Below, piece after piece: positions 1 through 64,000 of a stretch of DNA of 64,000 nt; the stretch's first letter is position 1, and each line of letters begins with the position of its first letter. The notes below the pieces were generated by a model. It saw only the letters and a list, made by a program, of their open reading frames with translations. It was not told the DNA's origin and did not search any database. Source of the DNA: an uncultured Lachnospiraceae bacterium (GTDB taxonomy: Bacteria > Bacillota > Clostridia > Lachnospirales > Lachnospiraceae). The translations under genes were made by a program, and so were the position numbers. The stretch spans positions 1,999-65,998 of the forward strand of contig CAZDRM010000001.1 of the NCBI GenBank assembly GCA_964507745.1, written 5' to 3'.

Positions 1-5
1 TTAAA

Positions 6-45
6 AACGCCTTTAGAGCTTACTGCACAAAGCTCTAAAGGCGTT
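6..45. terminator. Intrinsic terminator downstream of 58..1614, probably bidirectional
   Basis: 16-bp perfect stem aacgcctttagagctt (6-21) / aagctctaaaggcgtt (30-45), with A/T-rich flanks on both sides. Confidence 0.85.
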
Positions 46-57
46 CTTATTTTATTG

Positions 58-1614
58 TCAGGATTTCTCCTCATGGTATTCCTGTTCCGTGTTCACGTTC
101 CAGACATTCTGCTTATCCGAAACACCTCTTATAATATTGCGGACCGCCTCAAAAGCCGTGGCCATGGAATGATCCATATTATTGTATCTGTGCTGTCCGT
201 TTCTTCCGATGCAATAGAGATTCTCAAATTGATTAAGATATACGATAATCTCATCAATATGGTCATAGGTATCGAAATATGCCGGATATGCCTTTTTGAC
301 TGTTTCCTTGTGGTAATCCTTAACCTGGTCTATGGAGTCAATTACCCCCATCCTTACAAGTTCCTTGGCACCGAGTCTTGCCCATTTTTCTTCAGACAGC
401 TTCCAGTACTTATCGCCTTCCGTACAGAAATATTCCAGTCCGATCCAGACCGTATCTTCCGGTTTTGCCACCATATAAGGGGACCAGTTGTTAAAAATCT
501 GGATTCTGCCCAACTTGACTCCCACATCCTGCACATAGATCCAGCAGTCGGGGACAATATTACCCAGAGTCTTTAACTTTGTCTCATTTTTCAGGTTTAA
601 TTTATTAAGAAGCAGACCTACCGTCACAAAATCCCTGTAGGGAAGTCCTGCCGCATATTTTTGTATATTTTGCGGAACGTCATTCATACCGGCTACCAGG
701 TCCTTTAAGGGCATGGATGAAATGATGTAATCTCCGTAAATCTCCTCTTTACTGCCTTCTTTTTCAAAGGTAACGGCGCATGCTCTGCCTTCCTTCGTCT
801 TTACATTCGTAACAAGACAGCCTTTCTCAATCCTGCCGCCCAATGCCACAAACTTGTCCGCCGCAGTTTCCCACAGCTGGCCTGGACCGTATTTGGGATA
901 GTAGAATTCCTCTATGAGAGAGGTTTCCACTTTTTTGCTGTTTTTCTTTCCGGGAAGCATCTTACGGAATACGTCCTTGATAATTGCCACAATGGACAGC
1001 CCCTTTACTCTCTGAGCCCCCCATGAAGCATCGATTTCCCTAGGGTGTCTTCCCCAGAGCTTCTCCGTATAGCCTTCAAAAAACATGGAATACAGCTTTT
1101 TCCCGAAACGGTTAATATAAAAGTTTTCCAAGGAATCTTCTTTTTTCTTGACCAGAACGGATTTTAAATAACTAAATCCCGCCGCCACGGTAGTTGCAAA
1201 TCCCATATTTTTAATTGTCTGGACATTCATTTTAACGGGATAATCAAAAAACTTCTTTTTGTAATAAATTCTGGAAACCCTGTTACGAGTCAGCATGACA
1301 ATATCTTCCGCTTCCGGATCCGGCCCACCCTTTTTTAGGGGCACGCTTCTTCCCAGCACTTTATCATCATAGGAAGGCTTTCCCTGACGGGGCATCAGCT
1401 CATCCCACCATCTCATAACCTCTTCATCTTTGGAAAAGAAACGGTGTCCACCGATATCCATACGGTTGCCATGATGCCTTACCGTTCGGGAAATACCGCC
1501 GATCTCCTGAGTTTCCTCCAGAATGATTACCTCATAATCCCCGGATTGCTTCAATAATTCAATTCCTGCGGTAAGACCGGCCGGCCCTGCTCCGATAATA
1601 ATAACCTTATGCAT
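58..1614 (-). CDS. FAD-dependent oxidoreductase, UDP-galactopyranose-mutase-like (PRK07208-type)
   Basis: N-terminal [27 protein letters not shown] and C-terminal [15 protein letters not shown] motifs. Confidence 0.8.
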
Positions 1615-1626
1615 GCTTTTCCTCTT

Positions 1627-2556
1627 TTATATGACGCTTTTGAAATATTCAATGGTTTTAACCAGACCTTCATCCAGTTTGATTTCCGGCTGCCAGTCTA
1701 ATTTTTCCTTTGCCAGAGAAATATCCGGACGCCGCTTTGTGGGATCATCTCCGGGAAGGGGACAATATATCAGCCGGCTTTTGGAATCGGTAAGCTTCAA
1801 CACTTTTTCAGCAAGCTCTATCATAGTAAATTCCCCGGGATTACCCAGATTAACCGGCCCACAGAATTCATCATTTTCCATCATCCTATATATGCCTTCT
1901 ACCAAATCATCCACATAGCAAAAGCTTCTGGTCTGGCTGCCGTCTCCGTAAACTGTAATGTCCTCTCCCTTTAAAGCCTGAACAATAAAGTTGCTGACTA
2001 CACGCCCGTCATCGGGATTCATGCGCGGACCGTAGGTATTAAAAATGCGGATAATGCGCACATCCACATCATGCTGCAAATGATAGGAAAAGAACAAGGT
2101 TTCCGCCACTCTCTTTCCTTCATCATAGCAGGAACGGATTCCCACAGGATTCACGCATCCGCGGTAGGTTTCCTTCTGGGGATGCATCTCCGGATCTCCG
2201 TATACTTCACTGGTGCTTGCCTGTAAAATACGGGCATTGTTCTTTTTTGCAAGCTCTAGCATATTTAAAGCACCCAAAAAACAGATTTTAGATGTTGCCA
2301 CCATATCCTCCTGATAAAAAGGCGGACTTGCAGGACATGCCAGATTATAAATCTGATCCACCTCTGCCTCAAAGGGCTCCACAACATCATGCTCTACAAA
2401 TTCAAATTCGGGATCAGATAGTAAGTGACTGATATTCTCCTTACTTCCCGTAAAGAGATTATCCAGACAGATCACATGATTCCCTTCTTTAATTAATCTG
2501 TCACAAAGATGGGAACCCACAAATCCGGCTCCTCCGGTTACTAAAATTCGTTTCAT
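1627..2556 (-). CDS. uxs: UDP-glucuronate decarboxylase (UDP-xylose synthase)
   Basis: [46 protein letters not shown] and QTRSFCYV motifs. Confidence 0.92.
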
Positions 2557-2653
2557 TTTTGTGAATATCCTTTCTTACTAAGCAAATAATACATTTCTTG
2601 CAATATTATATAACCTTTGTTTCCTTGCAGAACACACCATTCCCTGTCTCTTC

Positions 2654-3298
2654 TCAAGGAAACAGTACTGCTCTTACCGGGGCTCCGTCCGCCTCTTGCA
2701 AACGCAACGGCAGACAGCATAACTCATAATCTCCTTCTTTTGTCTCCCCTAAATCAATACCTTCCAGAATATAAATCTCTCTAGACAAAAAAATCTGGTG
2801 AATGCTCTTTCCTGTAACTCGTTTTCCCCGTGGTCTTTCTATTGTCATATAATCAATACCAACCATTTGTATTTCTTTTGCTGCAAGATACTCTGCTGCT
2901 TCATAATCCAATGTTGTATATTCTGTTAATACATGACTTCCAGAATAATTTATAGAATTATCCGTCTTGAATAATATGATTTTATAGCCGTCAATCTCTA
3001 TATTTTTCAAATCCTTTACACTAATTTCTTTTTTCCCCGTAAAGTCAAGAACTTTTGCCTTTCCATTCATAGATTCTAATGTCATCTGCTCCAGAACCTT
3101 CCCGTCTGCAATTGTATGATTTGGAGCATCAATATGTGTTCCGGTATGAGTGCCCATGCAAATCTGTTTTATATTGCATGAATCCCCTCTTTCCATATCC
3201 ATATGCGCTTTCATGGAAAATAAAGGATTTCCGGGATATATAGCCATCTTTTCGGATAAAGGATATGTTATATCAATATAGTCACGCGTCATAACCAA
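2654..3298 (-). CDS. Cyclase-family (kynurenine formamidase-like) metallo-protein
   Basis: HTGTHIDAPxH motif, GIDY, and C-terminal LPLRL..ADGAPVRAV. Confidence 0.88.
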   Translation of the reverse strand: MVMTRDYIDITYPLSEKMAIYPGNPLFSMKAHMDMERGDSCNIKQICMGTHTGTHIDAPNHTIADGKVLEQMTLESMNGKAKVLDFTGKKEISVKDLKNIEIDGYKIILFKTDNSINYSGSHVLTEYTTLDYEAAEYLAAKEIQMVGIDYMTIERPRGKRVTGKSIHQIFLSREIYILEGIDLGETKEGDYELCCLPLRLQEADGAPVRAVLFP

Positions 3299-3301
3299 AT
3301 C

Positions 3302-4189
3302 TTATTCTCCATTTCTGCTATTATTTATATCATTTTGAATTTCCATCAGGCATTCCGTGAGTCCCTGTCCAATATCACGGTAGCATTCCCCTACCAGTTT
3401 AAGACTGCATTGTGGTTTAAATGTATACGGGGTCATATCATAATGAATATTTGAATCAGCTTCTTCATATATAATATCAATATTTTTTCCTATAATCTCC
3501 TGTATGATTAAAAATAAATTCTTAGCTGGGAAAATATTATGTCCGGTCAAAGTTATATATTTATTTTCATATTTTTTATCTAAAATCTGAACGCTTAATT
3601 CCGCCGCATCTAAAACATCAATATATTCCCTCGTTTCATTTCCTGTTCCTCGAAAACGAATTTCTCCATTCTCTAATGCAGACTTTAACATTCTATGTAC
3701 CCCGTTACTTTCATCAGAACGTTGTCCATACAAAGAACCGTACCGCAAAACTGTGTATGCCTGCCCGTATCTCCTGTTATATTCCTCAATATATATTTCG
3801 GCCGCCTGCTTACTACAGCGATAGAATCCCCCCTTATCACTGTTCACATAAAAAGAACTGGCAAAAACCAGACGTTTTACTCCATATCTGACACATGCCT
3901 CCAAAATGTTGCAGGTCCCTCTAATATTTAATTCAATTGAAGCAATGGGCGAGGCAGATGCTGCATCTAAATCTGCTATTCCTGCAAAATTATATACATA
4001 ATCAGCACCCTCAACCGTATCACAGACAGCCTTCTCATCTAAAATATCGCCTACAACCATCTGCATTCCATCTCTTAAATATGGAGATGGCCTTTTATCA
4101 AATATAACCACTTCATAGCCATGTTCAAATAGAACATCCACTACATGACTACCAACAAATCCCGAACCGCCAAATACAATCGCTTTCAT
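3302..4189 (-). CDS. NAD-dependent epimerase/dehydratase (extended SDR)
   Basis: GGSGFVG, YxxxK (YRCSK), LRYGSLYG. Confidence 0.88.
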   Translation of the reverse strand: MKAIVFGGSGFVGSHVVDVLFEHGYEVVIFDKRPSPYLRDGMQMVVGDILDEKAVCDTVEGADYVYNFAGIADLDAASASPIASIELNIRGTCNILEACVRYGVKRLVFASSFYVNSDKGGFYRCSKQAAEIYIEEYNRRYGQAYTVLRYGSLYGQRSDESNGVHRMLKSALENGEIRFRGTGNETREYIDVLDAAELSVQILDKKYENKYITLTGHNIFPAKNLFLIIQEIIGKNIDIIYEEADSNIHYDMTPYTFKPQCSLKLVGECYRDIGQGLTECLMEIQNDINNSRNGE

Positions 4190-4857
4190 TTCATACCCTC
4201 AATTTTTTTAATAATTTTATCAATTTCTAAAATATTATCAACAGTATATTCTTCATTCTTAAATATCTCATGATTATCAGGAGTATTGCGCCCTATAAAA
4301 TGAAGCCCTGTTATCTGTGCTGAGTTCAAATCCGTACTTGCATCTCCCACAAAAACAACTTCTTCAGGGGAAAATCTATAGCTTTCTAAAATTTCTTCGA
4401 TAATTTCTATTTTACTTCCCGGCGTCCCATGGCACTCTTTAAAATATACTCCCAATTTTCTCTTCACAATTTCCTCCTGAAGTTCCGCTTCAGGAGTTCC
4501 TGACGCAACAAACATCAACAAATCCTGCAATTCATAATGCTTCTCCAGAAACTCTTTAGCTCCTGGTACAAAAGGACATTTCAAAACCTTGTCCAGCGTG
4601 ATTTCCTGAAACTTTTTTCCCCACTCTTCTTCCTTCTGCCGGGTATATTCTTCGTTTAATATTTCCTCAAAAAAATATTGAAACTTAACAAATCTGGAAA
4701 TACCCATATGCTGCATGTGATATTCTACAAACTGCTCTGCTATTTCCGCAGGATAATCGCTGACCATATCCTTAAAAGACTCTGTTTTAATATTTGCTGA
4801 TTCTAAAATAACTCCGTCAAAATCAAAAATAACAGCCTTAATCATGCTTTTCCTCAT
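4186..4857 (-). CDS. HAD-superfamily phosphatase
   Basis: Motif I FDFDGV, motif II VASGT, motif IV FVGDASTD. Confidence 0.9.
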   Translation of the reverse strand: MRKSMIKAVIFDFDGVILESANIKTESFKDMVSDYPAEIAEQFVEYHMQHMGISRFVKFQYFFEEILNEEYTRQKEEEWGKKFQEITLDKVLKCPFVPGAKEFLEKHYELQDLLMFVASGTPEAELQEEIVKRKLGVYFKECHGTPGSKIEIIEEILESYRFSPEEVVFVGDASTDLNSAQITGLHFIGRNTPDNHEIFKNEEYTVDNILEIDKIIKKIEGMK

Positions 4858-5768
4858 CCTATCCCTAGTGCATCCATTAAATTCTTTACGGCTTCCATTT
4901 CCATTACCTTACGCCCCTCCTTTGCGCTGGAAGCTATATGAGGCGTCAGTATTACATTATTCTGCTCGCAAAGTGCTCCTGCGTATGGTTCTGTTTCATA
5001 CACATCCAATGCCGCCCCTGCTATTTTTCCATTTTTCAACGCATTTTGAAGTGCACTCTCATCAATAAAGCTTCCTCTGGATGTATTAATAATGTAACTA
5101 TGTTCTTTCATCTGTTCTATTTCTGCTTTTCCTAACAGGTAATTTCCCCCTGAACCGCCGGAACAGTGTAAAGTTATAATATCAGCCCATTTCAACAGCG
5201 ACTGTTTTTCCATAAAAGTATCATCGCATTTCTGGTCGCACAAATCAGTATACGCAACATTAACGTCAAAAGACTTAAGCAGCGAAGCAACTTTTTTTCC
5301 TATTCTGCCAAAACCAATAATACCAACATTTTTATTTTTAACAAGATAATTAACTTGTTTGCTCCAATTTCCCTGATGCATTTCCTCATTCATAGGTATA
5401 ATGCCCTTTAAAAGAGTCAAAATAAGCGAAACTGTTAACTCAGCAACAGAATCTACCGGGGCTTCCGGCGTATTACATAGCCGGATTCCAAAATCGATGC
5501 AGGCCTGCTGATCAACTGAATCCATTCCTACTCCGCACCGTGAAATTACTTTCAGTCCTTTTCTCTGTTCAAGCGCTTCCCTTGTAATACTTTCAACTCC
5601 TGCAATTACACCCACTGCACCTTCTGTCAGCTCTATAAACTCATCAGTTGTGAGCTTTCTTCCATAGGGATTTAAAACTATATCAAAATACTTTTCAGCC
5701 AATTCTAAAGGCTCCTTATCAGCCTTGCCGAAAGAACTTGTCGTAATAACAATCCTATCTTTTCCCAT
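4854..5768 (-). CDS. D-2-hydroxyacid (phosphoglycerate-dehydrogenase-like) dehydrogenase
   Basis: RCGVGMD, GIIGFGRIG, INTSRG, LDVYETEP, TPHIAS; ATG at 5768 follows a GGGGAG RBS. Confidence 0.88.
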   Translation of the reverse strand: MGKDRIVITTSSFGKADKEPLELAEKYFDIVLNPYGRKLTTDEFIELTEGAVGVIAGVESITREALEQRKGLKVISRCGVGMDSVDQQACIDFGIRLCNTPEAPVDSVAELTVSLILTLLKGIIPMNEEMHQGNWSKQVNYLVKNKNVGIIGFGRIGKKVASLLKSFDVNVAYTDLCDQKCDDTFMEKQSLLKWADIITLHCSGGSGGNYLLGKAEIEQMKEHSYIINTSRGSFIDESALQNALKNGKIAGAALDVYETEPYAGALCEQNNVILTPHIASSAKEGRKVMEMEAVKNLMDALGIG

Positions 5769-5806
5769 AACTTTTCTCCCCTGCGATAAAATGTATTTTG
5801 TAGAAT

Positions 5807-6538
5807 TTAAAACTGCCACAATTCTTTTTGCAGCCATGCCCTTGCAATTTCTATATCAAGCTGGGTATGCACATCCTTCCCTGTTACCCAATTTCTGATA
5901 ATCGGAATGCATTTGTCGTTCATCCACCACCAGCATGCCGGTCCTGTTTTTCCGCGGCAGGCCTTACATAATGCTTCATACCGTACACACCATGGCCCCT
6001 GATCATAAAAATAAATTTCAGGATAAGACTGACGATTTGTATCCACATTATCCTGACAAATAAAACTTTCCAAATAGCCTTCTTCATTTATTCGCATAGC
6101 TCTATAAGGATGGTCGTCCTGTGCCTGCCAGACAGTCATGGACGAATCAGCTTCCGGATGCTCTAACAAACATTTTATGCCTGCGTCAATGTCTTCTGCC
6201 CTATTAAGGGCTGTGTTTCCCAATAGAATTGTAATAATTCCTATTTCTTCTCCCAGCATTTCTTCCGCCTTCTTTGCTCCATGCAAAATTGCATCCCCAT
6301 GATTGGTAAAAGCCTGTGCCAAATCATCCGGTCTATCAATAATACATGCACCATATTTCTCTGCCTCTGCCTTAATTAAGGGACACTCTGTAGAAACAAA
6401 TATCTCATCCACCAGTTCTGCCTTTTTTGCCGCCTCTAACTGCCATCCCAAAAAAGTTTTTCCCTCTATTTCAATTAAATTTTTATTTTTAATGGATGTA
6501 TTGCCACCCTTTGCTGTAATTAATACAATATTTTTCAT
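5807..6538 (-). CDS. CMP-ulosonate synthetase (NeuA/KdsB-family cytidylyltransferase)
   Basis: ITAKGGNTSIKNKN (variant of PARGGSKGI..KN), VST, IDRP, late DVHTQLD. Confidence 0.8.
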   Translation of the reverse strand: MKNIVLITAKGGNTSIKNKNLIEIEGKTFLGWQLEAAKKAELVDEIFVSTECPLIKAEAEKYGACIIDRPDDLAQAFTNHGDAILHGAKKAEEMLGEEIGIITILLGNTALNRAEDIDAGIKCLLEHPEADSSMTVWQAQDDHPYRAMRINEEGYLESFICQDNVDTNRQSYPEIYFYDQGPWCVRYEALCKACRGKTGPACWWWMNDKCIPIIRNWVTGKDVHTQLDIEIARAWLQKELWQF

Positions 6539-6559
6539 AGCATTAAATCCCTTCAACTG

Positions 6560-6791
6560 TTACCGTTTTCTTATAATCTTGTTTATACTTCTCAATGGCT
6601 TCGTTAATTTCCAAGACCTACTTTGATATATTGAATCCACTTCTGCCTGAAGCCCTTGCTTCTCTTCTTGAAGCGTATGCTGTATCCTTCCTGCTTCCTC
6701 TGTTATTTTTTCAATTTCTAAGAGTAATTTATTTCGTTCAGACTCCAACTGCTTTATTTTATTTTCCGCTTCAGCATATATACGTTTTTTT
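6560..6791 (-). CDS. Coiled-coil plus SxSWxxTxPLR tail; probably the frameshifted C-terminus of 6754..8415
   Basis: Heptad-rich segment ending YQSRSWKLTKPLRSI; joins the upstream frame by a -1 shift at A7 (6785-6791). Confidence 0.7.
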
Positions 6792-8415
6792 CTGCCAATA
6801 AATTCTCTGTCTCCAACTGAAGTTTCTCTTTTTCCGTCTGATAACACTGCTCCATAAAACCTACAATCCTGTTCTCGTCAAAATTGAACCGCCAGAGACC
6901 TTTTATTTCTATTTGCAGTACCTTTCCCGGCTCAAATTTCAGCGAATAACTTGGATTGGGATTCTGACATACGGAATACATATCTTCTTCAGCCGTAACA
7001 TATTCACAAACTAAATTATCCTGTGAATAAATAACTGTTCCCTCTTCTGTTGTAATGTAAAGTTCTATATCTTTTATTCCAAAAAAACAATTAGTACAGG
7101 GTTTCCAACGATATTGGTATTGCGGGAATTGATATTCGCCGGGAATAACATACACTGCCGAAAAAATACCATCAATTATAATTTCTTCCGCGCCTATAGA
7201 TGTCAAGCAGATATTATTATCCCATATCTCCAAAATACTTAGGCATACCGGTGGGCGAACTTGAAGCAGCTTTGTATTCAATCCATAAATCAAATTACTG
7301 TCAATATTCTCCAACATTTCGGCATTTTCCTGTTTCCTGCCCAGAAGAGCATCAATCATACTCTTTAATTCTACAAACGTATCCGGGACATAGAAATTCA
7401 AATCATTCTCTTCTGCCAGTTTGCCAAATTGTTGAAAATAGTCCTCTACATTCCAGTCAATCGGTTTGATATAACGTTTGTATATGTGCCATAAAAATAT
7501 GCTAACATAATTTTTATCCTCAAACATAATAAGGGGAGCCGTAAGCGAAGTACTTTCCCCCGAAAGACAGATTATTTTATGGTTGCTTTTCTTGTAAAAG
7601 TTAACAAAATAAATTGCTTCCCAAGGACTATCCTGTGAAGTCATAATTTTTGAATTCACATCATCATATTTCCCAGAAAACCCCCTCTCCATGGGATGCG
7701 GTTTAATTATCATACGTTCCTCTCCGCATATGGCCGCTACCTTTTGCAACAAATATTTTTCTACTACCCCTGTAGTTCTGGAATATAATGTAAAATACTG
7801 ATCAAAATAAATTATTTCCGCTTCTTCACTTTCTTCTATTGCAAATACTCTACGCACTTCATTCTGAAGCTGCTCCCTATATGCGTCGTCACGGAGAGTT
7901 TCTACAAGTTCAATCCTGTGAATATCTATATTAGACGGAAGATGATACAATCGCGGCTCATAACACCAACCTTCCAGATTAACCGTTTCAACGTCAATTC
8001 CCACATACAATTCGCCCGGATTCTGCTTCTGCCACTTCAAAAAATCATTAAAAACCCTCACTCCTTCATCAATAATTTTTATCTGTGCTGAAACATCAAA
8101 TGCTTTTTGGTATAAAACCCTGGCAAATCTATTCAACAATGAAAAAATATATACTTCATCATTTTTGTCCAAGCAATATTCTTCGGAAATCTTTACCAAC
8201 TCTTCTTCATTCCGGAAAGCTTCCTTAATGATATGAACATGATCCCAAATCCCCAATGCTTCCGCCCTTTCTGCACAATCTGACGATTTGGAAGAATTAT
8301 TCGAAACAAGCAGGAATGACTCAACTTCTCCCGAAGGACGATAATATATTCTTAACATAAAATATGCCGTTAATATATTCTTTTGAGAATCACAAAAAAA
8401 ATAAAGTCTCTTCAC
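6754..8415 (-). CDS. Sialyltransferase/ulosonate-transferase-like GT-B protein, interrupted at an A7 run
   Basis: IIDEG (D/E-D/E-G), YFDQ and IKPHP (HP) motifs; GTG start at 8415 after AGGAG; lies directly upstream of the cytidylyltransferase. Confidence 0.65.
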   Translation of the reverse strand: MKRLYFFCDSQKNILTAYFMLRIYYRPSGEVESFLLVSNNSSKSSDCAERAEALGIWDHVHIIKEAFRNEEELVKISEEYCLDKNDEVYIFSLLNRFARVLYQKAFDVSAQIKIIDEGVRVFNDFLKWQKQNPGELYVGIDVETVNLEGWCYEPRLYHLPSNIDIHRIELVETLRDDAYREQLQNEVRRVFAIEESEEAEIIYFDQYFTLYSRTTGVVEKYLLQKVAAICGEERMIIKPHPMERGFSGKYDDVNSKIMTSQDSPWEAIYFVNFYKKSNHKIICLSGESTSLTAPLIMFEDKNYVSIFLWHIYKRYIKPIDWNVEDYFQQFGKLAEENDLNFYVPDTFVELKSMIDALLGRKQENAEMLENIDSNLIYGLNTKLLQVRPPVCLSILEIWDNNICLTSIGAEEIIIDGIFSAVYVIPGEYQFPQYQYRWKPCTNCFFGIKDIELYITTEEGTVIYSQDNLVCEYVTAEEDMYSVCQNPNPSYSLKFEPGKVLQIEIKGLWRFNFDENRIVGFMEQCYQTEKEKLQLETENLLAEKNVYMLKRKIK

Positions 8416-8480
8416 TCTTTGTTCTCCTTTGGTATGTTTGTCATTATTGTACCCCATTGACATGGTAATTATCAAGGCTA

Positions 8481-8521
8481 AATGAACACTTTTAACGCAG
8501 TCTGCTTCAAAAGTGTTCATT
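8481..8521. terminator. Intergenic stem-loop (possible terminator or processing site)
   Basis: 13-bp stem aatgaacactttt / aaaagtgttcatt with inner gcag/ctgc pairing; weak U-tract. Confidence 0.45.
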
Positions 8522-8625
8522 CATACAATTATCATTTCATTTATTAAACATTTCACAACAAAAGTTATTGCACATTCCCGTCCCCAGTAAATCCACCGTT
8601 TCTTTGATCGCTTTATCACTTACTC

Positions 8626-9483
8626 CTAAACAGCTAAGCTTTTCATGATAGCAATGCTGCAATGGTCGCCTATTGGAAATTTTCTCAACATACCTGTCTC
8701 CTTTTCATAATCACCAATTGCCTTTTTTATACCTCCATATCCGGGATTATAATAATCATGTATCAGTATCAATCCGTTTTCTGCAAGTCTGGGAAAGAAA
8801 AATCTCAATCCTTCCAATGTTGGATTATATAAATCAAAATTCAAATTAACAAAGAAAAATTTTTCATTTTCCACTCCTTCTGTAGTCATTGGAAAGTATC
8901 CCGCCCTGACTACAGCCTTTTCCCTATAGGGCAGTTTACCCAATACCATGTCTACACTTGTATCGGCCAAATGCCCCCCGTCAAAAACCGATAACCCTTC
9001 CTCATGTTCTTTCACGGTATCTCTTGAGTCAAAGCCTTCAAATGTATCGAACAAATACAATTTACATTCTGGAAAACATGCATTGATTTCCTTGGCAAAT
9101 TCTCCTTGAAACACGCCACCTTCCGCCACTGCATATCCATTAGCACTTTCTTTGTATAAATCTGCATAATCTCTGATAAAATTGATTCGTGCTCTGACAT
9201 TTGTCGACACATACTCAGTATTAACTTTACCTGCCGGTATACCAAGTTCCAAAAGCTGTCTCCTGATAATATCCATAGCAGGCAGTGAAGCAATTATAAT
9301 CTCATCAAAATCTGTTGATAAAATCTTTTGCGGGTCTCCGATTATCGGCACATTTTCAATATGCCCACCCCACTTTTGAACATCATTGTCTAAAAAACCA
9401 ATCACAGAAAAGCGTTCTTTTATATCATCAAAAATTCTCCTGCCAGTACTTCCAGTGCCAAAAATATATACTTTCTCTTTCAT
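8626..9483 (-). CDS. TylF/MycF/NovP-family sugar O-methyltransferase with N-terminal Rossmann-like domain
   Basis: YIFGTG..GFLDND N-terminus; AEGGVFQG, LFDTFEGF, GYF..T, NFDLY, IHDY. Confidence 0.88.
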   Translation of the reverse strand: MKEKVYIFGTGSTGRRIFDDIKERFSVIGFLDNDVQKWGGHIENVPIIGDPQKILSTDFDEIIIASLPAMDIIRRQLLELGIPAGKVNTEYVSTNVRARINFIRDYADLYKESANGYAVAEGGVFQGEFAKEINACFPECKLYLFDTFEGFDSRDTVKEHEEGLSVFDGGHLADTSVDMVLGKLPYREKAVVRAGYFPMTTEGVENEKFFFVNLNFDLYNPTLEGLRFFFPRLAENGLILIHDYYNPGYGGIKKAIGDYEKETGMLRKFPIGDHCSIAIMKSLAV

Positions 9484-9580
9484 AATATACTAATTCTCCC
9501 GCTTTCATTTTTGTTATTTTAAGAATGAATAACGTCCATTATCCCGAAATAAACCATTGTAAAAAATATTACTAATATTA

Positions 9581-9609
9581 ATAATATTTCTTTATGAGTA
9601 ACTTGTCAA
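9581..9609 (-). promoter_or_regulatory. Sigma-70/SigA-type promoter for the methyltransferase-to-uxs block
   Basis: TTGACA-17 bp-TATTAT on the minus strand. Confidence 0.6.
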
Positions 9610-9660
9610 TAAAGCACTACTTTTAACATACCGAGATGCTGTTAACCTTTTATCCGGAAC

Positions 9661-9701
9661 AGAAAAAAGAACCTCATCCAAACATATGCGGTTCTTTTTC
9701 T
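9661..9701. terminator. Intrinsic terminator after the CotH/VTC cassette
   Basis: Inverted repeat agaaaaaagaacc / ggttctttttct. Confidence 0.6.
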
Positions 9702-9730
9702 ATTTTTAATATTTTAAATTATTTTATACT

Positions 9731-9918
9731 CTAATTTATCATCCCATGTAAAAGAATCTTCTCTACTGTCATCTCTCCCATATCATTGTAGAAAGTCCTG
9801 GCTTCCCAGTTATTAGAGCCTTCCAAAATACCAAATTCGATTTTTTTGCAATTCTTTCCTTCTTCTTTGATCACTTCGCTTTTTATAAATAAAATATCAT
9901 GCAAACTTGCTCGGTTTT
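9731..9918 (-). pseudogene. 3' remnant paralogous to the C-terminus of 14331..14747
   Basis: Manual translation EGSNNWEARTFYNDMGEMTVEKILL matches EGTNSWEIRTFYNGVGEMQIERIVI; no N-terminal part or convincing start. Confidence 0.7.
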
Positions 9919-9926
9919 CTTAGACA

Positions 9927-10919
9927 TTAATCCCACCAGCATTCCAATGCAGCAGGCGTTTCATAATCATTTGGATATATATCCAACCCACTTATTTCTA
10001 TAATTTCTTCATCAACAGAACCATTATATATTATGCCAAACTCTACAGATGTAGCTAATGACGAAAAAGAAATGGTGTACGTTATCTTATCAGATTCAAT
10101 ATCAGCCTCTTCTCTAATTACTTTAACATCTGAATTTTCGACGTTAATATATATATTGTCATCTGTCAGTTTATCAAAGTTCTGTCCATGAACCACAATA
10201 GTATAATTCCCTTTTTCCATGGTGGTGTATGGGCCAAACTGAACATATCCGCCATGTAATTTCATAGGCTCATTTCCCGCATCAGGATCTGTTGTTGCCA
10301 AAGATGTCGAGCTAAATGATCGATATGGGACTATACCATCTTGCACATATGCTATAAAATCATCATATGAACTTGACCTTTCAAAAATAAATATCGGCTC
10401 TATATCTAATTTCTCCCTTAATCCTTCCGCCAAACCATCTGTTACTATACAAAATTCTCCACAACCATACAAAAAATCTCTTCCTAATTTTTCTATACTT
10501 CCAGGAATATATATGTACTCCAATGCTGCACAGTTCAAAACTGCTCCATTTCTCACGCAACCCACATTATCTCCCAGCCTTAGAGTTTCCAAGTATTTAT
10601 AACCGTTAATACAGTTATATCCTATCTCCGTTATTTCATTACCAATAATCAGATTTACAACATCAGACGACAACAATCCATTTGCCGCCAGCAAAGCGTT
10701 CAGGTCAATGTTTTCCAGTTTTCCCTCTCCTCCAATATAAATTACATCATTTTCTCTTTCCTCAATATATAAACTTTCATTTTCCAAAGAAACAACTGTA
10801 TCAGTTTCATCTCCTATCATGTTTTCTGTCACATATCCCGCTAAACATATAATTACCAGAAGAATCCCTAAAATACCTATAAATATTCTTTTGTCGCTTT
10901 CTCTTGTCATGTCAATCAA
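9927..10919 (-). CDS. Membrane-anchored protein with BspA/LRR_5-like repeats and a C-terminal beta-sandwich-like domain
   Basis: N-terminal TM; IGNEITEIG, LGDNVGCV, IPGSIEKLG repeats; QFGPYTTMEKGNY. Confidence 0.65.
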   Translation of the reverse strand: MIDMTRESDKRIFIGILGILLVIICLAGYVTENMIGDETDTVVSLENESLYIEERENDVIYIGGEGKLENIDLNALLAANGLLSSDVVNLIIGNEITEIGYNCINGYKYLETLRLGDNVGCVRNGAVLNCAALEYIYIPGSIEKLGRDFLYGCGEFCIVTDGLAEGLREKLDIEPIFIFERSSSYDDFIAYVQDGIVPYRSFSSTSLATTDPDAGNEPMKLHGGYVQFGPYTTMEKGNYTIVVHGQNFDKLTDDNIYINVENSDVKVIREEADIESDKITYTISFSSLATSVEFGIIYNGSVDEEIIEISGLDIYPNDYETPAALECWWD

Positions 10920-11586
10920 CGACTCCCTCCTGTATCAAAAGAGACACATCATGAAAATTACCAAGTGCCTTTATTTCCTTGATCAGACCGCTTTGCTCTT
11001 TAAGTCCCCGAATCTCAATAATCAAGTTTACCTCTTCATTATGAATGCTTTCCGTTCGGATGTTCCAATATTTTGTGTTTGCATTCAATATGTCTTTCAA
11101 ATCGTTTTCGTCATATGGATAACTTCCATCTAAGACAAGTATCTTGTTGCGTGGCAATCCCGGTATTTCATCCGTTAATAAAACCACGATACCTGTAATA
11201 AAAGTAAGTGCCACTGCAATATAATACAAACCTGCCCCGGAGATTATCCCCACTGATATTGCCCAGAACAGAAATACCAAATCTAACGGATTTTTAATTG
11301 CCGTACGGAATCTGACTATAGAAAGAGCGCCAACCATTCCCAAAGACACAACTATACTTGACTGAATCGTAAGAATTACAGCTGTTGTAATTACCGCCAG
11401 TGCAATCAGTGATACAGCAAATTCCTTCGAGAAAAAGTACTTTCTTGCCTTAAAATAGTAAACTGCGCAGATAACTGCAGATATTATTACACAGACCAAC
11501 ATTGATATTACTGCATATTGAAAAGTAATGTCCGTGTTTGCATAGGAACTCAAAAAACCCTTCTTAAAAATATCACTAAATGTCAT
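10912..11586 (-). CDS. DUF4956-family membrane protein
   Basis: SLGMVGALSIVRFRTAIKNP signature, several TM helices, small soluble C-terminal domain. Confidence 0.9.
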   Translation of the reverse strand: MTFSDIFKKGFLSSYANTDITFQYAVISMLVCVIISAVICAVYYFKARKYFFSKEFAVSLIALAVITTAVILTIQSSIVVSLGMVGALSIVRFRTAIKNPLDLVFLFWAISVGIISGAGLYYIAVALTFITGIVVLLTDEIPGLPRNKILVLDGSYPYDENDLKDILNANTKYWNIRTESIHNEEVNLIIEIRGLKEQSGLIKEIKALGNFHDVSLLIQEGVVD

Positions 11587-12285
11587 TTATAATAGTCTCC
11601 CTTCCAAAGCTTTACAACCAAGATAAAATTTTGAAAATGCGCTTTGCTGCATATGCCCATTTTCAATCAGTTGATATATGACATCCGGCAGAAAATCATC
11701 ATATTTTACTTCCAGCACATGATACCCAGTAGGAAGTACAGAAACTCTCGGTATTTGTTTATCGAATATATTCAACCATTTCCTGGACGCAGAGATATTG
11801 CGGTCAAATGTAACACGAACATTTCCTAAAGAATATACATATGGCTTCCTGACATATTCCCCAAGCAAAGTTGGTTTCAACAAACAACTATTTCTTGCCA
11901 GAATCCATTCGTCAAGAAGATAATTTCTGCCCATACACTCTAAAAGCTTTTCCCCCCTGAGCATCTTCATGCATGTATCATAATCCAGAATATACCCCTG
12001 CTTTCCCGTCATATCTCTTATCTTCATCTTTTTTTCAAGAGTTATTCTCTTTTCAGAACAGTTATATATCCTAATTCGAAACTTTTCCCTTGGAGCAACC
12101 CCGTTTTCATTTTCATAGAAACAGCTATGTCGGTAATCATCAAAATATACACTTCTGATAACATACTCCCCTGTATCTCCTGCATAAGGATCCGGCCTCA
12201 TAAGGTTCTGAAGTCTCTTCTCAACAAGCTTCAATTCTGTATCTCCACATACATACTTTATTTCATGCCTGTATTTCTCATTCAC
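11587..12285 (-). CDS. VTC (polyphosphate polymerase-like, CYTH/TTM fold) domain protein
   Basis: RHEIKY, SVYFDD, KFRIRIY, LEKK, RVTFDRNI, VLEVKY, FSKF. Confidence 0.9.
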   Translation of the reverse strand: MNEKYRHEIKYVCGDTELKLVEKRLQNLMRPDPYAGDTGEYVIRSVYFDDYRHSCFYENENGVAPREKFRIRIYNCSEKRITLEKKMKIRDMTGKQGYILDYDTCMKMLRGEKLLECMGRNYLLDEWILARNSCLLKPTLLGEYVRKPYVYSLGNVRVTFDRNISASRKWLNIFDKQIPRVSVLPTGYHVLEVKYDDFLPDVIYQLIENGHMQQSAFSKFYLGCKALEGRLL

Positions 12286-13973
12286 TGCCCTTTTCTCCCA
12301 TAAGTATCCTTTATGTATTCATATCTCAAAGCAAAAAATTCCCTAACCTCTTCACATCCACTGTAAAATTGGTTAATGCTCTTGTTTTCCCCGTAAAATC
12401 GTTCATACTCATTTTGCATTGGCATGGCCATATCTGCCTCAAATTCATCAATTAAAGGGTTGACCCTTTCAGGATTAAAATTATTGTCTGCCAAATAAAC
12501 CAAGCGTTCCTCAAGAGCAGTTTCAAATCCTTCATTATCAAGGAGGCTTGCGAAAACCGGATCATTATGCATAGCCCAAGATATACCGTCCCATTCCACT
12601 TCTGTTTTAGCAAGGCTTAAGTTTACATCATACAGAATCCATCTCCATCTGCCATCAGAGTATCCGCCTGGAGAAATGGTTTTGGTCCTCCATAAAGCAG
12701 CATTAGTACTAGGCCAGTCTATATTTGCAATATAAATCTCTGTTGCATAATAATCAATATAACTATCCATATCTATCATCTGCAAAACAATTTCATAATT
12801 ATCTGAATCTGCCATATCATTATCTGCTATATACTCAGTCATTGCAGTGTATAAATCCCTATCCGTGCTATTTCCCAACTCAATCGCACCTCGTGATTTA
12901 ATCATAACAACATCATTACCAATCACGTCATAATTTTTTTCAAAATACATTTTAGAGTATTTCTCGTTTAAGAAATATGTCCCCCAGTATTCCCCATTCA
13001 GAAATAACTCATATGGAATATAACTGCGGGTAGAAAACGCCAAATCCGACGTAAGCCGGTTAACCAGATAATCCTTCATTTTTACCTGAGAATCTTGGGC
13101 TCCGGCAAATAAATTTAGGCTGTCCACATCATAACCAAATCCCAGTTTTACCCCATCCAATTCAGATCGGTCATATGCATCAGTTTCATAAATATTTAAA
13201 TTTCTTGGCAGCCATCCCCTGCTTCCACCACCTTGTATAGAAATCTCATACGTTCCGGACAAAATAAGTTCCTGTTCTAAATTCCAAAAAGCAATATCCG
13301 CCGCCCTTTTCCACGAATCTCCGCGTTGCCGATAATTTGCCTCTGCCCAAGTTGCCCAAGTTGTCCAATTATCAAATCGATCATAGGTTTGTAACTCTAA
13401 AAAATTATCAAATGCTTTTCCGGCAACATATATTCCCGTTTCATAATCAAATAAATTAACCGGATCCGTCACGATGGAAATAACATTTATATTATCATAT
13501 CTATCCTTTTCCTCAAATCCAACAAAATATACTCCGGTAATAATATCACTGCAATTTCCTTTTTCGTCAATGCAAACGGCTCTGACCACATTGGCTTTGT
13601 CAACTAATGCAATAGGCACAGAATATACGTTGTCCTCTTTGACCAACCCCATTTCTTTTAGTCTTTCATCAAGGAATAATGAAACATCAGTAATTTTACT
13701 ATATACATTGTCATTCAAACTTGCATCACTAATCAGTATCGGTCCTGTATAGACCAGCGAATTTTCGTCCGGGTCACTTGAGTCCAAAGTATAATAAATC
13801 GACCCTTCAAAACCATTTATTTCCAAGTAAAAATCGTCCTCATAAAATCCTGATTCTTTTGAAAACTCAATTTCTCGTTCATTGGTAAAATCTACACACG
13901 CCACAACAAACAATAAAATGAGCGCTCCTATACCCATCAGACATTTTATGATTCTTATTTTTTCATAATTCAT
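12282..13973 (-). CDS. Membrane-anchored CotH-family atypical kinase with an Fn3-associated domain
   Basis: N-terminal TM, IYYTLDSSDP, LFLNGEYWGTYFLNEK, NIDWPSTN, DGRWRWILYD. Confidence 0.88.
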   Translation of the reverse strand: MNYEKIRIIKCLMGIGALILLFVVACVDFTNEREIEFSKESGFYEDDFYLEINGFEGSIYYTLDSSDPDENSLVYTGPILISDASLNDNVYSKITDVSLFLDERLKEMGLVKEDNVYSVPIALVDKANVVRAVCIDEKGNCSDIITGVYFVGFEEKDRYDNINVISIVTDPVNLFDYETGIYVAGKAFDNFLELQTYDRFDNWTTWATWAEANYRQRGDSWKRAADIAFWNLEQELILSGTYEISIQGGGSRGWLPRNLNIYETDAYDRSELDGVKLGFGYDVDSLNLFAGAQDSQVKMKDYLVNRLTSDLAFSTRSYIPYELFLNGEYWGTYFLNEKYSKMYFEKNYDVIGNDVVMIKSRGAIELGNSTDRDLYTAMTEYIADNDMADSDNYEIVLQMIDMDSYIDYYATEIYIANIDWPSTNAALWRTKTISPGGYSDGRWRWILYDVNLSLAKTEVEWDGISWAMHNDPVFASLLDNEGFETALEERLVYLADNNFNPERVNPLIDEFEADMAMPMQNEYERFYGENKSINQFYSGCEEVREFFALRYEYIKDTYGRKGQ

Positions 13974-14032
13974 CTGTCTTTATCCTCAACATATAATACC
14001 TAAATATATCCGCAAGGCACAATCCCCTTTTA

Positions 14033-14061
14033 CTTGTATCACTTTTCCTATTCAATGTCAA
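14033..14061 (-). promoter_or_regulatory. Possible promoter of the CotH-VTC-DUF4956 operon
   Basis: TTGACA-17 bp-TACAAG with upstream TG. Confidence 0.4.
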
Positions 14062-14184
14062 CAATTTCTTTATTCATACAAATTTCAAGAAATATGAAAG
14101 ATAAATATAAACTTATAATATGAGGGATTAATAATTTATACACTCTATACCATGTATATTTTGCACAAATTTTTATAGTTTCCC

Positions 14185-14328
14185 CTATACAGCATTCCGC
14201 ACAAAACTCCGGATATTATTACAAAAAGTAAGCGCAAAGCCCCTGCCTAATGCAACATTCAAATGCCCTAGCACAATCATGCATATTGCTATTCTTTTCA
14301 AGGCATTAAATGCACCATTTCTCTTCAT
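14185..14328 (-). pseudogene. Truncated acyltransferase-3 (OafA-like) N-terminus
   Basis: MKRNGAFNALKRIAICMIVLGH resembles the AT3 first helix (K/R..A....H); stops after 47 codons. Confidence 0.6.
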
Positions 14329-14330
14329 AA

Positions 14331-14747
14331 TTACCCCTTCCTTTGTATAACAATTCTTTCTATTTGCATTTCCCCCACTCCGTTGTAAAAAGTCCGTATT
14401 TCCCAACTATTTGTACCTTCTTCAACATTCAACAGCACTTCTCTAACTACAGATGTTTCATCCAATTCCCATACGTCATACAAAATGGCATTTCCATTAT
14501 TATCATAATATGCCACATCTGCATAATTTCCCGCATCACTTACCTTATAATAGATACAGACCTTCCATGTTCCCGGCGTTAAGTTCATTGCAGCTCCCGA
14601 TGTCACGCATCCCTCTCCGGTTGCATAAACAGTCTTCTCCTCTATGCTTCCATTATTTATTGTGAAATCTCCGGGTAAAATTTCATATTTCACATATTTA
14701 ATAGAGATATAAAACAAGCCAATCATAATTATCGTTAAACCGGCCAT
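14331..14747 (-). CDS. TM plus extracellular beta-rich domain; probably the frameshifted C-terminus of the upstream acyltransferase
   Basis: Overlaps 14698..15759 by 50 bp; in frame with it if G7 (14755-14761) loses one G. Confidence 0.6.
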   Translation of the reverse strand: MAGLTIIMIGLFYISIKYVKYEILPGDFTINNGSIEEKTVYATGEGCVTSGAAMNLTPGTWKVCIYYKVSDAGNYADVAYYDNNGNAILYDVWELDETSVVREVLLNVEEGTNSWEIRTFYNGVGEMQIERIVIQRKG

Positions 14748-15759
14748 TTTTAAGCCCCCCCGTTTTTAATACGAGTCTGCCTATAAATTTTCTAAAATTC
14801 CCCCAGATTATCAGTATTGTGATAATAAGTAACAGAAATCCCAGATTGCTCATTAAAAATGTAATCCCCTGTATGTCAAAATTGTACAGTAAATGTTCCA
14901 AAGCCAACGCTCCCAGATAGGTATCCAAGGATGCATTGGAGCACCACTTGATAAAACGATAATTTCTTTTTATATCAACATCATATAAAAGTCCAAAAAC
15001 TGATATACTAATCAGGACCGTTCCAATTCTTCCATACTTAATCACGCTGCCGGAACTTACAATCTCTCCCAGATACATAGTAAAGTAAAGCACAGTAGTA
15101 CTCATGACCGTAATACATAAAAGAAATGCCAATTGTTTTTTATTCAGGCCGACACCATATTCGGCAATCCACTTACCTGCAAAATAGTATAATAGAATAT
15201 ACATCATCCCAGCAAATCTGGTCAAAAAGATTTCAACATTCCATAAAGCGCTTATGCTCTGCGGCAACGCAGTGGTCAAAAATAAAAGGATAAGCAGATG
15301 TTTCTTTTTATCCTTTTCCAGCATCTTCCATAATCTATTAAAAAACGGCATAAACAGCAATAATAGAATGTAATACCGCACATACCATTCTCTATAAATA
15401 ATATTATCTATTTTGAATAAATTACCAATAACCGCCTTTTCTGAGTAAACAGATTTGTATTTATACATTGTAACCCAGATTAAAAGCAGCGCATAAAACA
15501 CATACGTATTAAATGCAGAGTATGCTCCTTTATAATTTTTCCCTATTTCAGTAGACGCAGACAAAAAGCCGGTTATAATAAAGAAAATCGGCACGCAGGT
15601 AACTGCAATTTGCATAAGAAACATTATTAAGAAATTGTACAGCTTATTGTCCTGCACCGATTCGAAATATCCCGACCATCCTATGTAGTGCAATATGAAA
15701 ACCAACAACATTGCAAACAATTTGCAAAGATCGATTCCCTTTTTCCTTTGCATAAGCAC
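14698..15759 (-). CDS. Acyltransferase-3 family O-acyltransferase
   Basis: IDLCKLFAMLLVFILH, CVPIFFIITGF, WYVRYY, about 10 TM helices. Confidence 0.88.
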   Translation of the reverse strand: MLMQRKKGIDLCKLFAMLLVFILHYIGWSGYFESVQDNKLYNFLIMFLMQIAVTCVPIFFIITGFLSASTEIGKNYKGAYSAFNTYVFYALLLIWVTMYKYKSVYSEKAVIGNLFKIDNIIYREWYVRYYILLLLFMPFFNRLWKMLEKDKKKHLLILLFLTTALPQSISALWNVEIFLTRFAGMMYILLYYFAGKWIAEYGVGLNKKQLAFLLCITVMSTTVLYFTMYLGEIVSSGSVIKYGRIGTVLISISVFGLLYDVDIKRNYRFIKWCSNASLDTYLGALALEHLLYNFDIQGITFLMSNLGFLLLIITILIIWGNFRKFIGRLVLKTGGLKNGRFNDNYDWLVLYLY

Positions 15760-15769
15760 TTATCTCCTG

Positions 15770-16711
15770 TTACAGTTTTTCGATAGAAGAAACCAAATAT
15801 TTCTGCTTTTTAAATACCAGTTTCAACAAAACATCTAGATACTTGATAATGATTGAAAACAAAAGAAAAACAGCAAAAAAACCGACAGATATCAGCCCCA
15901 TTAAAGGAGCCCATCCTTCAACCGGTTTATTTTGCCCAAAATATGCCACAACCGTATAAATTGCTGTTCCAAACATAAATAGCAACATTAAAAATGTGCA
16001 GGTTACTGCTACCTTATAAGCAAGGTTTGTGAAGAGAATCAATGCGTCCACTGCCTTATTGTTCTTTTCAACGTCCTGATATATTCCCCCTTTAGATATC
16101 ACATCAGGCAAAACATCATAATCCAAATGTGCTATTTTCAAACCGCTGGATGTATACACCGCTTTCCGGTACGGAATCGTCTTGCTATAAGCGGAAACAC
16201 GATTGACTGCTCTCCGAGAAATAATTGAAAATCTCTCTGTACACAATTCATAATTACTGTCTGAAAAGCGATTATACATTTGATAGAAAATTCTGGATGT
16301 TAAACGACTTGATTTCTTAGGAGGAATTGCACTGACAATATCATAGCCCTCCAGAGACTTAAAATACACATCCATGATTAAAGACTTATCATAGTCCATA
16401 TAACAGGAGTCAAATTCAAAGACAAAATCCCCGATTGACAAATCTATCCCCGCATTCATGGCAGCCTCGAGGCCATGGGAAAATCCCATATTAATAATCG
16501 TGATATTCAAATCAGGAAACTTTTCATCTGTGGTGCGCAAAGTTTCCAGTGCATCCTGGGAAATTCCATCATTAACGCATATAATTTCACTTCGTTTAAA
16601 ATTATCCTGTAGCAAATTTGCCAGCATTTCAAAAAAGGGGACCGCATTTTTTTCATTTTTGTGCAGATAAACCACTGCGGAAATAAAATTGTTTTCTTTA
16701 TTACTTATCAT
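15770..16711 (-). CDS. GtrB-like GT2 protein with degenerate catalytic motifs
   Basis: CVNDG, two C-terminal TMs, GW motif; FEFDSCYMD replaces the canonical MDADLQD. Confidence 0.75.
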   Translation of the reverse strand: MISNKENNFISAVVYLHKNEKNAVPFFEMLANLLQDNFKRSEIICVNDGISQDALETLRTTDEKFPDLNITIINMGFSHGLEAAMNAGIDLSIGDFVFEFDSCYMDYDKSLIMDVYFKSLEGYDIVSAIPPKKSSRLTSRIFYQMYNRFSDSNYELCTERFSIISRRAVNRVSAYSKTIPYRKAVYTSSGLKIAHLDYDVLPDVISKGGIYQDVEKNNKAVDALILFTNLAYKVAVTCTFLMLLFMFGTAIYTVVAYFGQNKPVEGWAPLMGLISVGFFAVFLLFSIIIKYLDVLLKLVFKKQKYLVSSIEKL

Positions 16712-17855
16712 TTAACAACACCTCATCCAAATCATAAACTGTATTTATTTTTCCGGATAACACACTGACAAATCTTGGAGATGATGAAAACTCCTTGATT
16801 ACAGTAGGCCGAGAATCATCTATTTCAGAGGCCTTTAGTATAGGCTTCATAGAAAAAAGTGACTCCACATACTCAAATTTCAATTCATCCTTTAAATATT
16901 TTCTGGCAAGACTTGACATATAATCCCACGCTGTATGTGGTTTGGCATCACAATCATTACAGTTCCCAAGCTGCGCAGAGGAACACCATTCCTTTCCTCC
17001 TTTACAGCGTTTCTGACATTCAAAAGCCGGGAAATCTTCATGACTTGTTATGTGCGGAGTAAATGTTACCGCCGTTAAGGAATGGTACCCTGTCTTTCCA
17101 AATGGCATAATTGAGAAAAAAGGACCGTCCATTACAGTAATTCCCACATTCTCTAATTCCTTGCTAACTTTGCATAAAATAATTTCACACAATTCATATT
17201 TAATCTTAAATGGCTCAAAACCAGCCTTTGCATTAACCTGATTTACCGAAGCATACGTAGTATTCAAGACAAAGCTGCTTTCATATTTTTCCCCATCTGC
17301 CATCGTTACAATATAATCTGCCCCGTTATTTACTATGGTATCGATACGTGCCCCATAAACCATTTTAATTTGTGGATATTCCTCAATTTCTTTTAATATT
17401 TTCCGGCATAACATTTTCGCATCATAAGTATATTCTTTAGTTAAGAAAGCACCGTCACATTTTCCCTGTTTAAAATACGTTTCTGTCGTTATCTCGTCGC
17501 AGCGTATATTTGCCGCCCGGCAAAATTTTTTAAACTGCTCCGCATTTGTCCATGAAAAGTCAGCAGAAGTTGCATAGACTTTATCAAAATCTGATAAAAT
17601 GCAATCCCCATAGTCCTCATTAAACCGCTCAAAATAATAAGCGGATTTTATTGCCGTGGAATAAGAACGGGGATAATGATATCCCTGATGTACCCTGGCC
17701 TGATTAATATATGTTGCTCTTTTAAACGGCTCATTATCCCACTCTAAAACAATGACCTCCTGTCCATGTTTTCCACATAGCAACGCAGAATATAAACCAT
17801 ACAAACCACTGCCGACAATAATTTTATCGTACCTCATGCCATTTACCTCGTACAA
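16701..17855 (-). CDS. FAD-dependent oxidoreductase
   Basis: IVGSGLYG, NQARVHQGYHYPRS, TVMDGPFFS, SGKINT. Confidence 0.85.
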   Translation of the reverse strand: MYEVNGMRYDKIIVGSGLYGLYSALLCGKHGQEVIVLEWDNEPFKRATYINQARVHQGYHYPRSYSTAIKSAYYFERFNEDYGDCILSDFDKVYATSADFSWTNAEQFKKFCRAANIRCDEITTETYFKQGKCDGAFLTKEYTYDAKMLCRKILKEIEEYPQIKMVYGARIDTIVNNGADYIVTMADGEKYESSFVLNTTYASVNQVNAKAGFEPFKIKYELCEIILCKVSKELENVGITVMDGPFFSIMPFGKTGYHSLTAVTFTPHITSHEDFPAFECQKRCKGGKEWCSSAQLGNCNDCDAKPHTAWDYMSSLARKYLKDELKFEYVESLFSMKPILKASEIDDSRPTVIKEFSSSPRFVSVLSGKINTVYDLDEVLLNDK

Positions 17856-18642
17856 AGTTGCTTAATTTTACACATAATGCCTGAACCTTTAAAATATCGT
17901 TTAAATTACCCATTTCAACAGATACAAAATTATGATATTCCGCTTCCTCTAACATCCGACATAATTCTTTTTGCATTTCATCAAGCATAACCGGCTTTAA
18001 CCCCGGCTCGCTGATATGAACATGATTAATAAGGGGCAGGTATTTTTTTACATCAGAAATATTTTCCCCATTGTAAATCACTGTTCCTAAATCGTAATTT
18101 AACATAAATGCCGGTTTATCCACTGCCCTGATTAACTTTACAGCCTCTTCTGTTTTATTAACAAAATTCGTATTATAAATCGGCGGATTGGCCTCCATTG
18201 CCAGATTGGTATGATTAATCCGGGCCAATTCTGCTAGGTTCCCGAAAAATTCAACTGCCACCCTCTGAACATCTACATTGTATTCTTCAAAAACATTCCT
18301 GTTTTTAGGACAGCCGAATACAAGATTTTTACATCCAAGCGCATCTGCAAATTCAAATGCCCTCTTGGTATAATCAATCAATTTACTTCTTTCCTCTTTT
18401 TCCCCAAAAACGCGCTCAGAGCATCCATACCAAATTGACTGCATAGAAGCAATCTGAAGTCCAAACTTCTCCTCCAAACATTTCCTGAACTCTTTCGCCT
18501 CTTTAATATGAGAATACGGATTTTCTTTCCAGATTCTGGTTGGCGCTATCTCAAGTCCGTCAAAATTATTTTTTTCCAAAAAGGCATACATTTCCTCATC
18601 ATATTCCGCATTCCATGCAATATTTGATATTGATAATTTCAT
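17824..18642 (-). CDS. Sugar phosphate isomerase/epimerase (xylose-isomerase-like TIM barrel)
   Basis: SISNIAW, GLEIAP, LVFGCPKNR, MEAN, DLG, HVHISEP, SVEM. Confidence 0.85.
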   Translation of the reverse strand: MKLSISNIAWNAEYDEEMYAFLEKNNFDGLEIAPTRIWKENPYSHIKEAKEFRKCLEEKFGLQIASMQSIWYGCSERVFGEKEERSKLIDYTKRAFEFADALGCKNLVFGCPKNRNVFEEYNVDVQRVAVEFFGNLAELARINHTNLAMEANPPIYNTNFVNKTEEAVKLIRAVDKPAFMLNYDLGTVIYNGENISDVKKYLPLINHVHISEPGLKPVMLDEMQKELCRMLEEAEYHNFVSVEMGNLNDILKVQALCVKLSNFVRGKWHEVR

Positions 18643-18656
18643 ATTCTTCTCCTGTT

Positions 18657-19595
18657 TTACAGTTTTTCCAACTCACTCCATACTTCCTCAGATATTTCCG
18701 TTCCCAGTCCCCCTATTGTATCAATCAACTGCTGAGGGCGACTGGCACCAAGTACCGGATAGATTTCTTTTCTGATTCCCCATTGAATTGCGGCATCTGT
18801 AGGACAAATTCCATATTTCTCACACACATCCAGAAAACCGTCAATTCTTTCTTTATTTTGATTATAAAAATTCATTGTTTTATCGTAGTTTAAAGCCTTA
18901 CTTTTTGCGACTCTTGAATCTGCCGGGATTCCATTCCGGTATTTTCCGGTTAAAAGTCCCTGGCAAAGAGGCGAAAAGCCCAGCATTCCTACCTTGTTTT
19001 CATTACAAAAGTCCCTTACACCATTTGTCTCTGTTTTCCGAACTGCAAAAGAATAAATACACTGCTCCAGTACAGGTTTTTCCATTCCCAGCTTTTCACA
19101 GACAGCGTGACATTCCTGCAACGCTTCCTTCGGCCATTCTGATGTGGCCCAATATCTGATTCTACCTGTTCCAATCAAATAATTGAAAGTTCTTACCACC
19201 TCTTCCATAGAAGTTTCCGGGTCGTAACGATGGGCATAATAAATGTCAACATACTCCATTCCCATTCTTTTCATGGATTCATCAAATGCCCATAAAATGT
19301 GCTTTCTGGATAGTCCCTTATGATACGGTGTATCTCCTACGGGCCACGAGCCTTTTGTTGATACTACATATTCCTCTCTTGGATAATCCTGTAAAACCTT
19401 TCCCACAATTTTTTCTGCATTTCCCATACCATAATTATTGGATACGTCAAAAGAACGAATGCCTAAATTCCATGCAGTATCTATCAGTTCTTTCGCAAAC
19501 CCTGTATCCATGCTTTCCGTCCCGATGGTCAAGGCTGAGCCAAAGGTTATCTCTGTCAATTTTAATCCCGAATTTCCCATACGATAATAATTCAC
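18657..19595 (-). CDS. Aldo/keto reductase
   Basis: GNSGLK, FDVSNNYG (D...Y), VSTK, DIYYAHRYD, SPLCQGLLTGKY. Confidence 0.92.
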   Translation of the reverse strand: MNYYRMGNSGLKLTEITFGSALTIGTESMDTGFAKELIDTAWNLGIRSFDVSNNYGMGNAEKIVGKVLQDYPREEYVVSTKGSWPVGDTPYHKGLSRKHILWAFDESMKRMGMEYVDIYYAHRYDPETSMEEVVRTFNYLIGTGRIRYWATSEWPKEALQECHAVCEKLGMEKPVLEQCIYSFAVRKTETNGVRDFCNENKVGMLGFSPLCQGLLTGKYRNGIPADSRVAKSKALNYDKTMNFYNQNKERIDGFLDVCEKYGICPTDAAIQWGIRKEIYPVLGASRPQQLIDTIGGLGTEISEEVWSELEKL

Positions 19596-19685
19596 TTTTT
19601 AATCTCCTTCATTCAATCATTTTTTAAAAGTTTTGAATTCCCCAACAATATACCGGTATCTCCACTAATAAATAAACAGTTGATA

Positions 19686-20621
19686 TTATGACTTTCTTGG
19701 CAAATATTCTGCAATAATAGAGGTTGGCCTTCCTTTGACTTCCAACATGATTTGTCCAACATACTCTGCAATGATCAGCAAGCCAACAAACAACAAACCA
19801 AATAGAATACTCATAATCAAAATGATGACCCACATCGCTCTCCACATATTTCCGGTTATAACAATTCCCACAATGGAAGCAGCAAAGAGTATAAAATCAA
19901 TTGGGAGAAACCAGAATAACTTACGCAATGGTTCAATAGAAATCCCTGTAATACTTGCCAATGCATAAGGAATCATATTTTTTAAATTATATTTTGTTTT
20001 TCCCGCATATCTTTTATCCCTGTCGTATTCAAGAATTTCTGTTTTCATCCCCACATAGGGAACCATAACCCTGAACACGCTGTTAACTTCCGGCATGGAC
20101 AATAAAATATCCAGAGCTTTTCTGGATAACAGACGAAAATTTGCTGCGCTTTTTTCCAGTTTCAATTTACCTGATAAAGAGTCCAATACCTTATAATAAC
20201 AGGCTGCCGTAATCTTCTTAAATAAATTATCATTACTGCGCTTAATTCTGCTGCATACTACAACCTCAGCTCCCTTTTCCCATTTAGCAATCATTTCCGG
20301 TAGTAATGCCGGCGGATCCTGAAGATCTGCATCCATAACAATGACTGCATCTCCCTGTGCCTTTTGCAATCCGGCATTTACCGCTCCCTCAAGCCCAAAA
20401 TTCCTACTCAGGCACACAAGGCTGATATGCCCAGGATGAGTTTGCTGTTCAGAAAGCATTTGAGCATATGTTCCATCTTTAGAACCGTCATTTACCAATA
20501 TAATCTCATAATCATATTGTTCTTTTACTCTCCCTAAAGCCGCCAGTGTCTCTTCACAATACTCATGTACCAGCTTCTCTTCATTATACATTGGCGCTAC
20601 AACTGAAACTAATTTTTTCAT
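19686..20621 (-). CDS. GtrB/YkoT-like undecaprenyl-phosphate glycosyltransferase (GT2)
   Basis: PMYNE, VNDGSKD, LSRNFG, MDADLQDPP, FRL, two C-terminal TMs, EYVGQI..EVKGRP. Confidence 0.9.
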   Translation of the reverse strand: MKKLVSVVAPMYNEEKLVHEYCEETLAALGRVKEQYDYEIILVNDGSKDGTYAQMLSEQQTHPGHISLVCLSRNFGLEGAVNAGLQKAQGDAVIVMDADLQDPPALLPEMIAKWEKGAEVVVCSRIKRSNDNLFKKITAACYYKVLDSLSGKLKLEKSAANFRLLSRKALDILLSMPEVNSVFRVMVPYVGMKTEILEYDRDKRYAGKTKYNLKNMIPYALASITGISIEPLRKLFWFLPIDFILFAASIVGIVITGNMWRAMWVIILIMSILFGLLFVGLLIIAEYVGQIMLEVKGRPTSIIAEYLPRKS

Positions 20622-22814
20622 TTACTCTACCTTTTCTATTACCATGGATTTAAATTCTATTCCCGGAACATTTACATACATTCTAAGTTCACATCGGTCA
20701 TCGGCATCATCAAGTACTACTCCTTCTAATTTAACCTCTGTATTTCCAGCATAAAACTCTGCTGATGCAATAACGTTCAATGATAAACACATATCTACCA
20801 TCCCCAGCGCTTTACCACTCTCTATGCTACCGTCATAGTCATACTGAAAGGTTACATTATAAACTCCTTTTTCAATACGCTTTCCCGGTCCATATACTAA
20901 ATAGCCTGATGCTGTAGAAACATAGTTATCTTTACTTTCTGCCACGGCAGATACTAAAATATCCTCCTGTCCTGTCAACTCAAGTTCCTCTCCTGCTTCA
21001 TCAGGAAAGAAAGCATCAGGATATGTGATCAGATCATGAAACAATTCCGGATAATCCCCATATATTTCATCAAAATGCTGCTGTAATTTTTCATAATCTT
21101 CCCTGTCATAATGAGAATTTCTTATATAAACATTAGCTATAACTCCGTTATCCAGTTTAAACCTGTCCACAAAATCATAATGCCTTCCCAAATAAGAATC
21201 CGAATCCAAGATTAGTTCTGTAAAATAAGTAATGATCTGTTGCGTTTCCTCTGGAGTATGAATCTGTTTTGGCTCTCCGACAATTACTACATCTGTCCCA
21301 AACAATTCCACAGGAAATCCATCTCTTAAATCTACATTTTTTGTATCATAGAGATGTGGAACAGGATTATTATTAAGAGGCAGTCTCGCCTTCTTTAATG
21401 TATCAGAATTTAAAATTTGCGAACTGGATACAACATACGCCCACTTTCCATTTGACTCATTTGCAAGACTATTAACACAATCTATCAGGCTGTTAACATC
21501 TTCTAAGTCATTCCTCACTTTTGCCTCATAATACCTCGTTGAAAAAAGATTACAAATATTCACTCCGTTGAAAACCGGTACGTAACATATTATCATGCTG
21601 GACATTCCCCAAGCTATCCCCACTGTTGTCAGAATAATGCCTTCTTTCTTCTCCAACCGTTCGGCCAGACCGAATAATCCGATGCATGCCATTATCATTA
21701 CCTGAATCACAATCAGGTAATATTGATGCCAATTCATCTGCAATTCCCGCCATAATAAAAACGTGGCAAGTATTACATTAATGAAATACATGGCAACAAC
21801 GGCAACCAACCCCTTATAAAATCTGCACATAAGAGGTGCCAGAACAATTGTCATAAATAGTATTCCCCAGCCAAACACAATCAATATTCTTCCAAATTTA
21901 TCAGCATATGAAACATCATATGCCTTATAAGCATAATAGAAATTATTAAATACTGAACGCATTAAAAACCGATTGAAGGCGGTCAGCAGAACCGCAAGAG
22001 ATATTCCGCCTATTACAAACATATCTATTACATAATTTATGAATATTTTCTTTCTTTCCTCTTTATTATTTGCAAATTGATATATTGCAACAAATAGGAC
22101 GGAAAAAACGTAGCCTACGACCCAATATGCAAAATGGCGCCTGAATAAAACCAGAAGCAACAGTCCAATGGCAATCAGCACACACCTTGAAACATCTATT
22201 CTGCAAAAATCAAAATCTAATGACAACATTAATACACCTGATATTAGTAATAATATCGGTGGGTCCATAAATCCATCCAGTAAAACATAATAAATAATAG
22301 GCGTTGCCCCAATAAATAACAATATATTCCAGAATTTTGACCTGTTAATCTGAAATTTCCTCAGTATTTTATATGTCAGCAGGCTTATCAAAAACAATGC
22401 CGGACACATATAAAAAAACTGATTAATTACCACATACCTCGCAAAGGAATTTCCCAAAAGTCTTAATGGCAGTGCAATTAAAATCGGCATAAAACGATTA
22501 TAATCCTGTTCATTAATTGAATGATAAATCCCTTTTAATGCTCCTAACGGTGTTTCAAACAAGTCGTGGGATACACTGATTGCCGTTGTCCACTCTCTCC
22601 CATAATCCCAATAGTATATGAAATGATTTTGTTTTATCAATATACAAATTATGCCTGTAACGCCAAATAGAATAAAAAAAGAAAAAATCCAATCTATTCT
22701 TGTCAGTGCTTTAATCTCAGATAATGCATTTCCTTTTTTTAATGCGCCCCAAATATATAAATAGAATAAACAGGGTGCTAAACAGGCAATCATAAAACCT
22801 CCGGCAACATTCAT
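20622..22814 (-). CDS. Polytopic membrane protein, probable GT-C fold glycosyltransferase with extracellular C-terminal domain
   Basis: About 12 TMs, YYWD in the first outer loop, GFMD, C-terminal YLVYGP..IEKGVY; abuts gtrB. Confidence 0.6.
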   Translation of the reverse strand: MNVAGGFMIACLAPCLFYLYIWGALKKGNALSEIKALTRIDWIFSFFILFGVTGIICILIKQNHFIYYWDYGREWTTAISVSHDLFETPLGALKGIYHSINEQDYNRFMPILIALPLRLLGNSFARYVVINQFFYMCPALFLISLLTYKILRKFQINRSKFWNILLFIGATPIIYYVLLDGFMDPPILLLISGVLMLSLDFDFCRIDVSRCVLIAIGLLLLVLFRRHFAYWVVGYVFSVLFVAIYQFANNKEERKKIFINYVIDMFVIGGISLAVLLTAFNRFLMRSVFNNFYYAYKAYDVSYADKFGRILIVFGWGILFMTIVLAPLMCRFYKGLVAVVAMYFINVILATFLLWRELQMNWHQYYLIVIQVMIMACIGLFGLAERLEKKEGIILTTVGIAWGMSSMIICYVPVFNGVNICNLFSTRYYEAKVRNDLEDVNSLIDCVNSLANESNGKWAYVVSSSQILNSDTLKKARLPLNNNPVPHLYDTKNVDLRDGFPVELFGTDVVIVGEPKQIHTPEETQQIITYFTELILDSDSYLGRHYDFVDRFKLDNGVIANVYIRNSHYDREDYEKLQQHFDEIYGDYPELFHDLITYPDAFFPDEAGEELELTGQEDILVSAVAESKDNYVSTASGYLVYGPGKRIEKGVYNVTFQYDYDGSIESGKALGMVDMCLSLNVIASAEFYAGNTEVKLEGVVLDDADDRCELRMYVNVPGIEFKSMVIEKVE

Positions 22815-23737
22815 TTATTGCTGTCCTCCTGCTTCCTAAAAAAATCTATTGTCTTTCTAATTCCTTCCTCAAAATCCACCTGAGGCTTATAGCCCGTATC
22901 CAACTGCAGTTTTGTAATATCTACTACCGAATTATCAATCCTGTTGGTTTTATAGGGCAAATCCCCAATTCCCAATTCTGCATGAGGATTGATTTGATTC
23001 TTTAATATTTCCACATACTCACGCATTGGTCTGGAAAGGCCGCTTCCTGTTATATATACCTGATTTGCTCTTCCCTTTTCTCCAACCAAATATAAAGATA
23101 ATATCAAATCATCAATATAGATATAATCCCATTTTTGCTCCAATTTTGTAAAAGAAGGCCTTTTACCTGCTAACAGCATTTGAATTGCATAAGTTATCAA
23201 ATTATTATCCGTTCTGCCGGGTCCATAAATACTCGGAATCAAAATCCAGTTAAAATCCAGTTCATTTTGCCTGGCATACAAATCACAATATATATGCACC
23301 GCAGCTTTTGTCGCACTATACATATCCGCCGGAGAAACTGCCTGTGTCCCGTCTACCGCCGTATCTTCATACGCATACTCGCTTACGGAACCTGTGCAAA
23401 TTACTTTTTGACAGCCGTGCTCTTTTGCCAATTCCATAATAAACATGGCATACTCAATATTTTTCATTTGCAGCCTTCTGTCATTTTTGTAAGTTGTACT
23501 AACCCCTACCCATGCCAGATGATATATAGTGTCAAATTTCTCATTTTGCAGTTTTGTTTTTACATCATCTGCATCATCCAGATTTCCTTCAATAAGCACA
23601 AGATTTTCTCGTTTTTTCAGTTTTTCTGCTTCTTGCGGTAATACTAATGCTATTACCTTCCTATTTTCACATAATAATTTTTCAACTAATGCTCGTCCAA
23701 TAAATCCGGCTGCGCCTGTAACAAAAACCTTTTCCAC
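22811..23737 (-). CDS. NAD-dependent epimerase/4-ketoreductase acting on a CDP-sugar
   Basis: GAAGFIG, HLAW, GSVSEY, YSATK, WDYIYIDD; follows rfbG. Confidence 0.85.
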   Translation of the reverse strand: MEKVFVTGAAGFIGRALVEKLLCENRKVIALVLPQEAEKLKKRENLVLIEGNLDDADDVKTKLQNEKFDTIYHLAWVGVSTTYKNDRRLQMKNIEYAMFIMELAKEHGCQKVICTGSVSEYAYEDTAVDGTQAVSPADMYSATKAAVHIYCDLYARQNELDFNWILIPSIYGPGRTDNNLITYAIQMLLAGKRPSFTKLEQKWDYIYIDDLILSLYLVGEKGRANQVYITGSGLSRPMREYVEILKNQINPHAELGIGDLPYKTNRIDNSVVDITKLQLDTGYKPQVDFEEGIRKTIDFFRKQEDSNK

Positions 23738-23740
23738 TTT

Positions 23741-24790
23741 TTATGCCCTCAAATATTCTTCAATTTCCGCATCCATAATTTCCGGTATATTGCCACCCGT
23801 CTGATATACCTTGGTCCATTCAACCACTTTATTTATAGCCGTATCGATATGCCAATGCGGTTTCCATCCAAACACTCTCTTGATTTTAGAACAGTCGAGC
23901 TTTAAAAAATTAGCTTCATGAGGTCCTCCCACATTTTGATTTTCCCAAGAAGCCTCTCCCCATTTGTTACAGAATAAATTCACTAAATCGCCTGTCGTTA
24001 AGCAGTCGCACTCATCAGGTCCCACATTATACCATCCCTGAAGAGTCTTATCAAAATACTGCGCTTTCGCAATCATCAAATATGCAAACAATGGTTCTAA
24101 CACATGCTGATATGGTCTGGTAGAATAAGGATTTCGAACCCCTATGGTTTTTCCATCCATTACAGCACGAACGCAATCCGGTACGACACGGTCATTGGCA
24201 AAATCCCCGCCTCCGATTACATTTCCTGCCCTTGCTGTGGAAATTGCCACTTCTCCATCTTTAAAAAAACTATTATAATAAGAATGTGTTACTAATTCCG
24301 AACAGGATTTACTATTGGAATATGGATCATATCCATCCAGCATTTCATCCTCACGGTACCCCCATTCCCATTCCCTGTTATAATATACTTTATCAGTTGT
24401 AACATTCAGAAATGATTTTACCGTTGTTGATTTTCTGACGCATTCCAAAATATTTACCGTTCCCATGACATTCACTTCATAGGTGTATTGTGGCTCCTGA
24501 TAACTGTCCCTCACAATAGGTTGTGCCGCCAAATGAAGAACAATTTCCGGCTGTGCTTCGTTAAAAGCCCTCAATAAACGCTCAAAATCCCTGACATCTC
24601 CGATAATGCTTTTTATGTTTCCATCTATTCCGGCCATTTCAAACAATGCCGGCCGGGTCGGAGGCTCTAACGAATATCCCGTCACATCCGCTCCGGCTTT
24701 AATCAAAATTCTGCATAACCAGGTCCCCTTAAATCCTGTATGCCCGGTTATAAAAACTTTCTTTCCTTTATAAAACTCCATAATATCCAT
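23741..24790 (-). CDS. rfbG: CDP-glucose 4,6-dehydratase
   Basis: TGHTGFKGTWL, HLAAQPIV, TTDKVY, DPYSNSK, RAGNVIGGGD, RPYQHVLEPL, HEANFLKLD. Confidence 0.95.
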   Translation of the reverse strand: MDIMEFYKGKKVFITGHTGFKGTWLCRILIKAGADVTGYSLEPPTRPALFEMAGIDGNIKSIIGDVRDFERLLRAFNEAQPEIVLHLAAQPIVRDSYQEPQYTYEVNVMGTVNILECVRKSTTVKSFLNVTTDKVYYNREWEWGYREDEMLDGYDPYSNSKSCSELVTHSYYNSFFKDGEVAISTARAGNVIGGGDFANDRVVPDCVRAVMDGKTIGVRNPYSTRPYQHVLEPLFAYLMIAKAQYFDKTLQGWYNVGPDECDCLTTGDLVNLFCNKWGEASWENQNVGGPHEANFLKLDCSKIKRVFGWKPHWHIDTAINKVVEWTKVYQTGGNIPEIMDAEIEEYLRA

Positions 24791-24791
24791 A

Positions 24792-25565
24792 TTATTCCCA
24801 TGCCTTCCAAGGAGCGGTTCCGTCAGCCCACATTTCTTCTAATTTTTGTCTTTCTCTTACAGTATCCATACATTGCCAGAATCCATTATGCTTATACGCC
24901 ATAAGTTGCTTTTGAGCTGCTGCTTCCATCAATGGTTTCTTCTCAAAAACAGTATCATCGCCGGTAATATAATCGAAAATCTCCGGCTGGCATACCATGT
25001 ACCCCATATTTACCAGACTTCCGTCATTAGCTGCTTTTTCCCTAAAAGCCGTAATCTGTCCCTCTTTATTTATCTCAAGTACACCAAAACGTTGTTCCAC
25101 ATTATATGCCGACACAGTAAGCATTTTCTTGTGCTTTCTGTGGAATTCATATAATTCTTTAATATTGACATCAGAGACCCCATCTCCATAAGTCAGCATA
25201 AACGGCTCATTTCCAATATATTTTTGTACTCTTTTTACCCTTCCTCCTGTCATAGTATCAAGCCCAGTATCCACAATGGTTACCTTCCATGGTTCAGAAT
25301 AATTATTATGCACTGTCATGGAGTTGGTCTGCAAGTCAAAGGTAACATCTGTGTTGTGCAGATAATAATCAGCAAACCACTCTTTAATTACATGCTGCTT
25401 ATATCCGGCACAGATAACAAATTCATTAAAACCATAAAAAGAATACAGCTTCATAATATGCCATATAATTGGCTTGCCTCCTATTTCAATCATCGGTTTA
25501 GGCTTATAAATACTTTCCTCCGAAATTCTTGTTCCGTATCCGCCTGCTAAAATTACAACCTTCAT
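24792..25565 (-). CDS. rfbF: Glucose-1-phosphate cytidylyltransferase
   Basis: LAGGYGTRISEE, PKPMIEIGGKPI, TMTGGRVKR, LTYGDGVSD, FWQCMDT. Confidence 0.95.
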   Translation of the reverse strand: MKVVILAGGYGTRISEESIYKPKPMIEIGGKPIIWHIMKLYSFYGFNEFVICAGYKQHVIKEWFADYYLHNTDVTFDLQTNSMTVHNNYSEPWKVTIVDTGLDTMTGGRVKRVQKYIGNEPFMLTYGDGVSDVNIKELYEFHRKHKKMLTVSAYNVEQRFGVLEINKEGQITAFREKAANDGSLVNMGYMVCQPEIFDYITGDDTVFEKKPLMEAAAQKQLMAYKHNGFWQCMDTVRERQKLEEMWADGTAPWKAWE

Positions 25566-25618
25566 TTTCAAATCGACAGTTTAACCGTCTTCCTCCTTTA
25601 TCTGCTATTTCTATCTTT

Positions 25619-28024
25619 TCAGGTGCTAATCCCTCTAAGTTTAAGATAAGTTTTTTTGAGCTTTTCTCTTGCATGACTTCCGCTGGGGAAAAAAACATTA
25701 ACAACAGGCATAATTATTTTTCTTTTTATTTTGGTTTTTAAAGGCATCTTTACAGATTTTGGTTCTATTACAGATTCCTGACATATGATTAGCCGCCTTT
25801 CCAAATCATTAATTTTTTCTCCCCATTCACGTTTCATTTGATATTCCGGACTTTTTAACAACAGCAATTCGTAAAATGGGGTTTTCTTGGCATATTTCCA
25901 ATAAAATTCATAAAAATCCGCATCTATTGTTTTATAAGGCATCTGCTTATCAGCATAATGGATAATTTTAGGATTTTTTCTTGCTTCCAAATATTCGTCA
26001 TAATATTCACTGGGCAACCAGTAATCACATACATTTGCTAAATCTTTACTCATAGACAGTACATTCCAGCTGTTATGAAGTATTTTAATTTTGCCTTTAC
26101 ATACGATATTAAGCACATCCTGGTCGCAAAAAATAAATTTATTTTCACTGGCCATTTTAAGCAATTCGTCAGCATGACATAATTGATTAATCTTTCTGGT
26201 ATTTATTAACTGTACTCCACCTTGAAAATAAGTCCCCACCTCCATAAGATTCCACTTTTTTAAATGCTCTTTAATAGAATTTTCATCATCTCCGCATTGA
26301 ATGCTTATAATAAACGGATCCCTGCAAGCGGCAATGCATGCCTCTCCCAAATCTGTATTATATAATTCAGCTATATTTTCATTTACAATAATATCACAAT
26401 CCAAATAGATAATTTTTTCGTAATTTTGCATCAGTTCCGGTATCAGCAATCTATAATAAGTATAATCTTCATAATCCTTATTATCATAAAAAGAATACTG
26501 TTTTACCAGTTCCTGAATATTATAAAAACGTATTTTGCAATTATGATAACTTGAAATCATGTTTTGAAGACGCCTTGCATTTCCGGCAGACATATCAGAC
26601 ACCAGTACAACTACATCATACGTACAATTTTCAGTAGAATTTTCTAATATAGAACACAGTGTAACACCTAAATATGGTGCATATTCATCACTAGACACAA
26701 ATGTAATCGGAATAACAATGTCACTTTTTTCAATGGGCGGAATTATATCTCCTTTTTCAATTTTCAAAATATATTCCTTTTTTTCTGCTTCAAATAGATT
26801 TCGATAGCCATAGGTCATATATTTCCTCTCAAAAGGCTCATTCACAATTTCATCTATTGCATCATCAAATTTACGCATAATCTCCGTCCAGATATAATTT
26901 TTCTGGACATATTCACGAGCTTTTTGACTCATTTCCTCCCTTTGATCAGAATCTGATAAAGCCTTATCTATTGCCCGATGAAATTCTTTTTCATCTGTAT
27001 ATATAATTCCTGCTCCGCTTCTTTCACAATGGCCCCTTAATACACCGCACTCTCCATTTGCCATGGCAGGAACCCCAACTGCCATTCCTTCTAATAAAGC
27101 CATGCACAAACTTTCATATTTTGAAGGTGCAATCGTCAATACCGCGCCTGCCAAACCATCAAATTTATCCTGTTCACTAACAAATCCGGTGCACAGAATA
27201 TCCGGCCTTTCGGGAATATCCATGTTGGTCTTTCCAATTAAAACAAGGGCAAGCTCGCCGGGATTTTTATCTTTATACGAAATAAAGTAATTAATCATTA
27301 CATCACAACTTTTTGAAGCATCAACCCGCCCAATAAATGCCAGATAACTTCCTGAAATATGATATTTTTCCCTAAAACGTTCCGGTTTTACATCATCAGG
27401 AGTCTCGATTCCTACCGCAATAAAGTCACTGGGAACATTTTCATTGTGTAAAATACTCTGAACCATATCCCGTTCTTCTACCGCATTATACATAATTTTT
27501 CGCGGCAGTTGAAACAGTCTTTGATACATATTCAAACGAAGCCATGGTTCATCATGGGCAGTCGGAATAAACAATGCCTTATCCGCTACTTCAGGAAGTC
27601 CGTAAACCGTGTGGTAATAAAGATATGTTTCAAATATGAATACATCATAACAATCACGATTCTGTTTTATAAATTCTATCATTTGAGGGCAATATGGCCC
27701 CTGATAGTCAATCCAGGCATAAGCGTCCTTATCACTAATAGGCTGTCCATTGATAAGAGCAGGCAGTATTCTATTTGTAACTTCCTCCATCTCCTTTTCC
27801 CTACGCGGGAACTCCACCGGAAATCGATGCACTGTTATTCCATTTACAACATCTACCCCGGCTTCATAATGATTATCCCATGTCATATAATCCATTGCTG
27901 TAGTTGTAATAACTTGCACATCATATTTCTCAATAAGCCTCTCAGCAAAAAGCATCGCTTCATATTCCCCGCCTCCGCTGACTTCATTTCCATATCTCTG
28001 TACTACGATCCCAATTTTCCTCAT
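25619..28024 (-). CDS. Bifunctional glycosyltransferase, GT4 plus GT8
   Basis: GT4: YG.EV.GG.E, PTAHDE, ESLCMALLEG; GT8: YYRLLIP, YLDCD, DQDVLN, IIHYA. Confidence 0.9.
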   Translation of the reverse strand: MRKIGIVVQRYGNEVSGGGEYEAMLFAERLIEKYDVQVITTTAMDYMTWDNHYEAGVDVVNGITVHRFPVEFPRREKEMEEVTNRILPALINGQPISDKDAYAWIDYQGPYCPQMIEFIKQNRDCYDVFIFETYLYYHTVYGLPEVADKALFIPTAHDEPWLRLNMYQRLFQLPRKIMYNAVEERDMVQSILHNENVPSDFIAVGIETPDDVKPERFREKYHISGSYLAFIGRVDASKSCDVMINYFISYKDKNPGELALVLIGKTNMDIPERPDILCTGFVSEQDKFDGLAGAVLTIAPSKYESLCMALLEGMAVGVPAMANGECGVLRGHCERSGAGIIYTDEKEFHRAIDKALSDSDQREEMSQKAREYVQKNYIWTEIMRKFDDAIDEIVNEPFERKYMTYGYRNLFEAEKKEYILKIEKGDIIPPIEKSDIVIPITFVSSDEYAPYLGVTLCSILENSTENCTYDVVVLVSDMSAGNARRLQNMISSYHNCKIRFYNIQELVKQYSFYDNKDYEDYTYYRLLIPELMQNYEKIIYLDCDIIVNENIAELYNTDLGEACIAACRDPFIISIQCGDDENSIKEHLKKWNLMEVGTYFQGGVQLINTRKINQLCHADELLKMASENKFIFCDQDVLNIVCKGKIKILHNSWNVLSMSKDLANVCDYWLPSEYYDEYLEARKNPKIIHYADKQMPYKTIDADFYEFYWKYAKKTPFYELLLLKSPEYQMKREWGEKINDLERRLIICQESVIEPKSVKMPLKTKIKRKIIMPVVNVFFPSGSHAREKLKKTYLKLRGIST

Positions 28025-29091
28025 GACTCAGATATCCTTTTTATTTGCTTCAAAAATGCATTTCTCAGTTTTTCGAGATTAAAATCATCTAATCTTTGCT
28101 GCTGTTTTGTGATAACTTCCTTTCGTAAATCCTCGTTAGAAACCAGTTGTTCTATAGCAAAGCTTACTTTTGCCGGATCTTTATCTTTTAAAAGAATACC
28201 GCTTCCCCCAAGAGTCTCCGGCACTGCAGCTGCCGCATAAGCGATAATCGGTACATCAAACAGCATTGCTTCCAGCAGCGGTACACAAAATCCCTCATGC
28301 TCACTCATACATAAAAGTACGTTGGCTACGGAATAAAATCCTAAAATTTCCTTAAAACTAATATGTCCCGGAAAAATAACATCATCTACTCCTAATTCCT
28401 CTATATACTTTTCCAAACAATATTGATAAGTTGAATTAAAGAAAGAGCCAACCAAAATTAAACGAGACTTTTTATTAACATATTTCTTATAATATGCAAA
28501 TGTTCGAATTATGTCTTCCTGCTTTTTATTGGGAGCAATCCTTCCCACAAATAAAATATTTACCCAATTATCCGAATACCTATTTATTGTCTTCTGATCA
28601 GGCTCCTGCCTGAAATCGCTAAAATCCAAAAGTATAGGAGATACCGAAGTTTTGCCTGCATCATATCCCATTTTTATCAGATTATCACAATTAAACTGAC
28701 TGACTCCCCATACATAGTCAAATACATCTTTTAACTTTCCGATTTCCTTTAAACCCTTTTGTTGGAATCGAGATTGAAAACTATCATATGGCAAAAAGAA
28801 ATCCGACGGCGTAACATTATGATACATACACGCCTTTTTACATTTCCACCCCACAATCATAGTATTAATACTACTGCTTTGACACATTTGATAAATAACC
28901 AAATCATCCTCTTTCAATTCTGGCATTTTTTTAATGGAATAGACCATGGTTCTATCCAGCCGCGTATCAAAATTAACTGCATAAATGGCCGTCTCAAATC
29001 TATTTTCCTTTAAAATCTTGTAAATATTTATGGCATGATTGCTAATTGCATCTCCAAAAACAATATTTTCAATTACTTGAAAAATTCTCAT
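28021..29091 (-). CDS. GT4 glycosyltransferase
   Basis: FGDAISN, YHNVTP, FVGRIAPNK, SEHEGFCVPLLEAM. Confidence 0.9.
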   Translation of the reverse strand: MRIFQVIENIVFGDAISNHAINIYKILKENRFETAIYAVNFDTRLDRTMVYSIKKMPELKEDDLVIYQMCQSSSINTMIVGWKCKKACMYHNVTPSDFFLPYDSFQSRFQQKGLKEIGKLKDVFDYVWGVSQFNCDNLIKMGYDAGKTSVSPILLDFSDFRQEPDQKTINRYSDNWVNILFVGRIAPNKKQEDIIRTFAYYKKYVNKKSRLILVGSFFNSTYQYCLEKYIEELGVDDVIFPGHISFKEILGFYSVANVLLCMSEHEGFCVPLLEAMLFDVPIIAYAAAAVPETLGGSGILLKDKDPAKVSFAIEQLVSNEDLRKEVITKQQQRLDDFNLEKLRNAFLKQIKRISES

Positions 29092-29095
29092 CCTT

Positions 29096-29542
29096 TTACT
29101 CCTCGCGCTGTTTAGAAAAAAGCTTTTCTTTTAAATATTTATTTTCCTTTGATAACTGCTTGACCAATTCTGTAAGTTCTTCAATTACCTCTTTCTGGTC
29201 AGCCAGTTCATATTCTACTTTTCTTAATGTAGACGCAGCATGTGCGTTAAAAGAGTTTTGATCATATGTAATTGGATAAATCAAGAACACCAAAATTTTT
29301 CTAATTACCTTTCTCAAAAGAATCAAGAATTTACCAAGCAATCGATTGGAATCGATTGGCCTGTAATATGCAATTGTACAATTTTTTTCCAGCCAAAGTA
29401 CTTCTTCCTCTATTGTAAATGGATAGTAAAGAGAGTCCGGAATTATTTCCTGCATTGTCGGAATATAATGACCCTTATCAGATTTTATCTCTTCTAGTTT
29501 TTGAAAGAGCACTTCAATGGTAGCATCCTGCGAGTTCTGCAT
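29096..29542 (-). CDS. Small helical/coiled-coil hypothetical protein, GT4-associated paralog 1
   Basis: IDSNRLLGKFLILLRKVIRK...QNSFN followed by a coiled coil. Confidence 0.7.
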   Translation of the reverse strand: MQNSQDATIEVLFQKLEEIKSDKGHYIPTMQEIIPDSLYYPFTIEEEVLWLEKNCTIAYYRPIDSNRLLGKFLILLRKVIRKILVFLIYPITYDQNSFNAHAASTLRKVEYELADQKEVIEELTELVKQLSKENKYLKEKLFSKQREE

Positions 29543-29667
29543 TCTTTTCCTCCATACTTTTATTTTTCTCTTACATTTACATTTCTTCTACTTCATATAC
29601 TATTCTATCACAATTACCTAATATTTCCATATTGTGCAAAAAATATCAGCCGTTTTTAATAACCACT

Positions 29668-30942
29668 CTATCTGTCAAGGGTATTTCTTTCACTCCAATC
29701 CCAATCATGTTCAATATAAGTAATCGCTCCTCCCGGCAACGTGGGCAATATATCAAATTCTGCGGCATGTCTAAAAACATCTATCGGCTCAGTGGTATGC
29801 TCCTTCAATATAAAATCAATAAAATATTTGTGTTGCATTAATAATACCTTTTTCAATCTGAACAATACTTTGCCGTCTTTACTGATATTTACCGCTTCCC
29901 CCGGTTCAAAATTAGTATTGGTGGCATAACAATAAATATAATCATATTCACGAATCACATCAATAGCAAAATACGCATCCTTAACAGGTTCATTGACTTT
30001 ATAAGTTGCTTCTATCAAAATATCATCGCCCATATTAAACTGTTGTTGCTCTTCATAATTACTATTTAATACCCTTACTTCCTGAAAAACGACCTTTTGA
30101 TTTCCTTCTCTTCCGCTTTCTTTTTGGCAATTCTCTTCTACTTCTTCAGTCGGTTTCTCCTCTTGCTCTTGTTTTGAGTTAGGGGTAACGCTGCTCTTAT
30201 TTTTCTCTGCCCCCATATATTCCAGATATTTTCTATGAACCTTTCTTGTGTCCCCATCTGCCTTTATCAAGCCTTTTTCAATCCAAACAGTTCTTTCACA
30301 AATAGCTTCTATCTGACCTAATGAATGGGAAACAATAACAATCGTTACCCCACTATCTTTAATTTCTTTCATTTTTTTAAAACACTTTTCCTGAAAATTT
30401 GTATCTCCGACTGCCAAGATCTCATCAATCAACAAAATCTCCGCATCTACATTAATTGCAACGGAAAAAGCCAGACGCATATACATTCCGGAGGAATAGG
30501 TGCGAACGGGATTATCAATATAATCTCCTAATTCGGAAAATTCTATGATATCATTAACCCGCTTATCAATTTCTTTTTTGGATAACCCAAAAATAGATGC
30601 ATTGATATAAATATTTTCTCTTCCGCTCATATCAGGATGAAAGCCGGCACCTAATTCAATCAGACTGGATACCCGGCCCTTCATCTCAATGCTTCCGCTG
30701 TCAGGATACATGATTTTCGTTAAAAGTTTTAAAGTAGTACTCTTCCCACACCCGTTTCTTCCAATCAAACCGATGGCTTCGCCTTTTTTAACCTCAAAGC
30801 TGATTCCCTTCAATACCTGACGGTTTTCATAACGTCTTCTGTTACCATGAATCACAAAATCTTTCACATTATTACTTCGGTCAAAATATACCTTAAAGGC
30901 TTTTGTTATATCCTTTACTTCTATAGCATTTCCTTCTTTCAT
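29668..30942 (-). CDS. wzt: Polysaccharide ABC exporter ATPase with C-terminal Wzt_C domain
   Basis: Walker A GRNGCGKST, YSSGMYMRLAF, DEILAVGD, about 170-aa C-terminal extension. Confidence 0.93.
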   Translation of the reverse strand: MKEGNAIEVKDITKAFKVYFDRSNNVKDFVIHGNRRRYENRQVLKGISFEVKKGEAIGLIGRNGCGKSTTLKLLTKIMYPDSGSIEMKGRVSSLIELGAGFHPDMSGRENIYINASIFGLSKKEIDKRVNDIIEFSELGDYIDNPVRTYSSGMYMRLAFSVAINVDAEILLIDEILAVGDTNFQEKCFKKMKEIKDSGVTIVIVSHSLGQIEAICERTVWIEKGLIKADGDTRKVHRKYLEYMGAEKNKSSVTPNSKQEQEEKPTEEVEENCQKESGREGNQKVVFQEVRVLNSNYEEQQQFNMGDDILIEATYKVNEPVKDAYFAIDVIREYDYIYCYATNTNFEPGEAVNISKDGKVLFRLKKVLLMQHKYFIDFILKEHTTEPIDVFRHAAEFDILPTLPGGAITYIEHDWDWSERNTLDR

Positions 30943-30967
30943 TACAAAACCTCCGTAAAATGTTTTT
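30938..30967. repeat. Left copy of duplicated wzm/wzt junction
   Basis: 28/30 identical to 36038-36067. Confidence 0.8.
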
Positions 30968-31041
30968 CAATTTACAAAACATATGCCTATTATACCCTTT
31001 TTTATTGTTTCAGTCCACATTATCTTCCGGCATATTTATTG

Positions 31042-31070
31042 TTGACAAATAATTTTACCGCAAATATGAT
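31042..31070 (+). promoter_or_regulatory. Sigma-70/SigA-type promoter for the plus-strand acyltransferase
   Basis: TTGACA-17 bp-TATGAT. Confidence 0.7.
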
Positions 31071-31142
31071 TATCTTAATAAATCTTTATAAATATGGACT
31101 TTTAGACAATATTTTACAAATTTGCAGAAAGAGGCAGCTGAC

Positions 31143-32279
31143 ATGGACAAAACCGACTACAGATTCAAATTTTTATATCTCATAGGCATCATATCCATTA
31201 TTATCAGCCATTGCGGTTCTGGCAGAATAGACCTGTTATATAACTGGTTTCCCTTTAATTCCTTTTTTCTTGCGCTCTTTGCCTTTACATCCGGTTATTT
31301 TTTCCGTGAGAGCCAAACGGAACATGCAGTAAAATACATTACGTATAAATTCAAAAAACTGATCATCCCGTTATATATATACAATTTATTTTATGGAATA
31401 CTGGTAGTTTTCCTGAGACAATTTGGTTTTACCATCGGCAACGAATTCTCTTTGCATAATTTACTGATAGAGCCCATAAAAACCGGACATCAGTTTGCAT
31501 ATAATCTTCCTTGCTGGTTTGTAATACCCCTATTTATGATAGAAGTGTTTTTTATTCTGTTCTATAAACTGCTAAAAATATGCCGCTTAAAAATAAATAA
31601 CTGGTTCCTTTCTTTATTTGCCCTTAGCCTGGGGCTTATAGGCGTTTATATTGCCAAATGCGGTTATAACACCGGCTGGTGGCTGGTTTTAACAAGATTC
31701 TTGTATTTTGTTCCTTTTTACAGTCTTGGAATATTGTATAAAAATAAATTGGAGAAATTAGACACCGCTCCGAATATTCTGTATTTCTCTTTCATTTTTA
31801 TAGTACAGCTGCTGATTATTACTGTTTGTGGATACCCCATATCTTACAGTATTGTCTGGTGTAATAATTTTTCAAATAATATCTTTATGCCTTTCGTCAT
31901 AGGATTGACCGGCATTGCTTTCTGGTTCAGAATCGGCAGGATATTGGTTCCGGTGCTAAAGGACAGCAAATGCCTGAAAATCATAACTGATAACTCCTAT
32001 TCCATTATGGCTAATCAGATAATGGGATTTATGTTTGTAAAAACAGTTTTTGCAATATTGTCCCAATATACCACATTGTGCAACGGTTTTGATATGATAG
32101 GATACAAAACCGACATTTGGTACTTTTACCGCCCTAAAGATATTTTCCAATGGGAAATCCTATACATAATCGCCGGAATTACAATACCCATCATTATTCA
32201 GTTCTGTATTAACAAAATAAAAAACATCATTGCTGTACAATACAGAAATCTAAAAGAAACCATCATAAAAAATAAATGA
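31143..32279 (+). CDS. Acyltransferase-3 family protein
   Basis: IISH, LFAFTSGYFF, K.KKLIIP, WFVIPLF, about 10 TMs; ATG at 31143 after GAGG; only plus-strand gene. Confidence 0.85.
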   Translation: MDKTDYRFKFLYLIGIISIIISHCGSGRIDLLYNWFPFNSFFLALFAFTSGYFFRESQTEHAVKYITYKFKKLIIPLYIYNLFYGILVVFLRQFGFTIGNEFSLHNLLIEPIKTGHQFAYNLPCWFVIPLFMIEVFFILFYKLLKICRLKINNWFLSLFALSLGLIGVYIAKCGYNTGWWLVLTRFLYFVPFYSLGILYKNKLEKLDTAPNILYFSFIFIVQLLIITVCGYPISYSIVWCNNFSNNIFMPFVIGLTGIAFWFRIGRILVPVLKDSKCLKIITDNSYSIMANQIMGFMFVKTVFAILSQYTTLCNGFDMIGYKTDIWYFYRPKDIFQWEILYIIAGITIPIIIQFCINKIKNIIAVQYRNLKETIIKNK

Positions 32280-32302
32280 ACGCTTTCATTTGACGTGTAC
32301 CA

Positions 32303-35300
32303 TTATATCAGGCTTCGATACAACTTATATATTTTATCCCCCGTGGCATACCATGAAGTTTCTTTCACATACCGGTCAACAGCTTCCGTATAGGTATCTG
32401 CGGCGGTCTTATCACTCATCAGGATTTTGACTGCATCCGCTATCAGTTCCCCTTCCGCTGACTCTATCTGATAAGTGCATTCTTTAAATTCGTCAAAAAT
32501 CGGCTGTCTGGTGGTAATGATTGGCCGCTTAGCCGCCATGCAGAATCTGATTGCCCCGCTTGCCGACTCTTTTGTGGGCTTATAGGGCATTACCAACATA
32601 TCACATGCCTGAAGGCGCCCCATGGATTCCTCATTAGGCAGGAAATCGGTAATAAATTTGACATTATCCTGCACGCCTAAACGCTCCGTCTCTGCCACAC
32701 ACTCATTATAATATTCTGTAGAATCAACGCTCTCATGAAGCGCGCAGACCGGCATATATAGTATATGCGGAAATTCTTCTTTTAAAATTGCCACCGCCTG
32801 TATGACTTCTTTAATGCCTTTGTGGGGCAGGAAAAACCCATAACTGCCTATTACCGGACTCGCAGATATTTTCTGCTGTTTCTGTACGAATTTTGCGCTT
32901 ATTCCGGAATATACAATCTGTCCATGATTAATTACATGAATGATTTTTTCATTTATTCCGTAACCGCATAGCAGCTCCTTATCTTTTTCCTGATGCACAA
33001 TCAATGCGGCGCACAGATTAAGCTGCTTTCTAATAGAACGCAGACTGACAGACTGCCCGTTGATTTCGGCGTCTTCCGTTTTATGGAAGGTAATTACTAT
33101 TTTCTTTTCTTGGTGCAGCTGTTTTATTGCCGCCGCCAAATCAGCCAATATGAAAAAACCGTAATTAAACTGGAAATGAACGATGTCTGAGGAATCATTT
33201 CTTACCATTCTTATCAGCTCAGCTATATCTCCCTTTTTAATATTCCCCCATACTCTCTTTGCCACAAAAGGCTCGTCCCTTGCAATTGTCCTGGAAGTAT
33301 AGTCAGGGTATATCCGGTACTCCACATTTTGCATAGTTGCTTCTACTTCCATTTTGGTGTATTCCGCAACTCCGCATTTACTGTTCCATGTGGTAACCAT
33401 GGAAACCCTGGGTCGCACCTGCTTTTCCTTAACCTCTTCTATAAAGTCCAGCCATCTCCCTGCAACGGCTTCCCATGTAAATCCGGTGCTGATCAGATCA
33501 TATGCTTTTTGTATCTTATCATCCAGTTCAAGCTTTTCCCTCTCAAAAGCAAAATCCCTGAACCGGGAAACCAATTCCTCTTTTTTGGGCTCAAACCACA
33601 TGGAAATCTTGCCCTTTCCGTTTTGGGTAACATGAGTATCCGCTGGCGTCTGTTCAAAGCCTACTAAAAGAGCATTCTCTTCATTGCAAAAATCAGCCAT
33701 GCCGCTGTTTGCGCTGACAATGACGGGAATCCTTGCCAGCATGGCTTCCGCCACCGGAAGCCCGAATCCCTCTCCTCTTGCCGTCTGCACATAGCAGTCC
33801 ACAGCCTTATAGAGCCTGTTCAGTTCCTCATCCGACAGGTCGCAGTTTATCCACTCAACCTCAGGTCCCTCCGGATAACGGCTGCGCAGTTCCTTTAAAA
33901 TTTCTTCCACGTTATTATGGGGATTGGAAAAAGTCTTTAATACAAGACATACATCATCAGCCTTTGTAAAGGCTTCAAAATAACCTTCCAAAAGCACGTC
34001 CACGCCTTTTCTGGGAAATGCCGAACTGATATGCAGAAATTTTGTTCCCTTCCTGGTCTTAAGAGGATAGGGCTTTAACTGTTCAAAATTCCGAACCAGC
34101 TGTACTCCTATTCCCATGGTCTTTACAGGTATTTTTATTCCGTTTTCTATGAGAATATCGGTAACGTAATCCGTCATTGTGCCGATTCCGCTTAAATACT
34201 TATTGAAATTATCGATATAATTGCCGGGAATAACGCTTTCTTCCCAGCCGAACGCCTGAAAATTGAGACCGCCCGTCACATCCGCCACTCTGGGCGGGTA
34301 CATATTCCTGATGGTAATATCCGGATAAGTAACTCCTTTGGATTTTTCCCATAACCGGCGGGCATGGGGCTTATCCTTCAAATCCTCCTCTTTAGGAGTA
34401 TAATCCCCCGGTCCCTCGGTACAATAAATAGAGATATTATCCTCTTTATCAATATCGTCTATGGCTTCCATCAGCTTCCGGTTCACAATTGCCAGACTGT
34501 AGGAGGATTCAAATGGTCCCTGAAGCTGTATGTTACGTTTTCTCTTTCCGCTCAGAATATTATCAATGATTTTGAAGAAAATTTCTTCCGTATTCATCTC
34601 TTCCAGCTGTTGGATGCGTACCATCTGCCGTTCCACAATTTTCTGGTACAAATCGGAATCCGTTAACACCTCATTGCACAAGGCTCCGATATAGGCATAA
34701 TTTTTTTCATGAACCAGAATACCTGCGCCGTTCATGGTTTCCGGAATAGCGGAAGAACAATAGGATATTACCGGGACGCCCATTTTCATAGCCTCCAGCA
34801 AAGGAACTCCAAAGCCCTCGTGCTCGCTCATGCACAAAAATAAATCTGCCATTTCATAATAAGCCTTCAATTCTTGTTCGCTTACCTTGCCTGTAAAAAA
34901 CACCTTGCTTTCCACGGCATAGTCCCGGCAGATTCCCTTTAATTCATTTATATAGCCTTCCATGCTGTCATCGCCCACAATAAACAGCCTGCTGTCCTCA
35001 TTATAATAGTTGTTGTAAACGGCAAAAGCATGGAGAATATCCTTCTGGCATTTATTAGGGACCACCCTGCCTACAAATATAATATTTTTATAGTTTTCAT
35101 GGTCTTTTGCAACAGAAGCTTCTGACTGAACATGATCAAAGCGGTCCAAAGAAATCTGTATGGGCATAACGTCCACATTCTCATATCCCATTCCCAGCAG
35201 TTCTTTTCTGTTGTAATTGGAGTCGGCAATGGCGTAATCCACATACCTCCTATATTCTTTAGCCTGCCACAGGCCCTGACGAATTGCTTTTTTAAGCCCT

Positions 35301-35599
35301 TCATCTTCAAAGAAATGTTCCGGCGTTATATTATGATAAATCAACGCCTTTTTATCGGGAAGCCCGATAATTTTATCAAAGCAGTTCATTCCCATAGAAT
35401 GATGAACAAAAAGAATGCCATCCTTATTTCCTTTATATTTCTGAATGGGTTTTATTTTGTCCGAAAGCCTTTCATCTATATATTCTGCATATATTTCTGA
35501 TTCATACCCTCTGCTGATGAGCAGTTCCCGGAGTTCAAGCATCATATTGGTTATGGCGTCGCCCACTGTGGTTCCTGAATGAAATTGATTAATCTGCAT
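32303..35599 (-). CDS. Multidomain glycosyltransferase with three GT4 modules
   Basis: GDAITN/HNITP/EHEGFGVPLLEAM; FPRKG/GEGFGLPVAEAM; WNSKCGVAEY/GFFLPHKG/ESASGA. Confidence 0.9.
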   Translation of the reverse strand: MQINQFHSGTTVGDAITNMMLELRELLISRGYESEIYAEYIDERLSDKIKPIQKYKGNKDGILFVHHSMGMNCFDKIIGLPDKKALIYHNITPEHFFEDEGLKKAIRQGLWQAKEYRRYVDYAIADSNYNRKELLGMGYENVDVMPIQISLDRFDHVQSEASVAKDHENYKNIIFVGRVVPNKCQKDILHAFAVYNNYYNEDSRLFIVGDDSMEGYINELKGICRDYAVESKVFFTGKVSEQELKAYYEMADLFLCMSEHEGFGVPLLEAMKMGVPVISYCSSAIPETMNGAGILVHEKNYAYIGALCNEVLTDSDLYQKIVERQMVRIQQLEEMNTEEIFFKIIDNILSGKRKRNIQLQGPFESSYSLAIVNRKLMEAIDDIDKEDNISIYCTEGPGDYTPKEEDLKDKPHARRLWEKSKGVTYPDITIRNMYPPRVADVTGGLNFQAFGWEESVIPGNYIDNFNKYLSGIGTMTDYVTDILIENGIKIPVKTMGIGVQLVRNFEQLKPYPLKTRKGTKFLHISSAFPRKGVDVLLEGYFEAFTKADDVCLVLKTFSNPHNNVEEILKELRSRYPEGPEVEWINCDLSDEELNRLYKAVDCYVQTARGEGFGLPVAEAMLARIPVIVSANSGMADFCNEENALLVGFEQTPADTHVTQNGKGKISMWFEPKKEELVSRFRDFAFEREKLELDDKIQKAYDLISTGFTWEAVAGRWLDFIEEVKEKQVRPRVSMVTTWNSKCGVAEYTKMEVEATMQNVEYRIYPDYTSRTIARDEPFVAKRVWGNIKKGDIAELIRMVRNDSSDIVHFQFNYGFFILADLAAAIKQLHQEKKIVITFHKTEDAEINGQSVSLRSIRKQLNLCAALIVHQEKDKELLCGYGINEKIIHVINHGQIVYSGISAKFVQKQQKISASPVIGSYGFFLPHKGIKEVIQAVAILKEEFPHILYMPVCALHESVDSTEYYNECVAETERLGVQDNVKFITDFLPNEESMGRLQACDMLVMPYKPTKESASGAIRFCMAAKRPIITTRQPIFDEFKECTYQIESAEGELIADAVKILMSDKTAADTYTEAVDRYVKETSWYATGDKIYKLYRSLI

Positions 35600-36002
35600 T
35601 ACTTTCTCCCTTGTCCTCCTTCTGATATTTCGTCAGCATTAATTCCTGCAGCTCAACCATCCCTGACAAGGTCTGCATAACCGTTTCATTAATCTGATTC
35701 TGCTGTTGATAATAGGATGCAAAAATCCATCTTGTCATTTTGCGGTAAACCTTTTTGACAAACACAATAATTTTTCCGATTATCGGACGATTCGACGTAA
35801 TGGGTCTTTCCACAATAGCATAAGATCGCTTTAGTTTATGCAGATTTGCGGATATATCAATAAGAATCTGCTTCTCATAATCACGACTGCTTTCAGTTTC
35901 AAAACCAAAAAAGCGCTTCGGAATCTCTTTTTTTAAGGCGCTTATTTTGACTCTTCTTATCAGTTCTTCAGAATCCATAATCCCCGGATCTATTTCTATC
36001 AT
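35589..36002 (-). CDS. Small hypothetical protein, GT4-associated paralog 2
   Basis: ITSNRPIIGKIIVFVKKVYRK..RW...YYQQQNQIN. Confidence 0.75.
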   Translation of the reverse strand: MIEIDPGIMDSEELIRRVKISALKKEIPKRFFGFETESSRDYEKQILIDISANLHKLKRSYAIVERPITSNRPIIGKIIVFVKKVYRKMTRWIFASYYQQQNQINETVMQTLSGMVELQELMLTKYQKEDKGESNAD

Positions 36003-36037
36003 TGTTTACCTCCTGAATCAATCATAATCGCATTACC

Positions 36038-36067
36038 TTCATTACAGAACCTCCGCAAAATGTTTTT
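36038..36067. repeat. Right copy of duplicated wzm/wzt junction (true wzm 3' end)
   Basis: Matches 30938-30967 at an offset of exactly 5100 bp. Confidence 0.8.
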
Positions 36068-36818
36068 TCAGCTTACCAAATGAAAACCAACCGATAAAAA
36101 GCATAACTATTCCCATAATCGTTCCCAGAATAAACGTATGGAGCTCCGGCGCCTGCTTGTAGTATAAAACATCTCTGTAAGCCGCAATGATAGGCGTCAT
36201 GGGATTTAAATAGAAAACTCCCCGGAATTTTTCCGGCACCATATCCACAGAGTACATGACCGGGCTTAAAAACTGCCACGCCATTAAAACAATATTCAGT
36301 AGAAACTGCATATCCCTGAAATAAACCGTTATGCCGGAAAACAAAAGGGTCAGTCCAAAAGCTAAAAGAGTTTCCTGTAATATGATAACCGGCAGATACC
36401 ACCATACGGCAAGATTGATCCCTTTTCCCGCTATGATCAAAACCGCTATGACAACAATAAATGACAGAAGCATATTGATCAGCTGGCTGAGCACATGAGA
36501 AACAGGAAGCACTTCTCTGGGAAAATATATTTTATTTACCAGACTCTGCTGACTGATAATGCAGCCGGCGCCGCCTCCCACGGAAGTGGAAAAAAATGTC
36601 CACGGAACCAGCGCCACAAACAGGAAAAGATAGTAATCCTCGATTCCCGCCCGCATAATAACCGAAAACACAAAGGTATATACGATCAGCTGCAAAAGCG
36701 GGTTTAAAAAGGTCCATAAAAATCCTAACACGGACCCTTTATACCTGCCTCTTAAATCTCTCTTTACCAGACTGGAAATCATCGTACGATAATCCCAGAT
36801 TTCCTTGAACAATTTCAT
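36042..36818 (-). CDS. wzm: Polysaccharide ABC exporter permease
   Basis: RDLRGRYKGSVLGFLWTFLNPL, KIYFPRE, RD, LNPM, HFAEVL. Confidence 0.93.
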   Translation of the reverse strand: MKLFKEIWDYRTMISSLVKRDLRGRYKGSVLGFLWTFLNPLLQLIVYTFVFSVIMRAGIEDYYLFLFVALVPWTFFSTSVGGGAGCIISQQSLVNKIYFPREVLPVSHVLSQLINMLLSFIVVIAVLIIAGKGINLAVWWYLPVIILQETLLAFGLTLLFSGITVYFRDMQFLLNIVLMAWQFLSPVMYSVDMVPEKFRGVFYLNPMTPIIAAYRDVLYYKQAPELHTFILGTIMGIVMLFIGWFSFGKLKKHFAEVL

Positions 36819-36821
36819 GTT

Positions 36822-38771
36822 TTATAAACCATACTCTTTCATTATATTACGAAATTCCTGAGAATTGGAAAATCCCTGCAGCACCTGATCCCTTGTCATG
36901 GCGCCGGAATCCAGTTTATTTAACCAATCATAATATCCCTGTATATCGTATTCCCTGCCTAAGAATGTTCTGTAAAGTACCTTAATATACTCCGCATTGC
37001 TTAAGTTTTTATTCAAAAACTCCTGAGAGTGGAAAAAGCCTATAGTAGCTGCATCCGTTACAGTCCATTTTTTGTCAAGGATACGGTCGCACCAATCGTT
37101 TAGGCCGCTGATGTCATATCCTCTTCCCAAGGCTTTTGTATACATACGGGCTACAAAGCTTGTAAGACCGGGATTGCGGTCGCGTCCCTGAACCTTTTTG
37201 ACAGTTCCTCTTGTGATTCCGTAGAAGGCACATAAATCATTAAACTCTTTCGATTCCGCAAAGCCCTTAAAGATACCTTCCCTGGTAACCCCTGACTGCA
37301 TGCATCCCAGCCAATAAGCTTTGCCGCCGGAGTCCGCATTACGATCCAGCATAACCCTATACAACAAATCAACAAACTCACTGTCGCTTAAATTGCGGTT
37401 CCTCAATTCCGGGCTGAAGAAAAATCCATAAGCCACATCTGCGCCGCCTCTTCTTTTGCTGACCAGAGAATTCTTCCAGTCAATCAGTCCTTCATCATCA
37501 GGCTGCCGTCCAAAACAGAGTGTGTATAATCTGGTTACAAAAGATGTGACCAGATCGTCATTGGTTGCCTGATCGTCGGTTCCTCCCAGATATCCCGCCG
37601 CGTCAAAGAATTCAACATTATATGAAATAATTACATCTTTCCCTTTCTTATCTTTGATTCCGCTGATAGCTACACTATAAACGCCGGAAAGATTTCCTGT
37701 TCCGCAGGTTGCTGTACCGGGCTTAAAAATAATGGCGTTGCTCTCCCCTGCCGCCTCAAAATTAACATTGAAATAAGGCTTTGTTATATCAAAGCGGTCT
37801 GTCGTGTTATCTGCCGCCGTAAACTTCTGAACTTTTCCGTTGGGTAAAGTAAGTGAAACCTTTACATTGTTTATATTCATTTTGCTGACATCAAACTTGT
37901 CCGGATTCAAAGTAACCGACCAGGGCGTATCTCCCTGACAGAATTCCTGAGGGAAGTTTCCTGATGCAGGCCATGAAATGAAATCATAGTCCGGCGGCAA
38001 TACTCCCTTGTCCTCAACATACATAACGGCATAAGCCATATTGCTCTTATTTGTAGCATATCCGAAACCGGTGGATCCCATCCTGGGATCTAAAATCCAT
38101 CTTCTATGCCCCACATTTCCCAGATTACCGGGCGCTTTATCTTCCATAAAGTTCTGGGTAAACCACGCAAGACTTCTCCATGACTCATAAGATCCGCTGG
38201 CAATATTGCTCTTCTGGGTGGCTGTTCTTCCCGCCACATAAAAATTATTATCCATGCCGGAGGGCTGAGAAGGATAATTGTCCAATGTATTATTTGCCGC
38301 TAATATTACCGCTCCCTGCTGAGCCTGAGAGGTATATACAGGATTATATCCTACGGAAGGCAGTCCGGCTATCATACGCATCATATTAACGCTTTCTACT
38401 GCTTTCTGTAAATGGATTGTTGACAACACCCCCGCCGAATAGGGCTTGGTTACAACCGGAGTGGTCTGGTAGAATGTATAATTCAGCCCATAGCTGTACA
38501 GATTCCTGTACTGACTGGCAATGGTAAATTTACTGGGCTTGGCCAGGGATAAGTCTCCACTGTAGGAATATACTTTCTCCTCTTCCATAACCACATCGTT
38601 TTCCGAAAGGCTGTTTTCAGAAACACCTGTAGGCGTTACTATCACATTTTCCCCGTTGGCCGCAATCATTTCTTTCGCGTTTTCCGGTTCGGATGCGGCC
38701 AGAACCGGTGTGGTAATGGATGTTCCCAGCAATATTGCTGCAAGCATACAGGAAACAAGTCTTTTTCTCAT
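36822..38771 (-). CDS. Secreted CAP-domain protein with C-terminal DUF4214-type repeats
   Basis: Signal peptide, VNMMRMIAGL, GHRRWIL; tail FVTRLY..CFGRQPD..G..W / S.EF. Confidence 0.85.
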   Translation of the reverse strand: MRKRLVSCMLAAILLGTSITTPVLAASEPENAKEMIAANGENVIVTPTGVSENSLSENDVVMEEEKVYSYSGDLSLAKPSKFTIASQYRNLYSYGLNYTFYQTTPVVTKPYSAGVLSTIHLQKAVESVNMMRMIAGLPSVGYNPVYTSQAQQGAVILAANNTLDNYPSQPSGMDNNFYVAGRTATQKSNIASGSYESWRSLAWFTQNFMEDKAPGNLGNVGHRRWILDPRMGSTGFGYATNKSNMAYAVMYVEDKGVLPPDYDFISWPASGNFPQEFCQGDTPWSVTLNPDKFDVSKMNINNVKVSLTLPNGKVQKFTAADNTTDRFDITKPYFNVNFEAAGESNAIIFKPGTATCGTGNLSGVYSVAISGIKDKKGKDVIISYNVEFFDAAGYLGGTDDQATNDDLVTSFVTRLYTLCFGRQPDDEGLIDWKNSLVSKRRGGADVAYGFFFSPELRNRNLSDSEFVDLLYRVMLDRNADSGGKAYWLGCMQSGVTREGIFKGFAESKEFNDLCAFYGITRGTVKKVQGRDRNPGLTSFVARMYTKALGRGYDISGLNDWCDRILDKKWTVTDAATIGFFHSQEFLNKNLSNAEYIKVLYRTFLGREYDIQGYYDWLNKLDSGAMTRDQVLQGFSNSQEFRNIMKEYGL

Positions 38772-38804
38772 GTCAACATTCCTCCATTCATTTTGATGAT
38801 TTGT

Positions 38805-40379
38805 TTATAATCCGTATTCTTTCATAATCATTGCAAATTCCTTCGAACAGGAAAATCCTTTTAAAACCTCTTCTCTGGACATTTCCCCTGAATCCAGTTT
38901 ATTCAACCAGTACTTCATTCCCTCATCATCATACTCCCGATCTAAAAATGTCCGGTAAAGCACCTTGATATACTCTTCATTATTAAGGTTTTTATTTAAA
39001 AACTCCTGAGATTCAAAAAATCCTTTGGTAGATACATCCGTAACGCTCCATGTATGATCCAGGATCCGGCCGCACCAGTCGTTTAATCCGTTTACATCAT
39101 AATCCCGTCCCAGCGCTTTTGTATACAGTCTGGAAACAAACATGGTAAGCCCTGTATTTCGATCCCTGTTTTCATTAACGGATACCTGTCCGCGCTCAAT
39201 TCCGTAAACGCCGCAAACCTGCATAAATTCCGCCGATTCGGCAAAGCCTCTATATACGCCTTCTCTGGATACTCCCGCTTCCAGCCGTCTTACCCAGTAT
39301 TCTTTGCCGCTTTCATCATACTCCCGGTCCATCATAACACGGTACAATAGCTCTACAAATTCTTCATTACTCAAATTGCGGTTTTTCATTTCCTCGCTGA
39401 AGAAAAATCCCCGGGCTACTACAGCTCCCGACTTTTCCCGCCTTATAAGGGCTTCCTTCCAGTCCTGCATTCCCTCTCCGTCGGGCTGTCTCAAAAGGCA
39501 GAGATTATACAGTCTGTCCACAAATGCCTCTATCTGGGCAACATCATCATAAACCCTCATATACTCATCCAGATATATTCCTGCGCGTTGCTGCAGAACA
39601 GCTCCCGGATGCACATTGTCGATATAGTAGTCCCAGAAATTGCTGCCGTCTATTCCGAAAGCCGTATTAAAATCGATAATGGTAACATGATTTCTTTCAC
39701 ATACTTTTTTGATGGCGTCCAGATATTGTTCAAAGGTGTTTCCGTTTTCATTTTTAATAGGATCGAACTGGGACCTGTAATAAAACGGGAGAATACAGTA
39801 ACACTCTACGCCTTGGCTCCGAAGCCTCCTGATAGCCATATTCATGGCCCCGCATACCTCAGAGGTATTGGTGGAGTCCACTCTTCCTATGGGATAAGCC
39901 CTGGGAAAATCATTGGCCCCGAACTGGAAAAACGCCACATCATAATCGGAAATATCTATCTGATTCAATTCATAATTGATATTATGTCCCCAACGGCTTG
40001 AATAAGTAGCTCCTCCGATGGCCACATTGGTCACGTCGGCGCTGCGTCTCTGCTGGAAATAATACACATAGGAGTAAATCTCATTTCCGTTTCTATCCTT
40101 ATAGCCGGCGGCAGTACTATCCCCTAAGAATAAATATCTGGTATGCGCTGCGCTTTCTTCTGACAAAAACTGTTCGTGAGTGTTGTATAGAGATGCATCA
40201 AGGCACTCTATCTCATCCGTCCCTTCTGTCTTTTCCTCTTCCGTACCTGTTTCCTGTTCCGTTTTCTCTCCCTGCGGCGCCAAACCGTTTTCTGAAACAA
40301 GCGCCGCATATACGTTGGTAACTGTCATGGCGCTTGTCAACAAAAATGCCGCCAAAAGTAAAATTCCTTTTTTCTTCAT
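38805..40379 (-). CDS. Secreted SGNH/GDSL hydrolase with DUF4214-type repeats
   Basis: Signal peptide, FLGDS, GGAT, GAND, DNVHP; about 240-aa repeat tail. Confidence 0.88.
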   Translation of the reverse strand: MKKKGILLLAAFLLTSAMTVTNVYAALVSENGLAPQGEKTEQETGTEEEKTEGTDEIECLDASLYNTHEQFLSEESAAHTRYLFLGDSTAAGYKDRNGNEIYSYVYYFQQRRSADVTNVAIGGATYSSRWGHNINYELNQIDISDYDVAFFQFGANDFPRAYPIGRVDSTNTSEVCGAMNMAIRRLRSQGVECYCILPFYYRSQFDPIKNENGNTFEQYLDAIKKVCERNHVTIIDFNTAFGIDGSNFWDYYIDNVHPGAVLQQRAGIYLDEYMRVYDDVAQIEAFVDRLYNLCLLRQPDGEGMQDWKEALIRREKSGAVVARGFFFSEEMKNRNLSNEEFVELLYRVMMDREYDESGKEYWVRRLEAGVSREGVYRGFAESAEFMQVCGVYGIERGQVSVNENRDRNTGLTMFVSRLYTKALGRDYDVNGLNDWCGRILDHTWSVTDVSTKGFFESQEFLNKNLNNEEYIKVLYRTFLDREYDDEGMKYWLNKLDSGEMSREEVLKGFSCSKEFAMIMKEYGL

Positions 40380-40396
40380 GATACTCTTCTCCGCAT

Positions 40397-42415
40397 CTAT
40401 AATCCGTATTGTCTCATAATATTAGCGAATTCTCTTGAATAGGAGAATCCTCTTAATACTTCGTCCCTTGTCTTCTGTCCGGAGTTTAACTGGCCTACCC
40501 AGTCATCCAGTCCGGCTTTGTCATATTCCCTGCCAAGAAATGTCCGGTAGAGCACCTTGACATATTCTTCATTGCTGAGATTTTTATTCAGAAACTCCTG
40601 AGAATGGAAAAATCCCGTTGTGGCTGCATCCGTAACGCTCCAGGAACCGCCCACGATCCGGTTGCACCAGTCATTAAGACCGCTTATATCATAGGGCCGG
40701 CCCAGAGCCTTTGTGTAAAGCCTTGATACAAACATGGTAACCCCCATATTGAGGTCACGCCCCTGATGTACCGTCACGTATCCCCGTTCAATGCCGTAAG
40801 AAGCACAGATATTGCTAAACTCTGCCGATTCCGCAAAGCCCTTGTATACCCCTTCCCTGGATACTCCTGCCGAAAGCCTTTCCAGCCAGTACGCCTTTCC
40901 CGACGCATCAGAGGATCGATTCATCATAACCTGATACAATAATTCCACAAAAGCCTCATCGCTTAAATTACGATTTTTCATTTCATCACTGAAGAAAAAT
41001 CCCGAAGCTACCGTTGCGCCTGACTTGCTCTTGTCCGCCAGAGCCTTTCTCCAGTAAATGAAACCGTCGTCATCCGGTTTCCTGCCAAAGCAGAGGGTGT
41101 AAAGCCGTTCAACAAATCCGTTGATTCCCTTATCGTCAACCGCTTCATTGTCACTGCCGCCCACATATAAAATTGCGCTGAAAAAATCCGTGTTGTAGGA
41201 AATCTTTGCCGGCGCTCCGTCCTTTGTGTATAAACCACTGATGGTAACCGTATAAATACCCCATAAATCGTCACTGCCCAACACGGCTGTTCCCGGTCTG
41301 AATATAATGGCGTTTGCAATGCCGTATCCGCTTTTGTCAATGTTAAAGTATGCCTGATTCTTGTTTGCCACATTACCGGCGGCGTCTGCAGCGGTAATGG
41401 TCTGGCTCCTTCCGTCAGGCGCGGTTATCGTAACCTGTACATTGCCTGTGTTCATTCTTGCAATATCAAATTTGTCGGGATTAAGGGTTACATGCCACGG
41501 CATCTCCGTATTTGCAAATTCCGAAGGGAAATTACCCGATGACGGCCAGGAAATAAAGTCATAGTCCGGCGTCGTACCGTTTCTGTTCATGGCGTACATT
41601 GCCGAATATGCTGCATTTCTGCTGCTTAAGGCAAATCCGAAGCCCGTATATCTCATGGGCGGATTTAAAATCCAGCGCCTGTGCCCTACAACGGCCACAT
41701 TACTTGCGCCTGAATCCTCCATATAACCCACAGTAAAAAGAGGCATATTATAATAAGAATCAGTGCCTGACATCCAGCCGTAGGCAATATTGCTATGGGA
41801 TGTGGAGGCATAACCGTTTCCGTAAAACTCATCATCCATCCCCGCCGGTCTTGACGGCGTATGGGTAAGAGTATCATTGGCCGCCAGAACCACTGCCCCG
41901 TACTGGCTCAGTTTATTGTAATCATCATGAAGATATACCACGGGCAGGCCTGCTATCATCCTCATAAGATTTACGCTGTCCAAGGCCCTTTTCCTGTGTT
42001 CTGCGGATACCTGCCCCAGAGAATAGGGCGGCTTGGTGTTGGGTCTTATATCCAAGAGCGGATACTCTTCTCCTCCGTAAACGAGAAACAACACCCTTGA
42101 TATAAGCGATTTGGACGGTTTCTCCGCCTCCAGCGCGCCGCTGTAGGAATAAACACTTTCTTCCTGCAGAGAAAGCCGGTTTCCCGACACATCATTTGCC
42201 GACAGATCCGTTTCCTGTAAAGTCCCGTCCTGTTCCGAGGTTTCATTATCTTCCCCATAGGACTCATCTGCAACAGCTTCGCCGGTGTCAATTCCTTCCA
42301 GATCAAAGCCTTCTGTCAGCCGGCTGCTTTCTTCGGCATTTACCGAGACCGGCGTCAAAATAGTGCAAACACTTATAAACAGCGCTAAAACGCCTGCTAT
42401 AAATCTCTTCTTCAT
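40397..42415 (-). CDS. Secreted CAP-domain protein with DUF4214-type repeats, paralog of 36822..38771
   Basis: Signal peptide, VNLMRMIAGLP, GHRRWIL, PDYDFISWP; repeat tail. Confidence 0.85.
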   Translation of the reverse strand: MKKRFIAGVLALFISVCTILTPVSVNAEESSRLTEGFDLEGIDTGEAVADESYGEDNETSEQDGTLQETDLSANDVSGNRLSLQEESVYSYSGALEAEKPSKSLISRVLFLVYGGEEYPLLDIRPNTKPPYSLGQVSAEHRKRALDSVNLMRMIAGLPVVYLHDDYNKLSQYGAVVLAANDTLTHTPSRPAGMDDEFYGNGYASTSHSNIAYGWMSGTDSYYNMPLFTVGYMEDSGASNVAVVGHRRWILNPPMRYTGFGFALSSRNAAYSAMYAMNRNGTTPDYDFISWPSSGNFPSEFANTEMPWHVTLNPDKFDIARMNTGNVQVTITAPDGRSQTITAADAAGNVANKNQAYFNIDKSGYGIANAIIFRPGTAVLGSDDLWGIYTVTISGLYTKDGAPAKISYNTDFFSAILYVGGSDNEAVDDKGINGFVERLYTLCFGRKPDDDGFIYWRKALADKSKSGATVASGFFFSDEMKNRNLSDEAFVELLYQVMMNRSSDASGKAYWLERLSAGVSREGVYKGFAESAEFSNICASYGIERGYVTVHQGRDLNMGVTMFVSRLYTKALGRPYDISGLNDWCNRIVGGSWSVTDAATTGFFHSQEFLNKNLSNEEYVKVLYRTFLGREYDKAGLDDWVGQLNSGQKTRDEVLRGFSYSREFANIMRQYGL

Positions 42416-42467
42416 TCCTGCGTCCCCTCTCAAAAAGCAATTACCTCAACTATTATACTCCTTTTTA

Positions 42468-44627
42468 TCATTTCAGTCCATATTTTGCCATTAAATCGGC
42501 AAATTCACGAGAGTCTGCAAAGCCTGCTATGATTTTGTCCCTGCTTTCTCCTTTGCTCAGTCTGGCAAGCCAGTAATTGAGGCCTTCTTCATCATATTCC
42601 CTGTTTAAAAAGGTTCTGTATAAAATTTTAACAAATTCTTCATTGGTGGTATTTTTATTTGAAAATTCTCTGGAATGGAAAAAGCCTTCTGTAGCCACCC
42701 TGTAAGGAGTCCAGTTTTGATTTATTACCCTGTCGCACCAGTCGTTTAACCCCTCCGTATCAAAGGACCTACCCAACGCCTTTTCATACATTCTGGCTAC
42801 AAATGCCGTAAGCTGCTGGTTTCTGTCCCTCATCTGACCTGTAGGAACAATTCCCGGCCCAAAGCCGCAGTTTCGGCAGATTTCCGTAAATTCCGGCGAT
42901 GCGCTGAAGCCATTCATGACATACTCTCTGGACATGCCGTTTTTCAATTTTAAAACCCAGTCCGCTTTTCCTGCCTCATCAGGCTTACGTGCCAGAAAAA
43001 CCCGGTACAAAAGCTCCACATAATCTTCATCGCTTAAATTTCTAAGCTTCAATTCCTCACTGAAGAAAAAACCGTAGGCAACCTCTCCGCCGTTCTCCCT
43101 GCCGGATTCCAGTCTTCCGCTCCAATCGGAAAGTCCGGCAGTCTCAGCTTCTCTCCCCAGACAGTAGTGGTACAGCCTCTTTACAAAGCTCTCTGCGGAA
43201 TCGGGAAGTACATCCATCTCTTCCGGTTCCGGCGTTTCCAGTTTAGGCGGTCTCGGCAGTTCCCCTGATTCATACCGCATTTCCACAGCTCTTTCCACCG
43301 CCTTATCTGCCGCCACGATTCCCCAGCCTGAATAAGCATCAAAGCCCGGAGAATATGTGTCTGTAGCTGTTTCCGCCAATATGGTTTTAACCTCTTCCAC
43401 CGATAAGGAGGGATTTGCCGCCCATACGGCCGCCGCGACTCCCGAAACAACTCCCGAGCTCATGGAAGAACCTCCCATGTATCCGTATCTGTCATTAGGA
43501 AGCGTGCTTAAAATCCGGTCTCCCGGAGCGGAAATAAAATTATCCGTACCGTAGCTGGCATCGCTTCTTTTTATCCCGCTTTCCACTGTGGCGATAACGC
43601 CTATGGCTGAACTGTATGCGGAAGGATAGTGCTTCTTATCCGATCCGTCATTTCCTGCCGAGCATACAATCAGGATTCCCTGGTTATAAGCCTTCTCCAT
43701 GGCCTCCTTTAAAAGCCTGTCCTCCTGATTCATTCCCATGCTCATGTTGATAATATTCACATCATGATCCGCCGCATATTGGATGGCATTTACCACATAA
43801 GAGGACAGCATATTTTTCCCGTCATGACTCTGAATGGCAATAATTTCCGCATAATTGTTGGAAATCCCCGAAACGCCCTGTTCGTTTCCCGTAACAGCGC
43901 CGATAATTCCCGCTATATGAGTTCCATGCCCGCTGGCGGAATAATCGCTGCTCATTCCGGGATAATCGGTGGTAACGGAGTTAACGCATAAAGCCCCATT
44001 CACATTGGCATTTAAGTCTTCGTGGTACAGATCGATTCCGCTGTCTATAACCGCTATCCGCACCCTACTGCAGGGCACGCTTTCCATCAGGCTCCATGCC
44101 CGTTCCATATTTAAATAATCCAGATACCACTGTTCATTATATCTGGGATCATTTACGGCTTCTTCCTGCATTTCGGGCTCTTCCGGCTCGTAAATATAAT
44201 TGGGCTGGGCATAAGCCACGCCGGGAACATCCGAATAGAAGTCCACTGCTTCCTCCACGCTCATGTCATCCTCAATGTCCATAACCGCAAACTGTATTCC
44301 CTCATCATCGCCCGTTACTTCTTCCTCTATTCCTTCCAGACCGAGTGTGGCAATTCCAACATCCTCTAAAACAAGAATGATCTCTCCGGAAGCATAATCC
44401 ACACCTTCTGTTCCCTCAAGGCCCTCTGTTTCTCTAATCCCTTCTGAATTCGTGGTCTTTTCTGCTTCACGAGACGCTTCTTCCAATATCTCGTTTGCAG
44501 AAACAGTTCCTCTTACGTCTGCAGAAGCAATTTCTGCCGCATTTGCAATTACTATTCCCTTATCGCACAAAAGGGTGGCAATTATAATTGCCACCGCTAT
44601 TTGTTTGAAATACTTTAATTTTTTCAT
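42468..44627 (-). CDS. Secreted S8 subtilisin-like protease with DUF4214-type repeats
   Basis: Triad motifs IAVIDSG, GHGTHIAG, GGSSMSS; SAGN oxyanion; repeat tail. Confidence 0.9.
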   Translation of the reverse strand: MKKLKYFKQIAVAIIIATLLCDKGIVIANAAEIASADVRGTVSANEILEEASREAEKTTNSEGIRETEGLEGTEGVDYASGEIILVLEDVGIATLGLEGIEEEVTGDDEGIQFAVMDIEDDMSVEEAVDFYSDVPGVAYAQPNYIYEPEEPEMQEEAVNDPRYNEQWYLDYLNMERAWSLMESVPCSRVRIAVIDSGIDLYHEDLNANVNGALCVNSVTTDYPGMSSDYSASGHGTHIAGIIGAVTGNEQGVSGISNNYAEIIAIQSHDGKNMLSSYVVNAIQYAADHDVNIINMSMGMNQEDRLLKEAMEKAYNQGILIVCSAGNDGSDKKHYPSAYSSAIGVIATVESGIKRSDASYGTDNFISAPGDRILSTLPNDRYGYMGGSSMSSGVVSGVAAAVWAANPSLSVEEVKTILAETATDTYSPGFDAYSGWGIVAADKAVERAVEMRYESGELPRPPKLETPEPEEMDVLPDSAESFVKRLYHYCLGREAETAGLSDWSGRLESGRENGGEVAYGFFFSEELKLRNLSDEDYVELLYRVFLARKPDEAGKADWVLKLKNGMSREYVMNGFSASPEFTEICRNCGFGPGIVPTGQMRDRNQQLTAFVARMYEKALGRSFDTEGLNDWCDRVINQNWTPYRVATEGFFHSREFSNKNTTNEEFVKILYRTFLNREYDEEGLNYWLARLSKGESRDKIIAGFADSREFADLMAKYGLK

Positions 44628-46822
44628 CGTTTTAAAGTACCCACCTCTATTCCGTATTCCTTACACAGAGCGTTATATTCCACCGAATAGGCAAAGCCTG
44701 CCAAGACCTGACTTCTGCTCTGTCCGGCGTTTAAGCGTCCTACCCAATCGGCCTTTCCTGCCGGATCCGACTTTCTGCCCAGCAGCGTCCTGTAAAGAAT
44801 TTCCACATATTCCTCGTTGCTGAAATCCGAAATCCGGAACTCTTCGCTGTAGATAAAACCTTCTACAATACCGCATCCGGTAAGACCATGCTGAAGCCTG
44901 TAGGTCCAGTCATTCAGGCCCCATTCATCAGCTTCCCTGTTAAAGATATTCCGGTACAGCCTTACCACGAATTTTGTCTGTCCGCGGTTTTTATCCGCAG
45001 GCAAAAGACTGGTAATGGAACCTTTTCTGATACCAAAGTAACTGCATAGATTGGTAAACTCCGCGGATTCCACAAAACCGGCGAGAATGCATTTTCTGGT
45101 CACGCCCGCCTCAAGTTCCCCGAGCCAGTAAGCCTTGCCGTCCGGTTCCGGATTTCTTCCCAGAATGGCAGTATAGGCATACTCCAGATACTGTTCGTTG
45201 GTCAAGTTACGATTTTTCATTTCCTGACTGTCAAAAAATCCCACGACGAGATCGGCAGCCGTTGAACCTGTACTCAATTTATTTTTCCAGTAGTCCATCC
45301 CTTCCGCATCAGGCTTTCTTCCCAGAATGCTGGAATAGAGCTGGGTAATAAATTCCTCGGACACCGGATAGCCGCCGGGACCGGGCGTTACACTACCGCC
45401 GCCTCCTGTTCCTCCGCCGGGCATATTCAGATATACCGGAATCTTAAATACATAATTATTATCAAGAGCACCCGCATTGGAATAAGCTCTTCTTACGGAA
45501 ACGCTTTCTGTCATAGGCGCCTGAATATTCTGCATATACTGGTGGGAATACAGCCCGTAATAGGATGCGTCCACATCAAATTTCTGCAGATACAGGCTGT
45601 CCTGGCCTTTGGAAATATAACTTCCGCCAACCACCTGAGCGCCGCCTAAAAGAGAAGCATATCTTGTATACCATCCCTGGCTCTGTGCATAAGCGATGCC
45701 GTTGGCCAATATCTCCGCATCCGTTGCACCGTTGGCTTTTACATTAAAATAATTATACGCACCGTAGGCACCGGAAATTAATGCGGAATCTCCTCTGGTC
45801 CCCTGCTCCTGCAGCACACGGCTGGCAAGGTGATAAGGACTTACTCCCGTCATGCTTCCGATTTCCACAAACACATCCCGATACAGGCCTCCCGAACCGT
45901 CCTCTAAGGACCGTCCGTTCATCCATGAATTCGCTATTATCGCCGCTACTCCCGACGAATTGTGAATGCTCTGGTTATAGGTTAACTGCTCAAAAGCAAA
46001 AATATTATTTTCATTTAAATAATTAATAGGGTTCAAGCAATAGCTGACTGCTGTTTCCGACGCACGGAACCAGCTTGCCCCGCTCTTGGGTACATACTGT
46101 CCTGTTGCCGGGTCGTAATCTCCGGGATCCTTTGATTTCCAAGAATCATCTGATGTTCTGTAAACAAGGCTTCTGTCTCCCTGCCTTTGTGCCGCCAGCA
46201 CCTCAGACCACTCCAGTCCTGTATGGAAAGGAACAAAGATCCAGTTGGGATGGGCCTGGCTCAATGCCGTCAAAGCTGCATGGTAACCGCTGGGAAAGTT
46301 TTCATAGATAGCTTCCAGATTAGACATCTCCGCACGATAAACCGCACCGGTTACCTTTACTAACTCCGTATCCTTCCACTCATTGAATTCCGCATCATTG
46401 GTTACAATATAAGCGCTTTCCACATATCCTTTCACAGGACTTCCGTTTTCATAAGCGGTTACCAGATAAAGAACACCCAGTTCATCATCAAAAACCACAT
46501 CGTTTATAGTAAGCTGGGTTCCGCTGACAATGCTTCCCGTCTCGCGGGCTCCTTCTTCCGGTTCCGCCTTTAATCCGTATTTATCCGTATTATAGAGTAA
46601 TACATATACAGGCTTGCTGTTGAGGATTTCCAAAAGGGACTCCCTCACTTCCCCGCACGCCCTGCTGTAATCATCCGCATCATTTTCACTAACACTTCCG
46701 GCCTTTGCTTCCGCCTGCAGCTCCAGGTCATTGCCGCTTACCGAAGAAGCCAGCGCAGTCAGAGGACTCTGCAGTAAAAGTACGGCCGCAAGTAAAAATC
46801 CTGTCACACGTATTTTCTTCAT
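44624..46822 (-). CDS. Secreted glucosaminidase-like peptidoglycan hydrolase with DUF4214-type repeats
   Basis: SPYHLASRVLQEQG, YNYFNV, GQDSLYLQKFDV, HQYMQNIQAP, Gly-rich linker; ATG at 46822 after AAGGAGG. Confidence 0.75.
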   Translation of the reverse strand: MKKIRVTGFLLAAVLLLQSPLTALASSVSGNDLELQAEAKAGSVSENDADDYSRACGEVRESLLEILNSKPVYVLLYNTDKYGLKAEPEEGARETGSIVSGTQLTINDVVFDDELGVLYLVTAYENGSPVKGYVESAYIVTNDAEFNEWKDTELVKVTGAVYRAEMSNLEAIYENFPSGYHAALTALSQAHPNWIFVPFHTGLEWSEVLAAQRQGDRSLVYRTSDDSWKSKDPGDYDPATGQYVPKSGASWFRASETAVSYCLNPINYLNENNIFAFEQLTYNQSIHNSSGVAAIIANSWMNGRSLEDGSGGLYRDVFVEIGSMTGVSPYHLASRVLQEQGTRGDSALISGAYGAYNYFNVKANGATDAEILANGIAYAQSQGWYTRYASLLGGAQVVGGSYISKGQDSLYLQKFDVDASYYGLYSHQYMQNIQAPMTESVSVRRAYSNAGALDNNYVFKIPVYLNMPGGGTGGGGSVTPGPGGYPVSEEFITQLYSSILGRKPDAEGMDYWKNKLSTGSTAADLVVGFFDSQEMKNRNLTNEQYLEYAYTAILGRNPEPDGKAYWLGELEAGVTRKCILAGFVESAEFTNLCSYFGIRKGSITSLLPADKNRGQTKFVVRLYRNIFNREADEWGLNDWTYRLQHGLTGCGIVEGFIYSEEFRISDFSNEEYVEILYRTLLGRKSDPAGKADWVGRLNAGQSRSQVLAGFAYSVEYNALCKEYGIEVGTLKR

Positions 46823-46864
46823 AATTTCCTCCTTTATCCGTAGCTGTTTTTGTGCCACACAGTA

Positions 46865-46893
46865 ACTATACCCTATATCTTGTAGATTTGCAA
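46865..46893 (-). promoter_or_regulatory. Sigma-70/SigA-type promoter for the surface protein-wzm block
   Basis: TTGCAA-17 bp-TATAGT on the minus strand. Confidence 0.6.
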
Positions 46894-47067
46894 AGGAAAT
46901 ATCTGCTATTTTGTGATATTTATTAAATTTTTAAGATTTTGAGTCACTTTTTTCCGGCAAAAACAGTCATTTTCGTATTTTTTTATTTTTTTCCATTTTT
47001 TCCATTTTTTTCCAATTAAAAATCTTCTTTTTTATGGAACAATATATAATTCAATATTCCTTCAAAT

Positions 47068-48270
47068 TCATATTCCTGCGCTCTCTTTTTCCTGCACAAT
47101 ACATTTATTTATCAGGTCGCTTAAACCGTCCAATATGCTGTCCCACCGATAATGGGCATCTACATATTTCCTGCCGTTTTTTCCCATCTGTGTTCTTTCC
47201 TCCTGATGCATCAGTAAAAAGTCCGCCGCTTTTTCAAACTCTTCATAGCTTTCATAATAAAGTCCGCCTTTACTTTTTTGGCAATGATTCTTTAAAACCG
47301 GACTTTTTCCGTTTACCACAACGGGAACCTCCAGTTTCATGGAATCCAGGACAACAATGGACAGGCTTTCATATTGGGACGGAAGCATCAGAAACTCCGC
47401 GCCGCTCATCCCGTCGTATTTTTCTTCCTCACTGACAAAGCCAAGGGAAAGAATGTCATCCCTTTTGGGCACCTCAATCATTTCCTTTCCCATAAGGACA
47501 AGCTTAAGGCCGGTCTTTTTCTTGTCCTGATATCTGCCAAAGTATTCAAATAACTGCTGACAGTTTTTCCCGTAATCAATCCTGCCTACATAAATAATGT
47601 ATTTCTCCAGCCCGTGCTTCTTCCGAAAGCCTTCTCCGTCCGTCTTGTCCGGAACCTCTATTCCGATTCCCCCGATCCCACAAGGAATATGGCTTGTCCC
47701 GAAGGTTTCATAGACCAGCTTCTTTTCCTCTTCCGTGTTGAAGAAATAGCCCTGCGGCTGCCCGAACATCTCTTTGTAATGCTTCATTTTTAAAAAAGGC
47801 TCATCATGGGCCGTAGGAATTAAAATACTTTTATCCGCCACCTTCCCTAAGCCCATAACCGTCAAATAATATAAGTATGTGACAAAGATAAATACGTCAT
47901 ATTCATCCCGGTGGTCCTCAATATACCGGATACAGGCAGGACAATAGGGACCCTGTTCCTCAATCCATCTTTTTTCCATTTCCCTGCTGAAAAAGGGCAG
48001 ATATTTCCTCATCCGGTCCAGCCATTTAAACTTTTTTAAATTGCGGCTTTTGTCCGTTTTGAACCTTCTGACGGGAACGCCGTTTACCTCATCCGCACCT
48101 TCCTCATAGTAATTGTCCCATGTGTCATAGTCCCTTGCGCAGGTAGTGAGAACCTCCACATCATATTTCTCCGAAAGATGCTCCGCCAGTATCCGCGCAT
48201 GATATTCAGAGCCTCCGTTTACCTCAAGTCCGTATCTTTGATTGACAATAGCCACTTTCCTTTTCTTCAT
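47068..48270 (-). CDS. GT4 glycosyltransferase
   Basis: QRYGLEVNGGSE, PTAHDEP, YVGRID, ESLSIVVLDSM. Confidence 0.9.
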   Translation of the reverse strand: MKKRKVAIVNQRYGLEVNGGSEYHARILAEHLSEKYDVEVLTTCARDYDTWDNYYEEGADEVNGVPVRRFKTDKSRNLKKFKWLDRMRKYLPFFSREMEKRWIEEQGPYCPACIRYIEDHRDEYDVFIFVTYLYYLTVMGLGKVADKSILIPTAHDEPFLKMKHYKEMFGQPQGYFFNTEEEKKLVYETFGTSHIPCGIGGIGIEVPDKTDGEGFRKKHGLEKYIIYVGRIDYGKNCQQLFEYFGRYQDKKKTGLKLVLMGKEMIEVPKRDDILSLGFVSEEEKYDGMSGAEFLMLPSQYESLSIVVLDSMKLEVPVVVNGKSPVLKNHCQKSKGGLYYESYEEFEKAADFLLMHQEERTQMGKNGRKYVDAHYRWDSILDGLSDLINKCIVQEKESAGI

Positions 48271-48285
48271 GCTCCCAGCTCCCAT

Positions 48286-49497
48286 TTAATTTCCGCTTTC
48301 GCCGGAAATTTCACTGAAAAACTTTAAATATTTGTCAACAATAACATCCCATGCAAAATTTTCTTTTACATAGTCTCTTCCGTTTTTCCCCATCTGCTTT
48401 GAAATTTCTTCATGACTCAGAAAATAATCAAGGGCGCCTTCAAAATCAAAATAATTCTTAAAATATAGGCCTCCCTTTGTTACTTTAACAAAATTTTTGG
48501 TTACCGCACAGTCCTCCAAGACCAGAACCGGCCTTTCGCAAAGCCAGCTTTCCATAATAACCAGGGAAAAACTCTCATTTCTGCTGGGCTGACAAAATGC
48601 AACCGAAGCAGCATAGGCATCATATTTATCCTGCATCTCCACAAAACCTAAATCTAAAATTTCTTTTTTCATTCCTGCCGGAATCAACACTTCTCCGCCG
48701 CCTAAAAGAACCAATTTCAGCTCTTGATTTTTCCCCTCTTTATGGCGATTTTTATATTCATGAAAATAATCAATTAACGTATAGATATTTTTTCCTTTAT
48801 CTTTCCTTCCTGCATATAAAATATATGGCTCGCGAATTCCAAACTTATTGCGGAATCTTTCCCCGTCAAACTCTAAATGGACATTCATGCCATCTCCGAT
48901 ATCGGCTGTCTTTACGCTGCTTAAATCAAACAATTTTTCAGCGAGTTCCCTTTCCGGCTTTGAATGAAACACCATTCCCGCCACTTTAGAATAAACTTTG
49001 CGAAAGCATCGCATATAGGCATAGTTTTCATCGTGAAAGCAAGGAATTATTATAGCTTTTTCCCGACATTCCTGAACGCCAAAATAGGTTGTTCCAAACA
49101 TATATGGCGTAAACACAAAAACGCCGTATTCATCCTTATGCTCCCTGATATATCTATATAAATCCGGGCTGTTGACCATTTCATTAACATATACTTTTTC
49201 ATCTTCCCTGCTTAAACGGTTTTGTCCGTGAAGCAGTTTATAATTTACCTCATCAAAAGCCGCTTTATTTCTTCCTTTGACCGGGAACCTTTGAACCTTC
49301 AGTCCGCCTTCCTCATAGCTTCCCGGTTTATAGTAATCCTTTCCCCAGTCGGCGGAAAATTCTTTTACACAGGTAGTCAGAATTTCCAACTCCACGCCTC
49401 GCTTTACCATGTGTTTGGCAAGACCGCGCAAATCCGCCTCCGCTCCTCCCGGTATTTTGTCTCCGTACCAGGGAATCACAAATCCGATTTTTTTCAT
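48286..49497 (-). CDS. GT4 glycosyltransferase
   Basis: PWYG..IPGGAE, PCFHDE, YAGRKD, ESFSLVIMESW. Confidence 0.9.
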   Translation of the reverse strand: MKKIGFVIPWYGDKIPGGAEADLRGLAKHMVKRGVELEILTTCVKEFSADWGKDYYKPGSYEEGGLKVQRFPVKGRNKAAFDEVNYKLLHGQNRLSREDEKVYVNEMVNSPDLYRYIREHKDEYGVFVFTPYMFGTTYFGVQECREKAIIIPCFHDENYAYMRCFRKVYSKVAGMVFHSKPERELAEKLFDLSSVKTADIGDGMNVHLEFDGERFRNKFGIREPYILYAGRKDKGKNIYTLIDYFHEYKNRHKEGKNQELKLVLLGGGEVLIPAGMKKEILDLGFVEMQDKYDAYAASVAFCQPSRNESFSLVIMESWLCERPVLVLEDCAVTKNFVKVTKGGLYFKNYFDFEGALDYFLSHEEISKQMGKNGRDYVKENFAWDVIVDKYLKFFSEISGESGN

Positions 49498-49509
49498 CCT
49501 CCTACCTCC

Positions 49510-50580
49510 CTAACGGCCCGCCAGGCTGCCGATTCGTTTCAGCAGCTGTTCTTTTATCCTGCTGTTGTCAAAATCCTTTAGCCGTTCTCTCTGGTTATTA
49601 AGCACCTTTTTCCTTAAGTCCTCATCCGTTAAAATCCGGTTCATAACGCCTGCTGCCATCCCCGGCTCCGAATCCGGCAGCAAGATCCCGCTGCCGCCGA
49701 GGGTTTCTCCTACAGCCGAACTGTTTTTTGCCACAACGGGCACATCAAAAAACATAGCCTCCAGCAAAGGCACGCAGAAGCCTTCATGGTCGCTCATGCA
49801 CAAAAACAGATCCGCACTTCTGTAATACGCCAGAATGGCAGGAAATTTTATATGTCCGGTAAACATTACATTTTTTGTTCCCAGGGCTTTTACATATTCT
49901 TTCAGACTGGCATAATAAGCGGGAATCAACTCGGGATTTCCCACCAGAATTAATCTCGATTGAGGATTATAATATTTTTGGTAGGTATCAAAAGCGGCTA
50001 TGATGTCCTCCTGCTTTTTATTGGGCACGACCCGTCCCGTAAAAATAATGTTGGTAAGGCCGTCATTCATTTGTTCCAGAACCTTCCGATCCGGCTCCTT
50101 TTCATAATCTTCAAAAGGAATCAGAATGGGAAGCACTTCGATTTCGCATCCGTATCCTAAACGAATCAATTCACTTTTATTATAGGCCGAGTCCGCAAAT
50201 GCAAATTCCGGCTTGTCCGAAAGGCCTGCCGCTTCCTTATAGCCGGCAGTACAGGCTTTTACCGTTTCTTTGTTATAGCCGAAAAAGAAATCGGGAGGCG
50301 TAATATTGTGGTATTTCACTATTTTCCTGCATTTAAGGGCGCCAAACCGGGAGTTCAGTATGTGTCCGGTGGATAAATGGTAAATCACAATATCTTCCGG
50401 CTTTATAAAAGACAGATCATCTGTACTGACCGCTATATCTGCCCCCAGCCTTTCATCAACATAATCCGCCGCCACAATACTGTCATATCCGGCTTCTTTT
50501 AAACAATTATGAACCGCAATAGCATCATTTCCCACCGCGTCCCCAAAGGCCAGAATCGGAATCATATTAATTATTTTCAT
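49510..50580 (-). CDS. GT4 glycosyltransferase
   Basis: FGDAVGN, YHNITP, GRVVPNK, SDHEGFCVPLLEAM; ATG at 50580 after AGGAG. Confidence 0.9.
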   Translation of the reverse strand: MKIINMIPILAFGDAVGNDAIAVHNCLKEAGYDSIVAADYVDERLGADIAVSTDDLSFIKPEDIVIYHLSTGHILNSRFGALKCRKIVKYHNITPPDFFFGYNKETVKACTAGYKEAAGLSDKPEFAFADSAYNKSELIRLGYGCEIEVLPILIPFEDYEKEPDRKVLEQMNDGLTNIIFTGRVVPNKKQEDIIAAFDTYQKYYNPQSRLILVGNPELIPAYYASLKEYVKALGTKNVMFTGHIKFPAILAYYRSADLFLCMSDHEGFCVPLLEAMFFDVPVVAKNSSAVGETLGGSGILLPDSEPGMAAGVMNRILTDEDLRKKVLNNQRERLKDFDNSRIKEQLLKRIGSLAGR

Positions 50581-50609
50581 GGCTTCTCCTAACCTGTTAT
50601 TTTCATTCA

Positions 50610-50694
50610 ACTGTTTCTTTCCTTTAGCTGGTTCTTTCCTTCAGTTGGTTCTTTCCTTCAACTGGTTCTTTCCTTCAACTGGTTCTTTCCTTCA
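50610..50694. repeat. 17-bp tandem repeat, five copies (consensus actggttctttccttca)
   Basis: Units begin at 50610, 50627, 50644, 50661 and 50678; the last two are identical. Confidence 0.92.
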
Positions 50695-51097
50695 ACTTAT
50701 TCATTTCTTCCTTCAGCTGTCTTACCTCTTCTTTTAACTCTTCATTTTCTTTTGCCAGACAGTCCAGCATATTTATACTGTCCACAACCGATGCGTTAAA
50801 GGCTACCTGCTTTACAATAAAGGGTCTTGCAACCATACGAACGGCTTTCAGGATTGTTTTTTTTACCGCCCTTTTAAGGAAATTTTTGCTTTGCTGGCCC
50901 TCCGGAGAGATATCCCACATTCCGTTTAAATTTACCAGTTCCCGGTGCATCATATCTTTATCATATTTTTCCGGCAGTTCCAGGAAATCCACAGCCTGAT
51001 TTACATCCGCAAATTCCAGGGGCTGGTTTTTTATGCCCTTTTCCTCGATTTCGTTCCTGATTTCCTCCATGATTTTATCCACATTAATTTCCTGCAT
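50675..51097 (-). CDS. Small helical/coiled-coil hypothetical protein, GT4-associated paralog 3
   Basis: INVDKIMEEIR N-terminus, KRAVKKTILKAVR...QVAFN, coiled-coil tail. Confidence 0.75.
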   Translation of the reverse strand: MQEINVDKIMEEIRNEIEEKGIKNQPLEFADVNQAVDFLELPEKYDKDMMHRELVNLNGMWDISPEGQQSKNFLKRAVKKTILKAVRMVARPFIVKQVAFNASVVDSINMLDCLAKENEELKEEVRQLKEEMNKLKERTS

Positions 51098-52310
51098 CCG
51101 TCTTTCCTCCGTTAAGCATTTCACAAAACTGCCCCATTATCCGGCTCCATACATAGTTTTCCTTTACATAAGCTGCAGCTTTTTTCCCCATTTCCTCATT
51201 TATGTCATAATCAAGAAGCCCTGTAAGCTTTTCCTTAAATTCCTCATAATCTGCATAGGAAAATCCGCCGCCGCTTCTTTCAACATGCCCTTTCAGCACA
51301 TTACAGTTTCCGTTCACAAGAGCCGGATTCCCGTAAGCCATGCCCTCTAAAAGGGAAATGGAAAAGCTCTCGTACCGGGAGGGCAGGCAGATAACCTTGG
51401 CTCCCTTCATCCCGTCATATTTATCCTCATCGGAAACAAAACCCACATAACGGATATCTTCTCTTTCAGGTATCTCCATAAGACTCTTTCCCATTAACAC
51501 CAACGTCAGACCTTCACTCTTTCCCACCGCATTTGCGCTTGTTTCCTCACGGCATTGGTCCTTATAACGGATAAAATGATCGACCAATTCCTTACAACCC
51601 TTATTCTCCTCTATTCTTCCCGCAAACAACAGATAATCGCCGGATATGTCATACTTTTCCCGAAACCTGTTTTCATCGGCGTTTTCTTTTACGTCAATCC
51701 CCATTCCAAGCACCCGGTTAGGCACGCTCTTATTATGAAAGTGTCTTTCTACAAAAGCTTTTTCTTCTTCCGCTAAATAAATAATCCCTTTAACCCTGTG
51801 AAACAGCTCCTTATAAATATTCATATAAATAGGCTCTTCATCATGCGCCGTGGGAACAAACCATGCCTTATCATAAACCTCTTTCGCTCCGAAATAGGCA
51901 GGATAATAGAGATAGGTCACGAAAATAAAAGCGTCATATTCATCCTTATGCTCCCTGATATAAGAAACCAGCTCCGACACATAAGGGCCTCTCGCTTTTA
52001 AACGCCGTTCCTCCAGCCATTTAAAATGAATATGAAAATTCCGCATCAATATCCCGGCGGCCCTCTGAATTACCCGGTTTCTCTTATGCTTTACGGAAAA
52101 TCTTCTTACGGTCACGCCGTTGATATCTTCAACATCGTTTTCGTAATGATCTTCCCATGTGATATAGGAAATGGCCTTGCTGGTCAGCACCTCCACAGAA
52201 CCTGCATCTCCCAGATATTTTGACAGTCTTTCCGCCATGGCTCTGGTATAGCTTTCGCTTCCGCCGGCAACTTCTACGCCGTATCTTTGATTGATAAATG
52301 CTATTTTCAT
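51084..52310 (-). CDS. GT4 glycosyltransferase
   Basis: QRYGVEVAGGSE, PTAHDE, FAGRIE, ESFSISLLEGM. Confidence 0.9.
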   Translation of the reverse strand: MKIAFINQRYGVEVAGGSESYTRAMAERLSKYLGDAGSVEVLTSKAISYITWEDHYENDVEDINGVTVRRFSVKHKRNRVIQRAAGILMRNFHIHFKWLEERRLKARGPYVSELVSYIREHKDEYDAFIFVTYLYYPAYFGAKEVYDKAWFVPTAHDEEPIYMNIYKELFHRVKGIIYLAEEEKAFVERHFHNKSVPNRVLGMGIDVKENADENRFREKYDISGDYLLFAGRIEENKGCKELVDHFIRYKDQCREETSANAVGKSEGLTLVLMGKSLMEIPEREDIRYVGFVSDEDKYDGMKGAKVICLPSRYESFSISLLEGMAYGNPALVNGNCNVLKGHVERSGGGFSYADYEEFKEKLTGLLDYDINEEMGKKAAAYVKENYVWSRIMGQFCEMLNGGKTDAGN

Positions 52311-52325
52311 TCTTGCCTCCATGGG

Positions 52326-53507
52326 TCAGACAGTTTCGTTTTCTAATAATATCTCAAAAATTCTCTTTGCGGTTTCCTCCCATGTAGGAGGAATAAAATT
52401 CTTAAGTTTCTCTTTTGCTGTCTGATAGGTTTCCGGCTTTAAAACTAATTCCGCCACCATATTTACCAGTTCTTCCGGTTTGTCCTGTCCGAAATATAAG
52501 GCGTATTCTCCGCCCACTTCCATATTGATGGGCGTATCCGCCGCAATGACGGGCACACCCCGTACCATGGATTCTATAATGGGCAGTCCATACCCCTCAA
52601 TATAGCTTGGAAAAGCAAGGGCATAGCAATGCTGGTATAAATAATCAATTTCCTCATCGGAAGCCCCGTTTACATGCCAGATGCCCTTTCCGAAATCCTC
52701 ATGCCTTTCCATTCTTTCCAAAAAATCATCTACGTTCCATCCTTTATGCCCCGCAATAACCAGATTCATGGGAAGCTCCTTTAAACCGCCCTCATAGGCA
52801 TCTAAGAGCAGCGTATGATTTTTTCTGGGGTCAATGGTTCCTACCATTAAAAGATAGGGGCCCGATTCCGCTATTTTGCTTATATCCGTTGAGATACCCT
52901 GATTTATTGTTCTTCCTGATATTTTTTTTGATGTCCTCTTAAAATCTCCGCCCAAAGGCACGATTTCTATAGGAGGGCAAGGTGCCTGCAGCCTGCCGCA
53001 TAATTCTTCCACCGCGCCTTTGGTGGCATGGGAAGTCACTATGATCTCATCCCCATACTCCACCACAGCTCCCACAAAATCCAAAAAATTAAATACATCA
53101 TCTGACGGACAGAACTGGGGATGGGTAACCCCTATAATGTCCTGTACAAAAGGAATGATTTTCACGCCTTTCGCCTTTAAGAGGGGATAGAGATAACTCC
53201 GCCTCACTCTCGTTTTCCACACGGTATCCATATCAAAAAATACGGATTCCTTTTCCATTCCCCAAAGGGGAATATGTTTTCCGGTCCGGAGCTTCCTGCG
53301 GTTTCCTTTCTTTTCCCTGCAGAAGGCTGCAAATTTTTCCCCATCAATGATTTCAAAATCATCCCGCTTCTGATGATACTCAAGAAAAATAAGCTCAAGC
53401 TTCGGATTATGATACAATTTTTTTGTAATCTCCATAACAACTCTGGGAATTCCCGTAAAATTGGTTCCCACAATTACCATAGAAATATCGATATAGATTT
53501 TTTTCAT
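52326..53507 (-). CDS. GT4 glycosyltransferase (WbdA/MtfB-like)
   Basis: TGIPRVV, VGTIDPRKNH, EGYGLPIIESM. Confidence 0.9.
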   Translation of the reverse strand: MKKIYIDISMVIVGTNFTGIPRVVMEITKKLYHNPKLELIFLEYHQKRDDFEIIDGEKFAAFCREKKGNRRKLRTGKHIPLWGMEKESVFFDMDTVWKTRVRRSYLYPLLKAKGVKIIPFVQDIIGVTHPQFCPSDDVFNFLDFVGAVVEYGDEIIVTSHATKGAVEELCGRLQAPCPPIEIVPLGGDFKRTSKKISGRTINQGISTDISKIAESGPYLLMVGTIDPRKNHTLLLDAYEGGLKELPMNLVIAGHKGWNVDDFLERMERHEDFGKGIWHVNGASDEEIDYLYQHCYALAFPSYIEGYGLPIIESMVRGVPVIAADTPINMEVGGEYALYFGQDKPEELVNMVAELVLKPETYQTAKEKLKNFIPPTWEETAKRIFEILLENETV

Positions 53508-53518
53508 AGCATCTCCGT

Positions 53519-55207
53519 TTAACAAAATAATCCCCGAATCCTGTTTTGTATGCCTGCCGGCATTTTTTTGGCAAGCTGTCTTAGAAAAATGGAACTTTTT
53601 ACCCTCGACATTCCCTGTAAGATCCGGCCCTTGAGCCCCGGCTTTATATCCCCGTAAGGACTATTTAAAACCTTTATATCCCGAATGGCAAAAGCCCCTT
53701 CCCCTGCCGCCGCATTTAATACTTCCTCTTTGCTTTTTTTCTCAAGGCTTTTCGCCTTCTGTTTATCCGGAAGCTTTTGAAAAAAAGCAAGCCAGATTCC
53801 ATCTATAAACTTCTTTCCTTCCAGTTCCGAAAACGGACGAAGGTCAACTTCTTTGGGCGCGCTTCCTATGGAAGCCTCAAAGCTTTCTCTCTCACATCCG
53901 AAAGGCGCTCCGTTTTTGGAGGCTTCCTCCGAAACCAAATCAAAAAGTCTGCCAAAAATTTCCGTACCTTGTCTCACATTTGTTTCTGATTGACCATTTA
54001 ACTGTTTTTGTTGTTTTCCCGCATCTGTGCTATTTTTAATTCTCTTGTTTTTCTCTGCGGTCTCATAAAACAGCTTTATATACTGCCTTGCAATCTTTTC
54101 CTTGCTGTAACGCAGAACGGCTTTTTTGTTTTCCTTTAAAACCGCACTCATATCCTCTATTAAATCCCCTGAACCGGATATCATCTCTGACATGGCCCTG
54201 CATAACGCTTCTGCGTCCCTTGCCGGTTCATAATAAGAAACCCTTCCCATGGTCACTTCATAAAGGGAAGTTTCCTTTGAGGATATAACGGGGCATCCTG
54301 CCGCCATGGCCTCTATAGGGGTCATACCAAAGCCTTCATACAAAGAAGGGGTTACAAACACTTTCGCATGATGGTACAAGTATTGCAGCTGGCCGTCCGA
54401 CAAAAATCCGGTCAGGACAACTCTGTCCTGTAAGTGATTTCCTTCTATATAGTCTGCAATTTCATTTGTGCCGTTCCACTTTGCCCCTGCTATAACCAGC
54501 TTCAGAGAATTTGGAACATCCGAAGTTTTTGTCAGCATATGAAAAGCCTTCACAAGTGTAATCAAATTTTTATGCTTTGCAAGGGAATTGACGCAGAGAA
54601 CAAAATCTCCCGTCTCCCCCTTTAATGCGCTTACCTTCTCTTCTCTCTCCACCTTAAAATCAATGGGATTATAAATGAGTGAAAGTTTTCCTTTTACATA
54701 TCTTCCAAAATATTTTTTGTAAGAACCTGCCACATAGCGTGAGATAGCCACTACCCCGTCCGCCTTCTTTAAGGCTTTTTTATAAAACAGCTGAAAATAA
54801 CACCTTTTTAAGGGACTGAAATATTCAGGATAATATTTGTATTGAATATCATGAGGGTTTACGACAAGAGGCATCCCCCACCTGTTGTTAAGCCCTGTCT
54901 GAAAGGTGGGAAAATACAGCAGATCCAGTTTTTCCTCCTCCGACAACCCGGGAAGATAAAAGGTCTGAAACCATATGGTCCTTACGGCATGAGGACCCTT
55001 TATGTCATAAACCCGATAGGTAAGATTAGGAAACATTTTATGATAATCCTTATAAATATCTCTATGGATAAAGTAAAGAAATTCATCCTCTGTTTCCCCT
55101 AAAGCTTTTAACTCTTCAAAGCCCTTTATCAAATTTTTCATAACCGCTTCCGTTCCGCCGTTTTTGTGGTCGGGACGGATAAAGGATAAATCGATTCCAA
55201 TTCTCAT
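53519..55207 (-). CDS. GT4 glycosyltransferase with a C-terminal extension containing a degenerate DUF4214-like unit
   Basis: GGTE, HDIQ, HKNL, EGFGMTPIEAM; tail LEGKKFIDGIWLAFFQKLPD. Confidence 0.88.
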   Translation of the reverse strand: MRIGIDLSFIRPDHKNGGTEAVMKNLIKGFEELKALGETEDEFLYFIHRDIYKDYHKMFPNLTYRVYDIKGPHAVRTIWFQTFYLPGLSEEEKLDLLYFPTFQTGLNNRWGMPLVVNPHDIQYKYYPEYFSPLKRCYFQLFYKKALKKADGVVAISRYVAGSYKKYFGRYVKGKLSLIYNPIDFKVEREEKVSALKGETGDFVLCVNSLAKHKNLITLVKAFHMLTKTSDVPNSLKLVIAGAKWNGTNEIADYIEGNHLQDRVVLTGFLSDGQLQYLYHHAKVFVTPSLYEGFGMTPIEAMAAGCPVISSKETSLYEVTMGRVSYYEPARDAEALCRAMSEMISGSGDLIEDMSAVLKENKKAVLRYSKEKIARQYIKLFYETAEKNKRIKNSTDAGKQQKQLNGQSETNVRQGTEIFGRLFDLVSEEASKNGAPFGCERESFEASIGSAPKEVDLRPFSELEGKKFIDGIWLAFFQKLPDKQKAKSLEKKSKEEVLNAAAGEGAFAIRDIKVLNSPYGDIKPGLKGRILQGMSRVKSSIFLRQLAKKMPAGIQNRIRGLFC

Positions 55208-55287
55208 ATCTGCCTCCATAAATCAACAAATCGCTGTAAACAACAGAATATGTGACTCTCGCCGCATTTGTCCAATGAGTGTCCAGG

Positions 55288-56028
55288 TTACCCGAGAATA
55301 AATTTCCCTGCTTCCATCAGGATACATTCCATAAGATACAATCTGCCATAGCCGTTATCCCGGTAACAGCCGTACCGGTCCTTAATCCGTTTGACAGACA
55401 GCTTAAGGCTTCTTTTATTGCTGGCTCCTCCCATACTGAAATCGGCAAGAACTCTGTTTATAACCTGAATCTTTTTTCCTGCCTTTTTCATGGCGAGATA
55501 AGCCCCGTAATCATCATGGATTCCCTTCTGTCTGAAAGGAAATTCCCTGTAAACAGCTGTTTTTACAAACATGGTGGGGTGGTTCCAATGTCTCGATGTT
55601 TCATACCGGGAAAGCTTTGCCTTTTTCACAATACGGCTGCCGTCCGCCTTATGTATGACAATATCCCCGAAAGTAATATCGCACTGCTTTTTAAGCATGG
55701 TCTTCACAGAAAGAGCCACAGCATCCTTTTCATACCAGTCGTCGCTGTTAATAAAGCCCATAATCTCCCCTTCTGCCATGGCGATGCCTTTATTCATGGC
55801 ATCATAAATGCCCCGGTCTTTTTCCGATATGATCCGGTACAAATACCCCTTCTCAAGAGCCTGCTCTCTGTAGCTTTCCGCAATCTCCACAGTTTTGTCG
55901 CTGCTTTTTCCATCTATGATCAGATATTCTATCCTCGGATAGGTCTGGTTCAAAACGGATTTAATTGTCTTTTCAATGGTCTTCTCACTGTTAAATGCCA
56001 CAGTGACAATCGTTACTAAGGGTTCCAT
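55288..56028 (-). CDS. GT2 glycosyltransferase
   Basis: IIDGKSSD, SEKDRGIYDAMNKG, INSDD, HPTMF. Confidence 0.92.
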   Translation of the reverse strand: MEPLVTIVTVAFNSEKTIEKTIKSVLNQTYPRIEYLIIDGKSSDKTVEIAESYREQALEKGYLYRIISEKDRGIYDAMNKGIAMAEGEIMGFINSDDWYEKDAVALSVKTMLKKQCDITFGDIVIHKADGSRIVKKAKLSRYETSRHWNHPTMFVKTAVYREFPFRQKGIHDDYGAYLAMKKAGKKIQVINRVLADFSMGGASNKRSLKLSVKRIKDRYGCYRDNGYGRLYLMECILMEAGKFILG

Positions 56029-56852
56029 TTTTCTACCTTCAATTCCTTATCATAACAAAGATTTCCAAAGGCCTTGTTGACCAGTCTGCCATACTTTCCT
56101 TTTGTTTTTCCGATGCATCTGATGGCAGGATTTAATACCCTTGTCAGGCGCACTTTCTTTCCTTTTCCCGCCGCAATGTCCTGTACCATTTTTGCCGTAT
56201 GCCCATATCTTGCATCCTGGGGAAAATAAACGCCGCTTTCGGGATTTTGTATTATCTTTTCCACTGTTTTGGCAAGATTTTCCACAGACAGAACGCTTCT
56301 TTCATTTTCTATGGCTGGAAACACCGGCATTATCTTTGCAAATTTTTCCAGAGTGCGATAATTCCCTTTACAGCCCTCCCCGTAAATCATGGGCGGGCGC
56401 AAAATCGCTATTTGAAAATCCTTATCGGCAAGGGGTCTTAAGCCTTCTTCCGCCTTTACCTTACTGTCCCCGTAAAAATTGGCGGGCGTAAGGGGCGTGT
56501 CAGCCTTTATAACCCGTTTTTCCCCTATGCCTCCGCTTTCGCCGTATACGATAATGCTGCTCATAAAAACAAATAAACCGACGCCCTGCTCCTTTGCCTT
56601 TTTTGCCGTTTCCACAGCCAGATGACAGTTTACGTCGTAATATCTTTTCTTTTCTTCTTCCGATACCTTTTCCACATCCGCATGGGCGATTCCCGCCACA
56701 TGAAATACGGCATCATATGGCGAAAAGTCATATTCTCTCCAGGCATTTCCCCTCATATCAATGGTGTCCACCTGATAGGACCTCTCCACAAGATACCGCT
56801 CCACATTCGTTCCTATATAACTGTCTTTACCGGTAATCAGTACTTTTTTCAC
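56016..56852 (-). CDS. NAD-dependent epimerase/4-reductase (CapN/WbpV-like)
   Basis: TGKDSYIG, HVAGIAH, SSIIVYG, YGDSK, RPPMIYG..CKGNY. Confidence 0.85.
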   Translation of the reverse strand: MKKVLITGKDSYIGTNVERYLVERSYQVDTIDMRGNAWREYDFSPYDAVFHVAGIAHADVEKVSEEEKKRYYDVNCHLAVETAKKAKEQGVGLFVFMSSIIVYGESGGIGEKRVIKADTPLTPANFYGDSKVKAEEGLRPLADKDFQIAILRPPMIYGEGCKGNYRTLEKFAKIMPVFPAIENERSVLSVENLAKTVEKIIQNPESGVYFPQDARYGHTAKMVQDIAAGKGKKVRLTRVLNPAIRCIGKTKGKYGRLVNKAFGNLCYDKELKVEKWNP

Positions 56853-57448
56853 TCTTTCATCGCTCCCGTACCGCCTTCTACAACGCCTTCGCTTTTCAGC
56901 ACGCTTAAAAAGGTTCCAAAAAAGCAGCGCAAGTCCATGAAAAATCCCATTTTCTCTTTATATTCCCCATCCAGCCTGGCCTTTACGGGGATTTCCAGCT
57001 CATCCCTGCCGTTAATCTGCGCCCAGCCCGTCAGTCCCGGTCTGATGTCATTTGCCCCGTACTTATCCCGCTCCTCAATTAAATCGTATTGATTATAAAG
57101 AGCCGGTCTGGGACCTACCACCGCCATATCTCCCTTTAAAATATTGATCAGCTGGGGCAGTTCATCCAGGCTTGTCTTACGCAAAAATTTTCCGGTCTTT
57201 GTAATATACTGCTCCGGATTTTTCAGAAGGTGTGTAGGCATGTCCTTGGGCGTATCCGTCCGCATGGTTCTGAATTTTAAAATCATAAAATGCTTTTTGT
57301 GAATGCCCACCCGCTTCTGTTGAAAGAATACCGGACCTTTTGATTCCGCTTTAACAGCAACGGACAATATCAAAAAAACAGGGGAAAGCACAAGCAGTCC
57401 TATAAGTGAAAGCAAAAAATCCACAATGCGTTTCCATTTCTGATACAT
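56849..57448 (-). CDS. Initiating phosphoglycosyl transferase (monotopic PglC/CapM-type)
   Basis: KR..D, FFQQKRVG, KFRTM, LRKTSLDELPQL, VGPRP, PGLTGWAQINGR. Confidence 0.93.
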   Translation of the reverse strand: MYQKWKRIVDFLLSLIGLLVLSPVFLILSVAVKAESKGPVFFQQKRVGIHKKHFMILKFRTMRTDTPKDMPTHLLKNPEQYITKTGKFLRKTSLDELPQLINILKGDMAVVGPRPALYNQYDLIEERDKYGANDIRPGLTGWAQINGRDELEIPVKARLDGEYKEKMGFFMDLRCFFGTFLSVLKSEGVVEGGTGAMKE

Positions 57449-57534
57449 GTTCTCCTCCTGTTAATACGTTTATAACGCCCTTATTCCTGTACCTCTTGAC
57501 CACAGCTTCATTCCCGCATGCTTTGATTGCCGTC

Positions 57535-59433
57535 TCAATTCTCCTTCTCTTCGACGTTATCAATGGTATAGGTAGGCACAATTCGGCTGACAACCTCTTT
57601 GATTTCGGGAGAGTCTTTTAAGGATGCCTCTTCAAGAGCCTTAAGCCCTTTGGCAAACTCTTCCTCATCCAGCTCAATAGGCTTGCCGATGTGAATCATC
57701 TTGTTGGCCGTAGCCGTCAGCCCCTCTTCATCCATCAAAAGCTCCTCATACATCTTCTCGCCGGGACGAAGCCCCGTAAATTCAATTTTAATATCCTCGT
57801 CCACCTTGTAGCCCGAAAGCTTAATGAGGTTTTTGGCAAGGTCTAAAATCTTAACCGGTTCTCCCATATCCAGCACGAAGATTTCCCCGCCCTTTGCATA
57901 GGCTCCTGCCTGCAGTACAAGGGAAACCGCCTCCGGGATCGTCATAAAATAACGGATGATATCCGGATGGGTAACCGTAACCGGTCCTCCTGCTTCAATC
58001 TGCTTTTTGAACAAGGGAATCACACTGCCGTTACTGCCCAGAACATTGCCGAAGCGCACCGCTACAAAGTCCGTTTTTGAATGCTTGTCCATGGTCTGGA
58101 TGATCATTTCACAGATTCGCTTGGAGGCTCCCATAATATTAGTTGGATTTACCGCCTTATCCGTAGAAATCATAACAAATTTTTTAACGCCGTATTTATC
58201 AGCCGCCACAGCGGTTTTTAAGGTTCCGAAAACATTATTTTTAATAGCCTCATTTGGGCTTTCCTCCATTAAGGGTACATGCTTATGTGCCGCTGCATGG
58301 TAGATAATGTCCGGCCTGTGTTCCTTCATAATACTGTTCATGCGGTGGGTATTGCGCACCGAAGCAATCAGTACCGTTAAATCCAGCTGGGGATGCTCTC
58401 GGTTTAATTCCTGCTGTACCTCATAGGTAGTATTCTCATAAATATCCACAATTATCAATTTCTTTGGATTATGTGATGCCACCTGCCTGCATATTTCACT
58501 GCCTATAGAGCCGCCGCCCCCTGTAACCAGAACCGTTTTATTTTCCACATAACCAAGAATTTCATCAATATTGACTTCTACGGGTTCCCTGCCCAAAAGA
58601 TCCTCAATATCCACTTCACGCAGCTTGGATACATTAACGTCCCCGTTAATCAACTGGTATACCCCCGGCAGAATACGCATTTTGCAGCCGGTATCACGGC
58701 AGATTTCCAGAATTCCCTTCATCTGGGATCTCTTTGCCGAAGGGAGGGCAATAATAATCTCGCTGACATTATACTTTTCCACATTATCCAGTATGGTATT
58801 CCTGTCTCCTACAATAGGCACGCCTCTTAAATACTTGCCGTGGCAGATAGGATTGTCGTCTATGACGCAGACCGGATTCATCCTTAAGTAGCTGCTGGTC
58901 TGGATTTCCTTAATAATGGTATTTCCCGATGCCCCGGCTCCTACGATCATGCAGTTGATATCCGAAGCCTTCTGCATGCCATGAATCCGCCTGTGCTGCA
59001 GCACGCGCAGAATGCGATAGGAAAAACGGGTACCGGCAGAAAAAGCCAGCATAAAAAATCCATAGAAAAATGGATAGCTGAAGGGCATCCTGACTCCCAT
59101 AACCAGGAAAATGACCGGCTGAATCAGGGCGCAGATAAATACAGCTACCAGTATATTAAACAGCTCCGAATCGCTGGCATATCTCCAGACGCTCTTATAA
59201 AGCCGGAACAGCCAGTATATCAGAATGGTAATGATCACATTAATGGGAAAGGCCTCCATGACCGTATTAATAAACAGCCTGGGAATATCCATAAATTTAA
59301 AATCGTATCTGATATATAATGACAATATCCCCGCCGCAAACATGCCGCAGATATCCATAAGAGTCAGTATAATTATTCTATTGAGCGGTATATCCAGAAT
59401 TTTATCCTTAATAAACTTTTTCATAGCTTTCAT
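57535..59433 (-). CDS. capD: CapD/PglF-type UDP-GlcNAc 4,6-dehydratase
   Basis: Four N-terminal TMs, DLLGR, GGGGSIGSE, HAAAHKHVP, STDKAV, RFGNVLGS, RPGEK. Confidence 0.92.
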   Translation of the reverse strand: MKAMKKFIKDKILDIPLNRIIILTLMDICGMFAAGILSLYIRYDFKFMDIPRLFINTVMEAFPINVIITILIYWLFRLYKSVWRYASDSELFNILVAVFICALIQPVIFLVMGVRMPFSYPFFYGFFMLAFSAGTRFSYRILRVLQHRRIHGMQKASDINCMIVGAGASGNTIIKEIQTSSYLRMNPVCVIDDNPICHGKYLRGVPIVGDRNTILDNVEKYNVSEIIIALPSAKRSQMKGILEICRDTGCKMRILPGVYQLINGDVNVSKLREVDIEDLLGREPVEVNIDEILGYVENKTVLVTGGGGSIGSEICRQVASHNPKKLIIVDIYENTTYEVQQELNREHPQLDLTVLIASVRNTHRMNSIMKEHRPDIIYHAAAHKHVPLMEESPNEAIKNNVFGTLKTAVAADKYGVKKFVMISTDKAVNPTNIMGASKRICEMIIQTMDKHSKTDFVAVRFGNVLGSNGSVIPLFKKQIEAGGPVTVTHPDIIRYFMTIPEAVSLVLQAGAYAKGGEIFVLDMGEPVKILDLAKNLIKLSGYKVDEDIKIEFTGLRPGEKMYEELLMDEEGLTATANKMIHIGKPIELDEEEFAKGLKALEEASLKDSPEIKEVVSRIVPTYTIDNVEEKEN

Positions 59434-59548
59434 TTTAACATTATTACTTCCTAAAGTAAATATTTCTTAGCCTTCATCCCCAATTTCATCCCAGATTTAT
59501 ACATTTTTCGATTTGGATTGATACATATATGATTTCGGATTTTACAAA

Positions 59549-59605
59549 AAAAGGTACTCTGTAAGTTTTTCCAAAAAGAGGAAAAATCATGCAGAAGTAC
59601 CTTTT
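59549..59605 (-). terminator. Probable terminator after 59646..61895
   Basis: Inverted repeat aaaaggtact / agtacctttt with inner ttttcc/ggaaaa pairing and an A-run. Confidence 0.55.
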
Positions 59606-59645
59606 ATAATCTTATATTCCTTTTAGACTCTTTAAGCCGCTTTTA

Positions 59646-61895
59646 TCATTTCAGCCCGAAGGAAGCCTTTAATTGTGCAAACTCTTTGGAGTTGGCAAAG
59701 CCCAGCATAACTTCATTTCTGCTTGTTCCACTTGCCAGTCTGTTCATCCAGTCATCATATCCTGCCTGGTCATATTCCCTGTCAAAGAATGTGCGGTAAA
59801 GAACCTTCACATATTCATCATCGCTTAAATTCTTTGCCAGAAATTCCGGGGAGTTAAAAAATCCCCTTGTGGAAACATCATTGATGGTCCATTGCCCGCT
59901 GGTAATGCGGTTGCACCAGTCATTTAACCCTGCAACCTCATACTCTCTGCCCAGAGCCTTTGTATAAAGTCTTGCCACAAAGGTGGTAAGTCCGGGGTTT
60001 TTATTCCTTCCTTCTAATCCGTTAACATTAATACTTCCTCTTATAATGCCGTAATCATTACATATGTTACCAAATTCTACGGATTCCGCAAAACCTCTGT
60101 ATACGCCTTCTCTTCCTACGCCGTTTTCGAGCTTATATACCCAGTCAGCCTTTCCGCCGGCATCGGAAGCGCGTCCCATCATGACATTATATAATAATTC
60201 CACATATTCTTCATTGGTAGTATTCCACAGCTTAAATTCATCACTTAAGAAAAATCCGCGGGCCGCTTCCGCTCCGGAAATCTGACCGTTGCATAACCTG
60301 TTAGTCCAGTCTGCAAGACCTGCTTCTTCGGGCTTTCTTTTCAGGCACATTTCATAAAGTCTGGTAACAAAGGCTTCTACCTGCTTTCTGTCAGAAACCC
60401 TTCCGTAGCCGGGAACTATCTGCGAATAAGAGCTTACTCCTATAATGGGCAGTGTCCGGGCCTCCACCCATGACGGGTCGGAATCCAGCTTTGCAAATAC
60501 ATCTTCCGCAAGAACGCCTGCAATGGAAAAATTTAATTTTCCTCCTTCATTTTGCTTATTGATAATAAAGCAGTCCACCATGGGGTCATATTTTGCCGCA
60601 TAGTAGGAATATGCCAGACTTGCGGCCTGGATATCGGTTCCCATATACTGTGAAAATCCCTGTTCTGTCAATAAAATCCTGTGCTGGCTGCCAAAAGTAT
60701 TTTTTACATAGTCTGTCAGGATATTTAAATTGTTGCCATCCACGAACATGGCATCCGCTCTCTTAGGATTTAAGTCAAGCTCCGGTGCATCCGGCATATG
60801 GGCAAGCTCTACCCAGATATCCGGCTGTGATAAGATAGCGGGATATAAATGGTAGGAAATACTCCAGTCCACATTCGCCTGTCGCGCCGCAATGGCGGCA
60901 TTAAAACGATTTAAATAATCTTTTGTGGCAATTCCCCTACCCTCATCATTATGCTGCCAGCTATGTTCCAGAGAAACGCTGACTCTCGATACAGATGTTT
61001 TGGAACGGATAGCGTTATAGAGAATCATATAAGCATCCGCATATAAATCAGCATTATACTGAGGGTCTGATGAACCGCTAAAGTGCCATGAATTGGGCAT
61101 ATTCACTTCATTGCCCAAAATAAAGTTATCCACATGACAGTCTGACTTACACCAGTTTTCCGCCATCCATGCAAACAGTGCCTCATAATAATGCCTGCCG
61201 TCTCCTCTTACATTAGGCGCGTAATACGGCGCATTTTTTGTATTATTTCCCCTGTTAGCCAAAGCTGTAGGGTCCACCAGAATTTCTTTTCCGTTTTTGC
61301 AGGGAACAAGAATAACAACACTGATTGTCGCGCCCTTGGCATTAGCATTTCTGATCAGCGCGGATTTATCGTCCCTAAAATAATAAGTACGGCCGTTATA
61401 ATCAAATCTTTTATCCAGAGGACTTGACCCGTCTCCCATAAAATCTGTAACCATCATATTAACCAGGGTATGCTGTCCGCCGTAACTTCCCAGATAACTT
61501 GCTCCGCTGAAATCTCCCTGAATACCCTTTTTGGTGGTAGTCTTGAAGAAAGCATCCTCTGTTACATAGCTGCCGGCCTCCTCAGAATACACATATTCCT
61601 CATCATCAGCCAGCCACTCTGTGGGAATTCCGTTATAAGTCTCCAAAGGGTCTTCCCCTTCTTTACCCAGCTTGATTCCTTCTTTTACACCCTCTTCTTT
61701 ACCTGTTTCCTCTTTGTCAGCGTCCACAGCATTCTTTTCACTGTTTTCGGAAACAGAGGTTTCATTTTCCGGTATTAAGCCATTTGTTCCCATCTGCTCT
61801 TTTGCAAATGCGGTAACTCCCGTTCCCGCCATAAGCGTCATCGCGAGAAACAGGGCAAATACTCTTTTTGATAGTTTTTTCGTCATAATTCTCAT
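59646..61895 (-). CDS. Secreted DUF5722-like (clan GH-A TIM barrel) protein with DUF4214-type repeats
   Basis: Signal peptide, ILGNEVN (acid/base-like), SYHLYP, LLTEQG (nucleophile-like); repeat tail. Confidence 0.75.
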   Translation of the reverse strand: MRIMTKKLSKRVFALFLAMTLMAGTGVTAFAKEQMGTNGLIPENETSVSENSEKNAVDADKEETGKEEGVKEGIKLGKEGEDPLETYNGIPTEWLADDEEYVYSEEAGSYVTEDAFFKTTTKKGIQGDFSGASYLGSYGGQHTLVNMMVTDFMGDGSSPLDKRFDYNGRTYYFRDDKSALIRNANAKGATISVVILVPCKNGKEILVDPTALANRGNNTKNAPYYAPNVRGDGRHYYEALFAWMAENWCKSDCHVDNFILGNEVNMPNSWHFSGSSDPQYNADLYADAYMILYNAIRSKTSVSRVSVSLEHSWQHNDEGRGIATKDYLNRFNAAIAARQANVDWSISYHLYPAILSQPDIWVELAHMPDAPELDLNPKRADAMFVDGNNLNILTDYVKNTFGSQHRILLTEQGFSQYMGTDIQAASLAYSYYAAKYDPMVDCFIINKQNEGGKLNFSIAGVLAEDVFAKLDSDPSWVEARTLPIIGVSSYSQIVPGYGRVSDRKQVEAFVTRLYEMCLKRKPEEAGLADWTNRLCNGQISGAEAARGFFLSDEFKLWNTTNEEYVELLYNVMMGRASDAGGKADWVYKLENGVGREGVYRGFAESVEFGNICNDYGIIRGSINVNGLEGRNKNPGLTTFVARLYTKALGREYEVAGLNDWCNRITSGQWTINDVSTRGFFNSPEFLAKNLSDDEYVKVLYRTFFDREYDQAGYDDWMNRLASGTSRNEVMLGFANSKEFAQLKASFGLK

Positions 61896-61928
61896 GTCTG
61901 CACCTTTCCTCCCAGTTTCATTTTTATA

Positions 61929-61958
61929 ATTATCATATATTTATATTATGGAAGTCAA
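61929..61958 (-). promoter_or_regulatory. Sigma-70/SigA-type promoter
   Basis: TTGACT-18 bp-GATAAT upstream of a GGAGG RBS. Confidence 0.55.
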
Positions 61959-62014
61959 GACTCTTCTTTTGCCAAAATATACGGACATTAAATAACTTTT
62001 GGCTAAAGCACTAT

Positions 62015-62053
62015 AAAAAACATCCTGAGTCAGGTAATTTCCCGACTCAGGAT
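62015..62053 (-). terminator. Intrinsic terminator after the amidase gene
   Basis: Stem atcctgagtc / gactcaggat followed on the minus strand by U6. Confidence 0.8.
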
Positions 62054-62091
62054 TGTCAACATGCTCTTCACTGTTACTTTTATCAATCCGA

Positions 62092-63999
62092 TTATAATCC
62101 GTAAGTTCTCATCAGCTGCGCAAACTCCTTAGATTCCGCAAAGCCTCTCAGCACTTCTCTGCGACTGACGCCGGAATTTAACTTCTGCAGCCAGTAAACA
62201 TAACCCTCCTGGTCATATTCCCTGTCAAAGAAAGTCCGGTAAAGCACTTTTACGTATTCACTATTGGTATGGCGCATATTCAAATATTCAGGGGACTCAA
62301 AAAATCCCGTAGTAGCCATATCCATAACAGTCCATTTCTTATCGCAGATTCTGTTGCACCAGTCATTTAAACCGTCAATATCATACGCTCTTCCCAGGGC
62401 TTTTGTATACATTCTGGATACAAAAGTAGTCAGTCCCGGATTTCTGTCACGGCCCTCATTGACAGTTACGGTTCCTCTTTTTATTCCATAAGAATTACAA
62501 ATCATATCAAACTCGGCAGAATCCGCAAAGCCTTTGAATACGCCCATACGTCCTGCGCCGTTTTCTAATTTATACAGCCAGTCCGTTTTTCCGGCCCAGT
62601 CGGAGCCTCTACCCATCATAACATTATATAAACGCTCAACATACTCGTCATTGGTATGATTCATAAGCTGGAACTCATCACTGAAGAAGAATCCTCTTGC
62701 TGCTTCCGCCCCTGTTGTCCTGCCGCTGCACATTCTGTCTGTCCAGTCCTTCAGACCTTCCGGCTCCGGTTCCCTGCCCAGACACAGTCTGTAGAGCCTG
62801 GTCACATATGCCTCCACCTGCGCCCTGTCAACCGCAGGTCCCTTGGTCAGACCCAGATAATTGGCAATACCTGTAGCGTCCGCAACGCCCAGACGCTGCA
62901 AATTGCTTTCACTGGAAAGGAAAGCCGCATCGGATCCGTTTGTCAGGAACGCATGCTCCACAATAACGGCTGTAATACCCGCTTCTTTGGAACGTCTGAT
63001 TACGCCGTAATAATCCGCCAACGAACCGTCCGGATATTTTGTACCGTCTCCGGAATTGCGCGTCTTGATTCCGTTCTGGTTCAATCCAAGCGCTCCTAAC
63101 TGCCTGGAAATGTGCCTTGAAAGGTTTGCTCCGTCAACTCCGATAGCCGGATTGTAATTGGCATTGGGATAATAAACTTCCGAACCCTTTGCCGACGACG
63201 AACCTGCTGAATTTAAATGGATACTTACAAAATAGTCGGCTCCCACACGGGCTGATGCTGCAACTCTGTTGGCATTACAGTCAACCGAACCGGTTCCCGG
63301 ATAAGGACATGCTGTCCCTGTACGTGTCAGATATACCTGTACTCCTGAATATTCTTCCAGCTCCGCTTTGCAATACTGGGCAATTTTTAAATTAAGAACT
63401 TCTTCGCTTAAGCCGTTAGCCCTTGCTCCCGCATGAGTAGCGTCATGGCCCGGATCAATCACTACAACAACATCTCCGCTGTCTTCTGCTCTCATCCTGC
63501 CCTTATCGCCGTTTGCAAGAGCGTCTCCGATTTCATTTGCCGCTATCCTGGAAACCTGACTGCCGTTTCCATCCAAAGACACAACCTGTAATTCCACATC
63601 GGACATATCAAAATCTACACTCTCCGGCATAAGCGCGCCTTCTTCGGCTTCAGGCACTTCACGGTCCACGCCGAAATAAACGTTCGCCATACCTGTGTCC
63701 GCTATTCTGACGGAAGACTCACAGCCGTCTTCTGTGGTAACATTCACGCTTTTTATTTCATAAATTCCCGCATCCTCTTCTGAAAAAGGAAGCTCAAATA
63801 AAATGGTGTTTTCCAATGTTTCTTCACTGGAATAAACAAACTGTTCTTTTGTATTGTAATTTTCTACCGTTAATGCGCCGCCTGCAAGACGGGTATTCTC
63901 ATCTCCGAACCCAACCAGCACCATCTGGCTGCCCGGAGAAGCAACATAACTGTTTTCTATATATAAGAAGTCTAACTTTCCTTCTTCTCCATAAACCTC
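62092..63999 (-). CDS. N-acetylmuramoyl-L-alanine amidase (Amidase_3) with DUF4214-type repeats; 5' end outside the window
   Basis: IDPGH, E..LNL, VYLTR, SIHLNS, IVEHAF; the frame stays open from 63924 to the window edge. Confidence 0.9.
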   Translation of the reverse strand, partial: EVYGEEGKLDFLYIENSYVASPGSQMVLVGFGDENTRLAGGALTVENYNTKEQFVYSSEETLENTILFELPFSEEDAGIYEIKSVNVTTEDGCESSVRIADTGMANVYFGVDREVPEAEEGALMPESVDFDMSDVELQVVSLDGNGSQVSRIAANEIGDALANGDKGRMRAEDSGDVVVVIDPGHDATHAGARANGLSEEVLNLKIAQYCKAELEEYSGVQVYLTRTGTACPYPGTGSVDCNANRVAASARVGADYFVSIHLNSAGSSSAKGSEVYYPNANYNPAIGVDGANLSRHISRQLGALGLNQNGIKTRNSGDGTKYPDGSLADYYGVIRRSKEAGITAVIVEHAFLTNGSDAAFLSSESNLQRLGVADATGIANYLGLTKGPAVDRAQVEAYVTRLYRLCLGREPEPEGLKDWTDRMCSGRTTGAEAARGFFFSDEFQLMNHTNDEYVERLYNVMMGRGSDWAGKTDWLYKLENGAGRMGVFKGFADSAEFDMICNSYGIKRGTVTVNEGRDRNPGLTTFVSRMYTKALGRAYDIDGLNDWCNRICDKKWTVMDMATTGFFESPEYLNMRHTNSEYVKVLYRTFFDREYDQEGYVYWLQKLNSGVSRREVLRGFAESKEFAQLMRTYGL

Positions 64000-64000
64000 T

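Follow-up and report, generated by a model that had tools for sequence, protein, structure and literature searches.

A CotH-VTC-DUF4956 gene module in a non-Pel glycan locus of a Lachnospiraceae bacterium: a possible phosphate-chain supply to the cell surface

The set of genes for a CotH-family kinase, a VTC-domain protein and a DUF4956 membrane protein is already in print, as the VTC-'tubulin'-CotH genes of NELoc-2 in C. perfringens (PMC2879425, 2010), as accessory genes of pel loci in Gram-positive bacteria, where cotH accompanies a polyphosphate-polymerase-domain gene and a DUF4956 gene (Whitfield et al. 2020, PMC7112168) and, in 2025, as SIR_1594/1593/1592 of S. intermedius (PMC12345266). 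In the Pel sets as described, CotH is exported and DUF4956 combines an MgtC-like domain in the membrane with an ACT domain. The synteny was not found outside Pel loci in the 2025 paper, which reported that deletion of the CotH or the DUF4956 homologue altered Pel level and aggregation, the DUF4956 deletion raising Pel and the CotH deletion lowering it, with no phenotype reported for the VTC deletion (PMC12345266). Our literature search found no biochemistry on a bacterial VTC protein, a DUF4956 protein or an exported CotH, in agreement with an earlier sequence-only reading of this DNA, according to which the bacterial VTC-DUF4956 pair had no assigned function. VTC is still regarded in the field as a eukaryotic enzyme, and most CotH-family kinases are exported although bacteria have no ATP beyond the cytoplasm. 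New in the present analysis are a non-Pel context for the gene set and a second, divergent copy of it that the same genome carries in a different glycan locus.

The analysed window, a stretch of 64,000 nucleotides from an uncultured Lachnospiraceae bacterium, contains the cassette and its flanking gaps as follows:

12282..13973, minus strand: CotH-family kinase gene (563 aa; Pfam CotH 8.9e-33)
11587..12285, minus strand: VTC-domain protein gene (232 aa; Pfam VTC 7.7e-38)
10912..11586, minus strand: DUF4956 membrane protein gene (224 aa; Pfam DUF4956 9.5e-16)
9927..10919, minus strand: anchored LRR_5 (BspA-type) protein gene (330 aa; Pfam LRR_5 2e-6)
13974..14330, no strand: gap upstream of the CotH gene, presumed regulatory region (357 bp)
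9484..9926, no strand: gap downstream of the LRR gene (443 bp)

The four co-directional minus-strand open reading frames, in the order CotH, VTC, DUF4956 and LRR, had been described as having overlapping or abutting ends, and the ORF coordinates and a reading of the sequence bore this out. The VTC gene starts with a GTG that overlaps the TGA stop of CotH (GTGA), the ATG of the DUF4956 gene directly abuts the TAA stop of VTC, and the LRR gene, translationally coupled to the DUF4956 gene, starts either with a TTG overlapping the DUF4956 stop by 8 nt or with an in-frame ATG at 10910, 1 nt past that stop. The promoter and terminator of its own that had been attributed to the cassette were not recovered: the promoter scan detected no minus-strand consensus promoter (sigma-70-type) in 13974-14330, and the terminator scan detected no terminator-like hairpin after 9927 (9484..9926). 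A promoter-like site on the minus strand in the downstream gap (9609..9581) probably serves the next gene and not the cassette, which is nevertheless separated from its neighbours by 357 bp on the upstream side and 443 bp on the downstream side. Predicted topology and structural models supported the proposed cross-membrane layout, with CotH outside, VTC cytosolic, DUF4956 in the membrane and the LRR protein anchored.

The setting in a glycan locus was likewise confirmed, by Wzt (29668-30942) and Wzm (36042-36818), which mark an ABC-transporter type locus, and by GT2/GT4/GT8 enzymes and NDP-sugar enzymes, accompanied by acyltransferases and a methyltransferase; the locus is a low-GC mosaic. No PelG, DUF3492 or PelA-like matches were obtained among the 38 window proteins scanned, although these families do turn up at other module loci. 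The genome also encodes a second CotH/VTC/DUF4956 triad, located in another glycan locus beside Bac_transf, LCP and GT2 genes and strongly diverged from the window copy (identities of 18% for CotH, 37% for VTC and 42% for DUF4956). One genome can therefore hold two divergent copies of the module, one per glycan locus, and the window shows that the set also occurs apart from Pel loci. The Pel accessory sets and the window share the same three families, contiguous and co-directional, and an association with surface polysaccharide; the window differs in having a Wzm/Wzt locus and no pelDEADAFG, a second copy beside Bac_transf and LCP genes, the gene order CotH-VTC-DUF4956, and an LRR_5 protein as fourth gene where the Pel accessory set has DUF4832. 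Tentatively, the three genes may be an accessory unit of this ABC-transporter-type cell-wall glycan locus. Since ppx-ppk1 is also encoded by this genome, VTC would be a dedicated enzyme and not the bulk polyphosphate synthase.

A survey of gene neighbourhoods was used to delimit the conserved unit. VTC and DUF4956 were present in the identical 31 of 201 genomes of the phylum, and among 14 controls drawn from three other phyla the two again shared the same 3 genomes; their genes were adjacent at 36/39 sites, two of the three exceptions lying at contig ends. CotH adjoined them at 22/39 sites. Five gene orders were seen there, the genes always pointing the same way with little space between them; a Cthe_2159 beta-helix lipoprotein replaced CotH at 5/39 sites, and neither partner was detected at the remaining ones. 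An OmpR-type two-component system directly adjoined the pair in 12/39 loci. Apparent VTC-DUF4956 fusion proteins were rejected as truncated chimeras on short singleton contigs. The LRR gene had no homologue in the 38 other module loci, and 40 relatives, including 17 congeners, gave only weak repeat matches; its product has one N-terminal membrane segment and a marginal LRR_5 match (PF13306; 28.2 bits versus a cut-off of 27.7) in a single stretch, residues 88-153. These results support the sequence-only reading in the very strong linkage of VTC with DUF4956 and do not support membership of the LRR gene in the unit, there being no counterpart in the 38 related loci or the 17 congeners. The conserved unit consists of three genes only, CotH/VTC/DUF4956, and is widespread; the LRR gene appears, from these comparisons, to be a lineage-specific passenger outside it, and its product is possibly a substrate or partner of the module. 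Because the non-kinase lipoprotein Cthe_2159 replaces CotH in five of the 39 modules, supplying a kinase cannot be the sole role of the pair, and an interchangeable outer partner narrows the possible mechanisms.

The window CotH matched the Pfam family well above threshold (PF08757; 114.6 bits versus a cut-off of 23.8, profile positions 1-322), and its N-terminus matched Fn3_assoc and CHB_HEX_C_1. The model (pLDDT 91.4) comprises an anchor helix (2-27), an Fn3_assoc/CHB_HEX_C_1-like beta-sandwich (about 35-168), an accessory domain of the kind seen in glycan enzymes, and a kinase domain (about 220-560). In Foldseek it matched B. cereus CotH 5jd9 with an E value of 2.4e-11 and a target-normalised TM-score of 0.77; the profile A6 matched 5jd9 too (E 3e-50). 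D419 and N424 align with the Asp and Asn of the catalytic loop in B. cereus CotH (D224/N229), and D449 aligns with its metal-binding Asp (D247); the D224-D247 spacing of 23 residues is that of the catalytic D228 and metal-binding D251 in B. subtilis CotH (PMC7821199). Judged by this alignment, the catalytic core appears intact, with both catalytic aspartates present, and 27/29 module-linked CotH copies have a complete phosphotransfer site. R257 occupies a position of the nucleotide-binding lobe where close homologues have Lys, and Arg is also found there in other module-linked CotH. The single N-terminal hydrophobic helix, preceded by basic residues, was kept in 31/31 homologues examined, so that CotH is predicted to be held by a signal anchor or to be a lipoprotein, in either case with most of the protein outside, which agrees with the outward orientation claimed earlier and not with a cytoplasmic one.

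The VTC protein (PF09359; 130.8 bits versus a cut-off of 23) is the tunnel (TTM) domain alone, without a hydrophobic segment, and its profile A2 matched Vtc4 (3g3q) with an E value of 4.4e-11. The invariant residues R6, K10, R70, R72, K86 and K95 align with Vtc4 R196, K200, R264, R266, K281 and K294, and the likewise invariant Y144, R146, R157, E192, K194, S218 and K219 with Y359, R361, R373, E426, K428, S457 and K458; K10, R70, R72, K86, Y144, R146, R157, E192 and K219, the last equivalent to the catalytic K458, were invariant in 36 bacterial sequences. Hydrolytic TTM enzymes have an acidic patch of ExExK plus ExE (PMC4641920). The window motifs, R6-x-E8-x-K10 and E192-x-K194, have the form RxExK and ExK. 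As in Vtc4, basic residues thus take the place of two of the three glutamates at metal site 2; the third, E8, is invariant in bacterial VTC, where Vtc4 has Thr198. The protein thus seems, on aligned residues, to carry a Vtc4-like polymerase site with all tunnel residues and with most of the hydrolase-type acidic patch gone, and we lean slightly towards a polymerase rather than a hydrolase. Its biochemistry is readily approachable because the protein is soluble and has 232 residues.

DUF4956 (PF16316) has five membrane helices followed by a C-terminal alpha/beta, ACT-like domain (148-218; model pLDDT 84.7). Its invariant signature G-x-x-S-x-x-RFR includes the RFR motif (R92, F93, R94), which lies with D102 at the predicted cytoplasmic face; the only invariant basic residues sit at this membrane face and not along a pore (alignment A5). 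Similarity to MgtC (PF02308) was weak, with E values of 0.17 and 0.083 in the two paralogues, both below the family threshold, and the C-domain matched the MgtC C-domains 7qa5 (Z 9.1) and 2lqj (Z 8.7), many other ACT folds scoring equally. A kinship with the eukaryotic VTC channel was ruled out: the protein gave no match to the channel domain PF02656 even at E up to 10 and has an MgtC-like build instead. MgtC is a regulator, and we know of nothing that it conducts. DUF4956 may serve as a conduit for a phosphate chain, which we regard as possible but doubtful.

The reading adopted here, tentatively, is that 13973..10912 is one copy of a widespread membrane-spanning three-gene module that may work as a phosphate-chain supply. 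VTC would dock on DUF4956 and build a phosphate chain from ATP, DUF4956 would carry either the chain or phosphoryl groups from it to the outside, and CotH would move phosphate onto wall glycan or a surface protein. Export of polyphosphate and its use by a CotH-fold kinase are plausible and purely what we infer; we know of no kinase of this fold that uses polyphosphate, and that CotH takes it as donor seems unlikely. In its full form, by analogy, VTC and DUF4956 would be a prokaryotic polyphosphate synthase-translocase feeding an ATP-independent CotH-fold enzyme that (poly)phosphorylates wall glycan or surface proteins, which we consider improbable as a whole.

That these are four unrelated neighbours in a mosaic glycan locus is highly improbable: the low composition in GC and the LRR gene, which is indeed unrelated to the conserved set, fit such an account, and for the three core genes it is effectively refuted by co-occurrence of VTC and DUF4956 in 31/31 genomes, adjacency at 36/39 sites, conserved co-direction across five gene orders and two independent copies in this genome. 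The three genes very probably work together on the envelope as a single functional unit, and the alternatives that remain concern what crosses the membrane. Polyphosphate might itself be the product, VTC and DUF4956 making and externalising or wall-anchoring a surface polyanion that CotH or Cthe_2159 binds, trims or attaches to glycan, an account that we find rather doubtful. It suits an invariant VTC-DUF4956 core with a variable outer partner (CotH at 22 sites and Cthe_2159 at 5, with no partner detected elsewhere) and a polymerase-like VTC site, and PPK-independent extracellular polyphosphate does exist in Gram-positive bacteria (PMC13484657), although the B. cereus of that study lacks a VTC homologue according to its authors. 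The complete phosphotransfer site in nearly all module-linked CotH (27/29) argues for catalysis and not binding, and DUF4956 shows no sign of a pore.

Equally doubtful is a regulatory or sensory module, in which DUF4956 would be an MgtC-like membrane regulator, sensing a cytoplasmic ligand through its ACT-like domain, and VTC a bound tunnel phosphohydrolase or a triphosphate/polyphosphate sensor. The pair might then tune glycan synthesis or the outer partner with nothing crossing the membrane, and CotH might get its donor elsewhere or act on substrates before or during export. The weak MgtC similarity of both paralogues, the resemblance of the C-domain to ACT domains and MgtC C-domains, the OmpR-type system beside the pair in 12 loci of 39 and the acidic-patch glutamate kept in bacterial VTC all point this way. 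So do the S. intermedius deletions (DUF4956, Pel up; CotH, Pel down; VTC, nil), which resemble regulation more than a supply line (PMC12345266): the opposite shifts and the lack of a VTC phenotype are not what a simple linear supply chain would give. Against regulation, basic residues replace two of the three glutamates that activate water in hydrolytic TTM enzymes, and the equivalent of the catalytic Lys-458 is invariant. A mere regulator would not usually show so strict a one-to-one pairing, VTC with DUF4956, alongside outward-facing enzymes, and the phosphoryl donor of an extracytoplasmic kinase stays unexplained.

Production and export of phosphate chains by the module, if real, would connect exported kinases without ATP, PPK-independent extracellular polyphosphate and bacterial VTC, and a new envelope modification would be revealed. 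A synthase-translocase, if true, would be a general answer for phosphoryl chemistry outside the cytoplasm of bacteria and archaea.

Three described systems bear comparison with the module beyond the Pel loci. Bacillus CotH (5jd9, 5jda) shares the fold, the catalytic-loop Asp-x4-Asn and the metal-binding Asp; it is about 360 aa long, acts in the ATP-containing mother cell and is unlinked to VTC or DUF4956 (CotH occurred without either in B. subtilis and three Bacillota_A-type genomes), whereas the window protein is membrane-anchored and outward, with an extra N-terminal beta-sandwich and R257 where most homologues have Lys. MgtC/SapB shares with DUF4956 the arrangement of five membrane helices and then an ACT-like domain in the cytoplasm, the C-domain fold being alike and the Pfam similarity weak, but MgtC has no link to VTC or CotH, and G-x-x-S-x-x-RFR is DUF4956's own. 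With the eukaryotic VTC complex (yeast Vtc4/Vtc3/Vtc1; 3g3q, 7ytj, 8i6v; PMC9911596) the window has in common the Pfam tunnel family, with all tunnel residues kept, and a soluble polymerase-like domain with a genetic link to a small membrane protein that has several helices and conserved arginines at the cytoplasmic face. Unlike the eukaryotic enzyme, the window VTC has no SPX domain and its tunnel domain is separate, not fused to a membrane domain; the eukaryotic channel is a pentamer of a three-helix PF02656 domain, whereas the bacterial partner is DUF4956, MgtC-like, with five helices and an ACT-like domain. The proposed synthase-translocase would accordingly be analogous to the eukaryotic complex with an unrelated, MgtC-like membrane part, and its destination would be the cell surface instead of the vacuole.

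The minus strand of the window from 13973 to 9927 is filled by four open reading frames, whose overlapping or abutting ends, as described in the sequence-only reading, were borne out. The four assignments are all backed by Pfam, the LRR_5 match being marginal (28.2 bits, cut-off 27.7), and NCBIfam gave no name for any of the proteins.

Features of the window
13973..12282, minus strand: CotH gene, 563 aa; its TGA stop overlaps the GTG start of the VTC gene
12285..11587, minus strand: VTC gene, 232 aa; its TAA stop abuts the ATG of the DUF4956 gene
11586..10912, minus strand: DUF4956 gene, 224 aa; its stop overlaps or almost touches the LRR start
10919..9927, minus strand: LRR gene, 330 aa; the start is a TTG at 10919 or an ATG at 10910
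29668-30942: Wzt with a C-terminal domain, in the glycan locus
36042-36818: Wzm, in the glycan locus

This cassette is flanked by gaps of 357 bp upstream and 443 bp downstream. The candidate promoter and terminator earlier attributed to it were not backed by the scans of these gaps: the consensus scan of the upstream gap detected no minus-strand promoter, and no terminator was found downstream. A short ORF upstream of the CotH gene (14180-14330) resembles, by eye only, the N-terminus of an Acyl_transf_3 protein, and may be a rearrangement remnant at the cassette border.

The Pfam families of the surrounding genes confirmed that the cassette lies within a glycan locus, which is large, co-directional and low in GC. 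Besides Wzt and Wzm, it encodes glycosyltransferases of the GT2, GT4 and GT8 families, NDP-sugar dehydratases and epimerases, nucleotidyltransferases, two Acyl_transf_3 proteins and a TylF-like methyltransferase; the Pel families were sought in this locus and none was found. Its GC content (0.34-0.39 in positions 2000-32000, against 0.42-0.48 in the remaining window) is what one expects of a surface-polysaccharide island that is variable and exchangeable. A 1098-aa protein (32303-35599) carries three GT4-type glycosyltransferase modules in a single chain, and two large ORFs within the locus (6754-8520, 588 aa; 20622-22814, 730 aa) had no Pfam match even at E values up to 10. Between Wzm and further GT4 genes, five consecutive genes (36822-46858) encode exported proteins with different heads (CAP, GDSL lipase, S8 subtilase and two unknown), each ending in 3-4 DUF4214 repeats, through which they may be anchored to the glycan that the locus produces.

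The genome that holds the window is a MAG (391 contigs, completeness 89.7%), in which a second complete triad of CotH, VTC and DUF4956 genes was found on contig C9 (9183-12385), in the same gene order and followed downstream by a nucleotidyltransferase-like gene, two GT2 genes, a Bac_transf initiating transferase and an LCP ligase. Thus, each of two wall-glycan loci in this genome carries one triad. The two sets are old paralogues (identity: CotH 18%, VTC 37%, DUF4956 42%). A third VTC gene (1265-1936) lies beside a DUF6033 protein at the end of a 2.1-kb contig, C322, which stops 180 bp downstream of it, leaving any partner genes beyond view.

The linkage was surveyed in 201 genomes evenly sampled across the phylum. 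VTC was present in 31 of them and DUF4956 in the identical 31; CotH was found in 27, 24 of which also had VTC, and the three CotH-only genomes include the short spore-coat type (roughly 360 aa). Among 14 control genomes, B. thetaiotaomicron, C. glutamicum and M. acetivorans had both VTC and DUF4956, and CotH was detected in these three and in B. subtilis. When all 39 VTC sites were fetched, DUF4956 adjoined VTC at 36, the exceptions being two sites at contig ends and one genome with the genes on separate contigs; the VTC-DUF4956 pair is the invariant core. CotH adjoined at 22 of the 39 sites, always co-directionally and with small gaps, in five orders (V-D-C 10, C-V-D 7, C-D-V 3, D-C-V 1 and D-V-C 1; V, D and C standing for VTC, DUF4956 and CotH). 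Linkage kept despite a reshuffled order is a signature of selection for co-expression, and CotH, VTC and DUF4956 almost certainly form one envelope module. The names of the CotH homologues indicate Lachnospiraceae or Clostridia, and some are 87% identical to the window protein; no homologue of the window's CotH was found in 17 congeners at E <= 1e-20, which makes the module an accessory of patchy distribution. Among longer VTC relatives there are VTC+DUF4956 and VTC+DUF4956+CotH proteins, but as a sign of physical contact these natural fusions were rejected as assembly chimeras or deletion products, because their domains are cut mid-fold and their sources are singleton contigs of ~2.3 kb; they lack the FSK motif, the first DUF4956 helix and the N-terminal half of CotH.

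Of the four-gene cassette originally proposed, the survey upheld a conserved three-gene module without the LRR gene, whose product had no BLAST match in the other 38 module loci. In 40 relatives, 17 of them species of the same genus, it gave weak repeat matches to larger proteins only. Both searches ruled it out as a conserved fourth member, and it is an addition specific to this lineage. A few modules do have other LRR proteins nearby (two LRR_5 and three LRR_8).

A census of the 184 genes within three genes of the module at 37 other loci revealed OmpR-type response regulators and histidine kinases as the commonest neighbours (about 13 each), along with glycosyltransferases (GT2 5, GT4 8), Pel families (PelG 3, DUF3492 5, DUF2194 3) and Cthe_2159 proteins (5). 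At 12 of the 39 loci, the VTC-DUF4956 pair has a two-component system as its immediate neighbour. In five genomes CotH's place is taken by a Cthe_2159 beta-helix protein (515-809 aa, with a lipoprotein signal), encoded directly after the DUF4956 gene in four loci and directly before the VTC gene in the fifth; an OmpR-type two-component system adjoins in each.

Cthe_2159 genes in the CotH position, by fetched VTC locus
L009:7214-9283
L010:6693-9122
L011:11460-13799
L012:916-2793
L016:8436-9983

The module thus has at least three kinds of surroundings: linked to two-component systems, linked to Pel genes and, as in the window, inside other glycan loci. The triad itself is an already published set: its genes were tabulated in 2010 in NELoc-2 of C. 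perfringens, with DUF4956 annotated as tubulin/FtsZ (PMC2879425), and described in 2020 as an accessory set of Gram-positive pel loci (PMC7112168). The non-Pel context of the window is new, and the report that synteny was not found outside Pel loci (PMC12345266) does not hold in the present sample. That 2025 study deleted the triad genes singly in S. intermedius: loss of DUF4956 raised Pel yet lowered aggregation in sputum medium by >50%, loss of CotH lowered both Pel and aggregation, and no change was reported for the VTC mutant (PMC12345266). The statement that the bacterial VTC-DUF4956 pair has no assigned function was in agreement with our literature search, which found no biochemistry on bacterial VTC, DUF4956 or module CotH proteins.

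A single-sequence search with VTC against solved structures gave no match; a profile of 36 diverse bacterial VTC sequences matched yeast Vtc4 (3g3q, E 4.4e-11), with invariant bacterial residues aligned on the Vtc4 tunnel, including K200, R264, R266, K281, K294, Y359, R361, R373, E426, K428, S457 and K458. According to Martinez et al., hydrolytic tunnel enzymes bind a second, water-activating metal through an acidic patch (ExExK on strand 1 and a later ExE), whereas in Vtc4, whose catalytic lysine is K458, basic residues that lead the growing chain away replace these glutamates (PMC4641920). The bacterial family has the motifs RxExK and ExK and an invariant K219. Since two of the three acidic-patch glutamates are replaced as in Vtc4, E8 being retained, the alignment makes a polymerase somewhat more likely than a hydrolase. 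Besides its three VTC genes, the genome has a canonical polyphosphate system, with adjacent Ppx/GppA and PPK1 genes (contig C53, 10479-12895) and no PPK2 found, so VTC would serve a dedicated purpose and not be the bulk source of polyphosphate. PPK-independent extracellular polyphosphate has been described in the B. cereus group, which is without VTC (2026 preprint, PMC13484657).

For CotH, a single-sequence search against solved structures gave no match and a profile of close homologues missed the B. cereus CotH structure (5jd9), which a broader profile from module-linked proteins matched at E 3e-50. The predicted model (pLDDT 91.4) comprises a beta-sandwich at about 35-168 (Fn3_assoc/CHB_HEX_C_1-like) and then a kinase domain, and matched B. 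cereus CotH with E 2.4e-11 and a TM-score of 0.77 normalised to the target. Window residues D419-x4-N424 and D449 align with B. cereus D224/N229 and D247, and the D224/D247 spacing equals that of the B. subtilis catalytic residues D228 and D251 (PMC7821199). Position 257 is Arg in the window protein and Lys in close homologues. Of 29 module-linked CotH proteins, 27 have the two aspartates. The remaining two, each the VTC-proximal member of a tandem pair (L027:10762-12498 and L028:10609-12324), lack both, the distal copies keeping them, in what looks like a pseudokinase-kinase pair.

The topologies earlier proposed stood as predictions. CotH has one helix at its N-terminus (residues 2-27), with basic residues ahead of it, and the 31 homologues examined all share this feature (the Cys of a possible lipobox is not conserved), so the prediction is that most of the protein is outside the membrane. 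In VTC, no hydrophobic segment was found. The DUF4956 model (pLDDT 84.7) is that of a membrane protein, with five helices (22-47, 54-74, 78-90, 100-117 and 121-138) followed by a beta-alpha-beta-beta-alpha-beta domain. Because a basic loop follows helix 1, the positive-inside rule implies an N-out, C-in orientation. The C-terminal domain would then be cytoplasmic, and the invariant R92-F93-R94 and D102 would lie on the cytoplasmic side of the membrane.

The sequence-only reading had VTC and DUF4956 make and export polyphosphate or another phosphoryl donor for an extracellular CotH kinase. The N-terminal anchor of CotH, the Vtc4-like tunnel residues and the VTC-DUF4956 linkage speak for part of it; LRR membership and the dedicated promoter and terminator fell away. 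A cytoplasmic VTC polymerase coupled through DUF4956 to an outward-facing CotH phosphotransferase would be the most economical mechanism and, in this broad form, the single likeliest story, which we put forward tentatively, as possible rather than probable; the strict form, with polyphosphate as CotH's donor, seems quite improbable. Nearly as good is the explanation that polyphosphate is itself a surface product with interchangeable outer partners, as the replacements of CotH by Cthe_2159 suggest. An MgtC-like regulatory module accounts nearly as well for the data, and is favoured by the ACT domain of DUF4956, the two-component linkage and the S. intermedius deletion phenotypes.

As to known systems, both DUF4956 paralogues of this genome gave weak MgtC matches, and the C-terminal domain matches ACT folds including MgtC C-domains (7qa5, Z 9.1; 2lqj, Z 8.7), the Foldseek and VIA-align matches being confined to that domain and thereby barely probing the membrane part; this MgtC/ACT picture matches the published description (PMC12345266). 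DUF4956 is unrelated to PF02656, the channel domain of eukaryotic VTC. The eukaryotic pore is lined by basic residues of five TM1 helices (PMC9911596), whereas the sole invariant basic residues of DUF4956, R92 and R94, lie at the membrane face.

Follow-up and report, generated by a model that had tools for sequence, protein, structure and literature searches.

Seven tail genes within a glycan export locus

The window, by which we mean the whole 64,000-nucleotide stretch of DNA analysed, carries seven minus-strand genes (A–G) whose products differ in their N-terminal heads and end in a common 245-residue tail, and these lie among the genes of a glycan export pathway (Table 1). An earlier note on this DNA had described seven proteins with differing heads and a shared four-unit helical tail of DUF4214 type, and this was borne out: all seven ORFs are present and each has four PF13946 DUF4214 repeats at the extreme C-terminus, with Pfam E values of 1e-49 to 2e-60 and bit scores of 167–201 per protein (PF13946 membership is a score above the gathering threshold of 23.2 bits, usually as tandem repeats). 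Sec-type signal peptides are predicted on all seven proteins. Pfam also recovered the amidase, S8 protease, SGNH hydrolase and two CAP heads which the note had named, while the glucosaminidase-like head it gave to Gene C belongs to no Pfam family and is suggested, together with SH3_3, by atlas features. Genes C–G are packed up to wzm as described earlier, with spacers of -4, 34, 17 and 33 nt between them and a final 3 nt between Gene G and wzm.

Table 1. Tail genes and glycan genes in the window (coordinates are window positions).
Feature	Position	Strand	Content	Source
Gene A	62092..63999	-	Signal peptide, Amidase_3, 4x DUF4214 (tail 62095-62829); extends past window edge, full ORF G000:C1:64090-66165, 691 aa	Pfam, signal-peptide analysis
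Gene B	59646..61895	-	Signal peptide, DUF5722, 4x DUF4214 (tail 59649-60383)	Pfam
CapD/PglF-like	57535..59433	-	Membrane 4,6-dehydratase (Polysacc_synt_2)	
PGT	56849..57448	-	Small Bac_transf polyprenyl-phosphate glycosyl-phosphate transferase	
Epimerase, GT2	55288..56852	-	NAD-dependent epimerase (56016-56852), GT2 (55288-56028)	
Three GT4	51084..55219	-	Glycosyltransferases, 566, 399 and 412 aa	
cc149	50675..51124	-	Small coiled-coil protein without signal peptide; paralogs at 35589-36002 and 29096-29542	
Core GT4 triplet	47068..50610	-	Conserved; 366, 403 and 405 aa	
Gene C	44624..46858	-	Signal peptide, non-Pfam head, Gly/Pro linker, 4x DUF4214	
Gene D	42468..44627	-	Signal peptide, fervidolysin-type prodomain, Peptidase_S8, 4x DUF4214	Pfam
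Gene E	40397..42433	-	Signal peptide, CAP, 4x DUF4214 (tail 40400-41134)	Pfam
Gene F	38805..40379	-	Signal peptide, GDSL/SGNH hydrolase, 4x DUF4214	Pfam
Gene G	36822..38771	-	Signal peptide, CAP, 4x DUF4214	Pfam
Wzm	36042..36818	-	ABC-2 permease	
u137, GT4 protein	32303..36002	-	Coiled-coil paralog (35589-36002); 1098-aa protein with three GT4 modules (32303-35599)	
Acyltransferase_3	31122..32279	+	Membrane protein, likely O-acetylase of the glycan	
Wzt	29668..30942	-	ABC ATPase with C-terminal Wzt_C	
More glycan genes	19686..29542	-	u148 coiled-coil paralog, GT4, GT4+GT8, nucleotidyltransferase, 4,6-dehydratase, epimerase	
GT-C/PMT_2-like, GT2	within 19686..29542	-	730-aa 12-TM (GT39-like) protein, GtrB-like GT2	

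The glycan genes were confirmed (CapD-like, Bac_transf PGT, GT2, many GT4, Wzm and Wzt), and a locus that brings together a Wzm permease, a Wzt ATPase, a PGT and GTs of the cytoplasm matches an ABC-transporter-dependent glycan pathway. NCBIfam gave these genes no equivalog that would name the sugars. We take the core to resemble the Escherichia coli O8/O9a clusters, which have wzm, a wzt whose product ends in a binding domain, the wbdD terminator and the GT4 genes wbdA/B/C; here the same gene logic is seen in Wzm, Wzt with Wzt_C, a post-wzt coiled-coil protein or coiled-coil methyltransferase, and three GT4s, although a Gram-positive organism would be making a wall polymer and not LPS. For the chain terminator or capping enzyme that Wzt_C would be expected to recognise, the window offers no methyltransferase beside wzt, where the coiled-coil module stands alone, whereas the post-wzt gene includes a SAM methyltransferase in three other genomes (G346, G451 and G033), and in other genomes the methyltransferases encoded after Wzt have a homolog of cc149 as their N-terminal 150 aa. 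A TylF-like methyltransferase is encoded elsewhere in the window, at 8626-9483.

Genome-wide we found 16 DUF4214-tailed proteins (62 PF13946 matches), seven of them encoded within this one locus and all 16 with secretion signals, whose mutually unrelated heads include amidase, S8, SGNH, three CAP, RCC1 propellers, an M6-like peptidase and Bsp plus ricin. The tail is at the extreme C-terminus in 118 of 123 non-redundant tail proteins of relatives, where the passenger domains include Amidase_3, GH5, Peptidase_C1 plus lectin, BspA-type LRR and Big_2, with GH25 and YkuD heads each found in single relatives.

The tail sequence and its fold

The seven tails share 44–68% pairwise identity while the heads are unrelated, and the proposed repeat pattern FV.RLY..LGR..D..G...W...L..G......GF..S.EF is upheld by invariant Y/R/G/W/GF/S/E columns in the alignment. 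The seven proteins have no Pfam match to SLH, CWB2 or choline-binding domains, and instead of an LPxTG motif with a hydrophobic stretch and basic end they terminate with the fourth DUF4214 repeat (...YGL or YGLK), in agreement with the earlier note. SLH (PF00395) had no match genome-wide with control genomes positive, CWB2 (PF04122) had none in the genome, and Choline_bind_1 (PF01473) matched none of the seven proteins at an E cut-off of 0.01 (the genome-wide search for this family was silent even in control genomes).

The structure model of the Gene E tail (pLDDT 95.5) consists of two phycobilisome-linker-like helical domains, which together make up the four repeats. Both halves match the phycobilisome-linker fold (PF00427 clan; a helical domain of ~115 residues), each aligning with solved linker domains with Z 10.5–11.2 and rmsd 3.1–3.7 Å over 113–116 residues, and there is a weak Pfam cross-match of the tail to PF00427 itself (the linkers 3PRU, 3OHW, 3NPH and 2KY4 share 10–16% sequence identity with the tail). 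The earlier suggestion of a likeness to the N-terminus of the S-layer protein RsaA did not fare as well: against the O-antigen-binding domain of RsaA (residues 1–250, 6T72) the tail gave Z 3.8 (6t72_A) and 4.7 (6z7p_A) over 82–84 residues, which is below noise for helical proteins, and a profile search of PDB sequences found no RsaA match. The tails have pI values of 4.7–8.6 and are mostly acidic, and in this they are unlike anchors which bind anionic polymers by charge.

Association of the tail with the Wzm/Wzt–GT4 core

We used Wzm as the marker for the locus in other genomes, with an ortholog cut-off of at least 50% identity. Such a Wzm is found in 24/25 of the tail-rich genomes tested, compared to a base rate of 17/150 family genomes and 10/398 class genomes (3–11%). 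In the family sample it is present in all four genomes having at least three tail proteins (51–60% identity), in the class sample in 5/6 tail-rich genomes versus 5/392 others, and five additional tail-rich genomes, including Butyrivibrio proteoclasticus P18 and Erysipelotrichaceae and Solobacterium MAGs, have a Wzm of 57–63% identity. It should be noted that Fisher p-values for this association are too favourable, since related genomes are counted as independent.

The conserved Wzm–Wzt–GT4 core, in which orthologs of the core GT4 triplet (43–57% identity) accompany Wzm and Wzt, is often flanked by tail genes. These lie no more than 10 kb from Wzm in G090, G091 and G145, one is found ~6.5 kb past Wzm in G076, and in G536 a single 55-kb locus around Wzm contains all of the 14 DUF4214 matches scored, which come from eight or more tail genes. 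Amongst 75 tail loci from ~32 genomes, 12 lie no further than 10 kb from a Wzm ortholog and core GT4s are near ~8 more. The linkage to the wzm/wzt–GT4 locus, whose absence from relatives the earlier note had named as grounds for rejecting its proposal, is seen in both co-occurrence and gene order.

A congener of the source genome (G119) has no DUF4214, no core GT4 and no Wzm ortholog (29–31%). Its partly syntenic locus includes a different Wzm/Wzt and a GT2 polymerase and encodes another polymer pathway. The amidase ortholog of this congener (58% identity) has nine Bsp-like repeats where the DUF4214 tail sits in its counterpart, and a nearby C1 peptidase has six; these are the only Bsp-like proteins in that genome, and in Clostridium sp. 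CAG:632 the same C1 plus lectin plus Big_2 head is joined to a DUF4214 tail. In this congener, whose polymer locus differs, Bsp-like repeats take the place of the tail. These GBS Bsp-like repeats (PF08481) are unrelated to DUF4214, and the source genome has just two of them in one protein.

What the tail may bind

The observations on which we build are the shared module and fold, the signals on all 16 proteins, the diverse heads including wall hydrolases, the co-occurrence and synteny with the locus, and the exchange of the tail for Bsp-like repeats in G119. We suggest, with confidence that is evenly balanced, that the tail is a modular non-covalent surface-retention domain binding the linked Wzm/Wzt wall glycan. 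Each tail protein would be exported by Sec, and the tail would then keep its head, an enzyme or an adhesin, at the cell envelope by binding a secondary wall glycan, which the linked Wzm/Wzt pathway (PGT, core GT4 triplet and more GTs) would build and the ABC transporter export, with one of the three LCP ligases of the genome presumably attaching it to peptidoglycan. Surface retention, the glycan as ligand and the attachment of the glycan to the wall are all steps that we infer. The wall anchor proposed in the earlier note is supported in part, in its modular, surface-retention-like behaviour and its locus linkage, with the glycan the putative ligand.

It is less probable, and on balance we think unlikely, that the tail is a surface anchor with another receptor, such as peptidoglycan, lipoteichoic acid or a different wall polymer, with the clustering reflecting an envelope island and co-regulation with wall hydrolases. 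Most genomes having the orthologous locus are without DUF4214 (11/17 in the family and 5/10 in the class samples), including G494, which the Wzm tree places as sister to a tail-rich genome, and in G143, which is tail-less, the locus adjoins a gene for a GH25 lysozyme that has nine ChW repeats, which indicates that polymer and tail are not one-to-one. In the loci fetched from tail-rich genomes of family f55, no tail gene comes within 10 kb of Wzm, and the tail-rich G285 has a divergent locus (Wzm only 42% and the GT4_403 homolog only 33% identity). The ChW- and SH3-tailed wall hydrolases adjoining orthologous loci in tail-less genomes further suggest that wall enzymes gather there irrespective of anchor. 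However, nearly every tail-rich genome tested has this particular Wzm type against so low a base rate, and a ubiquitous ligand such as peptidoglycan would predict neither this association nor the joint absence of tails and core in the congener.

We consider it improbable that the tail is a protein–protein module, acting in surface-coat self-assembly or docking on a glycan-machinery or envelope protein, with glycan not the direct ligand. The sole solved relatives of the fold are phycobilisome linkers, and these bind proteins rather than sugars, fitting inside phycobiliprotein rings, though they do so within cyanobacteria while the tail belongs to proteins that an anaerobic Firmicute secretes. 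DUF4214 also occurs in signal-less proteins, as a fusion with a core GT4 (G091), at the N-terminus of a post-Wzt methyltransferase (G033), where the coiled-coil adaptor otherwise sits and the placement is adaptor-like, and in a 240-aa post-Wzt protein (G418), so the domain is not intrinsically extracellular. Set against this, no conserved extracytoplasmic protein partner is evident within the locus, the cc149 family having neither signal peptide nor TM segment. Equivalent enzymes in relatives bear the putative wall-binding ChW or a Bsp-like domain, which binds lipoteichoic acid in the Streptococcus suis autolysin Atl (PMC13248702), and the DUF4214 protein Psh of Pseudomonas putida reportedly acts through O-antigen.

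Least probable of all, and very doubtful, is that the locus does not anchor the tail proteins but has them as clients, which are either glycosylated with its glycan via the GT-C-like protein or released as enzymes or adhesins with the tail binding host or dietary glycans, since GT-C and GtrB pairs such as the one encoded here commonly decorate wall polymers, the peptidoglycan amidase, GH25, YkuD and glucosaminidase-like heads must act on the bacterium's own wall, and host-glycan binding predicts no covariation with bacterial Wzm type, although several heads are adhesin- or lectin-like (CAP, RCC1, LRR and ricin) and the DUF4214 proteins of segmented filamentous bacteria (SFB) are major host-facing antigens in the literature.

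The feature is real, and a tail retaining proteins by way of the linked glycan would be a variation on the theme of an anchor plus a wall glycan, with the ligand our proposal. SLH domains and pyruvylated secondary cell-wall polymers, found in Bacillus, Paenibacillus and others, pair a repeated anchor module with a cognate wall glycan by the same logic but with a different fold. The CWB2 proteins of Clostridium difficile, shown by experiment to bind PSII (PMC4973711; PSII locus PMC5065235), likewise combine one non-covalent module with many secreted proteins of varied heads, and their genes adjoin the polymer genes; their ligand is a secondary wall glycopolymer, and we propose the same kind for DUF4214, though CWB2 is unrelated to the tail in fold and sequence. 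Psh has the same domain family; the gene for this RTX and DUF4214 protein is part of the O-antigen operon, and the protein reportedly sits on the surface via an ABC-type surface glycan, with O-antigen binding based on genetics and modelling (bioRxiv 10.64898/2026.09.02.748959), but this is a single Gram-negative protein with T1SS export and RTX repeats which serves as a phage shield.

The anchor idea for DUF4214 is itself not new, as it has been published as a hypothesis for SFB, where this was termed a likely surface-anchoring domain (PMC3371716, PMC12780176). The SFB proteins (Cluster.1/Cluster.3; Pamp et al. 2012, PMC3371716; also PMC12780176) belong to the same Pfam family, and there too many secreted proteins whose heads are dissimilar end in four conserved regions, in Clostridia which lack the usual wall-binding motifs, and the SFB domain has been compared earlier to the phycobilisome linker 2KY4. 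SFB differ in family and hosts, and neither a ligand nor a linked glycan locus was proposed for them, whereas here the tail genes sit inside a defined Wzm/Wzt–GT4 locus and occur together with it.

A wider reading, which we offer tentatively and as less likely than not, is that DUF4214 may serve as a polymer-address domain inside and outside the membrane alike: copies that lack a signal peptide (in the core GT and WbdD-like post-wzt terminators) might hold the nascent chain in the cytoplasm, and secreted copies might tether dozens of enzymes and adhesins outside to the same polymer. If so, the polymer locus and the repertoire of tails would share their gains, losses and horizontal transfers, and Gram-positive gut bacteria would have in the tail a fourth major system of non-covalent anchoring, the SFB antigens included.

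Tail proteins and glycan genes of the window

The source assembly (391 contigs, 2.78 Mb, completeness 89.7%) has the Lachnospiraceae isolate A65_57.ET.DSS/MGBC000076 and UBA3273 as its nearest named relatives. In the window, seven ORFs have four PF13946 DUF4214 repeats at their C-terminal end (Pfam, E 1e-49 to 2e-60), which confirms the common tail that the earlier note had recognised by eye; the pattern is genuine and far exceeds what chance would produce. The heads are Amidase_3, DUF5722, one without a Pfam family, Peptidase_S8 with its prodomain, CAP, GDSL/SGNH and CAP, and each of the seven has an N-terminal signal peptide of Sec type (the amidase gene extends past the window end, its complete form being 691 aa). 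The head without a Pfam family had been called glucosaminidase-like, a label with which language-model features agree as a lead, as they place it near SH3_3 plus glucosaminidase proteins.

The polysaccharide region lies on the minus strand, with the glycan genes between and after the tail genes. Five of the tail genes are inserted between the GT4 triplet and wzm with intergenic gaps of -4 to 34 nt, the last of them being 3 nt from wzm. A promoter and terminator scan of 29000-48500 gave counts no higher than those from shuffled sequences, and operon structure can be inferred only from the short gaps. As to the sugars of the polymer, no NCBIfam equivalog was found for the GT4s, Wzm/Wzt or the PGT, and the sugar-modifying block listed in the table hints at an unusual activated sugar or capping group. 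The GtrB-like GT2 and its 12-TM neighbour probably form a module that glycosylates the polymer outside the cytoplasm, with proteins as a possible alternative target.

Features of the window and of loci in the source and comparison genomes, with their coordinates
Feature	Location	Strand	Description
Glycan genes between and after tail genes	Window	minus (acyltransferase plus)	CapD-like dehydratase, small Bac_transf PGT, epimerase, GT2; six single GT4s; Wzm, 1098-aa triple-GT4 protein, acyltransferase; Wzt with Wzt_C domain, then further GTs and sugar-nucleotide genes
Core GT4 triplet	Window 49510-50610, 48286-49497, 47068-48285		Orthologs in relatives at 43-57% identity
Small coiled-coil paralogs	Window 50675-51124, 35589-36002, 29096-29542	minus	Three signal-less proteins, 137-149 aa; amphipathic basic stretch plus coiled coil
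GT2 and 12-TM pair	Window 19686-22814	minus	GtrB-like GT2 with C-terminal TM segments; adjoining 730-aa 12-TM protein without Pfam/NCBIfam match, features resembling PMT_2/GT39 GT-C enzymes
CotH block	Window 9927-13973	minus	Downstream of glycan genes; CotH kinase-like protein with Fn3_assoc/CHB_HEX_C, VTC-domain protein, 224-aa ORF, BspA-type LRR protein
Sugar-modifying block	Window 1627-9483	minus	Epimerases/dehydratases, cyclase-like protein, HAD phosphatase, D-2-hydroxyacid dehydrogenase, cytidylyltransferase, 588-aa ORF without family, TylF-like O-methyltransferase
Tail protein of odd order	L003:3859-5148 (source genome G000, contig C91)		Tail not C-terminal: signal peptide, acidic linker, four DUF4214 repeats, Pro/Glu-rich linker, short Cys-/His-rich C-terminus
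GT4-DUF4214 fusion	L009:14573-16444 (G091)		Core GT4 ortholog (48% identity) with four divergent DUF4214 repeats, signal-less
DUF4214-methyltransferase	L012:7002-8570 (G033)		DUF4214 repeat before SAM methyltransferase, directly after wzt, signal-less
240-aa protein	L102:12086-12808 (G418)		Signal-less, directly after wzt
Bsp-like proteins	L114:13696-18345, L115:7536-11111 (G119)		The only two of this genome, flanking partly syntenic glycan genes
GH25 lysozyme	L014:1675-4170 (G143)		Nine ChW (PF07538) repeats; adjoins orthologous Wzm-Wzt-GT4 locus

A local HMM made from the tails identified 16 tail proteins in the source genome, seven in the window and nine on six other contigs (with heads including GBS_Bsp-like plus ricin, RCC1 propellers, CAP+Big_2 and an M6-like peptidase), and all 16 have signal peptides. 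In an alignment of fourteen tails identity was 44-68%, with Y, R, G, W, GF, S and E invariant in every one of the four repeats. The tails are rich in aromatic residues (13-15%), and most are acidic. About 32 related genomes gave 123 complete, non-redundant tail proteins; in 118 of these the tail is at the extreme C-terminus, and its passengers (65 of the 123 surveyed) include Big_2, CAP, DUF5722, GDSL, BspA-type LRR, Amidase_3, Peptidase_C1+lectin, S8, RCC1 and GH5. Among 1.84 billion representatives of 50%-identity clusters the tail profile matched 39,577 with E up to 1e-3 and 5,838 at the stricter E up to 1e-30. A search of 50,697 phage records and of IMG/VR for endolysins that bind the wall through the tail found none, the matches being one weak one (29% over 40% of the query) and two weak loci respectively, so that there is no support for wall binding from the phage side.

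Association of the tail with the Wzm locus

In a family sample of 150 genomes (one per genus), DUF4214 was present in seven and a Wzm ortholog, defined by 50% identity or more, in 17. The ortholog is present in each of the four genomes that encode at least three tail proteins (G076, G090, G091 and G145), with a tail gene within 10 kb of Wzm in the last three and about 6.5 kb beyond it in G076. The tail-rich members of a class sample of 398 genomes were G536, from another genus of the Lachnospiraceae, and five genomes of a second Clostridia family (f55, considered as segmented filamentous bacteria, SFB, and ruled out by its GC content of 39-52%). Wzm was found at 52-58% identity in five of these six, compared with 50% or more in only 5/392 of the others. 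Fisher tests of tail against Wzm gave p = 6e-6 (family) and p = 2e-8 (class), naive values that overstate the association because related genomes are not independent. A further five tail-rich genomes with no Wzm near the sampled tail loci still carry one elsewhere at 57-63% (Butyrivibrio proteoclasticus P18, a Solobacterium MAG, an Erysipelotrichaceae MAG, a Roseburia MAG and RUG12884), and nine further genomes have the ortholog no more than 10 kb from a tail gene. Of the 75 tail loci, 12 have a Wzm ortholog within that distance and about eight more have core GT4s. None of the loci fetched from the tail-rich f55 genomes had a tail gene within 10 kb of Wzm.

The recurrent core of the locus consists of Wzm, Wzt, the small coiled-coil gene and three GT4s. 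In G536 (100% complete) the locus opens with a GH25-tail gene followed by the PGT, GTs, Wzm, Wzt and the GT4 triplet, and closes with seven more tail genes 30-47 kb further on; all 14 scored DUF4214 matches of this genome fall within the one locus stretch. The genomic linkage in relatives on which the earlier note had staked its reading was thus found both as co-occurrence and as synteny.

Tail-bearing and tail-less genomes are interleaved in the Wzm tree, with at least three changes forced by well-supported branches and eight on the ML tree, and the association is therefore not a single inherited event. The nesting of the f55 Wzm sequences among those of the Lachnospiraceae, together with the Erysipelotrichaceae and Solobacterium Wzm at 57-63%, suggests horizontal movement of the locus between families, and the tail repertoire has perhaps moved in the same way.

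One of the two main rival readings is that the tail is an anchor with another ligand, which we think unlikely. Consistent with it, DUF4214 is missing from 11 of the 17 family genomes and five of the ten class genomes with a Wzm ortholog, and the tail-rich G285, whose Wzm is only 42% identical, departs in part from the co-occurrence; the excess of Wzm among the tail-rich genomes argues against it. As the locus occurs more widely than the tail, the polymer does not need the tail. No locus gene was seen to separate tail-bearing from tail-less genomes, as PGT type, Wzt length and the GT4 triplet occur in both.

Tail exchange and signal-less DUF4214 proteins

The congener G119 (completeness 99%) lacks DUF4214, the core GT4 and a Wzm ortholog (best Wzm 29-31% identical). 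It keeps CapD (61%) and the PGT in the same order as the window, with a different Wzm/Wzt, a double-GT2 protein and a methyltransferase between these and the amidase gene. In the amidase ortholog, whose head shares 58% identity with that of the window amidase, nine GBS Bsp-like repeats plus glucosaminidase stand in place of the DUF4214 tail, and a neighbouring Peptidase_C1+lectin+Big_2 protein has six Bsp-like repeats (in Clostridium sp. CAG:632 this head carries a DUF4214 tail instead). In the Streptococcus suis autolysin Atl, the Bsp-like domain binds lipoteichoic acid and keeps the enzyme on the cell (PMC13248702), and the G119 proteins and their own polymer locus may be a second anchor-plus-polymer pair. 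Beside loci orthologous to that of the window we also found the ChW-bearing lysozyme of the tail-less G143 and, in G346, a SpoIID protein with SH3_3 repeats. In these cases the tail holds the place of known or presumed wall-binding repeats on the same enzymes. Tail type switches together with the polymer locus in the single congener pair available; the ChW repeats beside an orthologous locus in G143 show that the pairing is not one-to-one.

DUF4214 also occurs in signal-less proteins inside such loci. The GT4-DUF4214 fusion forms one cluster of 53 member sequences and, being the sole fusion among the best 120 homologs, is on present sequences lineage-specific. In the 240-aa protein of G418 two DUF4214-like repeats can be seen by eye, one of which Pfam also scores (E 2.5e-11). 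The gene after wzt in G346 and G451 combines a coiled-coil module with a methyltransferase of the same type as in G033, a position which we take to be that of a WbdD-like terminator. The small coiled-coil proteins of the window match the N-terminal 150 aa of these methyltransferases and are each encoded immediately upstream of a GT4 gene; they may be chain-length or adaptor proteins without a catalytic domain. These signal-less forms support a physical tie between DUF4214 and the pathway and do not settle the bound partner, as nascent-chain recognition and a protein-adaptor role both fit. The latter would accord with the tail being a protein-protein module, the other main rival, which we regard as improbable.

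Fold, precedents and significance

An AlphaFold2 model of the tail from the fourteen-tail alignment (pLDDT 95.5) has two helical halves, each of which superposes on solved phycobilisome linker (PF00427) domains (Z 10.5-11.2, rmsd 3.1-3.7 Å, 113-116 residues). The first match outside the phycobilisome is RsaA, whose likeness the earlier note had raised; at Z 3.8-4.7 over 82-84 residues this is within the noise for helical proteins, and as a profile search of PDB sequences retrieved neither RsaA nor any solved DUF4214 structure, we have dropped it as support.

Pamp et al. [quoted passage not shown] DUF4214 has since been called a likely surface-anchoring domain of SFB (2025; PMC12780176), and in a 2026 preprint a CD8 T-cell epitope stems from a putatively secreted SFB protein with DUF4214. 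According to another 2026 preprint (bioRxiv 10.64898/2026.09.02.748959), P. putida Psh (RTX+DUF4214) is encoded in the O-antigen operon and acts by O-antigen binding. The anchor idea is therefore already in print; what is new here is the particular candidate for the ligand, together with the evidence that co-occurrence, synteny and tail swapping provide. None of the DUF4214 papers we found concerns Lachnospiraceae. It should be noted that for the analogous CWB2/PSII system of C. difficile the ligand is established by experiment (PMC4973711, PMC5065235), whereas we infer that of DUF4214, and that none of the known anchor-plus-wall-glycan systems uses the fold of this tail.

The proposal of a wall anchor for the glycan of the locus thus keeps the support of linkage, synteny and tail exchange and loses that of RsaA. 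On the most probable reading, whose chances we put at about even, the tail is a module that holds proteins on the surface non-covalently and has as its receptor the glycan made by the linked Wzm/Wzt-GT4 pathway. The anchor question is directly testable, as there is a cultured near-relative (isolate A65_57.ET.DSS, MGBC000076, with a tail 89% identical) as well as Butyrivibrio isolates.

DUF4214 is a large, uncharacterised family found on many secreted proteins in Lachnospiraceae, the second Clostridia family, Erysipelotrichaceae MAGs and SFB, and in the first three of these groups, which we surveyed, the tail proteins include peptidoglycan hydrolases, proteases and adhesin-like proteins. Anchoring to an exported glycan, if true, would account for the surface display of such proteins without SLH, CWB2 or sortase signals, and would provide both a concrete ligand candidate and a starting point for surface display or the targeting of these commensals.
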